This document shows, piece by piece, positions 1-55,567 of a stretch of DNA of 55,567 nt. The DNA comes from a virus (taxonomy: Duplodnaviria; Caudoviricetes). The stretch covers positions 1 to 55,567 of the IMG/VR virus record IMGVR_UViG_3300008259_000060; one strand, written 5' to 3'. The position numbers and the translations under genes are program-made. The notes beneath the pieces were generated by a model, which was given only the letters and a program-made list of their open reading frames with translations, made no database searches and had not been told where the DNA came from. Numbering within the stretch: the stretch's first letter is position 1; each line of letters opens with the position of its first letter.

Positions 1-3000
1 GCGCTTTCCGGCCTTCTTGGCCAAGTCAGCCTCGAGGTTGCGACCAGACTCTTCGATGTTGCCAGTGTCGTAGCCGCTGATGATGCCAGCGTCCAGAAGC
101 GCTCTGGTCGTTGGAGACATGTTGCCAAGAGCCTTACCGAAACCGATGACCGTATCTACGATAGGGGTCATCTTTTGGCCCGAAGTCACGTAGGACGACA
201 GTGAGTCACGCAACAAGTTGGCCATCATGAAGCCGGGGTCGCGTGTCACCAAGTTGCGCAAGGCATCGGCTGGCATGGCAAGGATTGACAGGCCCGGTAT
301 TTCGCTCAGGTTTAAACTTTGAACGGCATATAGAAGCAGCTCGTCAGCCGTCTCGTAAGAGACGACCTCACCCTTTTCCAAAACGTTGATGACGTTCGGC
401 TCGTTCGACTTGACCGCCAAGCGGGTTGCGCCCATACCCGGAGCCTTGACCTGCGTCACCACATCTATGGCACGCTGGGCTGCGTAGTTCTTTGCACCAG
501 CCTGAATGGCTGACGTGGTGTTACGCACCATGGTCTCGAGGAAATCGGCCAGAGGAGCCTCGGCAGCATCCGCACCTTTGAGCTTCTTCGGTGGCCTGAC
601 GTTGGAGATCGACTGAAACAGGTTTGGTCCGACCGTGCCCTCACCCTCCATCTGGCGATAGAAGGGAACGTAATCAGCGTATTTCACGTACTCAGCGCCA
701 CGCTCTTTGGACAGGACACCCGTGTCCACCATGTACTTGACCAAACCGTTGTTGAAGTTGATCAGGTCTTTCTGGACGTTTACAAACAAGTCTTTGGGGT
801 ACTTCTGTTCCAGAACCTTGGCAAATGCAACGTCGGTTGCGTCAATGCCGGTCTCTTTGCCTTGAGCATTTAAACGCTTACCGCGTTTAACCATGGCCCA
901 GTACTGGTAATGCTGGTAAATCTTTGGGTCGCCGTAAGCTGCCAGTGGCGCGAGGGAGGCAATCAAACCTTTGACACTGGAGTCGATGGTGGTGATGCCG
1001 TTGCGCAGGACTGGGATGCCGACAGTGCGGTTGTCGAAACCCATGGCAGAAGCTGCCACACCAGCAGCAACGTCAGACATCAAGGCTGCGGACTCTGCAC
1101 TCTGATCAGCAAGAAGGGCCGCTCCACCCATTTGCTCTGCCCGCTTTTTATCGTAGACAGACAGCTGGTTGTAACGGTTCAAGGCGGCAGCGCGGAAGTG
1201 GGCTGCGCTCTTTGGAGCGATGGCCTCAACAATGCGGCGAGCAAAGTTCTTCTTTTCACGGCTCGTCGTGGTTTCATTGATGCGATCATCGACACCCTTC
1301 GGCATGACTGGCAGGCTGTACCGAACACGAGGGTCGCTACGATCGTATGAACCAACGTTGCTGAGGGCGGACTTGACCTGACCGGACTCGTAGACGGCGA
1401 TATTCTTGCGGCCATCTTCCTTGACGTAGAAGCCGTCAAAGCCCAGCTTGATGATGGCATCTTGCACTCTTTTGCTCTCGATGAGCTCCCAGCCCCCTCT
1501 CGCAAGAAAACCTTTGTCCAAATCACCAATCTTGCGACCATACTCGTCTGTGGTTTTGTTCAGCTCATCTACCACCTTCTGCACATGAGATGGGTTCTCG
1601 TAGTCAAACGGGTTCTGTGCGCTGACGTACACAGGCAACACATTGGGGCCGGACGGCATCATCTCTTTGTATGCGTTGCGCAGGTACTCTTTGGCCTCTG
1701 GCGTGGCCTTGGAGTAGTCCTCGGTCTTGATGCTGTCGATCATGACCTTGCCTTCTGGGAGGCTGCGGTAGTCCTTGCGAATGGCTGCGATGGCAATCTT
1801 GCGGCCTTCGGCAATCTGCTCTTTGGTCAAGACCTGTTCAACACGGGCGGTGGCTACATCCACGCTGTCTATGGCGAAGCGGTCAGCAAACCTTGGATCA
1901 CTGGTCAAGAAGATGGGCGTACCGCGCTTCTCCTTGCGTGTGAAGTCCTCCACATCTTTCGATGTGCCGTGGTACATCACCAGAGGATTTCCGTCGGCAT
2001 CTACGATCTTGCTATCGCCAAACCACTGTTTAAACTCAGGCGTCTTCGGAGCACGCAGGCTGTAGCTGATGTTCTTGACCTCGCGGTCAAACTCACCAGA
2101 GTTGTCGGTGACGGACTTGAGCTGCGTAGGGTTGTAAACAGCATAGCTCAGCGGGGACGTGCGGTTCTGTCGGCTGATGTAGCCGTCAAAGCCAAGACGA
2201 CGCAGCGCAATTTGAACTGGCTCCTGCTCAATCGTGGAGGTGAAACCTTGCTTCAGGTTACCCGGCAAACCTCTGTACCAGTTGTCTGGGTACTCGGTAG
2301 GGGCGCGAAGCTGTGCCGCCGTCTCACGGTTGACCTCTGATATTTTGGCATCAGGTCTGCGGGTTGCTGCTGCAACTTGAGCTACGTGGTCTGGGTTGCG
2401 GAAGTCGAATGGAGTCTCGGCACGAGCGTACAGAGGCATGATCGACATGCGAGCAGGGGATAGGTCAAGGAGGGCGTCTTTGATGGGTTTATCGAAATCC
2501 CCAAACTTGCCGTATTCAGGTGCCCTGCGCTTGGCGTCACGAATGAACTCTCTGACCTGCTCTTCGGTGACGTTGCCCTTTTTAACCTGCTCACCCAAAA
2601 CCCGCTGGAATAATTCCAGTTTTTGATCTTTGTTTAAAAGCTCGTTGTAAATTTCTTCACGGCGGCGCTCTTCAGCCATGCGGCCAAAGACCTCGGACTC
2701 TTCCGGTGTGCGCGAAAGGTAAATGGCCTGCGTGTCGCCGGACGGCGTGAACTCAAGGAACTCATCCGCAGTCGCATGGTAGAACACCGCAGCTTTGCCG
2801 TCCTCGTCAACCCACTGGTTGCCTGCGATGAAGCGTTTAAACTCTGGCGTCTCTGGCACGCTGGTCTTCGCAACTGCTTCTTTAACGGCCTTGACCGATG
2901 GGAAGCCAACGTTCTTCAGGCTAAATTTCTGACCACTCTCCGACAACTCTGCCCGTGTGCCACGGTAATCGACAGGTGTGTTGTGGTTTAGGACGACCAT

Positions 3001-6000
3001 CATGCCCATGCTGGGCACTGCGTAGCCGTCGTAGCCAGCGTCGATGACGTTGGCCTCAAAGTTGTTGGCGTCACCATTGGCTTCGCGGAACAACCGGCTC
3101 ATCTCTGGGCCGGGCGGCAGGATGTTGTCAAACTTCTGCGTGTAAACGTACTGGCCAACACCAGACTCAGGGATCGGCGTGCTGCCGTCGTCTTTCTTGA
3201 TGTAGAAGTAAACGCGCTTCTTGATGCGTTCATCAAAGGCATCGTCAAGGCGGCGGCGCTCAGCGCCACGTAAACCAGTGCCGTACTTGGTTGCGTCCAG
3301 CTCTTGGACTTGAGCCTTGCCGTAGTGGGCACCTACGTAGCTTATTGCTCCCGCTTGCTTTTTGCCGAGTACGATCCCGCTTCGAGCGCCGGGTCCCTGC
3401 TCAACATCGTCAAGGATTCGCTGTCCTCTAGAAAGGGAGTACTTTGGGGTTTTTTCTTCAAGGAGTTTTGTGGCTTCGCCCCGAAGAGAACGAGCCCGTT
3501 CCCGAACAATTTTCTTTTGTCCTCGGGGGTCATTTTCCGGACTGGCATAGTCGTAGTCTTTCTTTTCGGGGAACGCTGAATACACATCGGTGACTTCAAC
3601 ATCATAGTCACCTTTGAGCTCTTGATCAACCAACTTGGCAAAATCTTCGGTCTTTACACCGGAGTAATTCAAGATGATCATTTTGTTGTTCATGGTCGTT
3701 TGACCACCAACAATTTGCTCACCGTTTACACGAATGTTTCGCAGCTGCTGATACACAGCGTCAATTTCTGACGCGGACTGCGTCTTCACATCAACAACCA
3801 CTGCTCCGGTTTTTTCAAGACCAGCGCCGGGTCGAGGAGATACAACCATCATGCTGTCTTGAGACAGCGCGTAGCCGATGAATTTTGAAATTTCAATAGA
3901 GTCACCACTCTCCAAGAACAGGGCAAACGATGGATTGGTGTCATCAAGATACGATCCAACTTGAGGGAACACCCGGCCATCAAAACCCAAATCTTTTTTG
4001 GCTTTTGCGATGATGTCTTTGACAATCTCATTACTGATTTCCAAGCGCCTCTCTTGTGGCAGCGACCGCCACAGTGAAGTTAACTCGGTGTTGTTTGGAT
4101 CAGGGGCCACCTCAAAGATGACCTTCTTGCGGCGAGGCGCTTCACGTTCCTGCTTTAGGACTTGTTCCGATCGTCGCTCTTCGAGGAAGGCTTCTCTTTC
4201 ATCTGGTTGAAAAGCGGCTTCAGATTTTTTGCCAACTGGTGCAGCTGCTTTTTTGGCTGGCTTGCGAGCCACTGGTTGTAGTGCTCCTGATCCTGATTGA
4301 GCCGCTCTATCAATTGCTGTTCCATCGAAACCCTCCTTCACTAGTATTTTCTTCATCGCGCCAGCGTAGTCTTGGCTGGTCACGCGCAACTTCACACCAA
4401 GAGCCTTGTACAACTCTTGCTCTGGGTACCAGATCAACGCTTGCAGTGATGCTGGTGGAATACGTTGGCCGTATGCGTCTTCAACTTTTTTAACAGTCTT
4501 GGTAACAACGTCGCGCAGAAGCCTGCGCTCGGTGCCGCTTTGAGGGGCATCTTTGGGGGCGTCGTAGGACTGAATAATGCTTTGAGCGGCGTACACCAAC
4601 TCACTCTTCTTGAGTGCGCCTTCGTTATACAGCTCACGGGAATTTTTGAAGTCATAGTTGAAGGCGCTGTTGACGATGCGAGCAAATTCAACCATGCCCT
4701 CAACGCTTTCCAAGGCTTTGTTTACAGTATCTTCTTTGAAATCGCTGGCATATATACCGTCGTCACCAGTCTCTTTGATGGCGTTGATGAAACGTTTGAT
4801 CTGGTTGTCAAACTTTTTCTGATCAAACCCTTTGAGCTTGCCTGTCAGACGACCAATGGTTCTCATGAACCACATGTCCATCGTGACAGGTTCAAAGTCG
4901 CCGCTCAGGTTGGAGTAGAAACCAAATCCAATCTTGGGGCCAAAGATGGCAGAGCCAGTGACCATTTCATCTTTAAGCTCGCCCGTGATGTCAAACCCAG
5001 CAGATCGCAGCTCATCAACCCGGAACTCGGTTTGCAAGAACTTACGCAGGTCGGCCATGCCGTACTGGCGAATCATCTCATTTGCAAGAATGAAGTTGGC
5101 CTTCATCGCTGCACCATCTGCGCCAGAACCCGTTTCTTTAAATCTACCGTTGGCGACGCCGTTTGCTTTTTGCTGGTCTCTAAAATAATCGTACTGAGAC
5201 GTGGCAAACAAGAGGTTGTCCTCGACGTTCAAGCCTTGAGATGAAATCGCAATTGCGATTCTGAAGGCGGCCCTGCTGTCTTCACTGGTTGCCAGCTCTG
5301 GATATTTCAATGAAGCAGTTCGCATCATTGTGTCGATGACGCTGTCGTACCACTGAAGGGCATTACCACCAGCATTGATGGCCGCCATGGCTTCAGCAGC
5401 AAGCAGGCTGGATAACTGCTCTCGATCTTGTGGATTGTTGATGTCCAAAACCGGAACGCCGGAAGCCAAGCGCAGGTCTTCCAAGTGCTTCACAACTTTT
5501 GGCAGCCCACCAATACTCTTCTGTTTAAACTGGTTTGCTCCAGATTTGCCGGTTTGCAATTGGATTGATGTTGCCTTGAGTAGGTCGGCATCAACTTTGA
5601 GCTGCTTGGCAACCTTTCTTGCAACCGGCAGACTGAGTTTGTTGTCCTCTTTAGTCTCTGGTTTTGCCTTTGGCTTGCGGGACTTCAACTTACCAAGATC
5701 AATCCGCTCGAAGATGTCATCGGCAGACTCAAAACCTGCACCACGCAGGGCTTGGCCAAAGTTCACAAAGAAGTTCTTCAGCTTCTTGTACAAGGCTGCG
5801 ATCAGGCCGGGGGGTGGCGTAGTGCCACGATCGTAAGCACCGAAGGCGTCAGCAATGGCCTCCTCGACGATGTCTTCTTGCGACAGACCCATGCGTTTAT
5901 ACGCATCAAGGCGTGTAACCTGCTGAGGCTTACCGTCGATCATGACTTCGGCCGTTTGTCCCTCGAGGTACTCCTTGATCCACTGCTTCTCGGCACGCTC

Positions 6001-7857
6001 GGTCAGGGCCTTCCATTGCTGCGGGGTGAAGAACTGAAGTTCCTTCAAAGCATGCATGGACTCGTGGCGCATCGTCTGGAGCGGTTTATCCGCATCCATG
6101 GCGACTTGGATCAGGTTACGGGCGTAGGAGCCGTCGGCGGACTGGCCGTCGTCGGTCTTGATGGCCTCGACAATGTTTAAACCAACATCACCCAAGTTGA
6201 ACTTGGCGAACGCGGGCTTGAGAACAGACTCGATTTTCTTGGTTTGGAACTCAACCTCTGCCTGTTTAAACGGCTCAGGTGCAATCTCCCGCAGCGTGCT
6301 CTCTGCAGCCTCAAGGCTAGGGAACACACCAACCTGCTCATCACCACGGTTGACGATGAACTCGTTTTGCACCTCTGTGCGTGTACCCATGGGGGCAAAC
6401 GTCAGGGGTGTCGAGTAGCTTTCAATCCGGCTATCAATGTCGGTCAGCTTCTCAGAAGCTTCTTGCTGTTTTAGGTCCAGCGCAGCCTTGGCTTGGACGT
6501 ACTGATCCGTGTCGGTCTGGCCCGTAGCCTCCATGACCTCAATCTTGCGGCGCTCGGCAAGAAGTCCGTTGTTGATCTTTTCGGACTCTTTTCGCAGGCG
6601 CTCTTGCTCTTCTTGACGAATTTGGGTCAAGGACTCCAGCTTTAGCGCGGCTTCCTCTTGGGTGGCAACGGTTGCCAAAGGCTTTCCGCCGCCTTCTGGG
6701 AAGATGCCAAACGCTTCGGGAACATCCTGACGGCTCAGCTCACGGCGGGTGACTGTGAAGCCTCCGGGCAGTTCGACGGGTGGCTCCACCTCAGCTTCAG
6801 CCTCTACGTCGGCTGGCACAGTGCCGGGAGGAAGCTCTTGCTCTGGTCCTGCCTGACGGGCAAACTCTTCCCGCTCGCGTTCAAACTCAGCAACAGCCTC
6901 TGGAGGCTGTTCTCCGACAGCTTGACGGGCCACGACTGTATCTGCAGCTCCACTGGCAGCGCCCAATGGGCCGCCAATCAAAGCGGATTGATAAGCAACT
7001 TCACCGTACTCGGCAAGAGCATCGGGAGATGTGATGTCAAGTCCAGCTTGAGCGCGTTCAATAATGCTTGACGCAATCTCAACTGGAATCTCTACGGCAA
7101 CACCACGAGCCGTTCCTTGGGCGGTGGCAGAAAGCAACGAGCGATTCGCCGCATCAAGCATCTCTTGCTTGGCCTTTGCTGTTGCCAAAGCTGCGTCATC
7201 TGTGATGCCGAGCAAGCCTTTAACAAGGCGCTTACCCAGAATAAGTGCAGGTGCGGCAGTTTCAAGTGCTGTCTGACCAACAGCACCTGCGCCAGCAGCA
7301 AGGCGGTTAATGTCCACCTCTTCATTACGGGCCATCTGCTCAGAGGCTTGACGTTCAACGTTAGAGCCAAACAACTGAGGGAGCAAGGTTGCTCCAGCGC
7401 CCAGTGCACCGCCAACAACAGTGCCAACAGGACCAAAGCCCGAGCCCAGTACTGCGCCGGTTTTTGCACCGCCAGCCATCAACGCAAGCTGTGCGGCTTG
7501 GCTTGCTACTGCTCGGGGAGCTTGGTCAATGACTTCGCCAGCGGCAGAAAGCAAACCCTTTTCTCGGTAGGCGCGTTTAACCGCCTCAAGGGAAACACCC
7601 TCGCCAGCCTCTTCGCCAATTGCCTCACTGCGCTGCACGCCGGCTCTTGCAGCCTCTTCAGGCGAGCTGACCAAGGCACCGATACCAGTGCGAATGGAGG
7701 AGGCAAGCTGCTTACCGCCACGCACCAGTTCACTACCGATGGTGGAGTCGCGGTCTTCTTCTGGTGCTGGTGCACCAAGGGCTTCTTCCAAAGAAAATTC
7801 GGTAGGTTTTTTTATTCCTCGGCCCAGCGCCTCTTCCAGAGAAAACTCTTTTGCCAT
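1..7857 (-). CDS. Giant (>2,619 aa, 3'-truncated by the window) polyvalent internal-virion/ejection-type protein: zincin peptidase, HhH-glycosylase-like domain, 2-3 ADP-ribosyltransferase-like domains, LPD38-like C-terminal region
   Basis: ATG at 7857 with AGGAG RBS upstream. The frame reads as protein at spots checked down to base 1, and the ORF track lists no stop-terminated ORF from this start. Motifs: HESMH (~6060); GPKIGFGFYSNL..VTMDMWFMR (~4900); FKQWFGDSKIVDADGNPLVMYHGT and a paralogous copy (~2030, ~2830); YVPFYR (~665). Confidence 0.88.
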   Translation of the reverse strand, partial: MAKEFSLEEALGRGIKKPTEFSLEEALGAPAPEEDRDSTIGSELVRGGKQLASSIRTGIGALVSSPEEAARAGVQRSEAIGEEAGEGVSLEAVKRAYREKGLLSAAGEVIDQAPRAVASQAAQLALMAGGAKTGAVLGSGFGPVGTVVGGALGAGATLLPQLFGSNVERQASEQMARNEEVDINRLAAGAGAVGQTALETAAPALILGKRLVKGLLGITDDAALATAKAKQEMLDAANRSLLSATAQGTARGVAVEIPVEIASSIIERAQAGLDITSPDALAEYGEVAYQSALIGGPLGAASGAADTVVARQAVGEQPPEAVAEFEREREEFARQAGPEQELPPGTVPADVEAEAEVEPPVELPGGFTVTRRELSRQDVPEAFGIFPEGGGKPLATVATQEEAALKLESLTQIRQEEQERLRKESEKINNGLLAERRKIEVMEATGQTDTDQYVQAKAALDLKQQEASEKLTDIDSRIESYSTPLTFAPMGTRTEVQNEFIVNRGDEQVGVFPSLEAAESTLREIAPEPFKQAEVEFQTKKIESVLKPAFAKFNLGDVGLNIVEAIKTDDGQSADGSYARNLIQVAMDADKPLQTMRHESMHALKELQFFTPQQWKALTERAEKQWIKEYLEGQTAEVMIDGKPQQVTRLDAYKRMGLSQEDIVEEAIADAFGAYDRGTTPPPGLIAALYKKLKNFFVNFGQALRGAGFESADDIFERIDLGKLKSRKPKAKPETKEDNKLSLPVARKVAKQLKVDADLLKATSIQLQTGKSGANQFKQKSIGGLPKVVKHLEDLRLASGVPVLDINNPQDREQLSSLLAAEAMAAINAGGNALQWYDSVIDTMMRTASLKYPELATSEDSRAAFRIAIAISSQGLNVEDNLLFATSQYDYFRDQQKANGVANGRFKETGSGADGAAMKANFILANEMIRQYGMADLRKFLQTEFRVDELRSAGFDITGELKDEMVTGSAIFGPKIGFGFYSNLSGDFEPVTMDMWFMRTIGRLTGKLKGFDQKKFDNQIKRFINAIKETGDDGIYASDFKEDTVNKALESVEGMVEFARIVNSAFNYDFKNSRELYNEGALKKSELVYAAQSIIQSYDAPKDAPQSGTERRLLRDVVTKTVKKVEDAYGQRIPPASLQALIWYPEQELYKALGVKLRVTSQDYAGAMKKILVKEGFDGTAIDRAAQSGSGALQPVARKPAKKAAAPVGKKSEAAFQPDEREAFLEERRSEQVLKQEREAPRRKKVIFEVAPDPNNTELTSLWRSLPQERRLEISNEIVKDIIAKAKKDLGFDGRVFPQVGSYLDDTNPSFALFLESGDSIEISKFIGYALSQDSMMVVSPRPGAGLEKTGAVVVDVKTQSASEIDAVYQQLRNIRVNGEQIVGGQTTMNNKMIILNYSGVKTEDFAKLVDQELKGDYDVEVTDVYSAFPEKKDYDYASPENDPRGQKKIVRERARSLRGEATKLLEEKTPKYSLSRGQRILDDVEQGPGARSGIVLGKKQAGAISYVGAHYGKAQVQELDATKYGTGLRGAERRRLDDAFDERIKKRVYFYIKKDDGSTPIPESGVGQYVYTQKFDNILPPGPEMSRLFREANGDANNFEANVIDAGYDGYAVPSMGMMVVLNHNTPVDYRGTRAELSESGQKFSLKNVGFPSVKAVKEAVAKTSVPETPEFKRFIAGNQWVDEDGKAAVFYHATADEFLEFTPSGDTQAIYLSRTPEESEVFGRMAEERRREEIYNELLNKDQKLELFQRVLGEQVKKGNVTEEQVREFIRDAKRRAPEYGKFGDFDKPIKDALLDLSPARMSIMPLYARAETPFDFRNPDHVAQVAAATRRPDAKISEVNRETAAQLRAPTEYPDNWYRGLPGNLKQGFTSTIEQEPVQIALRRLGFDGYISRQNRTSPLSYAVYNPTQLKSVTDNSGEFDREVKNISYSLRAPKTPEFKQWFGDSKIVDADGNPLVMYHGTSKDVEDFTRKEKRGTPIFLTSDPRFADRFAIDSVDVATARVEQVLTKEQIAEGRKIAIAAIRKDYRSLPEGKVMIDSIKTEDYSKATPEAKEYLRNAYKEMMPSGPNVLPVYVSAQNPFDYENPSHVQKVVDELNKTTDEYGRKIGDLDKGFLARGGWELIESKRVQDAIIKLGFDGFYVKEDGRKNIAVYESGQVKSALSNVGSYDRSDPRVRYSLPVMPKGVDDRINETTTSREKKNFARRIVEAIAPKSAAHFRAAALNRYNQLSVYDKKRAEQMGGAALLADQSAESAALMSDVAAGVAASAMGFDNRTVGIPVLRNGITTIDSSVKGLIASLAPLAAYGDPKIYQHYQYWAMVKRGKRLNAQGKETGIDATDVAFAKVLEQKYPKDLFVNVQKDLINFNNGLVKYMVDTGVLSKERGAEYVKYADYVPFYRQMEGEGTVGPNLFQSISNVRPPKKLKGADAAEAPLADFLETMVRNTTSAIQAGAKNYAAQRAIDVVTQVKAPGMGATRLAVKSNEPNVINVLEKGEVVSYETADELLLYAVQSLNLSEIPGLSILAMPADALRNLVTRDPGFMMANLLRDSLSSYVTSGQKMTPIVDTVIGFGKALGNMSPTTRALLDAGIISGYDTGNIEESGRNLEADLAKKAGKR

Positions 7858-7869
7858 CAAAAACTCCTG

Positions 7870-10623
7870 TTAAATGGGCGCGAATCCAGTTCCCGTCCAT
7901 TTTGCCGGACCTCTGGCTGTTTGGTACACAGTTCCAACAGTTAAATTTGATGCGGATGGGTTTGCCGGCAATGGAGTGCCAGAAGAGCCAGCACCGGATG
8001 AGCCACCACCTGAAATTTGAGCAATTTCCGCTCTGAGCGCTGCAATCTTTGCTTGGCCCATCTGCTCACCAGCAAGAGGCGAACTGATAGCTTCTGCCAA
8101 TTTATCCTGCAACGCTTTGAGGTAACTAGCATTTGTATTGGATTCTTTCTTGCCAAACTTTTTATCGTACTCTTCCTTGGCTGCAATAACGTCACCATTA
8201 TTTTTTCTCACAAGAGCTTCAAAGACCTGTCTTTCAGTGTTCTGCGAGCCGGCTGTCGCGTTTCTGAAGGCGTCTGCGGACTTCTCTTTGCCCACCTTGT
8301 AGTCAATCTTCTTGCCCTCGATCGCAGCAGCAATTTCGGCTGCCCGACGTGCGGCGTCTGCCTCAAAGCGACGCTCCTCACGATTGAGTGTGCTCAGTCT
8401 CTCGCCGACAGCGTCAACCTTCTCTGCACGAATCTCGTACAGACGAGCGTAGTCCTCATCCAACTTCTCTTTGTTGGTTTTGATGGTATCCAGACGCTCT
8501 TGGAAGCCCTTCAAGCCTTGCTGTGCACCTTGAGCAATGTTGCTGAGCGCGTTGGGTGACTGGCCTGCAGCAACCCGCAGACCAACATCAACCATGGTCA
8601 TGAAGATGTTTTGCTTTGCGCTGCCCTTGGCTTCTTCTTCGCGCTTCTTCAGGCGCTCTTCCGTAGGCGTACCGTATGTCTTGGCCTTTTCTTCTTTCTC
8701 TTCAAGAAACTGTTTGTAGGAGGCAATTCCTTCTCTCTCGCGTGCGGTTGCCTCTTGCTCTGCTGTCATCTGGGTTTGACCCAATCGGGTAAGGTCACCC
8801 AAAATACCGCCGACTGGTGCCTGCGGAGCGGCAGATGTTTGTGTAGCCGCTGGCGGTGCGCCGATGCCCATGTTTAAACGGGCTGCTGCACGCTTACGCT
8901 CTTCATCAACCATGACCGGGTCTGGAACCATGTCGCCTTCGGCAAAGGCAATGATGCCGCCACCGGCAAACTCCATGCTGCCTGTTGGAAGCTGGGCGAT
9001 GCCCATCTCTTCTGGCAGGGCCATACCGGCGATCTGCTGCTCCACCACGGTAGGTGCCTTTTGGGTAGGCATGCCACCCTCTTTGCGGCGGTTGGCTTCA
9101 GACACAACCAAAGCCATGGTGTACGGATCGCTTTTGTTCAGCTTGGCATACTGCTGGAGTTCTGCGTCCGACATTTGCGACAAGACCGAGGTGATCTTGG
9201 TCATGCTGGCCGGGGCCTTCTGGCCTTCTGCAGCCATGCGCACTTCTTCGCGACGCCGCTGCTCATCACCTGCGGTCAGACCGGCGATGCCCTCCATACC
9301 AGCCGTCTCAGCAACTCGCTGATCGTCCATACGTCTGACGGCTGCTGCCATCTCGGGTTGGTTCTTCAGATTGGCAATACCACCTGCTGCGTAGTTACCA
9401 CCTTGGGGCATGACGGCTGGGCGCATCATCATGTTCATTGGACGCGAGTTGTTTTGCGGTAGAACAGCAAGGCTTGGTCTATTATCAAGAGGCCCTTGAC
9501 CCCCCATGTTGTTGAACATACCGCCGCCGCCCAAGCTGCCCAAGCCACCACCGCCATCAGCGACCTCAAAGGTGCCTTCTAGGTTGAGCTTGCCACCTGC
9601 TGCGTAGGAAGGGACCGATCCACCTGCCGCACCTTTGTAAGCACCGTATGCGCCCGCCGCAGCAGTGCCCAAACCGATAAGCTGGGATGTGGTGCTGGGT
9701 GGAGGCTGGTACTGGGTCGTCGTTTGGCCCATGGGGGTACCACGGATCATGCTGGTCATGAACGCCAACTGGTCGTAAGGTGCACGCTGCTGGTTCAAGA
9801 AGTCTTGGTACTGGGCGCTCAAAATGTCCTGTGTGGCGGCACGTTGTTGCTGGCCGAACTGTGCTTGCTGGCCCGTGATGTCCATCTGCTGGCCGAACTG
9901 CTGCTGACCCAACTGACCCAACTGACCTGCTGCGCCAAGCGCGGTACTGAGGCCGGCCTGACGAGACTGTTCAGCCAGAGCCTGCTCGCGGCCATACATA
10001 TCAGTGGCCCGGTCGTAAGCGCTTTGCAAGCCGGTAGCCTGAATCTGGCCCTTTTGGGAGGCCAAGGCACGGGCAGCCTCTGCGTTCTCGATGGCCTGAC
10101 GTGAGCCACCAAAGGCACCGGCACGAACAGCCTGCGCACCACGCTGAGTAGAGGCAATGTCAGCCTGACGCTGAGCAGAGTCCATCTGGCTTTGAACCAC
10201 GGCGTCCATGTAGGGTGACATGTACTGGCTCATCTGCGAGCCAAACTGACCGGGCCGGTAGCCGCCCGTCAAACCCATCAAACCAGCTGTACCGGCAAGA
10301 CCTGAGCCTGCACCGATCTGACTTGCCACCTCTTGACCTTCGGCGCGGCCAAAGGCTTGCTTCTGCAAAGGGGTGAACTGAGCAATGCGCTCACCGCCGT
10401 AAGTTTGGTACGGGGTTGCAGACAAAGCAGCCGCTTTCCCCAAGGACTCTTTGGCATACGGCTTGGCCCAATCCGGCAAGTCCACAATGGTGGTTTGCTT
10501 CTCGGGATTACCCCCACCGCCACCACCGCTGCCGTAAATGATCTTGCCGCCAACCTCGCGGCGGGTAGCGTCCTCGCCCAAAGGCTCGCCCATAGCGTAC
10601 AACTGACGACGAGAATAGCTCAT
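7870..10623 (-). CDS. Internal virion / DNA ejection protein (917 aa)
   Basis: Long Gln/Ala/Gly-rich helical ORF with SGAFGGSR-like motif (AGAFGGSR). Lies between the GNAT-like gene and the giant protein, as in podovirus ejection clusters. Confidence 0.7.
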   Translation of the reverse strand: MSYSRRQLYAMGEPLGEDATRREVGGKIIYGSGGGGGGNPEKQTTIVDLPDWAKPYAKESLGKAAALSATPYQTYGGERIAQFTPLQKQAFGRAEGQEVASQIGAGSGLAGTAGLMGLTGGYRPGQFGSQMSQYMSPYMDAVVQSQMDSAQRQADIASTQRGAQAVRAGAFGGSRQAIENAEAARALASQKGQIQATGLQSAYDRATDMYGREQALAEQSRQAGLSTALGAAGQLGQLGQQQFGQQMDITGQQAQFGQQQRAATQDILSAQYQDFLNQQRAPYDQLAFMTSMIRGTPMGQTTTQYQPPPSTTSQLIGLGTAAAGAYGAYKGAAGGSVPSYAAGGKLNLEGTFEVADGGGGLGSLGGGGMFNNMGGQGPLDNRPSLAVLPQNNSRPMNMMMRPAVMPQGGNYAAGGIANLKNQPEMAAAVRRMDDQRVAETAGMEGIAGLTAGDEQRRREEVRMAAEGQKAPASMTKITSVLSQMSDAELQQYAKLNKSDPYTMALVVSEANRRKEGGMPTQKAPTVVEQQIAGMALPEEMGIAQLPTGSMEFAGGGIIAFAEGDMVPDPVMVDEERKRAAARLNMGIGAPPAATQTSAAPQAPVGGILGDLTRLGQTQMTAEQEATAREREGIASYKQFLEEKEEKAKTYGTPTEERLKKREEEAKGSAKQNIFMTMVDVGLRVAAGQSPNALSNIAQGAQQGLKGFQERLDTIKTNKEKLDEDYARLYEIRAEKVDAVGERLSTLNREERRFEADAARRAAEIAAAIEGKKIDYKVGKEKSADAFRNATAGSQNTERQVFEALVRKNNGDVIAAKEEYDKKFGKKESNTNASYLKALQDKLAEAISSPLAGEQMGQAKIAALRAEIAQISGGGSSGAGSSGTPLPANPSASNLTVGTVYQTARGPAKWTGTGFAPI

Positions 10624-11024
10624 AGTTTCACTCCAACAATCTTGTATTTCTCTTCGAAGCCGAATCGGCTGAGGAGACGGGTCATTGACTCTCTAGCAGC
10701 ACATTCAAGTGCTGTTGCGCCCATAGCCCGGGCGATATTCTGTAGCTGCGAAAACGTGTCGGTGTCCAGAATGAACTTGCCGCCAGTCGTCGTGATGAAC
10801 GCCACCCGGTCAACTGGTCGGTTTAAACAGTGTACCGTTGCGGCTCCGTGTATTTTCTCACCATCCACCGCCACAAGCAACAACCACTGCCCGGTAGAAA
10901 TCAGCGTGCGAACGTGTTCGACTTCGTATTCACCCTTGGCATGCTCCAGCGAATCCCGAATGAAGCCCTCGACTTGGGGCCATGTGTGGTTTACCCACTC
11001 AAGCGGGACGTGCTGAATCTTCAT
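10620..11024 (-). CDS. GNAT-fold acetyltransferase-like virion assembly protein
   Basis: 134 aa, overlaps both neighbours by 4 nt. C-terminal RLLSRFGF resembles the GNAT terminal motif. Position matches small acetyltransferase-like genes preceding ejection proteins. Confidence 0.5.
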   Translation of the reverse strand: MKIQHVPLEWVNHTWPQVEGFIRDSLEHAKGEYEVEHVRTLISTGQWLLLVAVDGEKIHGAATVHCLNRPVDRVAFITTTGGKFILDTDTFSQLQNIARAMGATALECAARESMTRLLSRFGFEEKYKIVGVKL

Positions 11025-13009
11025 GCCATGACTCGGGCGGGATTGACTTTGCGTTGCTGCGTCGTCTTACCGTGGGCTTGGGCACGAATCTTGTCCATCA
11101 TGGCGTAGAGCTTCTTGGCACCACCCAAACGCTTGACCGTCTTGGGGTCGATGTAGGCTTCACCGTCTGCCACTCGGGCAGCTTGTTTGCCGTCAATGTT
11201 GGTGGGGATGGAGTCGGACAGGCCGTCGCCCTTACCCTTGATCGGCTTGATGTTGCCCGTCATAGCGCTGAGCTTGCGCAGGCCGGCATCGGTACTGCCG
11301 TTGCCCAGAGCGCTGACCACATCGGCCGGGACCACAAAGCCACCGCTGGCCATGCCGCCTTTGGCAAGGGATGTGATACCACCTTGCTTCCAGCCGCCCA
11401 TGCCGGGTTCGGTTTGGCTCGGGTCGAACCCCATGTAGTCGGTAGACACATTGTTGTACCCACCAGAATCACCGCCACCGCCACCACCAACCATTTCAAC
11501 ACTGTTGTCCAAAGAATAATCCCGGCCAAAATAACCCAAGCCAGCGCTTGGGGGCGCGGAGATGCCGCGAGTGATAGCCTCTGCATCTAGTGCACGCTGC
11601 TCCATATACTCAGGAGCCACGGCAGAAGCAAACAGACTCATTGGCGTGTATGAGAGCGCTGTTTGGCCAGCCCGAGTAATGTCGGCAAACACTGCGTTCT
11701 TTGGGTCAGCGTAGAAAGCAGCCTGCTTTTCAGGGGTGTCAAAATCAGGGTTTGGGGGAGCCGGCTGGTAACCGTCACCACCACCGCTGCTTGCAAAAGA
11801 CGTGCCGACGGGGCCACGGACAGCGGAAGAAGTCGCACCTGCCACATTGGGGTTGCGCAAGAACGTGCCCGTTGCAGGGTCGAATGCGTACATGTTGTCA
11901 GCACCGACGCCAAAATTAGATTTTGGAGACGCACCCATTAACTGGGCATCTATAAAGGGGCTGCGAGCAGGGGCAGAGCTGGAGCGCTCACCCATCAAGT
12001 AGGCCAGAGCAGCCTCAGACGAACTGGGGGCAGTGCTAGTAGCACCAGAATCCGGCATCCGAGGAATAATCCTATTGGCTTCCAGCACCGGAGGTTGGTA
12101 TGTAGGGTTGGTGACACCTGCCGCACGTGCTTGCGCAGGGCTTCCGTACATCGTCCCATCAGGGCCGTACACAATAACCGCCGGTGATGCGTCAAGAAAC
12201 GCAGGTGCAGCAGCCTCGGCGGGAGCAGCCGTCTCACCACCCTCAGCCAAACTCATCAAGCCACCTTGGGCAGCGAAGAACTGGCGATTGCGCCGCTTTA
12301 TGTAGTCTTCGTCTTTGATGCGCTCTATGGGGGTGTACCCGCCGGCAAATTGAAGCGCTTCTGTACTGGTGCTGCTGCGCTCGCCGGTCTGGCCGGGGTT
12401 GTACTCTGTGTAGTACATCTCGTCGTCAACGGGGGCTTCTCCGGGTTTTTTGCCGGGGGCCATTAAAGGTGCGGCTGCCATACTGACATCACTCAGCAAG
12501 CCCGCGCCACCGCCCACTTTGGACATAAATGCTGTGCGACCAGCCTCGGAGCCAAGCGCACCAATACCTTGGCCAGCTTGAGAAAGCCCCTGCGCTGCAG
12601 TCATGGGGGCAGCCGTAGCCCCTGCAGCACCAGCACCAGCCGCACCAGCAGCACCCAAACCTGCACCCAAACTTGCGCCACCATAACCACCTAAACCGCC
12701 CATTGCCGCGCCCAAAAGCACGTCTTGATCGTTGCGCTTGGCCTGATAACCGCCTACGGCAGCACCAGCAGCAGCACCAGCGACAGGGCCAGCAAATGCA
12801 CCAACGCCCAAGCCCACCAACGTGGGCAGCATGCGTTTCAAGAAGTTGGCCTCGACCAAGCCTGTCTCAGGGTTGACCGTCAGGGAGCCGCCAGCAGACT
12901 CTGCAAGCTTTTGTAAGCCAGCAACTTCTTCTGGGGTCATGTGTACCAAGAGCGAGTCCCCGCCTCGACCTTTGGCTTCCATCTGTTTGGCTAGTAATTG
13001 CAGGCTCAT
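11021..13009 (-). CDS. Internal virion protein (662 aa)
   Basis: N-terminal GRGGDSLLVHM..NPETGLVEA, a Gly/Ala hydrophobic stretch, and C-terminal GDGLSDSIP..ARVADGE motif. GAGG RBS. Confidence 0.65.
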   Translation of the reverse strand: MSLQLLAKQMEAKGRGGDSLLVHMTPEEVAGLQKLAESAGGSLTVNPETGLVEANFLKRMLPTLVGLGVGAFAGPVAGAAAGAAVGGYQAKRNDQDVLLGAAMGGLGGYGGASLGAGLGAAGAAGAGAAGATAAPMTAAQGLSQAGQGIGALGSEAGRTAFMSKVGGGAGLLSDVSMAAAPLMAPGKKPGEAPVDDEMYYTEYNPGQTGERSSTSTEALQFAGGYTPIERIKDEDYIKRRNRQFFAAQGGLMSLAEGGETAAPAEAAAPAFLDASPAVIVYGPDGTMYGSPAQARAAGVTNPTYQPPVLEANRIIPRMPDSGATSTAPSSSEAALAYLMGERSSSAPARSPFIDAQLMGASPKSNFGVGADNMYAFDPATGTFLRNPNVAGATSSAVRGPVGTSFASSGGGDGYQPAPPNPDFDTPEKQAAFYADPKNAVFADITRAGQTALSYTPMSLFASAVAPEYMEQRALDAEAITRGISAPPSAGLGYFGRDYSLDNSVEMVGGGGGGDSGGYNNVSTDYMGFDPSQTEPGMGGWKQGGITSLAKGGMASGGFVVPADVVSALGNGSTDAGLRKLSAMTGNIKPIKGKGDGLSDSIPTNIDGKQAARVADGEAYIDPKTVKRLGGAKKLYAMMDKIRAQAHGKTTQQRKVNPARVMA

Positions 13010-13051
13010 GGGTGTACCTCGTTGGTAGGTATTCTAGGTGTTTACACGCCT

Positions 13052-13699
13052 TCAGGGAAGCCGCGAAACGAAGTTAATCGTCATGATGACGGACGGGATT
13101 TCCGGCCGGGTCGGGCTGGTACCTGCGGCGTAATGCTCCAAGTAAACATCCGTGCTGTTTGCCCACCATTTGATGGTGAGGTACTCGGTGTCAGGGTTGG
13201 TTACCGTGAAGATACCCGTGATGGCAGGGACAATGTGCGACCACACGGTAGCGCTCTTGCGGGCGGGGATGTCAAACCGGGTGTTGGACAGGGGGTAGTT
13301 GGACCCGTTGTACCCGGCCCAGACCTCAAACTCAGCCGCCGTGTTGCCCCGGTTGGTTACCTGCAGTGTAAACGTCACCAGATACTGCCCCGGCTGGTCA
13401 AACCAAATCTCGTCGGTGTTTTCTACCCGGATGCCCTGCGTGATGATCGGCTGGTTGAAACTTAACTGGTTCGCCCCCGTGATGCTGGGGTTGGTCTGAT
13501 CCTGATCGCTCATCAACATGGCGTGGGGGTTTTGCAGGTAGACGCCGCCGTCAGTCCCCACCAAAGCGTTGAGCAGGTTTGCTAACCGGTTAAAGTACAA
13601 ACGCAGGACGTTGTTGAGCGTCATCATGACCCCAGAGCTGTACGCCGGAGGGTGATCCGGCAGCCGGGGTGGCTGAGGGTTGTCGAGCTGCGTGGTCAT
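13052..13699 (-). CDS. Virion structural protein (tail-associated), 215 aa
   Basis: Overlaps the upstream tail gene stop; beta-rich C-terminal half. Confidence 0.55.
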   Translation of the reverse strand: MTTQLDNPQPPRLPDHPPAYSSGVMMTLNNVLRLYFNRLANLLNALVGTDGGVYLQNPHAMLMSDQDQTNPSITGANQLSFNQPIITQGIRVENTDEIWFDQPGQYLVTFTLQVTNRGNTAAEFEVWAGYNGSNYPLSNTRFDIPARKSATVWSHIVPAITGIFTVTNPDTEYLTIKWWANSTDVYLEHYAAGTSPTRPEIPSVIMTINFVSRLP

Positions 13700-15918
13700 T
13701 TCTTACCATCAGGCCGGATGTCGATACGAGGAGCGCCAAGCTGCCAAGCCACACCCAAACCGGTAGAGCCGACCTTGAACGCCATCTGCCGCCCGCGCAA
13801 CCTCACGTTGACCTGCGGGGTGAACTGCTGCACGTTGTACACACGCTGGGTGTTGTAGTTGTTGTTGCTCGTTACCGCAGGGTTATTGGTCGCACCGTAG
13901 GGGCTGCCGGGGAACTGACGAGGACGCACAGAGAAGTCCACCGATGGAGTGGGAGTGGTCGAACCATCAAAGGTCAAGTCCGGGATGATGCGCCAGACAA
14001 AGCCAAAGTTGTGCCCCTCGCCGATGTCGAAGTCCGAGGACTGAATGAAGCACTCGATGGGCGCAGGAGGATTGACCGAACCGTCGTCGTTGCCTGTCTC
14101 GTGGTACAGAATCTGCCCGCCGTAACCAGCGGCCACGGGCACATCACGCAGGGGTGTGTCAATCCAAGCGGTCCGAGCCAGATTGCCGTAGTACCAGTTG
14201 TTCTCAAGGTAGTTGTACACCACGTACTTGTCGATCGTGTCCGAGTTGGCCGAACAGTAATACCACCAGACCTCACTGAAGGCATCGTTGATGCCGGCAA
14301 AAATCTGGAACTGCTGGCTCAAGTTGATGTCGTCAAATACAAACTGACGCAAGTCACAGGGCAGAGTCTGCACCCGGCCGTTGTACACGTAGAACTTGTC
14401 CACACCCATCCAATAGGTAACGTCATGCACCGTAACCACGGCGTTAGGGCCAGCAATTGATGAGTTGGAACCCAAAGGCTGGAAGCCCCACACAAAGGGT
14501 GGGCCTTGGTATTGCATTGAGTACACCGAAGAGTCGGTGAAGACCAAAATCTCCTGACGGGTCTGTTGAGCGCAGATGATTTCCGAGCCAGCGCTCAGAC
14601 GGAAGCTGCCCGCTTGGTTTGTAACGGCAGGAGACCACACAGCATAGTTCTCCTGATCGGACCAGCGAACAAGCAATGGGTCCTGAACGGAGGAGCCATA
14701 GTCGTTTACACCAAAGGCCAGCACAAAGCGGGATGAGTCCGACACCAACACGAAGTTACAAACTTCAGGGCAGTCAGTGTCAGTGTCAAACGGCGATGGG
14801 CTTGCGGGGTTCAGCAGAACGGCGCGGTCAAAAACAGTAGGGGTTGCGTTGTTTTCCCAGTAGTACAGACCATCACCACGAGGGTTGATGATTAGGTCCT
14901 GACCATAGGCGGCTTGACTCCATGTGCGCAGCTGAATGCCAAAGCCCAAACCCGCAGGAGCACCAGCACCCCAGCCAGTATCTGAAGAACCCGTTGTAAT
15001 ACCACTCCATCCGCCAGCGCCCCAGCCCACGCCGACCGTAAAAACGTCAGAGCCGATGGAGATTTGGTACTCACCAATCGTGTCCGCGCCGCCATCACCC
15101 GTGTCGTTGGCATTAGCGTTTACACCCACCACGATCGTGTATTGAGCGGAGCTGTTGACTGTGACTACCCGGTGCTCAGTGTTGAGCACAGCGGCCGTAA
15201 TGGTGCCTGAGCTAACTGTTGCAACAGTGATGGTTGCGTCATTGGCTGGAGTTGATCCGCCCAAGTCTGCACCAGAAATAACGACGGTGTCTGAGACTGC
15301 GTAAGCATTGCCCGCATTTGTGATCGCATTTAACGTATAGGCCCCAGCCCCATCGGAAGCAATCGTGAACTCCGCCCCATACCCAACTCCGGATGTGGAG
15401 GCTTGAGATACCGCCGTAAAAGTGGCGCTACCAGTAGATGTTCCTGCAATTGTTCCAGTCAAAAGTCCACCGGAAAGCGTTACGGCATCGATAAACGTTA
15501 CAAAATCACCGACCTGAGTGTTAGAACCTGAATCGTCTACCGTAATGACGTTAGAACCATCTGTGGCTGTAAAAGTTACGTCCCCCGCGCCTGTGGTTTC
15601 TTTTAGCGGAGTAATGTCGTTGAAATCGCCACCGACCGTGTTCTGTATGTAGTATTTGAGGCTTGTGCCGATACCCAATAGGTTCGAGCCAGCCAAGTTG
15701 ATCCAGTTGTACAGCGAACGAGCCACACCCCAGTAAGAGCCTGCTGGAGGCTGCAGGGTAGCCGATGCCACGCCAGAGTCTTTCTGCCAGCCGCCGATCT
15801 TTTCTGGGTAGCCAGAGCGAAAGCGAACCTTGTCGGACTCAAACCAACCGCCTTCATTGGCCAAGGTCGTGCTCTCACGATTAACACCGGGCTTGAATTT
15901 GAGGGTTTGTAGTGGCAT
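13696..15918 (-). CDS. Tail tube / DNA-stabilisation protein (P22 gp10 / T7 gp12-like), 740 aa
   Basis: Size, LVRWSDQEN motif, beta-propeller-like composition and position before the ejection genes. AAGGA RBS. Confidence 0.65.
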   Translation of the reverse strand: MPLQTLKFKPGVNRESTTLANEGGWFESDKVRFRSGYPEKIGGWQKDSGVASATLQPPAGSYWGVARSLYNWINLAGSNLLGIGTSLKYYIQNTVGGDFNDITPLKETTGAGDVTFTATDGSNVITVDDSGSNTQVGDFVTFIDAVTLSGGLLTGTIAGTSTGSATFTAVSQASTSGVGYGAEFTIASDGAGAYTLNAITNAGNAYAVSDTVVISGADLGGSTPANDATITVATVSSGTITAAVLNTEHRVVTVNSSAQYTIVVGVNANANDTGDGGADTIGEYQISIGSDVFTVGVGWGAGGWSGITTGSSDTGWGAGAPAGLGFGIQLRTWSQAAYGQDLIINPRGDGLYYWENNATPTVFDRAVLLNPASPSPFDTDTDCPEVCNFVLVSDSSRFVLAFGVNDYGSSVQDPLLVRWSDQENYAVWSPAVTNQAGSFRLSAGSEIICAQQTRQEILVFTDSSVYSMQYQGPPFVWGFQPLGSNSSIAGPNAVVTVHDVTYWMGVDKFYVYNGRVQTLPCDLRQFVFDDINLSQQFQIFAGINDAFSEVWWYYCSANSDTIDKYVVYNYLENNWYYGNLARTAWIDTPLRDVPVAAGYGGQILYHETGNDDGSVNPPAPIECFIQSSDFDIGEGHNFGFVWRIIPDLTFDGSTTPTPSVDFSVRPRQFPGSPYGATNNPAVTSNNNYNTQRVYNVQQFTPQVNVRLRGRQMAFKVGSTGLGVAWQLGAPRIDIRPDGKK

Positions 15919-15943
15919 GGCGGGTCCTTGTTACAGGAGGATT

Positions 15944-16411
15944 TTATGCCACTAGTCCGGGTAAGTACACCGTCTTGCCGCCTTGCTTCGTCGCAGTCAT
16001 GACCTGCTTCTTCAGATTGCCGGGGTCGTAGCTGACGTGCACCCAGCCGCTGTCGGGGATGCCGGGGGTGTAAAACTCCAAAATCAGCTGTGTAAACTCA
16101 AGGTTGTCCTTGACCCACTCGGCCAGCTCTGCGTTGGCGACACCGGGAATTTCCAAGTCCGCAGCCATGCCACGGCAGTGATCACTGGTCCGCGAGCCGC
16201 CGACCTTTGCGTTTACATCGGGGTGGCGGAAACCTGAGTTGATGTGCACACCCTTGGCAAAGTGGTCGCGGATGGGTTGGAGAACTTTACCGGCCAGCGT
16301 GGTCAGGTTGCCGATCTCGGTCGGGCCGGGGGTGTTCTCCATGTCGTGACGGGCAGCCGTCTCGCTTTTGGTCAGCTCATGGAGGGAGAAGTTTTTGGTG
16401 AGTTGGGTCAT
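15944..16411 (-). CDS. Endolysin, peptidase M15A family
   Basis: Motifs LTKNFSL.EL, SGFR...N..VGGS..SDH..G.AAD and WVHVSY. Confidence 0.85.
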   Translation of the reverse strand: MTQLTKNFSLHELTKSETAARHDMENTPGPTEIGNLTTLAGKVLQPIRDHFAKGVHINSGFRHPDVNAKVGGSRTSDHCRGMAADLEIPGVANAELAEWVKDNLEFTQLILEFYTPGIPDSGWVHVSYDPGNLKKQVMTATKQGGKTVYLPGLVA

Positions 16412-16866
16412 TTGATGAGTGCTTTCAGTTTGGCTTCTTCGCTTTTGTCCTTGCTACCTTGGCTGCTACCGAAGTAGTAGGAGAGGATTTGGGTCACAGC
16501 AGCGGACAACACACCGAGGATGTAGATCAAGATGTCCTTGGCCTCAGCCTTTACGTCCACAAAAATCAGAATGGCGAACAGCAAGAACGACAGGCCAACC
16601 ACACCGAGCGCCAGCACGGGGGTCACCAGCTTGTTGAGCATGGGAGCCTTGTCGCTGGTCGCAATGGCAGTTTCGCGGTTGCGTGCGCTTTCCATGTTGG
16701 CGTTGGCAAGCTCGGCAAGTTTGGTCTCATTGGCCATCGCAGCCAGTTCACCGTTTTGGGCAAGAGCAGCAAGGTCAAGTTGTGCCTTGGCTTTTGCAGC
16801 GGGATCGGGCACGAGCTTGTCGATAAGCTGTGAACCAATATTTAAAAGACCTGCGATTGGGATCAT
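16408..16866 (-). CDS. Holin-like membrane protein
   Basis: IDKLVPDP..KAKAQL N-terminus, two hydrophobic helices, YYFGSS motif. Adjacent to the endolysin. Confidence 0.7.
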   Translation of the reverse strand: MIPIAGLLNIGSQLIDKLVPDPAAKAKAQLDLAALAQNGELAAMANETKLAELANANMESARNRETAIATSDKAPMLNKLVTPVLALGVVGLSFLLFAILIFVDVKAEAKDILIYILGVLSAAVTQILSYYFGSSQGSKDKSEEAKLKALIK

Positions 16867-17114
16867 GCTTCACCTTCTTTCTTGTCAGACGGGGGTTTCT
16901 TGTTCATTGCCAACAGAGTCCCAAGCGACCCAGTGATGAATGTCGCCAGTGGGGTGATGAGGTTAAAGAAAGCCTCATCGTTGGGGGCCATGCCGTTCAT
17001 CGGTTGGGTTACAAACACCAGCGAGTACAGCACCACTGCCACGATACCCGCAAGGGTCAGCGACAGGGTGATGCCAATGATGAAGCGCAGCAGCGCGTCA
17101 AGGTCAGTTTTCAT
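16863..17114 (-). CDS. Small two-TM membrane protein (lysis cassette)
   Basis: 83 aa with two hydrophobic segments; coupled to neighbours. Confidence 0.6.
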   Translation of the reverse strand: MKTDLDALLRFIIGITLSLTLAGIVAVVLYSLVFVTQPMNGMAPNDEAFFNLITPLATFITGSLGTLLAMNKKPPSDKKEGEA

Positions 17115-17274
17115 TTTGGTCTTTCAAAAGGTACTTGGTGCAAGTGCCATCGGCCTCACACGCTGGCGGTTGACAGGCTGCGATGTTTTGGTTCTTTGGG
17201 TTCTGGCAGGGGTAGCGGTAGGTGTCGTAGCACCCGGCCAGCGTCAGTGTGCAAAGCAGAATCAACGTCTTCAT
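17104..17274 (-). CDS. Small lipoprotein (lipobox LAGC), Cys-rich
   Basis: MKTLILLCTLTLAGC signal plus lipobox. Start reassigned to ATG 17274, overlapping the previous stop. Confidence 0.65.
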   Translation of the reverse strand: MKTLILLCTLTLAGCYDTYRYPCQNPKNQNIAACQPPACEADGTCTKYLLKDQNEN

Positions 17275-17717
17275 ACGTCCCTCGACAGCCAAATAGCCGC
17301 ACCGATGATGGCACCCAAGCCGCCCAGCAGGACGACCACCAAGATGATCAGGCCGATGTCTTTGATGCGCTGGATGATGCGTTGCTTCTTCAAGACCTTC
17401 TCACGCTCGGCAGCTTCGCGCTTCTTCTTGGCCTCCAGCTGGAACTTGAGCCAATCGGTCCACAGGCCGGCGCGGCCTTGGTAGATCATCATCTCGCGCA
17501 GCTCTTCCTCTTGCTTCTTGAGTTTTTCAAGAGCCATGAACTCCTCGAGATCACCGCGATCAGAGCCGCCCTTGGCGCTGGCCTTCTTCTGGATTTCTGC
17601 CTTGGTGTCGAAGTATTTAAACAGCGACTCGCCCGCAGCCATGATGTCGCCAGAATTGGCAACAGCTTCCTTGATGACGGCAAAGGCCGCGTTGGCTATT
17701 GCTAATTCTGCGAGCAT
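17271..17717 (-). CDS. Coiled-coil protein with C-terminal TM anchor
   Basis: 148 aa; charged helical body and a hydrophobic C-terminus. Confidence 0.6.
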   Translation of the reverse strand: MLAELAIANAAFAVIKEAVANSGDIMAAGESLFKYFDTKAEIQKKASAKGGSDRGDLEEFMALEKLKKQEEELREMMIYQGRAGLWTDWLKFQLEAKKKREAAEREKVLKKQRIIQRIKDIGLIILVVVLLGGLGAIIGAAIWLSRDV

Positions 17718-17732
17718 GGCTTGGCCCCAAAG

Positions 17733-18287
17733 TCAAACAAACCACGTTATAACAGCGTACCGCGTACCCTTGGTTACGGGCATGATTTCGTGCGGGTACA
17801 TGAAGTTGGAGGGGAACATCAATGCCGAACCTTTTGCAGCCCGCATGACTATTTCACGGTCAAAAAATCCCCACTCACCACCCTCGTAGTCGTCGTTGAG
17901 TGCAAAAGAGCAGGACACAGCCCTGTTTTGCCCTTTGAAAGAATCTGTGTGCTGCGCATAAAACTGCCCCTCTCCATATTGGAGAAGCTGGTACCCAGTA
18001 TCCTCTTTAATATTTACTGATGGAAATTTATTAGCGTAGGTCTGAATTGCTTTGCCCGCGCATAAAAATAATTCTGCGTCCAATTTTTTTCTCAGTAACT
18101 CATTTTTTTCAATAACATGTAAAGTTGAAATTTCAACTTCCTGCACATTTCTAATACTTAAATTCAAACCGCCAGCCGTTGTCGCCTTGCGCCATTCCGT
18201 GCTATTTTTGTACTCTTGCAAAAGTGCATCACACAAATCCAATGGGACAGCGTCTTCTTGAACAACAATGTAGTCTTTTATTTTCAT
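17733..18287 (-). CDS. 2OG-Fe(II) oxygenase (prolyl-4-hydroxylase-like)
   Basis: HTD...H...R-x-A facial-triad and 2OG motifs; LNDDYEGGE; FPSNFMYPH. Confidence 0.88.
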   Translation of the reverse strand: MKIKDYIVVQEDAVPLDLCDALLQEYKNSTEWRKATTAGGLNLSIRNVQEVEISTLHVIEKNELLRKKLDAELFLCAGKAIQTYANKFPSVNIKEDTGYQLLQYGEGQFYAQHTDSFKGQNRAVSCSFALNDDYEGGEWGFFDREIVMRAAKGSALMFPSNFMYPHEIMPVTKGTRYAVITWFV

Positions 18288-18302
18288 TGTTTAAACAAAA
18301 TT

Positions 18303-18581
18303 TCATGGCTGATCCGAAGCTGCAATAGCTGCGTCAATTTCAGCTTTTTTTGCATTCCAAGCAGCCACCGCGAATTGAAACGGTGTAATGTCTGTGATGA
18401 GTTGGTTCTGCGGTCTGGTTAGCGCACCATTGGCAAACACTGTTTTGAACTCGACCTCGCCGTATTCGCCATACCACTGCACTGCGTGGATTGTTGGATC
18501 AAGTTGGGGTAGCTCAACAGGCTCAAAAAACAGTCCGTCAACGCCAACACGCTTGTCATCAGCAACGATTATTAATATCAT
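18303..18581 (-). CDS. Tail-fibre-associated hypothetical protein
   Basis: 92 aa, IHAVQW...GEVE motif, located in the tail-fibre cluster. Confidence 0.55.
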   Translation of the reverse strand: MILIIVADDKRVGVDGLFFEPVELPQLDPTIHAVQWYGEYGEVEFKTVFANGALTRPQNQLITDITPFQFAVAAWNAKKAEIDAAIAASDQP

Positions 18582-18889
18582 GATTTCACCTCAATAACTT
18601 TCAGCTCTGGTCGAGCCTGTTGCAACGTAGCCATCAGAACCTGTTGGCCCATGTCATTGGCTTTCACCATTTCGTTTCGGAAACTCTCAACCGCAGCGCC
18701 GGTTTGTCGTTGCTGCTGGCTGTTTTCAATCATTAAAAGAGGAAGCCATGCAATAGCGCACCCGTAGTCGTCGATCTCTTCTCCGGTGTTTGGGTTGCTC
18801 CCGCGCACCTTCATAAACCACGAGCAGTCAAGCTGGCGGCATGGTTTAAATCCATCGAGGGGGCAGTTAGCTTTTGGCTCAAACTTCAT
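18578..18889 (-). CDS. Cys-rich hypothetical phage protein
   Basis: CPL...C...C.WF..GCAIAW and AAVESFRNEMV; coupled to neighbours. Confidence 0.6.
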   Translation of the reverse strand: MKFEPKANCPLDGFKPCRQLDCSWFMKVRGSNPNTGEEIDDYGCAIAWLPLLMIENSQQQRQTGAAVESFRNEMVKANDMGQQVLMATLQQARPELKVIEVKS

Positions 18890-18891
18890 AA

Positions 18892-19416
18892 TCAGTCCTT
18901 AGTTGCACGAATAACATCAACGTAAGACACGGCCAAATTAATTGCGTTTCCGCTAAAAGTGGATGATGAAATTGTCAAGCTGTGGTTGTGGGCACTATTG
19001 CTACCCGTTGAAGAGCTTGTAAAAGTTTGAGTAGTGGGAGATGAAATATCTGTAATTCCTTTGACAGTGGGTCCGGAGCCGGTTTGGCTAAGTATGCTTA
19101 CGGTGTGATTATGACTCGCCAACTGTGCCGTGGTCAGCGTATGGTTGCCCACCGAGCCGCTTACCGAAACCGTACCGCTAGGGGTCTGAGACGCAAACGC
19201 CGTCGTAAAAGCCACCGAGCCGCCCGTACTTGCCGTGCCCGTAACGAGCCGTAGCGCAGTGTTGTTACCAGTCGATGTATTTTTTGTCCAGCCAGTAGGC
19301 GCTGCGGTTTGTGCAAACAACATGACTGTGCCGGCAGGAATTACCGACGCTGCTGCCGTTGTTTGAATGCTGTTGTCGGGGAACTGTACGCCCGTGGCTA
19401 CAAGACTTGATGCCAT
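18892..19416 (-). CDS. Tail-collar-domain fibre protein
   Basis: IPAGTVMLFAQTAAPTGW collar motif and HNH-type His repeats (HTL, HNH) typical of fibre tips. Confidence 0.7.
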   Translation of the reverse strand: MASSLVATGVQFPDNSIQTTAAASVIPAGTVMLFAQTAAPTGWTKNTSTGNNTALRLVTGTASTGGSVAFTTAFASQTPSGTVSVSGSVGNHTLTTAQLASHNHTVSILSQTGSGPTVKGITDISSPTTQTFTSSSTGSNSAHNHSLTISSSTFSGNAINLAVSYVDVIRATKD

Positions 19417-19426
19417 TTAAAACTCC

Positions 19427-19984
19427 TTATGGTGTACCGTGGCCGGACACATCCGACAGTGCTGTGAAAACGCCCGCTGAAGTTAGCGATGCAATGATGG
19501 TTGCGCCGTGCTTAAACAAAAGTTTACCGCCGGTCTCTTCAATCCTGAAGTTTGCAGTTGCCAAGCTCGTGTTCTGGAAGGCAAAGTTGGTGTCATCGCT
19601 CCACACCGTCATGATCTTGCCGGCCGGAATTGCTACACCTGCACCTGCTGCGGTGGTGTTACCCAGAGCTGTGGAGTTGTAGATCGTAGCCGTGTAGCTG
19701 GTGTTATTGAACACCGTGTACAGCTTGGATTCTGGCGGCGCATAGACGGCGAACGCCGAGGGAGCCGAAACCAGTTCAATGATGGCGTTGCGCGCTTGAT
19801 CTGCAGAACCGTTGCTGGCGGTTAGCGCTTGGTTGGCCGAGTTGATTGTGACCGACACATACCCGGCAATGGCGTCTTCAATCAACGTACCGAGGTTGGT
19901 ATTGGTCGTGGTGCCCCATGTGCCGGCCTGTTCGCCAGCGCCGATCAGCTCGATGCGTAAGTTTGGTGAAAATGTACTCGCCAT
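19427..19984 (-). CDS. Tail fibre/adaptor protein
   Basis: MASTFS..LRIELI..GEQAGTWGTTTNTNL N-terminus typical of such fibre proteins. Confidence 0.6.
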   Translation of the reverse strand: MASTFSPNLRIELIGAGEQAGTWGTTTNTNLGTLIEDAIAGYVSVTINSANQALTASNGSADQARNAIIELVSAPSAFAVYAPPESKLYTVFNNTSYTATIYNSTALGNTTAAGAGVAIPAGKIMTVWSDDTNFAFQNTSLATANFRIEETGGKLLFKHGATIIASLTSAGVFTALSDVSGHGTP

Positions 19985-19985
19985 G

Positions 19986-21992
19986 TCAGTCGCCCTTCAG
20001 CTGCTGTTTGATGGATTGTAGCTCGCCGTCGAGCTCTTTGATAGCCTCGATCAGCAGGGGGACCAGACGCTCGTACTTGACTGTAAGGTACTTATCGTCG
20101 ATGGGGGCAGGGGCCACCACTTCGGGCTGCACGGCTTGTACTTGCTGAGCCGACACACCAACCTCACGCTTGACCTCGTACCCAAGTGCTTGCGCAGTCT
20201 CGCTGGCCTCGTAGTAGAAGCCCGACAAGGTACGAACCTTTGCCAGCGCGTCTTCAATGTTGCCCAGCTTGGTTTTAAGACGGTCGTCAGAGTAATGCGC
20301 AACGATGTCGCCGGTTGCCCGGATTTGACCGGCCGTACCAGAGGCGGCGGTGTTAACGCCGATAGAGTTGAACTGCGAGTTTTGCGTAGTGCTTGTAAAT
20401 GTAGCTGCGCTGCCTGTCGTGTTCTGGTTCAATGTGGGGAACGTGCAGTTGGCCAAGTTGCCCGATGCAGGTGTTCCCAGTGCGGGGGTTACCAATGTTG
20501 GGCTGTCTGACAACACTACCGAGCCAGTACCCGTAGAAGACGTTACACCAGTGCCGCCGTTGGCAACCGGAAGAGTCCCGGAAACGTGGGTGGCCAAGCC
20601 GATCTTGCCGTAGCTTGGGGCAGAAGCCACGCCACCGGAAATCAGCGCGTTGCCCACTGCAGCGCCAGCCAGCTTGGCTAAGGATGTGGTGGTGTCTGCA
20701 AACAACAGATCACCCACGGTGTAAGAGGCGAAGCCCGTACCGCCGTACACCGCGCCAATGACGCTACCGTTCCAAGTGCCTGCGGCCAGAGTGCCGACGC
20801 CGGTTATGCCGGTGTAACTACCAGACAGACGGCTTGTACCCAGTGTTCCTGTGGAGATATTCGAGGCATCGGTGGTGTTTGTAGTCGCAGAGGCAGCCAG
20901 ACCAGAAACCGATCCTGACGTGATTGCAATCGCAGTGTTTGTGACTGCGGTGACTTGACCTTGAGCGTTGGTCGTGAATACGGGCACCTGAGATGCCGAA
21001 CCGTAGGTACCTGCTGTACCGGTAGCGGTGATGCTGAATTGAACGCCGCTCAGGGTAAGGCCCGTACCCGCGCTGTAAATCTGGGCCGACGAAATTTGGG
21101 CGAACGTGATGTTCGTTGTGCCAAAGGTGATTGTTCCGATGGTGTTGCAGGTGTAAGTCTCACCAGCGCCTGTTGCGCCTTCTTGGACGAAGAAGGTTGA
21201 ACCTTCACTCAATGTGTCAGGACCGGCAAACCCGTAAGTATCCGTATCATTTGAACGGGTCAAAACCCAGTTGGTAGCCCCCGAACCAATGCTGGTAACT
21301 ACATACACGCCGTTTTGTGTTTCGTCGGTCTGCTCGTACACCAACACACGGTCGGCCACCACCATGGTGATGCCGTCAATCACCAAGGCAACTTGCGTGC
21401 CGGCGTTGGTCAATGTTGCGCCCACACCGGAAGTGCCGTTGTTGTAGGTCGCGTTTAAATTGATTGGGGACTCAACCCGTACCGGCTCATGAAAGTGGAT
21501 GCCTGCCGCAACAAGGGTGTCAACATACGATTTGTTGACCAGATCATTGCCGCTTGCGGGAGACGTGGTTACCGTGCCTGCCGTAATGTTGGCTGTGGTG
21601 ATGTTGGCTGTGGTAGCCCCAAGAGTGGTGACATCCAAGGCGGTGACAGCGGTGCCGGCAACGTTCAAAAATACCGCACGCTCAGCGGGGTAAGTGACAA
21701 ACACATCCTTGGTGCCGGCCGGAAAATCAACCTTAGAGCCAGCGTTGCTGGACTCAAGCACGGTGTCGCGGGACAGTGTAAACGTGCCAGCTGTGTCGGT
21801 TACCGTACCGATACCGACTTCAAACTCCCCCGTTGGGGCACCGGGTTGCATTGCGATGGTGTAGTAGGTCTCACTGCCGTCGCCGATCACCGCAAAAGAC
21901 TGAAATCCTACAGCTGCAGAGCCAAGCGTGAAGGTGCCCGTGCCCGTGGTTGTGGCTGAAACTTTAACTCGGTCTTTTAATACGGTGGCCAT
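19986..21992 (-). CDS. Tail fibre with C-terminal intramolecular chaperone (peptidase S74)
   Basis: Thr/Gly-rich body with LPVANGGTG repeats; C-terminal YSDDRLK...G.SAQ.V..V.PE...Y..LVPLLIEAIKEL. Confidence 0.85.
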   Translation of the reverse strand: MATVLKDRVKVSATTTGTGTFTLGSAAVGFQSFAVIGDGSETYYTIAMQPGAPTGEFEVGIGTVTDTAGTFTLSRDTVLESSNAGSKVDFPAGTKDVFVTYPAERAVFLNVAGTAVTALDVTTLGATTANITTANITAGTVTTSPASGNDLVNKSYVDTLVAAGIHFHEPVRVESPINLNATYNNGTSGVGATLTNAGTQVALVIDGITMVVADRVLVYEQTDETQNGVYVVTSIGSGATNWVLTRSNDTDTYGFAGPDTLSEGSTFFVQEGATGAGETYTCNTIGTITFGTTNITFAQISSAQIYSAGTGLTLSGVQFSITATGTAGTYGSASQVPVFTTNAQGQVTAVTNTAIAITSGSVSGLAASATTNTTDASNISTGTLGTSRLSGSYTGITGVGTLAAGTWNGSVIGAVYGGTGFASYTVGDLLFADTTTSLAKLAGAAVGNALISGGVASAPSYGKIGLATHVSGTLPVANGGTGVTSSTGTGSVVLSDSPTLVTPALGTPASGNLANCTFPTLNQNTTGSAATFTSTTQNSQFNSIGVNTAASGTAGQIRATGDIVAHYSDDRLKTKLGNIEDALAKVRTLSGFYYEASETAQALGYEVKREVGVSAQQVQAVQPEVVAPAPIDDKYLTVKYERLVPLLIEAIKELDGELQSIKQQLKGD

Positions 21993-22001
21993 ATAACCCT
22001 C

Positions 22002-22790
22002 TTAGTTCTGTGTTTTAACCACAGTCCAATTTGTAGACTGTGCGTTGTTGATGATGTTCCACAAGAAGTTTGCGGCTGCAGCATCTTGTGCTGTGACGCT
22101 TTCGGCGATGCCGCCGTTCATGGTTGCACTAGCGCTTACGCTGTCCGAAGCGTTTGCCGCCATCAAAGCAACCGCATTAAACACGGACGGGGCAACCAGC
22201 ACCGTCATAGACCCAGAAGCTGAGTCGCTTATCTGAACCAAGAAAACAGTGTTTGAGCTTGGCTCGTCAGAGCCGGACGCTGTATCTGCTGTGCTCGCAT
22301 TAAATGCAGCCAACGCACTGGCGACCATTGATGGGTTTGCCAACTCTTCAATGTTGGAATCATAGACAAGCCCGCCAACAACGCCATCCTGTGCAGACAG
22401 TAGTTCTGAGATGGCCGAATTAAATACAACCAATGCAGCCGAGGCGTCCGCTGCCGACACAGAGTCTGAAAAGCTGACCGGGAAAATAACCAGAGCCGCA
22501 AGAGCATCTGTGATGCTGGCCTGCTCCGCCAAAGATGCGGGAAAAACAACCAAAGCCGATTCCGCGCTTGAGGCGCTTGCCGACTCTTCCATCAGTATGC
22601 CGAACACAGAAGGGGCTACCAGCACGCTGTCATTTGCAGCAGCCTCTTCCGGTGTTGCACCAAGAAAGATTGCACGCGCAAACGCGGATTCCGAAGCTTC
22701 TGCGGCGTCAGCAAATGACGAATCGAAGAAAGCCCCGGAATCTCCCGGTGCCCCAAATGGGGCCGCAGCGACTGGCGCGAACCCAAACAT
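22002..22790 (-). CDS. Ala/Ser-rich repetitive tail protein
   Basis: MFGF..FG N-terminus and ~20-aa S/A/D periodic repeats. Confidence 0.6.
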   Translation of the reverse strand: MFGFAPVAAAPFGAPGDSGAFFDSSFADAAEASESAFARAIFLGATPEEAAANDSVLVAPSVFGILMEESASASSAESALVVFPASLAEQASITDALAALVIFPVSFSDSVSAADASAALVVFNSAISELLSAQDGVVGGLVYDSNIEELANPSMVASALAAFNASTADTASGSDEPSSNTVFLVQISDSASGSMTVLVAPSVFNAVALMAANASDSVSASATMNGGIAESVTAQDAAAANFLWNIINNAQSTNWTVVKTQN

Positions 22791-22802
22791 TCGGGGCTCC
22801 TA

Positions 22803-23381
22803 TTAAGCCGCGTCGAGGCTAAAGGTGTAGGTAACGTTCAGGGTGTCGCCAGAAACAACCGTGCGATCGCCGGGGGAGGCGAAGTCGGCTTCCGAGAACA
22901 ACACACCAGAGGTGCCGCTTGCCACGGTACACAAGAACGCACCAGCAACCACGCCGCCAGCACCAGAGATGGTGAACGACGAAGGAGATGCACTGTTGCT
23001 GATCACCGAAGGATCGGCTGTGGTAGCGGTGCCAAACGTGACTGCTTTGCGAGAGCCACTGTAGTCGGTGTACTCAGTCCATCCTGCGTGCGAGGCCAAT
23101 GTGTCGGCTGCAGCGTAGGTCGTGCTACCAGCAGGGCCAGTCACCAAACCAAGGAAGAAGGCTGCGGTATAAGCGCTGCCCTTGAAGTATTCGGTGTTCA
23201 TGTTCTGCAGTCCCTCATTGACCACGAGGTTGTGCATTTCATCTTCCCATTTCAGCTGGCCGGCGCTGTCAAAGCACTGGACGCGAAATACGCCCCCGCC
23301 TTTTGAGCTTTCGGAAAAACCTGTTTTTGCAACCAGACCTGCCGAAGCAGCGTCGCCAGAATGCGCTTTGTCTTGGAACAT
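22803..23381 (-). CDS. Virion structural protein (tail-associated)
   Basis: LKWED..HNLVVNEG and GDTLNVTY motifs; AGGAG RBS. Confidence 0.65.
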   Translation of the reverse strand: MFQDKAHSGDAASAGLVAKTGFSESSKGGGVFRVQCFDSAGQLKWEDEMHNLVVNEGLQNMNTEYFKGSAYTAAFFLGLVTGPAGSTTYAAADTLASHAGWTEYTDYSGSRKAVTFGTATTADPSVISNSASPSSFTISGAGGVVAGAFLCTVASGTSGVLFSEADFASPGDRTVVSGDTLNVTYTFSLDAA

Positions 23382-23393
23382 TTCAAACTCCTG

Positions 23394-23798
23394 TTAAGAA
23401 AATCGGATCAGCGCACTGGTCGCTGTGTTGGCGGGCATCTGCACCAAAAAGGTATTGGTAGCAGTCTTGTCAGAACCAAAGTCCAAGACCGCAACAGCCT
23501 TGTTTCCTTTGGTGCTATTGTAGATGAGTGCACCCCTTGCAGTAAAGGCCGCAGGGTTCCACAAAACGTTGGCGAAGTTCACAAAAGCAGCAGCATTGAC
23601 GCTGATGCCTGTCATCACATTACCGCCGGCCGTGTAGCCTGTGCCCGAGGTTTCACCCCCAGTGACGTACACGGTGGTGTTGGCATCCAAATCGGCCGTG
23701 GCCAGATACAGAGCGATTTTGAACGTGTCGGTGTTGAAGTCGTGCACACCCTCTAGGAGCTGTGCTTGAAAGGAGTTGGTGACGGTTTGGGTGATCAT
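23394..23798 (-). CDS. Virion structural protein
   Basis: FKIALY, GYTAGG, TARGALIYN and VLDFGSDKT motifs. Confidence 0.65.
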   Translation of the reverse strand: MITQTVTNSFQAQLLEGVHDFNTDTFKIALYLATADLDANTTVYVTGGETSGTGYTAGGNVMTGISVNAAAFVNFANVLWNPAAFTARGALIYNSTKGNKAVAVLDFGSDKTATNTFLVQMPANTATSALIRFS

Positions 23799-24499
23799 TG
23801 GACTGCCTGACGGTATTGGCCGCTACGGTAAGCGTCCTGTCTCTCCATACCATCGCCCAGACGTTTGGCTTGCGCCACGGCTTCCTCGTACTTCTTCTGG
23901 TACACCGTCAGCGTCTCGGCCTCGGCCTTCATGAAGATGCCTGCCTCAACCAATGAACCGTACAGCAGCACAGAGTCAAAGTTGTCGCCCAACCACGTAT
24001 TTCCTGCAGTCACGATCGACTCTGGGTAATAGTAGTAATGAAGCTCGACACTGTACGTAGCATCAGGCGTTGGACCGAGAATGAAGCTCAGCTCATTTGT
24101 GATGAGCGGAGGGTTGTCATTGGTCGTGGTCGGACCGAACAAAGCATAGTACTTGGGGATGCCCAGCGAATTGGGGTTGGGGTACGCCTGACGGATGAAG
24201 TTCACATCTTTGTTCAGCAGGTACTCATACCTGCCGGTAGCGTCAATGACCGCCAAGGAATACACAGCCAAGAAGTCGCCCGGAGAGGACAGGTACTTGT
24301 TGGACACGAACACCTGACCCGTCACATTCTTGCGAAGCGAGGGGAACTGCACCGTGTTGTAGATGCGCTGCTCAGCCAACTCAACGAATTGAGCGATCTG
24401 GGTTGCAGACGAAACCGTGCCGCCGCTCGCCAAAAAGGCGTCAGGAAATGTGTTTTCTGTGAACGCTTGAATCTGCGCGGACAAAGACTGATAGTCGAT
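23795..24499 (-). CDS. Head-tail adaptor-like protein
   Basis: AEQRIYN..., GIPKYYA, GPTPD..Y.VELHY, LLYGSLVEA. Start uncertain: ATC at 24499 or TTG at 24484. Confidence 0.6.
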   Translation of the reverse strand: MDYQSLSAQIQAFTENTFPDAFLASGGTVSSATQIAQFVELAEQRIYNTVQFPSLRKNVTGQVFVSNKYLSSPGDFLAVYSLAVIDATGRYEYLLNKDVNFIRQAYPNPNSLGIPKYYALFGPTTTNDNPPLITNELSFILGPTPDATYSVELHYYYYPESIVTAGNTWLGDNFDSVLLYGSLVEAGIFMKAEAETLTVYQKKYEEAVAQAKRLGDGMERQDAYRSGQYRQAVQ

Positions 24500-25327
24500 T
24501 TAAGCCACCATTTCCAAAGTGTACATGCGTGCCACTTTGCCTTTCTGCTTAACTGCATTTGTTACGCTGGTACGAAGAACACCCAAGTACTCGGCGGCAG
24601 CTTTCTGCGACAGGAACGAGCACTGTAGCTCGCGGCAGTATACCGGCTTCCATTTGGATTGCGCTATTTTTGCCACGGTGACAGCGCTGTGCGTTCTGCC
24701 GCGAGAGGCTGCTGAACGTCGTTGTTTGTTCTCGGTTCGCTGCGCTGCGGCGCGGGCACCTTCGATTCTGCTGGCCCTAACCTCGGGGTCTTGCCAAGAC
24801 AGCTTGATGCCCTCGGACAAGTTACGCGCAGGAGCCGGTGCCGCCTTAACGTGATTCGCCCATCTTGCAGCGTTACCTATGCTGGAAACAGTGCGGCCAC
24901 GACCCTTGGCTTCGGGTGTTTGGGCTGCGCGTTGGATGCTGACAACCGTCTTGGCTTTCCACTGCAGGTTTGCCCATCGCGCCTTCGCCGCATCAGACCG
25001 CTTGCGTCTAGTTTCTTCGGAAACCGTAATTGATCGCAGCCCTTTGCCGCCGCGAGTAGCGTTGTACGCTGGCTGTAGCTCCGCAATCAGTGCAATTTCG
25101 GCAGCGTTTAAGGCGTCGGCATCAAAAGCGACAAAAACCTCAGCAACCTGAAAAACATCTCGGCCAAAAGTGGTGAGCGCCTCTTGGAACTTGGCCTTCC
25201 TGCTGGTTGCGCAAATCGCAGTGCGCCAATGCGCGTCCCATCTTTTTTCAACCAATTGGCGTGTTTGCCCAACATACTGTTCGCCAGTATGTGTGTTGGT
25301 TGCAAGATAGATAGAGCCGTGCCGCAT
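24500..25327 (-). mobile_element. Free-standing GIY-YIG homing endonuclease gene
   Basis: GSIY..TN...YVGQT...RW..H GIY-YIG module, followed by NUMOD-like repeats and an HTH tail (SQKAAAEYLG). Inserted in the structural operon. Confidence 0.85.
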
Positions 25328-25356
25328 GCTTTTTCTATAAGGTAATAATTATTACC

Positions 25357-25560
25357 TTACGCCATGGGGCCACGGGCCATGACACCCTTGGTGGCGCAAC
25401 CGGTACCGCGAATCTTGATGCCGGAGGTCTTGGTAGGCTTGTAGTCGTTGCTGTGGTTGTTGCCCACAGAAACGTTTGTTTCCCGCAAGAACTTCTTGTT
25501 GTCCGTGGGGGCAAGAACCGCTTGGGTCGCGGCTGGTTTTGGCTGGTTGTACGTGGGCAT
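25357..25560 (-). CDS. Small basic virion-region protein (67 aa)
   Basis: AAGGAG RBS; C-terminal KTSGIKIRGTGCATKG..ARGPMA. Confidence 0.65.
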   Translation of the reverse strand: MPTYNQPKPAATQAVLAPTDNKKFLRETNVSVGNNHSNDYKPTKTSGIKIRGTGCATKGVMARGPMA

Positions 25561-25561
25561 A

Positions 25562-25726
25562 TTAAGCTCCTTTGCGGCCGGGGGATTTCTGGTTGGCCAC
25601 CTTGGCCAAGCCACGACCCATCTTTAGCATGTCGATGTTGGTCTTGCCGCCAGCGCGAAGCTTGGTTGGCTTTTGATCTGCGTGCATGTTCTTTTCATGC
25701 TTGCGAACTGCGGTCTTTGCATCCAT
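25562..25726 (-). CDS. Small basic protein (54 aa), not in the ORF track
   Basis: AAGGAG RBS; MDAKTAVRKHEKNMH...LRAGGKTN..MLKMGRGLAKVANQ. Confidence 0.65.
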   Translation of the reverse strand: MDAKTAVRKHEKNMHADQKPTKLRAGGKTNIDMLKMGRGLAKVANQKSPGRKGA

Positions 25727-25736
25727 GACGGACTCC

Positions 25737-26126
25737 TTATGTTACGGTTACCTGTACTGTACCAAGTTCCAAGGTTAAAACCAAGTCATTCGGTGTCAGC
25801 GCATCATCAAAAAACCTAGAACCACCCACCGGTGCCCAGCCCCACTGGATGTCTCGGCTGCCCCCTGTCGTGAAGCCCTGTGCGTTTACACCGGCCTCAA
25901 CATAGGTTGTGTCCCGGCGTGGGTTTCTCACTGCCTGCGGGTCATCCACCGGGTACATGCCCAACTGAAGCTGCGGCTGGTCAGGATCAAAGCAGTCCGG
26001 GCACACCAAGGTGTTGAACGTCTTCGTCTTGACGATCTCTTTGCGAAGGTTCGTCAGCTTGAATTGAAAGCCACAGCGGTCGCACATGGCGATGCTGTTC
26101 TTGGCTGAAGCAAACCGGTTGCCCAT
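25737..26126 (-). CDS. Zn-finger-like structural-region protein
   Basis: CDRCG...CPDC motif; coupled to the upstream gene. Confidence 0.65.
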   Translation of the reverse strand: MGNRFASAKNSIAMCDRCGFQFKLTNLRKEIVKTKTFNTLVCPDCFDPDQPQLQLGMYPVDDPQAVRNPRRDTTYVEAGVNAQGFTTGGSRDIQWGWAPVGGSRFFDDALTPNDLVLTLELGTVQVTVT

Positions 26127-26824
26127 TACGTCCCGCTTCCGAGGTACTGACGGCGCGGCACAAAACGTACAGCCGCCTTTTCGCGGTCCTCTTCAGAGGC
26201 CAGCGCCCAAGCTTCGTCGTACTGCTGCTTGAGAATGCCCAAGCGTTCTCCGCCACCGGGTATCTTCAGGGCCAAGTGGTAAGCCAAGCCGGCCACCATG
26301 CAAGGCAAGAAGCGGAAAGGCATGTCCATCGTGTCCACACCGTCCCCGGCATTCTGAATGCGGCGCAGGCGGTAGTACACGAGGGTGTAGGTCTGGGTGT
26401 CGTCTGGAACAGGCCACACGGTGAAGCGTGGAGTGTTTAAACGCTCAATGAAAATTTGGATGGGACGAGCCTGTTGCAGCTTGTTCGGGATCGTCGCGTA
26501 GGTCGAGACGCTGATCCGGGTGATGGTCAGGTCAGCCTGAGTCGAAACGTTGCCAGCACCGGTGCGGATGACGTGCTCGAGCAGGTCCACGGTGTCGGTT
26601 GGCAGCACGTATGTAGCTACGCCGGGGGTCAGAACCTGTGTTCCCTGCTCGTAGGTGAACATATTCAAACCCCTATTTGCCCAATCTGCAAACATAAGGT
26701 TTAAAGAGCGACGGGCTGTGCGCAGGTCGTAGCCGGTGCGCAACTCACCACCAACACGCTCGAACGCCTCCTCGACGACTTCTGCAAGGTCGAGGTTGAA
26801 GTTTGCAACGCCTGAAGTAGCCAT
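26126..26824 (-). CDS. Head-tail connector / tail tubular A-like protein
   Basis: EEAFER.G..., ARRSLNL...WANRG, VWPVPD, PFRFLPC..AGLAY. Confidence 0.6.
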   Translation of the reverse strand: MATSGVANFNLDLAEVVEEAFERVGGELRTGYDLRTARRSLNLMFADWANRGLNMFTYEQGTQVLTPGVATYVLPTDTVDLLEHVIRTGAGNVSTQADLTITRISVSTYATIPNKLQQARPIQIFIERLNTPRFTVWPVPDDTQTYTLVYYRLRRIQNAGDGVDTMDMPFRFLPCMVAGLAYHLALKIPGGGERLGILKQQYDEAWALASEEDREKAAVRFVPRRQYLGSGT

Positions 26825-27057
26825 TATCTAAACCCTGCTGTTTTCTTTGCGATGGCCTTGGGCTGGGCAACAAACTGCTTTCCAGCCTTCTTGCCAGCGC
26901 GTTTGGCTTTGGTGGTGGCGGCGTATTCGGCCGGCGACAGTGATTTTATGGCAGCTTTTGGCAGATACCGCTCACCCGTCTTTGAAGACGGCTTGCCAGA
27001 CTTGGTGGTCCATTTCTGGTCACCCCAGTCCTTGAGCGATTTCTGCGGTGCTTTCAT
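26824..27057 (-). CDS. Small basic protein (DUF5872-like C-terminal part)
   Basis: QKSLKDW..QKWTTKSGK..ERYLP motif. Confidence 0.55.
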   Translation of the reverse strand: MKAPQKSLKDWGDQKWTTKSGKPSSKTGERYLPKAAIKSLSPAEYAATTKAKRAGKKAGKQFVAQPKAIAKKTAGFR

Positions 27058-27058
27058 T

Positions 27059-27334
27059 TTAATCCCTGTAAGAGCCACCAGCGGCTTTGTACTTCTTGGC
27101 AACCAGCTGAGCCTTGCGGGCTGACCACTGACCTGCGCCAGTGCCGTGCGTTGCTGCAGCCTTCACCTGAGCCACAATCCGCTTGCGCAGATCGGGCTTG
27201 GTGTAGTTACCAGCGGAATTTACCTTGCCGCCCTCTTTGTATTGGGTGAAGTCGTCGCTGTCCCGGCGAGCCTTACGCTTGCCTTTGGGCATTTTGCTGG
27301 GGGAGATGTCTCCCATACCGCGACTGGCCATCAT
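27059..27334 (-). CDS. Small basic protein (DUF5872-like N-terminal part)
   Basis: NYTKP.LR.RI...GQWSARKAQL..KKYK..GG motif. Confidence 0.55.
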   Translation of the reverse strand: MMASRGMGDISPSKMPKGKRKARRDSDDFTQYKEGGKVNSAGNYTKPDLRKRIVAQVKAAATHGTGAGQWSARKAQLVAKKYKAAGGSYRD

Positions 27335-27335
27335 G

Positions 27336-28247
27336 TCAGTACACCCTGCCGCGAGTCTTGCCGCGCTGAGCAATGCCGTCTGCACGCTTGGAGGCAGAGG
27401 AGACAGAGCCACCCTTGGCCATGCCAAAGAACTCTTTTATTGCCTTGCCTCGTGCAGCAGAGCGCTGGCCGGGAGACATCTTGTTTTCCTGTTCCTTTTT
27501 ATAGCGGTATGCAACAGCACCGGGTTGCTCGCTAAGCGCCTTACGCTCGGCTGCTTCTTTTGCTGGACGAGCCTTTTTCTCATCTTCTTCCGCCTTACGT
27601 TTTGCAGCGCGGGCAGCATCACGCTTCTTTTCAGCCTCTTCACGCTGGCGCAACGTGGAAGGGTTTATTGGCAGTGCAGTGCCCGGACGCTTTTCTGGTG
27701 CTGCTGGAGCTGGAGTGTTACGACCTTCATTGCGGTAGGGGCCGCCCATCGTCTGCTTGGGCACGCTTCCAGCCGGGGTTACACGAGATCGGCTTACTGG
27801 AGCTGCTGGCGCAGTAGAAGGCTTGGTCTTCACTGGTGCCTTGCTAACACTGGGGCCGGAAGAACTTTGACCGGGACGGGTAGGCATGCGCTTGGGTGCG
27901 CTTGCAGCGGCTTCCATACGGCGATCGCGCTCATCTACATCACCATCAGAAAATTTTGGTGCTGCCTTTTGCTCTGCCATTTGCTGAGGATCACGAAGGC
28001 TCGAGGTTCCTGCTGCCGGTCCTGCTGCCGCTGGCGCTGCTGCCGGCGCTGCTTCTTTCCCTCGCCCTGTTGCGCGGTTGAAAAACGACTTGAGCATTTC
28101 TGCATTTTTTGCACGGCCACGGGCGGTAATCTCGTCTTCATCAGGGAAAGAACCCGTCATGATGGGATTGCCGCTGCCGTCAAGAACAGGATTACCATCT
28201 CTGTCCACCAAGCCGCCGGGTTGATATTTCTTAACTGATTTCTTCAT
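27336..28247 (-). CDS. Low-complexity basic protein (303 aa)
   Basis: AAGGAG RBS; Pro/Ala/Lys-rich; ends ADGIAQRGKTRG. Confidence 0.65.
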   Translation of the reverse strand: MKKSVKKYQPGGLVDRDGNPVLDGSGNPIMTGSFPDEDEITARGRAKNAEMLKSFFNRATGRGKEAAPAAAPAAAGPAAGTSSLRDPQQMAEQKAAPKFSDGDVDERDRRMEAAASAPKRMPTRPGQSSSGPSVSKAPVKTKPSTAPAAPVSRSRVTPAGSVPKQTMGGPYRNEGRNTPAPAAPEKRPGTALPINPSTLRQREEAEKKRDAARAAKRKAEEDEKKARPAKEAAERKALSEQPGAVAYRYKKEQENKMSPGQRSAARGKAIKEFFGMAKGGSVSSASKRADGIAQRGKTRGRVY

Positions 28248-28257
28248 GATTTACTCC

Positions 28258-28896
28258 TTACCGCATTTTGCAGTTTGTCTTACCGCGCTGGGCAATACCG
28301 TCGATTGAACCACCCTTGCGGAACGACGCTTTGTCCTTACCCGTAAGTATCAAATCGTCTTTTTTGAATTTTGTCAGCTTATCAGGGGTGCGTCGCTTAA
28401 ATTCAGAAAGCTCTTTTTTCGACTCATTACGCGCAGCTTCAGACTGTTTTGCCGATAGTCCTTTTGGCTTTAGTATTTTCGGTGCTTGCTTTTTCAAAGA
28501 TGCGGAACCGCCGTCGATGTCCTGTGGAGGTTCACCCATATCGGCGGTGTAGATACCGCCGTCACGGAAGCTATTAACGTTACCGCCTTTTGCAAGTTTC
28601 TTGCCGCGCCTTGCTTCTCGGGTGTACTCGTAGTCGCTTTCTTTGCCGGCTTGCTGAACACGACGGATTGCGTCTTCGTCAACCTTGCCCATGCGGCGTG
28701 AAATTTCTTTTGAGTCGGGATCGTCTTTTTTCTTGTACGTTTCATAGGAAGTGCGCATGCCTTCCTTGTCAAGATCAAAAACGGTCTTTGCACCTCGAGC
28801 CTTATCAGCGGTAGTAACCTTGCGCCGATCCATGACGACCGCACCACTTTTGGTTACGGGCACATAACCCTCATAGCGTGATTGTTTGGTAGCCAT
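28258..28896 (-). CDS. Basic protein (212 aa)
   Basis: AAGGAG RBS; ends IDGIAQRGKT. Confidence 0.65.
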   Translation of the reverse strand: MATKQSRYEGYVPVTKSGAVVMDRRKVTTADKARGAKTVFDLDKEGMRTSYETYKKKDDPDSKEISRRMGKVDEDAIRRVQQAGKESDYEYTREARRGKKLAKGGNVNSFRDGGIYTADMGEPPQDIDGGSASLKKQAPKILKPKGLSAKQSEAARNESKKELSEFKRRTPDKLTKFKKDDLILTGKDKASFRKGGSIDGIAQRGKTNCKMR

Positions 28897-28906
28897 GGAG
28901 CACTCC

Positions 28907-29365
28907 TTAGCAGGTCTTGCCGCCGCGAGCCATCGTCTTCATGACGGGCTTTTTGGCTTTGGTGAGACCTCGCTCAGCAATGCCATCAGGACGCGAGTTG
29001 GTCTTGACCTTGCCCATTTTGGATGGAGCAACCGAGCCGCCCATCTTCAAGCCTTTGTGAGCCTTGGATGCGGGCATGGACTTGTGCTTTTCCAGCTCGC
29101 TGATGACACGCTTTTTTTCTGCGGTCAGGTTGCGTTTGCCTTTGGCGGTAGACGCTTTTTCTGCGTTTACACGGCCGAGTTCTTCCAAACGGTTCATACG
29201 TGAAGTGTTTGCCATAGTGTCACCACCTTTTGAAAATTTGCGGTTCTTGTCCGCTGTTGAAAAATCTTTGCCCACGGACTGTGGGACGCCTACCTTCTTG
29301 GCAAACTTTGGGTTGTTTGCCACTGCCTGCATGAATTTCTTCTGCTCTGGAGATTTACTTGGCAC
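28907..29365 (-). CDS. Basic protein (~152 aa)
   Basis: Probable GTG start at 29365 (MPSKSPEQKKFMQAVANNPKFAKKVG); contains PDGIAERGLT. Confidence 0.6.
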   Translation of the reverse strand: MPSKSPEQKKFMQAVANNPKFAKKVGVPQSVGKDFSTADKNRKFSKGGDTMANTSRMNRLEELGRVNAEKASTAKGKRNLTAEKKRVISELEKHKSMPASKAHKGLKMGGSVAPSKMGKVKTNSRPDGIAERGLTKAKKPVMKTMARGGKTC

Positions 29366-29600
29366 TTCGCTGCTCCTGCATGAAGGTATCGATCTTGATT
29401 TCAAGACGGTCAATGCGATCCAGCACTCGATTGATGTCGCTGTGAACCTCAACTTTGGTGACGTACTTCTCCGCACCTTCTTCACGAGTCTTGCTAAGCA
29501 AGATCGACAGACGTTTGACTTCATCGTGGGACGCTTTGATCCAAACGAGAATGATGGCAGACGCCAACGACAAGCCTACATTCCAAAGCATCATGTCCAT
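29355..29600 (-). CDS. Small N-terminal-TM coiled-coil protein
   Basis: MDMMLWNVGL hydrophobic helix followed by LLSKTREE..YVTK. Confidence 0.6.
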   Translation of the reverse strand: MDMMLWNVGLSLASAIILVWIKASHDEVKRLSILLSKTREEGAEKYVTKVEVHSDINRVLDRIDRLEIKIDTFMQEQRSAK

Positions 29601-29601
29601 A

Positions 29602-29862
29602 TCAGCATTTCCACCTTGCGAGAGCAGCCGCCTTGCGGGTAGGCTTGCCCTTTTCATCTTTCATCGGACCCGGCATCCCAGACATACGAGCGCAGAACGA
29701 ATCCTTGCGCTTGCCGCCTTGGGGCTGCGGGGCTTTGAGGTTGCTACCAGTGGCAGCGTTGTACTTGGCCCGCCCCTTGGCAGTCAGGCCAGCTCCCTTG
29801 GAGACCGGAAGCTTTTCGCCTCGGCCAACCGATAGGACTGGACCCTTCTTCTTGGTTGCCAT
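29602..29862 (-). CDS. Small basic protein (DUF6321-like)
   Basis: GLTAKGRAKYN...NLKAP...RKDSFCARM...RWKC. Confidence 0.6.
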   Translation of the reverse strand: MATKKKGPVLSVGRGEKLPVSKGAGLTAKGRAKYNAATGSNLKAPQPQGGKRKDSFCARMSGMPGPMKDEKGKPTRKAAALARWKC

Positions 29863-29864
29863 TA

Positions 29865-30176
29865 TCAGCCGTAGAACAAAACGATGGACGTAGTGTTTGT
29901 CACCGTGCCGTGCAAGTCACCCTCTTTGCAGAGAACGCCTTGGCCCGGAACGGGGATGATTGTGTAACCGGCAGTTGAGCTGGCAGCAGTGTTGACCGTG
30001 GCGATGATGTTGCCAGAAGCTCCACCCTCACGGATCACTACAGACCCGGCGGTTTCGCCATTTACGGCGTAGATCGCTTTGAGACGACTACGAGGAATGT
30101 CGCCATTGTTTTGGGCCTTGAAGTTGCCAGTCGCTGTCAACGGCTTGGTTGCCAAGACATCAGTTTGCATCGTCAT
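29865..30176 (-). CDS. Hypothetical virion protein (103 aa)
   Basis: AGGAG RBS; ends LFYG. Confidence 0.65.
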   Translation of the reverse strand: MTMQTDVLATKPLTATGNFKAQNNGDIPRSRLKAIYAVNGETAGSVVIREGGASGNIIATVNTAASSTAGYTIIPVPGQGVLCKEGDLHGTVTNTTSIVLFYG

Positions 30177-30219
30177 AATTAATCTCCTGTTAGACGGGGG
30201 CCGAAGCCCCTGAGATCAA

Positions 30220-30444
30220 TTAACCGGCCGAGACTTTGAGGGTGCCTGCGTCATTCCAGAGACGGCCAGCAACCGTTGGGTCGCTTGTTGGCAGCGCGGT
30301 CATGGAGATGGATGCGTTGGTCAGCGATGCGACGCCCGAAGCTGTCAGCGTAGTAGCTGCAACAGGACCAGCAACAGCGCCGGTAACTGCGCCAATGAAG
30401 CCGTTTGTCGATGTGACTGGGCCGGAGAAGGTGGTTGAAGCCAT
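30220..30444 (-). CDS. Small capsid-fibre/decoration-like protein (74 aa)
   Basis: MASTTFSGPV N-terminus; LPTSDP.VAG.LWND.GTLKVS. Confidence 0.6.
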   Translation of the reverse strand: MASTTFSGPVTSTNGFIGAVTGAVAGPVAATTLTASGVASLTNASISMTALPTSDPTVAGRLWNDAGTLKVSAG

Positions 30445-30446
30445 GA

Positions 30447-30533
30447 TGATTCCTCACATGCGAGTTGAGGTGTTCTGTCTGCATGTCGTCGGCCCGGAGC
30501 CGTCAGAACACCGGAAAAGTCCGGGGTGCTTGC
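30447..30533 (-). ncRNA. Structured RNA downstream of the major capsid gene (candidate Mu-gpT-DE-like element)
   Basis: Pairings GGTGTTCTG/CAGAACACC, CGGC/GCCG, ACATGC/GCATGT (crossing) and CCTCA/TGAGG. Lies 3' of a gpT-like capsid gene. Family identity is not verified. Confidence 0.45.
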
Positions 30534-30562
30534 AATATACCATTGCGTTTAAACCGATGCAA
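30534..30562 (-). promoter_or_regulatory. Sigma70-like promoter TTGCAT-17-TATATT with GTTTAAAC in the spacer
   Basis: Direct reading of the minus strand just after the capsid terminator. Confidence 0.55.
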
Positions 30563-30563
30563 T

Positions 30564-30592
30564 AAAAAAAGGGAGCCGAAGCCCCCTTTTTT
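30564..30592 (-). terminator. Rho-independent terminator after the major capsid gene
   Basis: GGGGGC-TTCG-GCTCCC hairpin flanked by A/T runs on both sides. Confidence 0.85.
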
Positions 30593-30604
30593 CAATCCGG
30601 TGGA

Positions 30605-31534
30605 TTAGGAACCCGAAGAGCCCCAGATACCCAGTGGATCACTGAAGCCGAAGCTGTAACGCTCACGGGCTTTGTAACGCACGTTGCCGGTGTCGAAGTC
30701 GCCGTCCATCGAGGTCTGCATAGGCGAACGCTCGAAGTGCTTCAAACCGTTTGGAACGTCAGTGGTCAAGAACCAAGCGTTGTTGTCGGTCAAGAAGTGG
30801 TTGACGGTATAGCCACCAGAGATGGTGCCCATCGACTTCAACGCGTTGATGTCGTTGTCGGCGGTAGCCACGCGCAATTCGGTGTCAAGCAGACGCTTGG
30901 CGACGAACATGAGCGATGGAGGGATAACCAACTTGACAGGCTTGGCAGCGATCAACAGGCCGCGCTCGTCCACCCAAGCAGCGATCTGGATCGTTGCGTT
31001 TTCGAGGGAGGTTTCGTTCAAGTCAACACCAGTGGTGGGGCTGTTGTAGTTAACGCCGCCGCCGACCAGAGGGTGACCAACGCGAGTGCCGGAGCTGTTG
31101 TTGCCGAACAAAGACACGCCGTCGCCGCCGAGAGCGGTGCCAGCGAAGCCGGTGTTCAACACAGCAGCAGCTTTGACCTGCTTGGTGAAGGCCATACCGC
31201 GAGCCAAAGCCTTGGTGTAGCGGGCAGACAGACTGTCGTACAGGTTGTCTTCCACAGCTTCTTCAGTGATGGAGAAGCCCAGAGCGATGGTTTCGTGGGT
31301 GTAGCGAGCAGTGAAGGCTTCCTGCGCGTTGTCGTAAGCGATGGCAGAGCCTTCGTTCTTGACAGGTGCAGCGCCAAAACCGGCCAGCTTGGTCTCTTCT
31401 TCGAACGAACGCTCAGAGCTTTCGGTCTCGTAGATTTCCTTGTGCTCTTCGCCGTAGCGAGCGTACTCCAGACCGAACAAAGCGTTCAAGCCGGGGAGCA
31501 GTTCTTTGAGCAGTTGTGCGCGTGAAATAGCCAT
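30605..31534 (-). CDS. Major capsid protein (HK97 fold, Mu gpT-like)
   Basis: MAISRAQLLKELLPGLNALFG; DFDTGNVRYKARERYSFG; followed by a strong terminator. Confidence 0.85.
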   Translation of the reverse strand: MAISRAQLLKELLPGLNALFGLEYARYGEEHKEIYETESSERSFEEETKLAGFGAAPVKNEGSAIAYDNAQEAFTARYTHETIALGFSITEEAVEDNLYDSLSARYTKALARGMAFTKQVKAAAVLNTGFAGTALGGDGVSLFGNNSSGTRVGHPLVGGGVNYNSPTTGVDLNETSLENATIQIAAWVDERGLLIAAKPVKLVIPPSLMFVAKRLLDTELRVATADNDINALKSMGTISGGYTVNHFLTDNNAWFLTTDVPNGLKHFERSPMQTSMDGDFDTGNVRYKARERYSFGFSDPLGIWGSSGS

Positions 31535-31545
31535 GATTTAGCTCC

Positions 31546-32148
31546 TTAGATGCCGACGGCGTTGGTGAAGGCGTGAGCGCCGGGGTTGAATTTAACCAAC
31601 ACGTCAGGGAAGGCATCGGACACTGGAGAAGCGAAACCGATGATTTTGAACGCGGCGGCCGTGGTCACAGTGGTGGACTCCAGTGCGCTGGTCGAGTTAC
31701 CAGTGGTGGTAGAACCAGTGCTGGTGCTCTGCACAGCGGCAAAGAAGGTGTTCGCACCGAGGTCCGACTGGTCGGCAACGCCATCCAGCTGGGCTTGGAA
31801 CGTCACATTGGGGTCGGTGATCACGTATGCAGTCACCACGCCGGTTGTGCCGGAGGGGTAGTACTGGCCGTAAATCTGCTGACCTTGTGCGTTGATGTAC
31901 GAACAGCCGACGAACACACCCAAAGCGCCGACGTTAGCGCCGCCGAGGTTGTTGGTCGTCAAGTCTTCACCGTTGGCGGTTGCCAAAGCAACATAGCCTG
32001 CGGCGTTGATGATGACAACTTGGCCGTTGAAGAGGTTGGATGCCAAACCTGCGGGGTTGATCAGGAATTGGCTCGTAGCGCCGGCATAGGGCATGCCGTC
32101 GTTACGGTTTACGGCACGCAGGCCGTATGGGGAAGCGGTTGTAGCCAT
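31546..32148 (-). CDS. Capsid decoration/minor capsid protein
   Basis: PYGLR N-terminus and GVFVGCSY motif; directly upstream of the MCP. Confidence 0.6.
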   Translation of the reverse strand: MATTASPYGLRAVNRNDGMPYAGATSQFLINPAGLASNLFNGQVVIINAAGYVALATANGEDLTTNNLGGANVGALGVFVGCSYINAQGQQIYGQYYPSGTTGVVTAYVITDPNVTFQAQLDGVADQSDLGANTFFAAVQSTSTGSTTTGNSTSALESTTVTTAAAFKIIGFASPVSDAFPDVLVKFNPGAHAFTNAVGI

Positions 32149-32162
32149 TTAAGGACTCCTTG

Positions 32163-32618
32163 TTACTTTGAACCTGAACCAAATCCACCACGACTCGTCG
32201 TTGACTTTCGATCAGCGAACAGAGGCATGCGTGGGTCATTGTTTCGCATGAAGCTGTTATCCACAGATTCCATCTGAGCCTTTGCTTGGTTGGCGTAATA
32301 CTCATCACGGGCTTGGGCGCGTTCGCGTGGCATCTTGCAGAGCATGAGACCACCTAGTTCGACGTTGCCTGTCTTCGCATTGCCTTCCAGCATCAGCTCT
32401 GGATGGTCTACTGCCTTTACCGGCTCCCAACCTTCACGCATCTTGGTAGACACGTTCGTGTTTTGGGCCTCACCAAGTACGTGGGTCGCAATCCAGCGAT
32501 ACACCATACCGGGTTCGGGTGTCGGATCGGGCAATGCATTCGGCGGTGTATACACGTACCGAGTTGTTTTAGCGCGTGACTCAAGATCACGAGGGGTCCG
32601 GGTTGTAGTTTCAGCCAT
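32163..32618 (-). CDS. Head-region hypothetical protein
   Basis: YRWI...REGWEPV...GGLMLCKMP motif. Confidence 0.65.
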   Translation of the reverse strand: MAETTTRTPRDLESRAKTTRYVYTPPNALPDPTPEPGMVYRWIATHVLGEAQNTNVSTKMREGWEPVKAVDHPELMLEGNAKTGNVELGGLMLCKMPRERAQARDEYYANQAKAQMESVDNSFMRNNDPRMPLFADRKSTTSRGGFGSGSK

Positions 32619-33546
32619 TTGATTTCTCCAATTTTGCTACTTCAGCAGCGTATTGCTGCGGGGTTAATCCATACTTCTTTGCCAACGCAACTTGCGTCGG
32701 AGTAAGCTGGACCTTTCTTGCGCCCGTTGAACGAGTCGCGGGGGCAACAACCGAGGTAGGTCGCTTGGAGCCATCACCGGAGCGTGGCTTGTCTTCAGTC
32801 TCACCGAAAATGTCGGGAAACGTGGACTTCATGCGAGCATCAATGCGCTCGAAGTAATCATCAGAGCGAGGGTCAACCCCCGAGTTGACTAGTTTCTGGT
32901 GCAGCCCTAGTGCAAAGCTGGTAACTTCCTCGTACCCATCAGCCCCAAACCACCGGTTTTTTGCCTGCCAGCGAACAGTCTTGTCATCGAGGTCTTGACG
33001 CGGTACTTGCGTTTGTGGTGTTTGTACATCAACTTCGTCAGCCTGTAAAGGGGCTGCTCGAAAGTTTTTTGCAGCTTCTGTCTTCATCTTTGCTTCAGTC
33101 ATAGCCTCTTGTGCTGCAACCAAAGCGTCAGAGTCGCCAGACTCGTAGGCTTCCTTGTACTTTCGCTTGGCGTCTTCCAGTTCGTTGTCGGCCACCTTCT
33201 TGATGGACTCTGCGTACTGCTCGCTGCCGGACTTCACGTATTCTTTGAGCTTTTTATTCTCATTCGCCATGTGCTCGGCGAGTCGCTCCAGCTCCTTCTT
33301 CTCTCGTAGAAGAGCTTCTTTGGCTCGGCGCTCATCATGACGGGCGTGGGTTAGCTCTTTGATGCGCTTTTGAACGCCATCAGAGTAGCTGTTGATTTCG
33401 TCGTCGGTGGGGTCTGCCACCTCACGGTTCAGCGGTTCACGACCTCGGTCTTTCTCCGGGGTGTCGTCAACAATCTCTACCTCGACCTCGTTGTCGGTCG
33501 AGTCGTTGGAATTTTCCAACTCGTCGGGAAATTTGTATTCAGGCAT
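32611..33546 (-). CDS. Capsid scaffolding protein
   Basis: Acidic N-terminus, coiled coil, C-terminal LT.TQV.LAKK.G helix. ATG at 33546 with AAGGAG RBS. Confidence 0.7.
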   Translation of the reverse strand: MPEYKFPDELENSNDSTDNEVEVEIVDDTPEKDRGREPLNREVADPTDDEINSYSDGVQKRIKELTHARHDERRAKEALLREKKELERLAEHMANENKKLKEYVKSGSEQYAESIKKVADNELEDAKRKYKEAYESGDSDALVAAQEAMTEAKMKTEAAKNFRAAPLQADEVDVQTPQTQVPRQDLDDKTVRWQAKNRWFGADGYEEVTSFALGLHQKLVNSGVDPRSDDYFERIDARMKSTFPDIFGETEDKPRSGDGSKRPTSVVAPATRSTGARKVQLTPTQVALAKKYGLTPQQYAAEVAKLEKSNG

Positions 33547-33556
33547 TTTTGCTCCT

Positions 33557-33991
33557 TTAAGCGCGGGTGTACCCACGGGGGTCCAAAACAACACATTCGA
33601 TTTGGTCGTCGTTCAAAACTCTGAACTCCTTACCAAACACCTTGAAGCGCGTACCCGTATAGGTGCGCACGAGCACAAAATCACCGGGTTTACACCATGG
33701 TCCCGAGGGGAACTTGGCGGTGTCTTTGTACGCGTCTGGTCCGACCGCCATGACCCACAACACAGTGGTTGCGTGTTCTTCTGCCCGCATGGTTGCGGCG
33801 TCTCGAACGAGGTCCAGCGATGTGCCGGCAATCTTTTCATCAACCTCTGGCACGATGCACAACAGCTTGTAACCTGTTGGGATCGGCAGTACTGACGCTT
33901 TCTCCTCTGCATCCGCGTTCTCGTCTGGGGCGTCGATCGGTTGGATGTGTTTTGGCAGGCTAATGCCCGGTGGCAGAATGATTTCACTCAT
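33557..33991 (-). CDS. GroES-like co-chaperonin
   Basis: P.GYKLL...AVGPDAY..WCKPGDFVL...GT.FKV.GKEFRVLNDD.I. Confidence 0.75.
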   Translation of the reverse strand: MSEIILPPGISLPKHIQPIDAPDENADAEEKASVLPIPTGYKLLCIVPEVDEKIAGTSLDLVRDAATMRAEEHATTVLWVMAVGPDAYKDTAKFPSGPWCKPGDFVLVRTYTGTRFKVFGKEFRVLNDDQIECVVLDPRGYTRA

Positions 33992-34061
33992 CTGATTGCT
34001 CTACTTTCTAAAAACACCGCAAGCTGTGCGGCGAACAGTCCGCCTTTCGACGGAAAAATCC

Positions 34062-34265
34062 TCATTCATCCTCGGTTTCGGTCTTTCGGGCCAAGTCCAG
34101 CATGTGACGCTCTGCAAGGGCCAAGCCTTGGATCATTCCGCAGAGCTGCTTGTAAGCCTCAAAGTCCTTGCACGCGCCCGTGGCCACGTCATCTGCGTAG
34201 TTGTTCATGTCCTCACGGATTTTTTCCCTGAGAACTCGTACAAAAGAATCAATTTCTGCGCTCAT
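34062..34265 (-). CDS. Small hypothetical protein after the portal
   Basis: 67 aa, overlaps the portal stop; YKQLCG.I.GL motif. Confidence 0.6.
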   Translation of the reverse strand: MSAEIDSFVRVLREKIREDMNNYADDVATGACKDFEAYKQLCGMIQGLALAERHMLDLARKTETEDE

Positions 34266-36676
34266 TGGATGCCTTTCTGTGCGTTACGCATGGCCATGAT
34301 TTCAGCAAGTTCGGTTTTGTCGGCCTTATCAAGGGCGTCGATCGCCAATTTCTTCTCGGCCAGCTCTGTTTTGTCTGCCTTGTCGGCTGCATCGACTGCA
34401 AGCTTTTGTTGGTTGAGCTGCAGACCGCCTTCTTTGATGGCAACTTCGCGTTCTTTGAGCTCCAGCTCCTTTTGCTGCATCTGAACCACGGGGTCCTGCG
34501 CTTGTTGTTGGGCCTGCTCTTGGGCAACCTGACCTTGGCTCTGCTGGAGAACCTGTTGAGCTGCTTGGGCCATCATTCCAGACAGCGCCAACTCGATCTG
34601 TGGAGGCAAAGGCTCGCCTTCTGGAGGCAAAGGCATACCCAGCTGCTGCTCAATCTTCTGTCGATAGGCAAATCCAACGTGCTCCGCGATGTGGGCCATG
34701 GTTGCGGCTTGAATAGCGCCGGCCCGTGGGTTTTGACCCACTAACTGCATGATGATGGGGTCCTGCATCGCCGACATGTGCACCTGAATGTGCGCCTCGT
34801 GGTCTTGATACTGGAACGCTTTTACGGGTTTACCCTTAAGCAGATTCTGGTTTTCAGAAACTGGGTCGGTTGGCTTTTGATCCTCGTCCATGGGGACCAG
34901 TTTGTCTGCGTTCTTGATGCCCAACACGTCCAGCATGCCACGGTGCAGCATGGGCAGGTCGTAGATGTCCGGGGCCATTTGGGCCAGCTGGATGACAGCT
35001 TGGTACTGGACCACCCGTTGGGACAGGGTTGCCGCGTTGGGATCGCTGACGGGCAGGATGTCCACGTTGCGGTAGTCGCTCTTCTTTGCGCGGGGGCCTT
35101 CTTCGCCGTCCGGCTCGTAGGTGTACTCATCGTCCGTGTAGTCGCGGATGATCGCGGCCAAGAGCTGGAGTTCTTGCTTCAGGGTGAAGTGCACCCGGGC
35201 CTGAACTGCGGTCATGACCTTCAGCTGGCGCTCGAGCAAAGCAAGTGTCGAACCCACGGGAGCGTTGGCACCCATGTCGCTGACCTTCATGTCGGCCGTT
35301 GCGGCAAAACGACGGCCTTCTTCAACGATGTTACCCAGCAGGGCCATCAGAACCTGACTGGGTTCCTTGTAAGGCAGGGGCAAGATGTTGTCGCGGATCG
35401 TGCCGGAGCCGACATCCACGTCGCGGAACTCGCCGGGTGCGATCGGGGTGTCATCACCCTTGATGCGCAGACCACGGCTCTTCAAGCCACCGGGCAGGTT
35501 ACTCAATGTACCTGCGTCGATCAGCTGGCGCATCAGGCTGGTGGCCGAGTTGGCGAACCCGCCGATCAGGTGAAAGAGACCAAAGCCATAGGCACCGAAG
35601 CCGGGGATGTACTGATAGTGAACGAAGTGCTGACGCTTGAGATGAAGACTGTCGTCCTCATTCCAGTTTCTGCGGATGGACAAAACGGTGTTGGTGCCAC
35701 GGATGAAGGTCACCACGTAGGGTAGAGCGATGCCGGTGAGTTCGCCGTCTTCGTCTTTGTCGGAGAGGGGGTCGTCTTTGAAAACCAGTTTGACATGGCT
35801 CTCATACAGGGTGAAGCGCTCGTCGTTTAAGTCGGCAAAGCCGGTCTCTTTGTCCTTGGCCTTGTTGATTTCATCGATGGCACGGTCTGGATCACCCAGC
35901 TCGACATCGCAGTAGAAACCGGCCTGTTGCAATTCAAGAATCTCGTTCTTGGTCTTGCGCATCACGTGGGTGACGCGGTAGCAACTTTGGATGTCCGATG
36001 TTCCGTAGGGCAGGAGGATGTCTTCTGCGGGGATGAAGATGGAGGTCTGCCGGCCGATGCTGGGGTCGTAGTAGACCTTCTTGAATGCCGAGCCGGTAGC
36101 GGGCAAGCTCCAGAGCATGCGCTCATGCTCAGGGCGGAACTCTTGCATGACCTCGGTCAATTGGAAGTTCATGTCCTCTTGAACCCGCTGGGCGGCTTCT
36201 TTCTTGGCTGGGGTCTCTTTGCCGACGATCTTGGTCCGAACCGGACCGGCCGCAGGGAAGGTCTCGGTGATCGTCTCTGACTGAAACCTGACAACAGCTT
36301 CGGTGATCATGGGGTGGAAGACACCGGAAGCACCATCCCAAGGCTCAGTACGCTCTTCGATCTGTAGGCCCAAGAGCTTCAAGCCGGTGACGTAAGCCTT
36401 CTCCCACTCCTTGCGAGAGTTGCGGTCGTTGTCGATGTCGCCATCCAAGTCGGAGACCATGAGCTGGATGGAGCTCTCTGGGAGGTATTCGGCGAGGTTG
36501 GCATCGAAATCATTAACGCTGGGTTCGGCCTTCTCGATGCTGATCTTAAGACCACCCATGTCAATGTTGACTGCCTCGGGGTCGATGATTTCAATCTCGA
36601 TCGGCTCCTCTTTTATGGCAGCTGCGTCGATGCCCATGGGTTGTTGGTAGAGAGCTTTGTCAATGTTCGTTGCCAT
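34262..36676 (-). CDS. Portal protein (P22-like)
   Basis: 804 aa directly after terL; GSAFKKVYYD, LIDAGTLSNLPGG, Gln-rich C-terminal barrel. Confidence 0.85.
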   Translation of the reverse strand: MATNIDKALYQQPMGIDAAAIKEEPIEIEIIDPEAVNIDMGGLKISIEKAEPSVNDFDANLAEYLPESSIQLMVSDLDGDIDNDRNSRKEWEKAYVTGLKLLGLQIEERTEPWDGASGVFHPMITEAVVRFQSETITETFPAAGPVRTKIVGKETPAKKEAAQRVQEDMNFQLTEVMQEFRPEHERMLWSLPATGSAFKKVYYDPSIGRQTSIFIPAEDILLPYGTSDIQSCYRVTHVMRKTKNEILELQQAGFYCDVELGDPDRAIDEINKAKDKETGFADLNDERFTLYESHVKLVFKDDPLSDKDEDGELTGIALPYVVTFIRGTNTVLSIRRNWNEDDSLHLKRQHFVHYQYIPGFGAYGFGLFHLIGGFANSATSLMRQLIDAGTLSNLPGGLKSRGLRIKGDDTPIAPGEFRDVDVGSGTIRDNILPLPYKEPSQVLMALLGNIVEEGRRFAATADMKVSDMGANAPVGSTLALLERQLKVMTAVQARVHFTLKQELQLLAAIIRDYTDDEYTYEPDGEEGPRAKKSDYRNVDILPVSDPNAATLSQRVVQYQAVIQLAQMAPDIYDLPMLHRGMLDVLGIKNADKLVPMDEDQKPTDPVSENQNLLKGKPVKAFQYQDHEAHIQVHMSAMQDPIIMQLVGQNPRAGAIQAATMAHIAEHVGFAYRQKIEQQLGMPLPPEGEPLPPQIELALSGMMAQAAQQVLQQSQGQVAQEQAQQQAQDPVVQMQQKELELKEREVAIKEGGLQLNQQKLAVDAADKADKTELAEKKLAIDALDKADKTELAEIMAMRNAQKGIQ

Positions 36677-36685
36677 GTTTACACC

Positions 36686-38179
36686 TTAGTAATATGCCGC
36701 TCGTCTGCGGCGGAGGTTTGGCTGATCTTCTTCGTCGCTATCGAGACTGATGAAGCCGCCGCGCCTGAATCTGAGCAATGCTTGGCTTGTTGAGTCAACA
36801 AGGTCGTCATGATCGCCATTGGGGAAGGATGCAAGCTCTTCCATCAATTCATCCGCCCACCTTGTATCCGGGCACCAGACAACCCCAGAGGCAAAGAGAT
36901 CGGAGATCGCGTTTACACGCGCAATCTTATCGCTTCCCTTGCTCGGTGTGTACTCCGAAACAGGAACGCCGATCTGTCGGAGTTCATAAATCAACGGAGC
37001 GCCAGAGGCGCGTTTTTCAATGATGAGGGTGTCAGGTTCCCACTCTTGGTAAAGCTCAAGGGCTTTTTGCTTCAGCTCCGGGAACTCCATGCGCTGTTTA
37101 AACGAGTCAAGGCAGATGATGTTGGGCTTCATCTCGCCCCTTTGGTTGGGTTGGTCGAAGACTCCCCATGTGGTGCAGGCCGAATAATCGGACCGGTTTG
37201 ACTTCTCAAAGGCCGTATCCCAGCTCTGGATGATGTAGTCGCATGACGGAGCGACTTCCGACTCCCAGACCCGCCAGCTTTCGCGCTTGATGATCGCGTT
37301 TTCCTGTGAGGTGGGATTCTGTTGGTACTGGGCTTCCCACTTGTAGACTGGAATCTCGGCCTTGATGGCTTCCAGTTCTTCCTTCTTCCAAAACCCGGGC
37401 CACAGCGGGGTGCCCGACGGCAGAAGGGCGGGGAACTCGATAACCTCCCAGTCGTTTACACCGTCTTTTTCCGAGTTCTTCAAGATTTGGCCGGTCAGGT
37501 CCCTCTTGGACCATCGGGTCATCACAATGATGATGGCACCACCGGGCTGAAGACGCTGCCGAGGGCCGGATGTGTACCACTCATACACATTGTCAAAGAC
37601 TGCGGGGTTTCCCTGTTTGGCTTCTTGTTCCGAATGGGGGTCGTCAATGATCAAAAGGTCTGCGCCCTTACCGGTTACCGCACCGCCCACACCGATAGCG
37701 AAGTAGTCACCACCCTTGTCCGTGTTCCACCGGCCGGCTGCCTTTGAATCGGAGGACAGCTTCGTATCAAACACCCGGGAGAACGCCTCAGAGGAAACCA
37801 AGTTCCTCACCTTACGGCCAAAACCCACAGCCAGCTCTGCGGTGTGAGCAGTCTGAATGATCTTCTTCTCAGGGTATTTACCTAGAAACCAAGCAGGTAG
37901 CAGGTAGGAAGCAAACTCGGACTTGGTGTGCCGAGGAGGCATGTTGATGATCAACCTCTTCAGCTCTCCCTTGGCGACGCGCTCAAAAGCGCTCGCCATG
38001 ATCTGGTGGTGTTTACCGGAAATAAACCCCGGCCACATGTGGGATGCAAAGTAAATAAACGACTCTTTGCACTTCTCAATCCTGTCGTACTCCAAAAGCA
38101 TCATGATCTTCGCACGCTCAAGATCATCCACCAACGGAATTAGCTCCCGGTACTTCTCCACCTCTGCGCGAGTCATCAT
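36686..38179 (-). CDS. terL: Terminase large subunit
   Basis: MPPRHTKS Walker A, LLIIDDP Walker B, SWDTA and HDDLVDS nuclease motifs. Confidence 0.95.
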   Translation of the reverse strand: MMTRAEVEKYRELIPLVDDLERAKIMMLLEYDRIEKCKESFIYFASHMWPGFISGKHHQIMASAFERVAKGELKRLIINMPPRHTKSEFASYLLPAWFLGKYPEKKIIQTAHTAELAVGFGRKVRNLVSSEAFSRVFDTKLSSDSKAAGRWNTDKGGDYFAIGVGGAVTGKGADLLIIDDPHSEQEAKQGNPAVFDNVYEWYTSGPRQRLQPGGAIIIVMTRWSKRDLTGQILKNSEKDGVNDWEVIEFPALLPSGTPLWPGFWKKEELEAIKAEIPVYKWEAQYQQNPTSQENAIIKRESWRVWESEVAPSCDYIIQSWDTAFEKSNRSDYSACTTWGVFDQPNQRGEMKPNIICLDSFKQRMEFPELKQKALELYQEWEPDTLIIEKRASGAPLIYELRQIGVPVSEYTPSKGSDKIARVNAISDLFASGVVWCPDTRWADELMEELASFPNGDHDDLVDSTSQALLRFRRGGFISLDSDEEDQPNLRRRRAAYY

Positions 38180-38406
38180 AGAGAAGCTACCCCGCGAACA
38201 CTGCGGTCAATCAGTTTGATCGAGTTGAATTTGTACGGCTTCACCACGAGTAACCCCTCATCCTTCAGGATGTGCACCACACGGTGAATATTCGATTTAC
38301 TCTTCAAACCCAACCCACGTGCAATCACCGAATACGACGGAGCCACTCCGTGTAAACGTACATACGCCTTGATGAAATCCAAAACAAGCTGATGACTCGC
38401 GTTCAT
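38176..38406 (-). CDS. LexA-type winged-helix DNA-binding protein (no peptidase domain)
   Basis: VLDFIKAY...HGVAPSY..IA..LGLKSKS.IHR.V..L...G, matching the LexA N-terminal domain; GGAGG RBS. Confidence 0.75.
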   Translation of the reverse strand: MNASHQLVLDFIKAYVRLHGVAPSYSVIARGLGLKSKSNIHRVVHILKDEGLLVVKPYKFNSIKLIDRSVRGVASL

Positions 38407-38632
38407 CGGTTCCTCCGTTTAAACAAGTTTACACCCAATCAGAACGTTCGCAAGGGTCTTTCAAAAAATATATGTACCCCCGGGGGGTGGGAATTTGGGA
38501 AGTGACGGGGGGTGTCTGGGAAAACATATTCGTTTGTGTGGATTAGAGCGTATAGCGTAGCCGGGCGGCTGGGTCGCATCGGGCCGGGTGGGGGGTGGGT
38601 GGGGGTCGCCGGGATGACTGTAGAGGGAGCGT

Positions 38633-39277
38633 TTACACGCCGCCCTTGCGCTTGGGCATAGGCTTCACGTTGTCCAACAGCTTCAAGTGCCCCGACAGTT
38701 CACGTCTCAGTTGCTCTGCGCTGGGTTTCTCTGCTGTCTCTTCCTTCGCTATCTGGAACATTCCTGCCGCCCTGCCCATCAGTTCGAGGGCTTTCAACCG
38801 ACTGCCCTCTTGCTTGGCCCCTTTAGTCAGTGCCAACAACTCTTTGAGCACGTACCGTTTGGTCGCCGCTGTGTCCTCTGCCAGCACTTCGACTGTCTCA
38901 CCCCACGCCTCTTGCAAGGCGCTTTGTATGCGTGGATCACGGCTCAGTCTGTAGGCCGCACTGGTGATCACCTGATCCGATCCCTTGGCGTTTGGGTATG
39001 CGTCTCGGTAGGCTTGGCGCATGGTTTTCCCAGAGATAAGCCCCTTCGTGAATTCCATCGCTGATGCCGTCAAGGGTTGCACCCTCTTGTATTCCTCTGT
39101 GCCTTTTGGCTTTCCATCCACTCTCATCTGCGGTGGTTCTGCGTGAGCGGCTAACCGTTCCGCTTCGCTCAAGACCGGGCCTTCATCCTCACCCTCGTCC
39201 TCATTCAGGTGCGCCGCTTCCAATGCCGCCAGCAGTTCGTCTTTCGTGGCCCTCCCGGGCCTTTGTGTATCGCTCAT
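38633..39277 (-). CDS. terS: Terminase small subunit
   Basis: QAYRDAY...AAYRL..DPRI and RLKALELMGR..GMF motifs; upstream of terL. Confidence 0.7.
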   Translation of the reverse strand: MSDTQRPGRATKDELLAALEAAHLNEDEGEDEGPVLSEAERLAAHAEPPQMRVDGKPKGTEEYKRVQPLTASAMEFTKGLISGKTMRQAYRDAYPNAKGSDQVITSAAYRLSRDPRIQSALQEAWGETVEVLAEDTAATKRYVLKELLALTKGAKQEGSRLKALELMGRAAGMFQIAKEETAEKPSAEQLRRELSGHLKLLDNVKPMPKRKGGV

Positions 39278-39437
39278 TGTTTCGCTCCTGTGGTTTCGAC
39301 CAGTCTGTTTAAACGTCCAGCACCGTTCGCACGCCGGAGTCTACCAGAGCCCCGATCGTATGTCCAAGCCACCTACCCCTTCACCCACCCTCGATCGCCC
39401 GTTTAAAGCACTTGTGCGATGAAAAGGTACTACAAAG

Positions 39438-39510
39438 TTGTCCACACCAATCCACAACGACCTGTTGATAAGTTGAGTTATCCACAACGTCCTGTGGATA
39501 CTGTGGATAA
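39438..39510. promoter_or_regulatory. Cluster of six DnaA-box-like 9-mers
   Basis: TTATCCACA (39478) and TGTGGATAA (39502) are perfect. TTGTCCACA, CAATCCACA, TGTTGATAA and TGTGGATAC have 1-2 mismatches. Confidence 0.7.
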
Positions 39511-39730
39511 GTTTCTTAATACTTTTTCATCGCACAACGGCCTTGTCGGCCCTGTATTGATCACACCTATACCAACCCCGCTTGAACCCCTTTCAGGGCC
39601 TTGTAGGCCCCTTCATTTGCAGTGTTGGCACCTACATATAAGAGCACCTGATCCCTGCGTCTCACCCCTTACGTCAGCACCCGATGGCTGGCCCTCAACC
39701 CAATAACCCTACAGTTTGCTCAGGTATCTA

Positions 39731-39760
39731 TTGACCCCCTGTTTAAACTAGTGATATGAT
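39731..39760 (+). promoter_or_regulatory. Early sigma70-like promoter TTGACC-18-TATGAT with GTTTAAAC in the spacer
   Basis: Direct reading; precedes the plus-strand early gene cluster. Confidence 0.65.
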
Positions 39761-39964
39761 TCAGCCATGCACTAGCAATAGTGCTTCACCGAACAGCCCG
39801 GTATACGGTTGGTCTGAGGCGAAACCCGGAGGAAGTCCGGGAGCAAGTCAGGCAAGGTTCAAGCCTTGCACCGCTGTTTGGCGGTAGAGCAAACAACAAA
39901 GTCAACCGATGCCCATTCATTGAGTGGGCATCACTGGATTTTGTTCAACAACCGGAGAGACGAC

Positions 39965-40252
39965 ATGACTGAAAACCAAACCGCCGCACAGAAACTCGCA
40001 ACCATCTGGGTCAAGACCGCACTGGCCCAAGCCAATGACGAGTTCGTCCACAACCCCAACAGCGCCAACTGGAACCGGGTGCAACGTGCCATGCTGACCT
40101 TCCAGCAGTTTGAGTACACCACCCGCACCAAGCGTGACGTGGTGGAACTGCTCCAGCAATTGGAGCAAGCCCCCATCACCGACTGGCAGGACTTGATCTG
40201 CCTCCACGCTCTCGACCTGTCCTGCGCCGATGCCCTTAACACCTACGCCTGA
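39965..40252 (+). CDS. Early hypothetical protein
   Basis: GGAG RBS and ATG 39965. Confidence 0.6.
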   Translation: MTENQTAAQKLATIWVKTALAQANDEFVHNPNSANWNRVQRAMLTFQQFEYTTRTKRDVVELLQQLEQAPITDWQDLICLHALDLSCADALNTYA

Positions 40253-40265
40253 ACGGAGACCAGCC

Positions 40266-40457
40266 ATGTACCAGCAAATGATGGACACCTTCCGCAACAA
40301 GATGCGGGAATATGACGCCGCCCAGTGCAAGCGAGCAATGGACGATGTCTACGAGACCCTCTCCCTGCACAAAGACCCGACACCGTACCAGCAAAAACTG
40401 CTGTGCGAGTTGGATGCCATCCGTGATCGTCAACGTCAACTTGGAGCCCGACCATGA
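40266..40457 (+). CDS. Early hypothetical protein
   Basis: GGAG RBS and ATG 40266. Confidence 0.55.
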   Translation: MYQQMMDTFRNKMREYDAAQCKRAMDDVYETLSLHKDPTPYQQKLLCELDAIRDRQRQLGARP

Positions 40458-40597
40458 GAAAACAATTCATCGAGTGCAAAACCTACCGAACCGCCTACAA
40501 ACGTGCCCCGTGGGCCTGTGCTGTTGCACGGGCAACTGGCGGGTTTTGGGCATTTGAATCTGCTGATGACTACACCAACTGGAAAAAACAATCATGA
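40454..40597 (+). CDS. Early hypothetical protein (47 aa)
   Basis: ATGA overlap; APWA...GGFWAFES..DY..WK motif. Confidence 0.55.
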   Translation: MRKQFIECKTYRTAYKRAPWACAVARATGGFWAFESADDYTNWKKQS

Positions 40598-40701
40598 CCA
40601 AAAAACAAATCATCAAAGAGGCGGCACTGACCGCCGCCCTGTTCGCCCTCATCGGCTCGGCAATCACCGTCAAGCTTGCCCTGTTCGGGTTCTTTGGGTG
40701 A
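40594..40701 (+). CDS. Tiny single-TM early protein (35 aa)
   Basis: ATGA overlap; hydrophobic helix. Confidence 0.4.
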   Translation: MTKKQIIKEAALTAALFALIGSAITVKLALFGFFG

Positions 40702-40706
40702 CCGCC

Positions 40707-40892
40707 ATGACCATCTCAACAATTGACGCCGTGATGATCGCCGAGGGTGTGACCGAGGTTGAAGACCAAGACACCTACATCGAGGCGTGGCAACTACTGA
40801 TCGACACGGGCCTTGCGTGGCAACTGCAAGGCTTCTTTGGTCGCACCGCCCAGCACCTCATTGAAAGTGGCATCTGCCACCCCAAAGGATGA
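40707..40892 (+). CDS. Early hypothetical protein
   Basis: AWQ.LIDTG.AW.LQG.FGR.A..LIE.G motif common in phage early genes. Confidence 0.6.
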   Translation: MTISTIDAVMIAEGVTEVEDQDTYIEAWQLLIDTGLAWQLQGFFGRTAQHLIESGICHPKG

Positions 40893-40951
40893 TTTCAGCC
40901 ACTAGCCCAGCTTGCTGGGCCTGTGAGTGCAATCCCAAACGGAGAGAAACC

Positions 40952-41164
40952 ATGTACGACATCACACAAAAAGGCGTTAACGAAATCTTGGCTTGGGTCG
41001 ATGCCCACCACAACTGGCCCGGGGTGGGTGAGTTTTGGGTCTTGGATGCCCGAAACAAGCTGACCTCTGGCCGTCCGCCGATCCTGCAAATTCCCGCCGA
41101 GCAAAGCCGCTCAGGCTACCCCGCAAACATGATCGTCAGCCCTGACGAAATCTTCAAAATCTAA
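40952..41164 (+). CDS. Early hypothetical protein
   Basis: GGAG RBS. Confidence 0.5.
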   Translation: MYDITQKGVNEILAWVDAHHNWPGVGEFWVLDARNKLTSGRPPILQIPAEQSRSGYPANMIVSPDEIFKI

Positions 41165-41175
41165 AGGAGAGCACC

Positions 41176-41499
41176 ATGCCCACCATCACTTTGCGCCGCC
41201 GTGACGGCTCCGAAATCAAGACCGTCAAGTCCCACCTGCTGATCTGCCATGCCGGGGCAGTCACCCACACCCTGCACGTCCACAAAAACGACTCGGGTGA
41301 ATGGGTCGTGTCCGATCCCGGCTCGGGCGGCAAGCTCCTGCACCTTGAGGCCATGTACCGTGGTTGCCCCGTCAGCACCTACGGGTTCACCTATCCCGAG
41401 GTCAAACCTCTGGCCCAAGCTCAGGTCGATCTGCTGATTGAGCGGGTCGGATCGGATCGTTTCAACGACATCCTTGGCGCTCATGTGGTCAAGGCTTGA
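41176..41499 (+). CDS. Early hypothetical protein
   Basis: AAGGAG RBS; WVVSDP.SG motif. Confidence 0.6.
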   Translation: MPTITLRRRDGSEIKTVKSHLLICHAGAVTHTLHVHKNDSGEWVVSDPGSGGKLLHLEAMYRGCPVSTYGFTYPEVKPLAQAQVDLLIERVGSDRFNDILGAHVVKA

Positions 41500-41546
41500 C
41501 CGATTCAATTTAAACAGTACACTAGTGCTACTTTCAGGAGATCGAT

Positions 41547-42125
41547 ATGACAACCACCAACCGTGAAGACTGGCTGACCGCCGCCGTGAATGAACTGCGC
41601 CCCTTCTTTGATGCCATCAACAAACCCCTGCCGCAGAACGTTCGTGTGACGTGCGGGTTTCCATCGAACGCCAAGCGTTCGGGTGCTATCGGTGAATGCT
41701 GGGCCGACACCGCCTCCGCAGACAAGACCTTTGAGGTTTTGATCAGCCCCACCTTGGACAACCCCTTGCTGGTGTTCGAGGTGCTGGTGCATGAGTTGTG
41801 CCACTCGACTGCCGGGGCCATGAACCACGGCCTCAACTTCCAGAAGGTCGCCGCCCTGATGCACCTTGTGCCAAGTGCTGGCCCGAAAGGTTGGAAAGCC
41901 ACGGGCCGTTCCTCTACCTTTGAGCCGACCTTCGGCGAGATCATCTCGTCCCTCGGCGCATACCCTCATGCGGCCCTGACCATGAACACAAAGAAGGTGC
42001 AGACCACCCGGATGTTGAAGGCCGTGTGCCCATCCTGTGGGTACACAGTACGCCTCACCTCTAAGTGGGCCGCCCTTGGCCTACCGTCCTGCCCACAGGA
42101 CAGTGACACCCTCAACCTCGTTTAA
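41547..42125 (+). CDS. SprT-like zincin metalloprotease with C-terminal Zn ribbon
   Basis: VLVHELCH...NHG..F; CPSCGY...CP. Confidence 0.75.
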   Translation: MTTTNREDWLTAAVNELRPFFDAINKPLPQNVRVTCGFPSNAKRSGAIGECWADTASADKTFEVLISPTLDNPLLVFEVLVHELCHSTAGAMNHGLNFQKVAALMHLVPSAGPKGWKATGRSSTFEPTFGEIISSLGAYPHAALTMNTKKVQTTRMLKAVCPSCGYTVRLTSKWAALGLPSCPQDSDTLNLV

Positions 42126-42139
42126 ACAGGAGACCAGCC

Positions 42140-43624
42140 ATGATCGCCACGAATACCCTCACCCCAATCAAAAACGAAATCTTGAAGTTGCCCATCGCCC
42201 GTGTCATGGGCGCTTGGGATTTGCACGGTGACAGTCGCCCCCTGCTGGGGTCGGTGAGCAACCAGAAAAACACCGCCGCAGACCTGCTGGCTGAGGCCGT
42301 CCACCACGGCAAGCTGACGTTGGACGCCATCCGCAACGCCCCACCAGCCGCACCACCTGCCTCGGCAATCCCTCAGGCAGACCCCGCTGTTGCCGCCGTG
42401 GCGGGTCGTGCCGCCGCTGATGCTCTCGATGCCCTGCAAGCGGTTCAGGACATGAGGGACGGGTTCAAATCCGACCTGACCAACCTCAATACCCGCCTCG
42501 CCATCGAGCGTGAAGACCGCACCGCCGACCTCGACCAGATCAAGGCCAGCCTCGAGAAGATCAGCAAGGCCAGCAAGGTGAAGGTCGATGACCGTAAGGT
42601 AGAAGAGGCCGTGGCCCGTGTGGTCGCTGATGCGTTTGCACCGTTCAAGGCCGCAGTCGAGGCCGCTGGCGCTCAGGCCGTGGTCGCCGACCTGTCCTCT
42701 GTGCGTGTGGTCAGCACCGAGACCTGCCTCGATGCGTTCGGCGTGAACGTGTTGGATCGAGCCGGGAACCCCCTCACGGTGGACATCTGGAACGACCCGA
42801 CTGCCCCGGCTGTTGACCCTCACTTCATCTGGACGCACGACATCCTCCAGCACCTGCTGTTGACGCAAGAGACAGGCGAGAACGTGTGGTTCGGTGGCCC
42901 CAAGGGCACGGGCAAGTCAGAGACCGCCCGACAGTTTGCCGCAGTCACAGGCCGTGCGTTTAAACGCATCAACTTTCACAAGTACACCAGCGCCGAGGAC
43001 TACATCGGTGCGGTGGGTTTGGAGAATGGTCAGACCGTGTTCAAGCGTGGCGACTTCCTCGCCGCCTTCACTCACCCCAGCACCGTGATCCTGCTGGACG
43101 AGGTGACCAACGCCGACCCCGGCGAACTGGCCCCGCTCAACGGGTTCTTGGAGCCCAACAGCGCCGTGTCTTTTGGCGGGTCTGTCCAGAGCCGTGCCCC
43201 CGGTGTGCTGGTGTTCGCCGCCGACAACACCCTCGGGAATGGTGACGACTCGGGCCGCTACGCCGGGACACGTTCAATGAACAGCGCCTTGGTCGATCGC
43301 TTCGCCCGTGTGGTGGAGTTCGGCTACCTGCCCATCGAGTCGGAGGTCGAGGCCGTGGTGCGCCACACCAAGTGCCATCCTAAGCTTGCCGAGCATATCC
43401 TTGCCGCCGTGCGCTTGGCCCGTGAGAAGGTGCAGACGGGCGAGGTGATCGATGCCCCATCGATCCGCTCGGTGATCGGTTTTGTTCGTGCCCTGCGGGT
43501 GTTGCCCATCGACAAGGCATGGGCCACGACCATTGCCGCCCGTCAACCAGCCGAGTCGCTTCCCGGCTTGACCGCCATATACGTGTCCTGCATCAACGAG
43601 GACACCATCAACCAGTACCTGTGA
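42140..43624 (+). CDS. MoxR/CbbQ-type AAA+ ATPase (CobS-like)
   Basis: GPKGTGKS Walker A, ILLDE Walker B, AADNT.G.GD..GRYAGT..MN.A..DRF; N-terminal coiled coil. Confidence 0.88.
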   Translation: MIATNTLTPIKNEILKLPIARVMGAWDLHGDSRPLLGSVSNQKNTAADLLAEAVHHGKLTLDAIRNAPPAAPPASAIPQADPAVAAVAGRAAADALDALQAVQDMRDGFKSDLTNLNTRLAIEREDRTADLDQIKASLEKISKASKVKVDDRKVEEAVARVVADAFAPFKAAVEAAGAQAVVADLSSVRVVSTETCLDAFGVNVLDRAGNPLTVDIWNDPTAPAVDPHFIWTHDILQHLLLTQETGENVWFGGPKGTGKSETARQFAAVTGRAFKRINFHKYTSAEDYIGAVGLENGQTVFKRGDFLAAFTHPSTVILLDEVTNADPGELAPLNGFLEPNSAVSFGGSVQSRAPGVLVFAADNTLGNGDDSGRYAGTRSMNSALVDRFARVVEFGYLPIESEVEAVVRHTKCHPKLAEHILAAVRLAREKVQTGEVIDAPSIRSVIGFVRALRVLPIDKAWATTIAARQPAESLPGLTAIYVSCINEDTINQYL

Positions 43625-43631
43625 GGTTCAC

Positions 43632-45224
43632 ATGAACATCGAAACCATTCTCTCCCGCCCCAACCTGCGCGGGTATCAGTTCCGACAGGGCCTTGAGTCG
43701 TTCGCACACAAAGCCGCCCAGTCCCTTGGCCTTGAGAAAATCAAGGTTTACTGGCTGGCTGACGTGCAGACCGCTGGCATGAGCGGTAGCAACGACCTGT
43801 ACTTGTCCAACGTCACCGATGAGGCCATTATCAGCCGTGCGCTGGTCTTGAAGTACGCTGGGTACGTGGTGCATGAACTGCTCCACAGCAAGTACACCAA
43901 CTTCAACGTGCGTGGATCGAGCCAGTACATCCAGCAACTGCACAACGCCGTGGAGGACGGTTGGATCGAGAACACGGGCATCCAGTGGGGAATCTTGGGC
44001 AACATCGCCCCCCTGCTGGGTGAGTTGATCGACACCATGAACCGCCAAGCACTGGCAGAGGTGACCGACTGGGACGACCCAGCGCAGTACCCCTACCTGC
44101 TGGCTGTCCACTGCCGCAAACACGCCACCGTGAAGTTGCCCGTCAACCCCCGCCTGTTGCCCATCTTCGATGAGGCCGCTCGGCGGTGCTACAACGCCAC
44201 CTCCAGCGCCGACACCTTGCTGGTCGCTGAGTGGGTCTATGACCAGATCAAGCAAGAGTCGGACAAGCCCAAGGACAAGCCCAAGGACAAGCCCAAGGGC
44301 AAGAAGGCCGACCAGAACACACCCTCAGAGCCACAGGATGGGCCTACAAGCCCCTCAAATGACGAGGGTAAGGGTGAGGGTACTGCCGAGGGTGAAAAGC
44401 CTTCCCCCATCAAATCACCCGAGGGTGTTCAGGCCCGTGAGGTCGAACCCAAGCTTGAAGAGGGTGGCGCGATGGGCAATTACAGCGCCGACTATGACGT
44501 GCGGAGTGGCAAGGTCTGCACGGGTGGCAGGATCGAGGTCACCGATGTACCGATTCCCGCCAAGCTTCGCTACGAGGTCAAGCGCCTGTTCGAAAACTCG
44601 GGCATCACTGAGTTCAGCCGCAACCGCAAGTTCGGTTCTGTCAACGTCCACGCCCTCCCGGGTGTTGCCGCTGGAAACGATCGTGTGTTTAAACGCCGCC
44701 TCGATGTCGAGGGTATCGACTCTGCCGTGGTGATCCTGCTGGACATCAGCGGTTCGATGTTCGGCAATGACGACCCCAAAAAGCACCGTGTTGTGTCTGC
44801 GGTTCAGGCTTGCCGTGCGCTGATGGACACCCTGACTGCCGCCGGGGTCAAGGTTGCCGTGGTGGCTTTCGGCACTTACGTGTTCGAGTTGAAGACCTTC
44901 GATGGCAATCACCGCAAGACCAGCGCCCTGCTGGGCACGGTGAAGCCAGCGGGTGGAACGAACGACTACGCCGCCCTGCGCCATGCCCACCAGATGCTGA
45001 TCAAGCGCCAAGAGAACCGCAAGCTGGCCTTCGTGATCACTGACGGGCGAGGCAACGTTGATGGTGTGCGCCAACAGGTAGCCTCTGGCAACGCCTTCGG
45101 TGTGACGACCATCGGCATCGGCATCAACACCGACATCGCCGACATCTACGGCAACGCCGTCACCATCCGCAAGCCCGAGGACATCGGCGCTGTTTCATTC
45201 AAGCAGATCAAGCTTGCCGCTTAA
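43632..45224 (+). CDS. VWA-domain partner protein (CobT-like) with N-terminal HExxH
   Basis: VVHELLH..NAVED; acidic/Pro linker; MIDAS DISGS, GGT and ITDG. Confidence 0.85.
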   Translation: MNIETILSRPNLRGYQFRQGLESFAHKAAQSLGLEKIKVYWLADVQTAGMSGSNDLYLSNVTDEAIISRALVLKYAGYVVHELLHSKYTNFNVRGSSQYIQQLHNAVEDGWIENTGIQWGILGNIAPLLGELIDTMNRQALAEVTDWDDPAQYPYLLAVHCRKHATVKLPVNPRLLPIFDEAARRCYNATSSADTLLVAEWVYDQIKQESDKPKDKPKDKPKGKKADQNTPSEPQDGPTSPSNDEGKGEGTAEGEKPSPIKSPEGVQAREVEPKLEEGGAMGNYSADYDVRSGKVCTGGRIEVTDVPIPAKLRYEVKRLFENSGITEFSRNRKFGSVNVHALPGVAAGNDRVFKRRLDVEGIDSAVVILLDISGSMFGNDDPKKHRVVSAVQACRALMDTLTAAGVKVAVVAFGTYVFELKTFDGNHRKTSALLGTVKPAGGTNDYAALRHAHQMLIKRQENRKLAFVITDGRGNVDGVRQQVASGNAFGVTTIGIGINTDIADIYGNAVTIRKPEDIGAVSFKQIKLAA

Positions 45225-45231
45225 TCAACCC

Positions 45232-45250
45232 GCCCCTTCGGGGGCTTTTT
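45232..45250 (+). terminator. Rho-independent terminator after the VWA gene
   Basis: GCCCC-TTCG-GGGGC followed by TTTTT. Confidence 0.8.
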
Positions 45251-45262
45251 AGGAGAGAGAAC

Positions 45263-45472
45263 ATGAACCACTACGCAGTCGAACTGACCCGCACCGTGTA
45301 CATCACCATCAACGTTGATGCGCGAGACCCCACCGAGGCCGAGGAGTTGGCTTGGAGGGAGATCGAAAACGGCAACTACGCTGGTGATGCCCACTGGGAA
45401 ATCAGCGACATCTCGGAGGAGGTCGCCGATGACGACACCCGATCCAACGGCCCACATGGAGCAGGGTCATGA
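45263..45472 (+). CDS. Acidic hypothetical protein
   Basis: AGGAG RBS; V.A....EAEE.AW motif. Confidence 0.6.
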   Translation: MNHYAVELTRTVYITINVDARDPTEAEELAWREIENGNYAGDAHWEISDISEEVADDDTRSNGPHGAGS

Positions 45473-45548
45473 TCTACGCAAGACTGATCGTTTACGCATT
45501 CGCCATCACCATTCTTGGGCTTGACCTGTTTTTGTGGAGGCCAGACTG

Positions 45549-45770
45549 ATGACCGTAGAAGAGGATGCGTTTAAACACATGAATGAAGCCTACGACCAGA
45601 TCGTGATGGCTCTCGACTCAAACCATCTGGACAGGGAGGACGCCTTCGCCCTTCTCGCCCAGATGCTCTGCCAGTTGTCTCAGGATGACCGGGATCACTT
45701 CATCAACAAGATGAACTTTTTTTACAGCATGGAAAAAGCCATGCGCCCCGAACTCAAGGAGATGCACTAA
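45549..45770 (+). CDS. Hypothetical protein
   Basis: GGAGG RBS before ATG 45549. Confidence 0.5.
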   Translation: MTVEEDAFKHMNEAYDQIVMALDSNHLDREDAFALLAQMLCQLSQDDRDHFINKMNFFYSMEKAMRPELKEMH

Positions 45771-46003
45771 TGAAACACATAATCGATGCCCTGCGCCAAG
45801 AGAAGTTCAAAGTCACCATCTATGACAACGGCACTGACAAGGTGGACTTCGTCCTCGCTGTCGTGATCGATGAACCCATCGACATCTGGTGTGTCGCAAC
45901 CATCATTGGAAATGCTGGTGCCCTGCCTTTTGTGGAGGGCCGATACCTGTTTTTCCCCGGCCTACAGATCGACACCGAAACCTACGACTACATCTGTGCG
46001 TAA
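45770..46003 (+). CDS. Hypothetical protein
   Basis: AAGGAG RBS; TAATG overlap. Confidence 0.5.
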   Translation: MKHIIDALRQEKFKVTIYDNGTDKVDFVLAVVIDEPIDIWCVATIIGNAGALPFVEGRYLFFPGLQIDTETYDYICA

Positions 46004-46223
46004 GATCAAAACCCTGCGTGACCCGTGCCCACACTTCGCCCGACAAGCCATTGAGTTCGACCATTTGCTGGAGATTCATCCCGACAAGCAGAGGTTCAAA
46101 CGGGGCGAGAAGTTCATCAGGTACGAGCGCATGCGATGGTGCGTTTACACGCACTCTGACAGCCCGCAAATCTACGGGCGCTACAACACTGTAACCACTG
46201 CAGTGTTTCATGCATTGAAATGA
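45996..46223 (+). CDS. Hypothetical protein
   Basis: Probable GTG start overlapping the previous gene; ends at the terminator. Confidence 0.45.
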   Translation: MRKIKTLRDPCPHFARQAIEFDHLLEIHPDKQRFKRGEKFIRYERMRWCVYTHSDSPQIYGRYNTVTTAVFHALK

Positions 46224-46266
46224 AGAGGGGGGAGAGGCATCAAGCTTCTCCCCCCTTCTTTTTTTT
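46222..46266. terminator. Terminator between convergent transcription units
   Basis: GGGGGGAGA...TCTCCCCCC stem followed by a T run. Confidence 0.75.
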
Positions 46267-46278
46267 CGTCTGTACTTT

Positions 46279-47973
46279 TCAGAACATATCCAAGTTCTCG
46301 GAATACGTACCTGCGGTTTTGTTGAATATCAGGGTAGTCTCACCCTGCGTCCCTACCCAGCGGTAGCGGCACTTCCAGACCGCCAACTCCGTGTAATTGT
46401 CTTTGCGGTGGATCGTGATACCGCAGTCGGTCTTCGCCCACCATGCCATCGAGCCGCTGATCGACATACCGTCCGGCCTTGGTTGCTCCACACCCGAGCG
46501 TGTGATCTTGCTGGGATGGGCCACGAACCATGTGTGTACATCGTGGGCCATGCAGAACTTCTTCACCTTGGTGAGAATCTCGCTGATGGCGTTCGTCTCG
46601 GTCTTGTCCGATCCGGGCATCTCGATGTAGTTGTACGGGTCAATCACCAGACCACGCACACCCATGCGCTTCACCGCCGCCCGTGCCCGTGTCAGGATCG
46701 AATCCAACGTGCTGGGTTCTTCGCCATTGGTATCGATGAAGAGGAAGTGTTCGTTGACCCATTTAAACGCATCATCCGATACCTGTTTACTCATCCGATC
46801 CCGGCCTTCGTAGAAGGATTGGAATGTGTAGAGTTCCATCAGTCGGGTGATGTGGACTTCGGGCTGGTTCTCGAAAGAGCAGATCGCAAACTTCCAGTCG
46901 TTGTCCCGTGCGAGGTTGACCATCAACTGATCCACAAAGTTCGACTTACCAGACGATGGGTAGCCCGTGACCACCGTCATCTGCCCCGGTGCGATGGTGT
47001 AAAGGCTGTCAATGGATGGGTAGCCCGTGCTGAACCCCTTACCCGTGCCTTTGGTGTAGAGGTCGTTGATCTTGTCAGCGTAGGCCGTGGCTTCGGAAAT
47101 GCCATTGATGGGATACGGTTCTGCGTCTTCGATGATCTTGTTTAAACGTTCAACCGGGTTTAGCTCCGCCGTCGGGTCATCGTCGAGCCATGCGTCGTTT
47201 AAATCTTTCCATTCAAACTTGGCGAGTCGGCACTTCTCTTTGCCGATGCGTCTTGCGAGTTCTTCTGCCAGAGCCTGACCGGGGCCGTCCTGATCAGTCG
47301 CCAGCACAACGTAGGGTGCGGCATCGATGATCTCTCGGGCGTTCCACACAAACCCAAACTTCTTGTCTTCTGTCGGCAGTACCTTGCCGTCTGCAACCTT
47401 AACTGGTGCGCCGCCCGGGACGCTCACCACGTTCTTGATACCTGCCTCGATGGCGGTCAGGCAGTCCATCTCGCCTTCGACAATGATGAGGGGCTGGCCC
47501 TTCTCCACCTTGTCGATGCCAAAGAAATCATGTGCCCCACCTGCGTCTTGTGTGAAATCCTTCGCTTCGATGCTTCGGTACTTCGCCGAGACCAGCGCCC
47601 CGTTTCGGTAGTACGGGAAGCCAACCGCCTGTGTGGGTTTACTCAGCCGGGAGAAGAACTTCTCCGCCGAAAAGAGCCTCATTGAGTCTGCGGTGATCTC
47701 CGATATGCCCCTCGACTTGAGCCATTGGTAATGCTGGAAGGTAAGCCTGTTGCTGACGATTGACTGAGCAGGTACAACTGACAATTTGGTCTCCTTGGGT
47801 TGCACAGAACCCGATGCGTAACAGTGGTGGCAGTGATAGACAACTGCGCCGTCATCCTTGCGGGTCAGCGTCATGTCTTTGAGGTTTTGTTTTCTGCGGT
47901 CAGGTGTGCAGAATGGGCAGATGACCCGGGTCGAGTCGTGGAAATGTGTATCAGCTACAAGAGCCTCAATCAT
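46279..47973 (-). CDS. Primase-helicase (T7 gp4/Twinkle-like)
   Basis: N-terminal CPFC..CHHC zinc-binding domain, TOPRIM IVEGEMD and ATDQDGPG, SF4 helicase TGYPSSGKS and VIDPYN. Confidence 0.92.
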   Translation of the reverse strand: MIEALVADTHFHDSTRVICPFCTPDRRKQNLKDMTLTRKDDGAVVYHCHHCYASGSVQPKETKLSVVPAQSIVSNRLTFQHYQWLKSRGISEITADSMRLFSAEKFFSRLSKPTQAVGFPYYRNGALVSAKYRSIEAKDFTQDAGGAHDFFGIDKVEKGQPLIIVEGEMDCLTAIEAGIKNVVSVPGGAPVKVADGKVLPTEDKKFGFVWNAREIIDAAPYVVLATDQDGPGQALAEELARRIGKEKCRLAKFEWKDLNDAWLDDDPTAELNPVERLNKIIEDAEPYPINGISEATAYADKINDLYTKGTGKGFSTGYPSIDSLYTIAPGQMTVVTGYPSSGKSNFVDQLMVNLARDNDWKFAICSFENQPEVHITRLMELYTFQSFYEGRDRMSKQVSDDAFKWVNEHFLFIDTNGEEPSTLDSILTRARAAVKRMGVRGLVIDPYNYIEMPGSDKTETNAISEILTKVKKFCMAHDVHTWFVAHPSKITRSGVEQPRPDGMSISGSMAWWAKTDCGITIHRKDNYTELAVWKCRYRWVGTQGETTLIFNKTAGTYSENLDMF

Positions 47974-48221
47974 TTCATGGCCCCTGAGCTTGTGCGTTTA
48001 AACGACCGATTGGCCGAGGCCGGTTTCGCTTTGAGGTTGCTGCGAGCAGATGTCCCGCCTTTACTGAGAGGGGTCATGTGATCGACATCCTTGCCGTCAC
48101 CCTTCTTCACGACCCCTTCACGCTCCAACATTCTCCGGGCTTTGTTTCTCTGCGCCCTTTTCTTCTTCACCGCCTCTGTCCCATCGTAGTTGGCGTACTC
48201 TTCTTTGTAGTTCCGTGGCAT
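47970..48221 (-). CDS. Small HNH-like endonuclease
   Basis: MPRNYK.EY...RA.RN.ARR...GDGKDVDH..PLSKGG...SNL....ANRS; AGGAG RBS. Confidence 0.7.
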   Translation of the reverse strand: MPRNYKEEYANYDGTEAVKKKRAQRNKARRMLEREGVVKKGDGKDVDHMTPLSKGGTSARSNLKAKPASANRSFKRTSSGAMK

Positions 48222-48358
48222 TGCGACTCCTGTTACTGGCCCTGATCGAGAGGGGCCATCATGTTGGTGGGGGTACTGGCTACGTCTGTTTGCTCTAGGC
48301 TTGTGGCATAGCGCGTGAAGGTCTCCCAATCACCAGCATCCGCTTTCCCCCCGAAAAT

Positions 48359-48574
48359 TTAACCCTCCAGAGAGAGTTCCGTCTGTTCTGGTGGGCGGTA
48401 GTTCTCCACCTTGACCCCGTTGGTGATCGCATCAACCAAGTCATTCTGACTTGCCATACGAACCACGAACGATGTTTGTGCGACATGAATCAAGGCTTGA
48501 TGCCTTGAAGATGCCCTGACCAGACGGACATTGTTATCCGATGTCCCAACAATGTAAATGCGTTCTTCTCTCAT
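48359..48574 (-). CDS. Hypothetical protein (71 aa)
   Basis: RIY.V....RLVRA....QA..HVA motif; AAGGA RBS. Confidence 0.65.
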   Translation of the reverse strand: MREERIYIVGTSDNNVRLVRASSRHQALIHVAQTSFVVRMASQNDLVDAITNGVKVENYRPPEQTELSLEG

Positions 48575-48632
48575 ACTCTTCCTTTTTTTTGAATGCCTTG
48601 CGGCGCTTGGTTTTGTAGACGTTGATCTACGT

Positions 48633-49112
48633 TTACTTCATAACCAAATGCTTCGCCTTGCTCATGTCAATGTACGCATTACTGCGTATAGCGGTGCGTC
48701 CATTGATAGTTGCTTGGGTCTGCGTGGTGATGATCTTGATGCTGGGCACGTACAGGCCGCAGTCTGATATTGTTTGAACAAGCAGGGTCTCCGATGGAAC
48801 GATGTACAGGAAGCCAATCAGCTTGGTACACATCGCATCAGCAACCTGCTTGCCCCGGGTGATCTTGTCGAACGTGACAAGCCATGAGTTCTCGTAACGC
48901 TCGGTGAACCCGTGAAGGTCTACGTCATAACGGCACTTCGTTTCGACAACCCCGGCAATGACCCCATCCTTCACCAGTAAGGCATCAACATCTGCGGGTT
49001 GATCTTTCTGCGTTTGGATGTAGCTGTACATGGGGTAGTTACTCAGGAAGATGTCCCGTGCTTTCTGCTCATCGGCCAGACTTTGCTGGCCCCGCTTACT
49101 CAGTATGTCCAT
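48633..49112 (-). CDS. PD-(D/E)XK restriction-endonuclease-like protein
   Basis: E..A..., ADVD....VVETKCR motif; start reassigned to ATG 49112. Confidence 0.6.
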   Translation of the reverse strand: MDILSKRGQQSLADEQKARDIFLSNYPMYSYIQTQKDQPADVDALLVKDGVIAGVVETKCRYDVDLHGFTERYENSWLVTFDKITRGKQVADAMCTKLIGFLYIVPSETLLVQTISDCGLYVPSIKIITTQTQATINGRTAIRSNAYIDMSKAKHLVMK

Positions 49113-49524
49113 CTCTGTTGCTCTCTGTTCTTTTACGCCGGATGGATAGTTTCCACCCAAAGACCCCCTACCCCACGGGATGTGAGGAGAAGGGGAAGGT
49201 TCCACCCCTGCAAAGCAGGATCATCATGTGACGGATCGTCCGTCTACCCTCGGCTTGATGATTCGACCAGCCGCACGGATTATTCGGGAACTGCCCCCTA
49301 GACGTGAGTCATACCGTGTCGCGGTTTTCTTCCGAGCGGCCCCACTTGCGGCCCCTGCTGTCGTGCGGAGTACGGAAGTCGTGGAAAGTACAGACGTAAA
49401 AAAGCCGCTTGCAACTGCGATCCCGGTAGCAACCTTGCCTAATACCTCTCAACGGGCATTAGGCAAAGCGGAATCGCATGTGTAAGCGGCTTCAATTTCT
49501 GTCACTTGCTACGGCAACAGCTTC

Positions 49525-49554
49525 ACTGTACCACCACATTTCAACCAGTGTCAA
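49525..49554 (-). promoter_or_regulatory. Sigma70-like promoter TTGACA-18-TACAGT (TGn extended -10) for the replication operon
   Basis: Perfect -35 box; directly precedes the structured leader. Confidence 0.6.
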
Positions 49555-49581
49555 GCACCTTGTTGAAAAATATTTGTCTTC

Positions 49582-49673
49582 GTTGAATGTTGTTGGATGT
49601 TGTTGGACGTTACTGGAACCACGGCAGAACCACGGCAGAACCACGGGGTTCATACAGGGTTCACACAGGGTTT
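49582..49673. repeat. Three consecutive short tandem repeat sets (9, 11 and 11 bp)
   Basis: (GTTGGATGT)-like x3-4; GAACCACGGCA x~3; GGGTTCA(T/C)ACA x2.5. Confidence 0.75.
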
Positions 49674-49854
49674 GCGTTTAAACGCTATGGATATTAATCG
49701 CCAAAAAGGCGAGGGTATCAGAGGTTACAGACGTTACAAGTGGAGTTATGCGTTTAAACATTACAGCTCAACCGGCTGCCTGCGAGCTGCACGCCGGCCT
49801 GCTTTTCGTTTACACTGGCAGGGCAGGGTGTCTCCCCTTGCAGTTGCTTCTCCT

Positions 49855-50289
49855 TCAGCCCCGGCCTTTGCGCTGGGGCTTTTTTATTGGGGCAACGGAC
49901 TCGATCTTCTCCACCAGTATTTCTGCCCGTGGGTTCTCGGGGTCAAGCCCCCAGTACGCATGGCGCTCCTTCACCTGCCTGTCGTTCTCATAGATCAACC
50001 CCTGCATCAGGTCGAGGATCAACGACTCGTCCAAGTCTGGCCTTCGGCTGGCGTAGAAGATGTGCAGAGTAACTCGCAGATCACCCGTCATCAGCGTAGC
50101 CAACGGCTGGCACTGTTGCCGAAAAGCATCAGAGTAGTTCAACGCCTTCTGCGACTTGATCAGACGGGACATCCCCCCGAACTTCACCACCCTCCTGCTG
50201 TTGGCCTTCGATGCTGGCTCACCAAAAATAATTTGCACAAGGGCTTGCAATTCTGGTGTATCATCACTATCATTGGAGATGTCAGTCAT
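49855..50289 (-). CDS. rusA: RusA-like Holliday junction resolvase
   Basis: GEPASKAN..., RRPDLD...DLMQG.IYENDRQV...NPRAEI. True start may be TTG 50250. Confidence 0.75.
   Translation of the reverse strand: MTDISNDSDDTPELQALVQIIFGEPASKANSRRVVKFGGMSRLIKSQKALNYSDAFRQQCQPLATLMTGDLRVTLHIFYASRRPDLDESLILDLMQGLIYENDRQVKERHAYWGLDPENPRAEILVEKIESVAPIKKPQRKGRG
49858..49886 (+). terminator. Rho-independent terminator
   Basis: AGCCCCGG..CTGGGGCT followed by TTTTT. Confidence 0.6.
50245..50273 (+). promoter_or_regulatory. Sigma70-like promoter TTGCAA-17-TATCAT
   Basis: Upstream of the exonuclease RBS (GGAG). Confidence 0.5.
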
Positions 50290-50308
50290 AGCAACCTTTG
50301 GAGAAAAG

Positions 50309-51166
50309 ATGAAAATTACGAACGTTCACAATGTACCAGAACCTCTGGTCACCCTTGCAAAGGCCGAATTTTATAGCAAGGGTGATGCTCAGTACAGCGT
50401 TACAGAGATCATGTCTCCTCCCAAAATCCGCCGCTTGCGGGAGAAGTACTCCGAGCAGATCACGCAGGATGCCAGCGATATGTTGTGGAGCCTGTTGGGC
50501 TCTGCCCTCCATGTGGTGATGGAGCGTGGCGACACCCCGGGCTGGCTCAAGGAAGAGCGCATCTTCGCTGACGTGGACGGGGTCAAGATCAGCGGGGCGA
50601 TCGACCTTCAAGAAGAGACGCCCAAGGGAATCATCATCCACGACTACAAGTTCACCTCTGCGTGGGCAGTGATGCAGGAGAAGGAAGAGTGGGCCGAGCA
50701 GTTGAACATCTATAAGTGGTTGGTCGAGACGGTCAAGAAGAAGAAGGTGGTGGGCCTGAAGATTTGCGCTTTGGTCAGGGACTTCAACCGACACGAAACA
50801 AAGGAAGGCTACCCTGCCGCCCCCATCTGCATGGTGGACATCCCGCTGTGGGACAGCATCAAGACCGAGACCTACATCCGCAACCGTCTTGAGATGCACC
50901 GCGATGCCAAGATGAAGGCCGACTTTGGTGAACAGCAACAAGACTGTTCCAACGAGGAACGCTGGATGTCGGAGACGACATACGCCGTGAAGAGGGAAGG
51001 TCGCAAGACAGCGATCCGTGTTTTTAAAACCATTGAAGAGGCCACGGAACTGGCCGAGAAGGAGAAGGGCTATGTCGAGACAAGAACTGGAGAGCCAAGA
51101 CGATGTGCCGGGAACTTTTGTGGTGTTTCGCAGTGGTGTGAGCAGTACCAAAAAGAGCTTCCTTGA
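50309..51166 (+). CDS. PD-(D/E)XK exonuclease (Cas4/RecB-like)
   Basis: GSALH, EER, ISGAID..IHDYK, QLNIY and C-terminal Cys cluster (RC..FC.V..WC). Confidence 0.8.
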   Translation: MKITNVHNVPEPLVTLAKAEFYSKGDAQYSVTEIMSPPKIRRLREKYSEQITQDASDMLWSLLGSALHVVMERGDTPGWLKEERIFADVDGVKISGAIDLQEETPKGIIIHDYKFTSAWAVMQEKEEWAEQLNIYKWLVETVKKKKVVGLKICALVRDFNRHETKEGYPAAPICMVDIPLWDSIKTETYIRNRLEMHRDAKMKADFGEQQQDCSNEERWMSETTYAVKREGRKTAIRVFKTIEEATELAEKEKGYVETRTGEPRRCAGNFCGVSQWCEQYQKELP

Positions 51167-51446
51167 GAAGAAGAAGCTGTGGTGGGAGTGGCACAAGGCC
51201 AACCCTCAGGTGTGGGAATACTTTGAGCGGTTCGCCTTTGAGGCCATCAGACACAAGCGGGAGAAGATCAGTCACTGGCTGATCATCAACCGGATCAGGT
51301 GGGAGACATCAATCGTTACAACAGGAGAAGACTTCAAAATTTCAAATGACCACATCGCTTTTTACGCACGGCTCTGGAAGGCCAAGCACCCAGAGCACAA
51401 AGACCTTTTTACAACCAAACGAATGATCGGAGAAATACATGATTGA
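51138..51446 (+). CDS. Hypothetical protein
   Basis: WH..NP.VW..F.RFA...IINRIRWE...FKISND..AFYAR motif. Start uncertain. Confidence 0.6.
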   Translation: MSSTKKSFLEKKKLWWEWHKANPQVWEYFERFAFEAIRHKREKISHWLIINRIRWETSIVTTGEDFKISNDHIAFYARLWKAKHPEHKDLFTTKRMIGEIHD

Positions 51447-51750
51447 TGAGCTTGCTAAAGAGTTGGGCGCGGAGGATTGGCCCAAGGGGCTGTACATGAT
51501 CTTTGCCAAAGAAGGAGAGACGCTGATGTGCAGAGTGATTGGGCTTACCCGTACAACCGCCAAGGTTCAGCCTTGGGACTTCATGTTCGGGGGCATTGAC
51601 GAAGATGTTGTTCAAGAGATTGTTTTGGCCGAGTGGGATTCGTTCCACGCCTTTGACGACCTTTGGGACATGGATGATTACCACGACAAAAACTACCCTT
51701 TGACAAACACCGGAGATACAAATGAACCAAGTACCAATGAACCAAGTTGA
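51439..51750 (+). CDS. Hypothetical protein
   Basis: GGAG RBS; overlaps neighbours. Confidence 0.5.
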   Translation: MIDELAKELGAEDWPKGLYMIFAKEGETLMCRVIGLTRTTAKVQPWDFMFGGIDEDVVQEIVLAEWDSFHAFDDLWDMDDYHDKNYPLTNTGDTNEPSTNEPS

Positions 51751-52378
51751 TCTGCTGAAGCTGAACGTCAACGAACACGTTGAGAAGAAACAAAACCTGT
51801 CCTACCTGTCGTGGGCATGGGCATGGGCTGAAGCCCTGAAGGCAGACCCTGCCGCCACGTTTGATGTGCAGACCTTTGACGGCAAGCCCTACATGGAAGT
51901 GAATGGCACGGGCATGGTCTGGGTCACCGTCACCATGTTCGGCAAGCCTATGACCTGTTTCCTGCCTGTGATGGATCACCGCAACAAACCCATCACCAAC
52001 CCTGACGCATTCCAAGTCAACACTGCGCTGATGCGTTGTATGACCAAGGGCTTGGCATTGCACGGGCTGGGCCTGTACATCTACGCCGGGGAAGACCTAC
52101 CCGAAGGTGACGCAGAGCCTGTAATCGTCAAGGCAGTGACCCAGAAGGCCACAGCCGATGTCGAGGTCAACACCGGGAACGCAGATGCGAACGCAGAGTT
52201 GTTCGCCGAGGGAATGATCACCTACACAAACCATTGCGAGGACGCAATGAGTTTAAACCGTTACTGGAAGGCCAACCAAACACAGTTGGATGGTCTCAAG
52301 GTAAGTCACCCTGCTCTCTATGAGCAGGTTCGCAATCGCTTCGCAGAACTCAAGAAGCAATTTTCGGAGAAACAATAA
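51722..52378 (+). CDS. Sak/DUF1071 ssDNA-annealing recombinase
   Basis: VEKK..LSYLSWAWAW, LPVMD.RN, RC..K.LA.HGLGLYIYAGEDLP. Confidence 0.85.
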   Translation: MNQVPMNQVDLLKLNVNEHVEKKQNLSYLSWAWAWAEALKADPAATFDVQTFDGKPYMEVNGTGMVWVTVTMFGKPMTCFLPVMDHRNKPITNPDAFQVNTALMRCMTKGLALHGLGLYIYAGEDLPEGDAEPVIVKAVTQKATADVEVNTGNADANAELFAEGMITYTNHCEDAMSLNRYWKANQTQLDGLKVSHPALYEQVRNRFAELKKQFSEKQ

Positions 52379-52692
52379 TGGCTACTGAATACAAACCCTA
52401 CCCCGACGCAGGTTCCCTCCGCGCATCCAGCGTCAAGAAGGGGCCAAAGTCTCCTGACTACTGGGGCAACATCGCCATCAACCTCAAGGACTTGACCAAC
52501 ATCCATACCGAGGACGGCCTGACTGTCGTCAAGCTGTCTGGATGGAAGAAGGTAGACAAGCAGGGCAAGACTTACCTGTCGATCTCGGTTGACCGCTTCG
52601 TGCCCGAGCAGAAGACTGGTGGCTACACCCGCCAAGAACCACGTCAAGAAGACAGCGTCAACGATGACAACTTGGACGATGTGCCTTTTTAA
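52378..52692 (+). CDS. SSB-like protein
   Basis: PDYWG, LSGWKK, YLSIS; acidic tail ending DDVPF. Confidence 0.7.
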   Translation: MATEYKPYPDAGSLRASSVKKGPKSPDYWGNIAINLKDLTNIHTEDGLTVVKLSGWKKVDKQGKTYLSISVDRFVPEQKTGGYTRQEPRQEDSVNDDNLDDVPF

Positions 52693-52730
52693 AAAGGTAT
52701 ACTCTTGGCATACCGTTTTAAGGAGTAATC

Positions 52731-53204
52731 ATGAAACTATGCCGAGAGTGCAATGTGCAAAAAACTTTAAACGAGTTTTACAAGCATGCCGCGATGAGCG
52801 ATGGGCATTTAAACAAGTGCATATCGTGCGTCAAAACCAGAGTTAATAAGCACAGGGAAAACAACTTGGAAGCTTTGCGCGAATACGACAGGAAGCGATC
52901 TAACGAGCCGCATCGTGTCGAAGCGCGTAAAGCTTATCAACAAACGGACTCAGGGAAGCTTGCAAAGAGGAAGGCGAACCACGCATACCTCAAGCGCTCC
53001 CCAATGGTTTATGCCGCGCACGTCATTGCGAGTAATGCGATGCGTGACGGAAAACTTATACCCGCAAGTTGTTGCTCTGTTTGCGGCTCCGTCGAGAAGA
53101 TTGAAGGTCATCATGATGACTACACAAAGCCGATGGATGTGCGGTGGCTATGCGAGAAGTGTCACAAGTCGTGGCACAAGACGAACAAGCCAATTTATTT
53201 TTGA
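52731..53204 (+). CDS. HNH endonuclease with Zn fingers (possible homing endonuclease)
   Basis: CREC...CISC; CSVCG..EGHHDDY.KP..VRWLC..CH. Confidence 0.75.
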   Translation: MKLCRECNVQKTLNEFYKHAAMSDGHLNKCISCVKTRVNKHRENNLEALREYDRKRSNEPHRVEARKAYQQTDSGKLAKRKANHAYLKRSPMVYAAHVIASNAMRDGKLIPASCCSVCGSVEKIEGHHDDYTKPMDVRWLCEKCHKSWHKTNKPIYF

Positions 53205-53217
53205 AAGGAGAAATCCA

Positions 53218-53604
53218 ATGGCATTGCAATTTGAGGCCAGAAAAGTGGCTATGAAGCAAGACAGAACTGGTTTTGTTTTGACTTTGTCCATACACCCAGA
53301 CGAGCTTCCGGACGAGCTAATCCGTGACTTCGTTGGGGCGCGATACGGTTGCGCGATGGTGCGGATTCAAGATGACGAGTCTGCAACGCCGTACAACAAC
53401 AGGGTTCAGTCGGCAGGGATGCTTTGCAAACAGCCGACCTTCCAAGATTTTCTCAACGTTGACTCAGAGGCTGCAGCTGCGGCGGAGCTGTGTAAACGCT
53501 GTGGCATTGAAAGCCGCACCGAACTGCACGGCAACGAGGTAGCCAAGATGATCTTTGATGACCTGATCAAGGACTACGAGAAGCACCCCAACGATCCGTT
53601 CTAA
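53218..53604 (+). CDS. Hypothetical protein
   Basis: AAGGAG RBS; CGIESR.EL motif. Confidence 0.65.
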   Translation: MALQFEARKVAMKQDRTGFVLTLSIHPDELPDELIRDFVGARYGCAMVRIQDDESATPYNNRVQSAGMLCKQPTFQDFLNVDSEAAAAAELCKRCGIESRTELHGNEVAKMIFDDLIKDYEKHPNDPF

Positions 53605-53613
53605 GGAATACAA

Positions 53614-53937
53614 ATGACATTCACATCGACATACAAACCATTCATGACGTACCTTGAGCCGAAGGAAATCGTCAAGCTCAAACGCTTTTCCAAGGCCCAC
53701 AAGATTCCGATGGCGCAGATCATTCGGGAAGCGATCTATGCCCGTCTGGCCTCTGGCAATCAATACACCAGCGGATTCAACGAGGGTTTGGCCAAGGCCA
53801 GCAAGGTTGTTCACGGCATCGATGCGGCGCAGATGCGCTTCCCATCCGGTATGTCCTTTGCAGAACTCATTGACACCGAGATCAGCAAGCACGTCATACG
53901 CGAAGGAGCAGAGCATGAAGCTGACGGGCAACCGTAA
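53614..53937 (+). CDS. Ribbon-helix-helix-like DNA-binding protein
   Basis: MTYL....LK..S....PMAQIIREAI pattern. Confidence 0.45.
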   Translation: MTFTSTYKPFMTYLEPKEIVKLKRFSKAHKIPMAQIIREAIYARLASGNQYTSGFNEGLAKASKVVHGIDAAQMRFPSGMSFAELIDTEISKHVIREGAEHEADGQP

Positions 53938-54151
53938 TCAGTGCCAATCCTGCAAGGAGTACTTCAACAGCAACTCTGCCTTTGACAAGCACCGAACAGG
54001 AGACCATGGACACAACCGCAGGTGCAGGACGCCACAAGAGATGACTGCCCTTGGGATGCTGGTCAACAGCGCAGGTTTTTGGATCACGGAGAAATACGAT
54101 GGACCAATCAGACAAAGAGACGATGAAAGTGAACAGCCCGAACCTGACTAA
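53915..54151 (+). CDS. FDXHR-type zinc-binding protein
   Basis: CQSC.EYFNS..AFDKHR.G....RRC. Confidence 0.7.
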   Translation: MKLTGNRNQCQSCKEYFNSNSAFDKHRTGDHGHNRRCRTPQEMTALGMLVNSAGFWITEKYDGPIRQRDDESEQPEPD

Positions 54152-54317
54152 CCCCGACTACGTGTACCCGCGCACATTGGATGAAGCCTTTGGTGAGCGT
54201 GGCCCAGTGGTTGAAAAGGACGCAGAGCCTGAGATGTACTGGGATGACAAGCTGATGCTGTGGGTAGCGCCAGCGATTGTGATTTTTCTTATTGTGTTAT
54301 TTATTTTGGAGAACTGA
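54123..54317 (+). CDS. Small C-terminal-TM protein
   Basis: YPRTLDEAF motif plus a hydrophobic tail. Confidence 0.55.
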   Translation: MKVNSPNLTNPDYVYPRTLDEAFGERGPVVEKDAEPEMYWDDKLMLWVAPAIVIFLIVLFILEN

Positions 54318-54319
54318 AA

Positions 54320-54700
54320 ATGGAAGACATTCAAAAACGTGAGTTGATTCGTAGCATCAAGCTGATCCAATCGCTGGGTTGCTCTTTCCGCATCCTATCC
54401 CCAGACGGCGAGTCCTTTGGTGATTTACAGATCGTTGAACCCAAGACCCGCCGACGTTCGCCAAGCAAGTATCCGCATGGATCGCTGACCAAACAAGTAA
54501 AAGATCATTTGGATTTAAACGCTGAGATTGGCGTTGTTCAAAAAATACCCCCCGGCGATTTTGATCTAGAGATGTTGCGGTCCGTTGCTTGCAGTATTTT
54601 GACCGCTGCTTGGGGAAGGGATAGCTACGTCACCATGGCGCGTGGGGATTATTTTGAGGTGATGCGCACAGCGGAGAAAACTGCAGGAGAAACTGTATGA
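54320..54700 (+). CDS. Hypothetical protein
   Basis: GGAG RBS. Confidence 0.6.
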   Translation: MEDIQKRELIRSIKLIQSLGCSFRILSPDGESFGDLQIVEPKTRRRSPSKYPHGSLTKQVKDHLDLNAEIGVVQKIPPGDFDLEMLRSVACSILTAAWGRDSYVTMARGDYFEVMRTAEKTAGETV

Positions 54701-55020
54701 AAAAGCTGATTGCCATAGCTCTGTTGACACTGAGTACTGCGGCATCAGCAACCTTCTACACCGGCAACGACATCAAGAGTCGTCTCGATGGCGGGGATAC
54801 CCATCAAGGTATGCTGGTGCTTGGGTACGTTGCCGGTGTTGTAGACCTTGGCCGTGGAGATTATCACTGCGCCCCCGAGGGGGTAACGCTGGGCCAGTTG
54901 CGTGACATTGCCTACGCAGCAATCAACCGTGACCCAAGCAGTAGGCACCTCAATGGTTCGGTTCTGGTTACCTTGTCCTTGATGGAAGTGTGGCCCTGCA
55001 AGAAGAAGGACAGCCTGTGA
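54697..55020 (+). CDS. Secreted Rap1a/Tai-like immunity-family protein
   Basis: Signal peptide; TGN.I...GYVAGV.D....HC.PEGVT.GQ......P..RH......L...WPC. Confidence 0.75.
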   Translation: MKKLIAIALLTLSTAASATFYTGNDIKSRLDGGDTHQGMLVLGYVAGVVDLGRGDYHCAPEGVTLGQLRDIAYAAINRDPSSRHLNGSVLVTLSLMEVWPCKKKDSL

Positions 55021-55241
55021 AATACCTCGCTGCAATCTGGTTGGTGCTGTCCGTCGTGATCGGCTACGAGCTGACTGGGATGGCGTTTACACGTGGCTTT
55101 GAACAAGGCTACGTCGAGGGGCAGGAGAGAGCGCTTATGTCCCCGCAAGCCCTAGAGACTTGCACAAGGTGGTGGTTCGACGGCAGTGAGGTACGGGCCA
55201 AGCAAGCAATGAATCAATACTGTGAGAGGAACAAGAAATGA
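55017..55241 (+). CDS. Small membrane protein
   Basis: GTGA overlap; N-terminal hydrophobic helix. Confidence 0.5.
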   Translation: MKYLAAIWLVLSVVIGYELTGMAFTRGFEQGYVEGQERALMSPQALETCTRWWFDGSEVRAKQAMNQYCERNKK

Positions 55242-55531
55242 ACGCACAACACACACCGGGTCCGTGGAGGATGCGCGCCGCGATCAAGTCAGATGAGTTT
55301 GATATTCGGGACGAGGGGTCATCCGGCGGGTACGCGCCGATAGCAAAGGTCAAAGGCGACAAGCGGTCAACGATGGAACAAGCGGCTGCAAACGCCCGAC
55401 TGATTGCTGCCGCACCTGATCTTTTGGATGCGCTTCAAACTATGCCGCAAAGCATGTCCGCAACTGATGAAGAGTACTGGGCTTGGGTTGACAAAGCGCG
55501 TGCGGCGATCGACAAAGCAACAGGAGGTTAA
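55238..55531 (+). CDS. Phage hypothetical protein
   Basis: HTPGPW...ANARLIAAAPDLL.AL motif. Confidence 0.7.
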   Translation: MNAQHTPGPWRMRAAIKSDEFDIRDEGSSGGYAPIAKVKGDKRSTMEQAAANARLIAAAPDLLDALQTMPQSMSATDEEYWAWVDKARAAIDKATGG

Positions 55532-55567
55532 GCATGAGCAGCGTACACGCAGTGACACAAGACTTGG

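Follow-up and report, generated by a model that had tools for sequence, protein, structure and literature searches.

The word Y-GTTTAAAC-R is a site under selection that acts in cis and belongs to one phage lineage, in which it travels with the block of genes devoted to the terminase and to early replication. It is considered here in a complete, podovirus-like record of a freshwater phage, 55.6 kb long, the whole stretch of DNA that was analysed and that we call the window. Because short palindromes are restriction targets, phages should tend to lose them, and the enrichment of such a motif in phage DNA is therefore unusual. In a widespread group of uncultured freshwater phages the reverse is seen: codon preference is overridden so that a copy is held about every kb, individual sites survive deep divergence, and some lineages have swapped every perfect copy for a one-off variant.

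Abundance and placement in the window

The window contains 24 copies of GTTTAAAC, against 0.68 expected from 100 dinucleotide shuffles (sd 0.87, largest 4), which agrees with the original prediction that composition would yield less than one. The 24 coordinates given there are all exact, and there are no further copies. A second form, GTTTACAC/GTGTAAAC, occurs 21 times (1.28 expected; 15 on the + strand and 6 on the − strand), the six examples previously cited being all present, while a third member of the family, ATTTAAAC/GTTTAAAT, had been overlooked and is found nine times (0.88 expected). The three forms together make 54 sites in 55.6 kb, in DNA with a GC content of 0.52-0.60 per 5 kb. What restriction would be expected to produce, depletion of the palindrome, is thus reversed. 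It had been proposed that k-mers be counted against codon-preserving and Markov nulls: GTTTAAAC ranks first among the over-represented 8-mers of the window under order-2 and order-3 Markov models, and 500 shuffles of synonymous codons within genes, with the non-coding sites unchanged, yielded a mean of 7.35 and a maximum of 11 copies where 24 are observed (for the GTTTACAC family, 8.07 on average and 13 at most, with 21 observed). Chance or codon bias as the cause of the enrichment is rejected by this comparison.

According to our own gene calls, 17 of the 24 perfect sites lie inside ORFs, nine read as G-TTT-AAA-C (Phe-Lys) and eight as GT-TTA-AAC (Leu-Asn), and seven lie outside ORFs or at their edges. 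The genome prefers AAG (640) to AAA (381) and TTC (336) to TTT (275), and TTA accounts for 55 of its 1329 leucine codons, yet TTA-AAC encodes 14 of 59 Leu-Asn pairs and TTT-AAA 14 of 37 Phe-Lys pairs; the view that the motif imposes AT-rich codons against the preference of the genome is borne out.

The giant ORF 1-7860(−) carries the palindrome (positions of which are given without strand) in the Leu-Asn frame at 310..317 and 6175..6182 and in the Phe-Lys frame at 2028..2035, 2835..2842, 5523..5530 and 6264..6271. Further Leu-Asn sites are 8872..8879 in ORF 7870-10623(−), where an in-frame ATG follows directly, 10821..10828 in ORF 10620-11024(−) and 26435..26442 in ORF 26126-26824(−), and a copy is present at 45569..45576 in ORF 45534-45770(+). 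Gene calls confirm that two sites mark gene junctions, as had been noticed: 18289..18296 joins ORFs 18303-18581(−) and 17733-18287(−), with the downstream ATG 1 nt on, and 42120..42127 spans the TAA stop of gene 41547-42125, with the ATG of gene 42140-43624 lying 12 nt on. Another TAA stop, that of ORF 49478-49681, is spanned by 49676..49683, and 49752..49759 occupies codons 2-4 of ORF 49748-49993(+). Two copies were also thought to occupy promoter spacers. This holds for 39741..39748, placed within the best sigma-70-like match of the window (TTGACC-18-TATGAT, 39731..39760, + strand, 10/12, TG); it fails for 30547..30554, which is non-coding, 3′ of the capsid gene 30605-31534(−), as a scan of 30300-30750 returned no promoter-like site.

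Variants of the GTTTACAC type are found on the + strand at 3724..3731, 14704..14711, 15118..15125, 25884..25891, 29165..29172, 33688..33695, 55085..55092 and, between ORFs 13052-13699 and 11021-13009, at 13040..13047; those at 3140..3147, 13366..13373, 16090..16097 and 21776..21783 are on the − strand. The ATTTAAAC type is seen at 868..875, 17615..17622, 41508..41515, 46761..46768, 52807..52814 and 54513..54520 (+), and at 18844..18851, 21453..21460 and 47197..47204 (−). For these asymmetric forms no rule links the strand to transcription, to the genome axis or to the putative origin, and no spacing between the motif and start codons is preferred.

The terminase and early-replication block

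The densest motif stretch of the window (nine family sites, 36677-39314) covers the genes of the terminase large subunit, TerL (36686..38179, −), of a winged-helix (wHTH) protein of 76 aa homologous to the LexA N-terminal domain (38176..38406, −) and of a TerS-like protein (38633..39277, −). A variant abuts the portal ATG, between the latter and the TerL stop (36677..36684, +); TerL holds the perfect site 37096..37103, in the Phe-Lys frame, and variants 36911..36918 and 37454..37461 (both +); one variant lies in the wHTH gene (38350..38357, −) and one at the 3′ end of the TerS-like gene (38631..38638, +). The perfect site 38417..38424, which closely precedes the ribosome-binding site of the wHTH gene, adjoins variant 38427..38434 (+), the − strand of which, TAAACT, we read as the −10 element of that gene, below the threshold of the promoter scan. 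The perfect site 39307..39314 is 29 nt upstream of the TerS-like start and downstream of the promoter-like TGGACA-17-TAGACT (39338..39366, −, 9/12, TG).

Immediately to the right of this stretch comes a cluster of five DnaA-box-like 9-mers, two of them perfect TTATCCACA (39438..39510), which we consider as a putative origin; single GTTTAAAC sites flank it, at 39307 and, approximately 230 nt to its right, at 39741. Then follow a trio of genes that co-occurs with the motif, beginning with a SprT-like protein (41547..42125, +; HExxH and a C-terminal CxxC...C ribbon; phrog_6361) and continuing with a MoxR/CobS-like AAA+ ATPase (42140..43624, +) and a VWA/CobT-like protein (43632..45224, +), and the gene of a T7 gp4-like primase-helicase (46279..47973, −) with a Cys4 zinc motif, Toprim and DnaB_C. 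A ribbon-helix-helix-like (RHH-like) protein, a weak match below the Pfam cut-off, is encoded at 53614..53937 (+). The primase-helicase, the wHTH protein and the RHH-like protein are the candidate readers of the site. No motif array follows the primase gene of the window itself.

Spread and conservation in related phages

The motif marks a large clade of uncultured freshwater phages, with 591 perfect sites against 34 expected in 65 non-redundant contigs (812 kb), and it is a practical signature for recognising and binning this clade in metagenomes. It is the top 8-mer in 32 of the 35 contigs (GC 0.44-0.58) that carry a primase-helicase at least 67% identical. Enrichment tracks the terminase/early-replication block and not the portal: among portal relatives, 70 of 80 loci have no copy, and two genomes with a TerL 50-52% identical, G004 and G005, have none in 54 and 62 kb, while TerL is 77-78% identical in the motif-bearing G001 and G002. 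An exception among the bearers of the primase is G006, with one perfect and one variant site in 35.7 kb, although it keeps the primase (64% identical), TerL (77%) and the wHTH, TerS-like and RHH-like proteins, an observation that speaks against a role in replication; this effectively motif-free lineage is also devoid of the SprT-like/MoxR/VWA trio.

Conservation in relatives had been suggested as a further check. Of 120 aligned site-by-relative pairs, 57 have the site intact, whereas 240 of 1680 flanking 8-mers are kept, a 3.3-fold difference, and the claim that the motif is a selected DNA signal stands on this conservation beyond the surroundings together with the excess over the codon null. 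The family member in the promoter spacer at 39741 is kept in 7/7 aligned relatives, the site in the VWA gene (44687..44694) is intact in 11/11, variants 46143..46150 (+) and 53490..53497 (−) are kept in 9/9 and 8/8, and the site 47996..48003, which belongs to an HNH-like ORF and precedes the primase start (47973) by 22 nt, is intact in 13 of 19. Within TerL, 36911 is kept in all aligned motif-bearing relatives but L122 and is absent from the motif-free portal relatives, while 37096 is kept in three of 26 aligned motif-bearing relatives (G001, L062 and L066).

The three forms substitute for one another at the same orthologous position. The site of the MoxR-like gene (42958..42965) is intact in eight close relatives and becomes ATTTAAAC or GTTTACAC in variant lineages; that of the primase-helicase gene (47140..47147) is GTGTAAAC in L094 and L095; that of the Sak gene (52251..52258), intact in eight of ten aligned relatives, is GTTTAAAT in L103 and L128; and variant 49808..49815 (+) has the flipped form GTGTAAAC in L100 and L104. 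Two of the 12 single-mismatch classes are enriched in the 65 contigs, GTGTAAAC (296 against 30) and ATTTAAAC (179 against 44), and the symmetric double variants are not (5 and 8 found, 10 and 14 expected), so that GTGT or ATTT is tolerated in one half-site but not in both; the enriched unit extends over 8-10 bp. In two clades the perfect palindrome has gone and the one-off forms remain, and across 78 unique primase sequences the perfect type is missing only in an outgroup of 32% identity and in these two inner clades. No primase residue is changed in both variant lineages, and neither the wHTH helix nor the RHH strand cleanly tracks the type of motif.

Placement in relatives is also biased: 280 of the 591 pooled perfect sites fall outside coding sequence or on ORF edges, which by crude gene calls make up 16% of the sequence, and 13.5% of all perfect sites have their centre 10-35 nt 5′ of a start, as do 2.8% of random positions. 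Arrays of at least three sites, spaced by 25-55 nt, were found in 23 of 396 loci. They hold three to seven sites just past the primase-helicase gene, between convergent genes and just before terminators; in L113-L117, L120 and L124 they begin 5-21 nt past the primase stop codon. A Burkholderiaceae-MAG contig displays seven sites in about 420 nt after the primase gene, accompanied by repeated GCATCCCCACGA-like words and a perfect DnaA box. We may take this ensemble as a natural experiment, with a defined 8-mer, few candidate readers, lineages that have altered or lost the motif, and arrays by replication genes, that could reveal a new way of marking phage DNA for replication, regulation or self-recognition.

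How the site may be read

A sequence-specific factor encoded in the terminase/early-replication block would read the motif, and, tentatively, a role linked to replication appears to us the most likely. Reading would be symmetric, or possible on either strand, with the AAAC half exact and the other half GTTT, GTGT or ATTT. Dense arrays by the primase-helicase gene or the DnaA-box origin might be sites of loading or initiation, and the dispersed sites might serve the gp4-like primase-helicase, or an accessory origin-binding protein, as points of loading or priming; those that overlap promoters would act in addition as operators. Such a role would suit the phage's gene content, since no DNA polymerase was found among the window proteins scanned (Pfam, PHROGs) and the phage seems to borrow the DnaA of its host. 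All of the links are correlations among related genomes. DnaA boxes, GATC and iterons are likewise short words that cluster at an origin, occur in promoters and are scattered over the genome, and arrays adjoining a replication gene and a DnaA box are present in relatives, the window having only single sites that flank its DnaA-box cluster; the readers of those words and their chemistry are known, however, whereas the origin considered here is deduced from DnaA boxes and repeats.

A more specific proposal, which we hold to be rather unlikely, is that the gp4-like primase-helicase needs an unusually long template signal, in which four primer-coding nucleotides (GTTT, GTGT or ATTT) precede a cryptic 4-nt part, AAAC, that does not vary. 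A word of this length would be too rare by chance, so that the genome would be forced to carry about one per kb; the palindrome would serve both strands, and arrays would be placed at the origin. The motif indeed co-occurs with a gp4-like primase-helicase, and its one invariant and one variable half may be likened to the cryptic element and primer-coding part of gp4-type sites. The T7 primase recognises 5′-GTC-3′. The template word of AtTwinkle primase is given as 5′-(G/C)GGA-3′ (PMC5737085). Known gp4-type sites are 3-5 nt long, are not known to be over-represented and are read on a single strand, whereas here the unit is of 8-10 bp and has no strand bias; its length is an observation that goes against a primase role. 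If the proposal were true, it would be the first primase specificity visibly shaping a whole genome sequence, synonymous codons included.

Transcriptional control fits the non-coding bias, the placement 10-35 nt upstream of starts and the promoter-spacer site at least equally well. A small dimeric phage repressor, the RHH-like (53614-53937) or the wHTH (38176-38406) protein, might bind the motif as a stoperator-like regulator site, switching early and late transcription at promoters and blocking or pausing RNA polymerase within genes; we regard this as possible, if on the doubtful side. A palindrome of 8-10 bp in which one half may be weak is what a dimeric protein typically binds, the spacer site of the best promoter is conserved, 39307 lies downstream of another promoter-like sequence, and the motif pair overlaps our −10 reading for the wHTH gene in the window and in L096, L098, L125, L061, L062 and L066, a reading that the promoter scan does not sustain. 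Stoperators measure about 13 bp, are asymmetric and oriented with transcription, and are bound by the monomeric immunity repressor of temperate phages. Those of Cluster A mycobacteriophages are read by a phage protein, lineage-specific and present in dozens of copies genome-wide, promoters included (PMC9283540), and provide a precedent for a phage repressor with many dispersed sites. The likeness stops at the dispersion of one site in many copies: here a palindrome without orientation rule is found, about half of the time deep inside genes, and no integrase or lysogeny module was seen among the scanned proteins. Moreover, both candidate repressors are present in the motif-free G006, changes in their DNA-contact residues do not cleanly match changes of motif type, and the arrays between convergent genes have no promoter to control. 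The TerS-like protein, the wHTH protein or both could alternatively recognise arrays and dispersed copies as packaging signals, making the terminase load phage DNA only. Small terminases usually bind arrays of short repeats (lambda cosB, P1 pac), and TerL, wHTH and TerS-like genes travel with the motif and coincide with its densest stretch in the window; yet G006 keeps all three proteins without the motif, and arrays adjoin the primase gene instead of the terminase genes, which leaves packaging distinctly improbable.

A host factor, or restriction or methylation acting on GTTTAAAC or TTTAAA, perhaps driven by repair as proposed for HIP1, seems improbable to us. The word is built like a type II site, that of PmeI, and the two clades that keep only one-off forms look as if they were escaping a 6- or 8-base cutter, the more so as the GTGT-type genomes also show no enrichment of TTTAAA (0-3 copies); but such pressure removes sites and creates none, repair-driven conversion is at odds with one-off variants that are enriched and not depleted, and no methyltransferase was detected among the scanned proteins (Pfam, PHROGs), where small ORFs without family match remain. 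As for the host, the motif spans phages of GC 0.43-0.58, probably growing on different hosts, and the enrichment that was to be sought in candidate host genomes is not there: in 151 Burkholderiaceae genomes, the only host lead and not a proven host, the motif reaches at most about 0.04 per kb and is rarer than a reversed control word in 140. The analogy with HIP1 (GCGATCGC) of cyanobacteria thus survives in form, an iterated 8-bp palindrome far above chance that is also coding, at synonymous positions, and not in setting; HIP1 is a property of the host chromosome linked to methyltransferases, and the present motif goes with a phage gene module. It is highly unlikely that the signal acts in RNA, GUUUAAAC being an element of translation or frameshifting. 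A palindrome does occur in every mRNA, whichever strand is coded; 18289, 36677, 38417 and 42120 abut start codons or ribosome-binding sites; and U-UUA-AAC in the Leu-Asn frame, which we take to be the classical slippery pattern, is the frame of eight of 17 coding sites. Against this, spacing to start codons shows no preference, RNA has no need for dyad symmetry, frameshifting in TerL, primase and other genes would be harmful, and some arrays are in untranslated DNA. The idea that composition, codon use or amino-acid sequence yields the enrichment as a side effect has virtually no chance of being right, refuted as it is by the dinucleotide, Markov and codon-shuffle nulls, by pooled counts and by conservation in orthologs.

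Finally, the motif resembles Chi, KOPS and DNA uptake sequences, which are dispersed, over-represented words of 8-12 nt selected for density; those, unlike it, are asymmetric and oriented, and belong to cellular chromosomes.

An iterated palindrome and its one-off forms

The 24 copies of GTTTAAAC, a perfect 8-bp palindrome, that the original prediction had picked out by eye are exactly those present in the 55,567-base window. In 100 dinucleotide-preserving shuffles the mean count was 0.68 and the maximum 4, and under both order-2 and order-3 Markov models this is the top over-represented 8-mer of the window. It belongs to a family: GTTTACAC and its complement GTGTAAAC (the GTGT type) occur 21 times against 1.28 expected, and ATTTAAAC/GTTTAAAT (the ATTT type), a third member absent from the original prediction, 9 times against 0.88, which brings the family to 54 sites, about one per kb.

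By our own ORF calls, 17 of the 24 perfect copies of the window are intragenic, nine read as Phe-Lys (TTT-AAA) and eight as Leu-Asn (TTA-AAC), and the other seven are non-coding or lie at an ORF edge. Only two coding frames are used because the other is barred to a palindrome that contains TAA. In the genes of the window TTA accounts for 55 of 1329 leucine codons overall, yet for 14 of the 59 Leu-Asn pairs. When synonymous codons were shuffled 500 times within each gene, non-coding sites being held fixed, the mean was 7.35 and the maximum 11, so that the 24 observed copies exceed a codon-preserving null as well. With counts so far beyond the shuffles, a chance origin of the enrichment is excluded. 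Conservation points the same way. Thirteen of the 24 sites could be aligned to relatives that carry the perfect form, giving 120 pairs, of which 57 were intact and 64 held some family member, as against 240 identical flanking 8-mers out of 1680 in the same alignments; three intragenic sites were kept in all aligned relatives (44687, 11/11; 46143, 9/9; 53490, 8/8). The proposal of a selected DNA signal is thus upheld both by the codon shuffle and by conservation beyond the surroundings.

In a pool of 65 non-redundant contigs (812 kb), where 591 perfect sites were found against 34 expected, the degeneracy of the site is sharply defined. Only two of the twelve single-mismatch classes are enriched, GTGTAAAC (296 against 30) and ATTTAAAC (179 against 44), the remaining ones standing at 0.4-1.8 times expectation, and there is no enrichment of the symmetric doubles GTGTACAC (5 against 10 expected) and ATTTAAAT (8 against 14). 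A pyrimidine precedes the site in 80% of cases, giving Y-GTTTAAAC-R. The three forms substitute for each other at single orthologous positions, and the asymmetric form flips orientation among relatives at 39741, 47140 and 49808. The three are therefore a single site, of which one half has to be exact and the other is tolerant. An orientation rule for the asymmetric forms was dropped: the bias of GTGTAAAC towards the sense strand in TerL (58 to 1) comes from a few conserved positions, and sites in the primase and wHTH genes have the opposite orientation (20 to 0 and 16 to 0).

Genomic setting of the sites

The window is the whole record of a podovirus-like phage, for which no near-identical cultured phage was found; its sequence is present in 20 lake and freshwater metagenome runs, kept as contigs. 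The closest named TerL matches (54-58%) are DSL-LC04, 023Pt_psg01 and HTVC023P-type pelagiphages, the first two of which carry, by annotation only, a polymerase A/primase/helicase module. Given from the left end (transcription order being the reverse), the leftward block begins on the minus strand with a giant ORF of more than 2620 aa (1-7860), whose sole Pfam match, at residues 2066-2171, is ART-PolyVal, the ADP-ribosyltransferase of polyvalent phage proteins; it runs off the record start, and its frame goes on for some 75 codons across the joined record ends. The same block, all on the minus strand, holds the ejection and structural genes, capsid, portal and TerL, a 76-aa homologue of the LexA N-terminal domain, termed wHTH here (38176-38406; Pfam 2.6e-8; PDB LexA E about 1e-3 over its whole length), and, to the right of the latter, a TerS-like gene. 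Five DnaA-box-like 9-mers, two of them perfect TTATCCACA, follow at 39438-39510, inside a 28-nt inverted repeat (39405-39544). With the terminase operon running leftward on one side of it and the early promoter pointing rightward on the other, the cluster is likely to be a phage origin using the DnaA of the host. In several relatives (L171, L192, L194, L196, L199, L203, L205 and L211) the top 8-mers likewise include perfect DnaA boxes.

The early region, to the right of the cluster, is mainly rightward. A trio of plus-strand genes (41547-45224) encodes an SprT-like protein (HExxH plus Cys ribbon), a MoxR/CobS-like ATPase and a VWA/CobT-like protein; an HNH-like ORF and a T7 gp4-like primase-helicase with a Cys4 zinc motif lie on the minus strand; a PD-(D/E)XK exonuclease, a Sak annealing protein and an RHH-like protein (53614-53937, a weak ribbon-helix-helix match) complete the region. 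The C-terminal (A/S)(Q/E)(M/L)RFPSG...(F/M)(A/G)E of the RHH-like protein is invariant in 9/9 aligned homologues, and a small ORF at 54697-55020(+) matches the Rap1a immunity-protein family (Pfam 1.3e-13). Among the window proteins scanned, no DNA polymerase, RNA polymerase or methyltransferase was detected.

The densest stretch of the window, nine family sites at 36.7-39.3 kb, covers the terminase genes directly to the left of the DnaA-box cluster, and site 39741 lies just to its right. In the pool, with crude gene calls, 280 of the 591 perfect sites are non-coding or at an ORF edge, such DNA making up 16% of the sequence. For 13.5% of the perfect sites the centre falls 10-35 nt ahead of a predicted start, as compared with 2.8% of positions drawn at random; the variants have no peak there, and no preferred or fixed spacing between motif and start codon was found. 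As to the original claim that copies sit in promoter spacers, it stands for 39741, which falls in the best sigma-70-like match (TTGACC-18-TATGAT) and retains a family member in 7/7 aligned relatives, and it fails for 30547, where the scan found no promoter. A second promoter-like site has its -10 about 24-31 nt upstream of site 39307, and the pair 38417/38427 overlaps what we read as TTGCGA-N16/17-TAAACT before the wHTH gene, an element below the scan threshold that recurs in relatives. Close by, at 38438-38451, stands TTGCGAACGTTC, which contains the palindrome GAACGTTC and is also found in L096, L098, L100 and L125; it occurs two to four times per relative, once ahead of wHTH, once at a further intergenic position and within the gene of the SprT-like protein, and could be the operator of the LexA-NTD-like protein.

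Some relatives concentrate the palindrome in arrays (at least three perfect sites, spaced by 25-55 nt), seen in 23 of 396 loci. In L113-L117, L120 and L124 the array begins 5-21 nt past the primase-helicase stop and extends to the terminator, between convergent genes. Five copies of TGTTTAAACG occur within 190 nt in L120 (11686-11878), and three in L101 (2884-3017); in the arrays of three to seven GTTTAAAC of L120, L101 and L394 (1313-1729), all situated between primase-helicase stop and terminator, the final copy is always followed by an A-run and a terminator hairpin. A 3.4-kb contig binned in a Burkholderiaceae MAG carries seven sites in about 420 nt after its primase gene, among which stand a perfect DnaA box and repeats of GCATCCCCACGA-like words, an arrangement that looks like an origin. 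The window has no array after its primase gene.

Gene block and lineages that carry the motif

The distribution of the motif follows certain genes and not others. Among viral contigs found by their portal, 70 of 80 are without any GTTTAAAC and only L061, L062 and L066 have 3-6 copies; the full records of L066 and L061 contain 12 and 13 in about 40 kb, against 2 and 0 of the reversed control word, and the near-complete relatives G004 and G005 contain none. By contrast with these contigs, the family is present in 35/35 of those whose primase-helicase is at least 67% identical (GC 0.44-0.58), and in 32 of these GTTTAAAC heads the list of 8-mers, reaching 31 copies in 21.7 kb; the eight contigs whose primases are 28-32% identical have one copy or none. 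All 80 contigs found by wHTH carry the family, 76 with at least one perfect copy, as do all 80 found by the SprT-like protein, each with at least 0.72 family sites per kb; as these contigs are mutually related and some were retrieved repeatedly, such clade counts are not independent events. TerL of the window is 77-78% identical to that of the motif-bearing genomes G001 and G002 and 50-52% to that of G004 and G005, and the portal ranks them in the opposite order, from which it follows that the motif travels with the TerS/wHTH/TerL plus early-replication block of a mosaic genome.

The sole host lead is the 3.4-kb contig binned in the Burkholderiaceae MAG, where 41 GTTTAAAC were counted in 2.1 Mb against 45 of the control word, many of the 41 on short, phage-like contigs. 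Besides the primase contig, the short contigs C18, C30, C112 and C209 of this MAG (G011, which includes L393) have two to three GTTTAAAC within a few kb and are possibly further pieces of the same phage. Enrichment is absent from the family of this MAG: of 151 Burkholderiaceae genomes, 140 have the motif less often than the control word, one equally often and ten more often, and the density is at most about 0.04 per kb, as compared with 0.43 in the window. Since the motif-bearing phages also span GC 0.43-0.58, the enrichment belongs to the phage block and not to host composition, for this family at least.

A primase tree was built from 124 sequences, 78 of them unique; its leaves that lack the perfect type form three groups: a distant outgroup, L103/L128 (support 1.0) and a six-leaf clade (support 0.89). 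The L103 type has no GTTTAAAC, 20 ATTTAAAC/GTTTAAAT and 7 ATTTAAAT, and G010 has 2, 34 and 5 of these; G009 has no perfect copy, 15 GTGTAAAC, 3 TTTAAA and 1 GTGTACAC, L286 no perfect copy, 8 GTGTAAAC and neither TTTAAA nor GTGTACAC, and L122 one perfect copy, 15 of the GTGT and 10 of the ATTT type. These lineages avoid the perfect palindrome while keeping one-off forms, and the forms chosen would be those that escape an enzyme cutting GTTTAAAC or TTTAAA.

G006 (35.7 kb), of the same clade (TerL 77%, wHTH 55%, TerS-like 52%, primase 64%, and also with the exonuclease, Sak and the RHH-like protein), has one perfect and one variant site, and no different 8-mer is enriched in it. From its DnaA boxes to its primase gene, the SprT-like/MoxR/VWA trio is replaced by other genes, one of them with an N-terminus that looks ArdC-like. 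The trio is present in every motif-bearing contig covering that region, and G006 is the only contig spanning TerS to primase that is without it; of the 169 loci that include a trio gene, 167 reach 0.6 family sites per kb or more and two stand at 0.45-0.59. The association of motif and trio is perfect but rests on one loss, that of G006, and the trio domains do not suggest a sequence reader. The VWA/CobT-like protein has an N-terminal HExxH too, and in L109, L119 and L124 the SprT-like protein no longer has its own. As a unit the trio was not seen in the cultured phages looked at: SprT-like homologues occur in phages of Microbacterium, Arthrobacter and others, the MoxR/VWA neighbours being absent in Zeta1847 (one genome inspected), and the MoxR matches are the phage 'CobS' family.

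Candidate readers and possible roles

The motif is a selected, lineage-specific DNA word of defined degeneracy, kept at synonymous and non-coding sites and linked to one gene block. We infer that some factor which the TerS/wHTH/TerL plus early-replication block encodes has its site there. The reading to which we give most weight, at somewhat less than an even chance, is a role linked to replication: arrays neighbour the primase gene and a DnaA box, sites come at about one per kb, the link to the primase-bearing block is strict, no polymerase was detected, and the site has one exact and one free half. Sites of a stoperator-like regulator, compatible with the former, are a more doubtful proposition, favoured by conserved sites that overlap promoters and by the non-coding bias. 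Against both it must be said that the motif-free G006 still has every candidate reader (primase, wHTH, RHH-like, TerS-like), and that in none of them do residues co-vary cleanly with the type of motif.

When 13 core proteins were scanned for residues that do not vary among perfect-type phages but differ in both of the variant lineages, TerL E35Q, E104 and V241T, wHTH S38A, VWA A268 and Sak D155 were singled out, and no primase residue. In wider tables wHTH S38A and H45 fail to track motif type; in the RHH-like protein, the strand change from Tyr..Thr to Leu/Phe..Ala/Ser fits one clade only and hence counts as one event. Three further explanations are rated lower than the replication-linked and regulator readings: packaging signals, which the dense terminase stretch would favour; host- or restriction-linked sites, for which the avoidance of the perfect form speaks and against which the Burkholderiaceae counts do; and a signal at the RNA level. 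Rfam and tRNA scans found no RNA features in the window, and none of the runs listed for its sequence is an RNA run.

Dispersed selected words are already known, as stoperators, HIP1, Chi, KOPS, uptake sequences and DnaA boxes. Full-text literature searches brought up no description of GTTTAAAC as a phage motif among the papers listed, those on primase recognition, HTVC023P and highly iterated palindromes included. The present word has the form of a restriction site, an 8-bp palindrome, and its enrichment, 17-fold, extends over a broad clade of uncultured freshwater phages that look lytic; with it come arrays, the switching of variants and a clade-specific avoidance of the perfect form.

Many motif-free portal relatives have other, longer inverted repeats clustered in their early regions in five to eight copies, and each sub-lineage seems to have its own. 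Those of L003 (3926-7011; TGTGGAGAATTCTCCACA) and L068 (1598-5853; GTGGACA-N2/3-TGTCCAC) resemble paired DnaA boxes, that of L020 (329-7275) is TTTCCTAC-NN-GTAGGAAA, and L001 (950-2964) has GTGAGAC-N5/6-GTCTCAC hairpins. In many portal-relative loci, for example L053, L056 and L069, the top 8-mers include runs of TATATATA.
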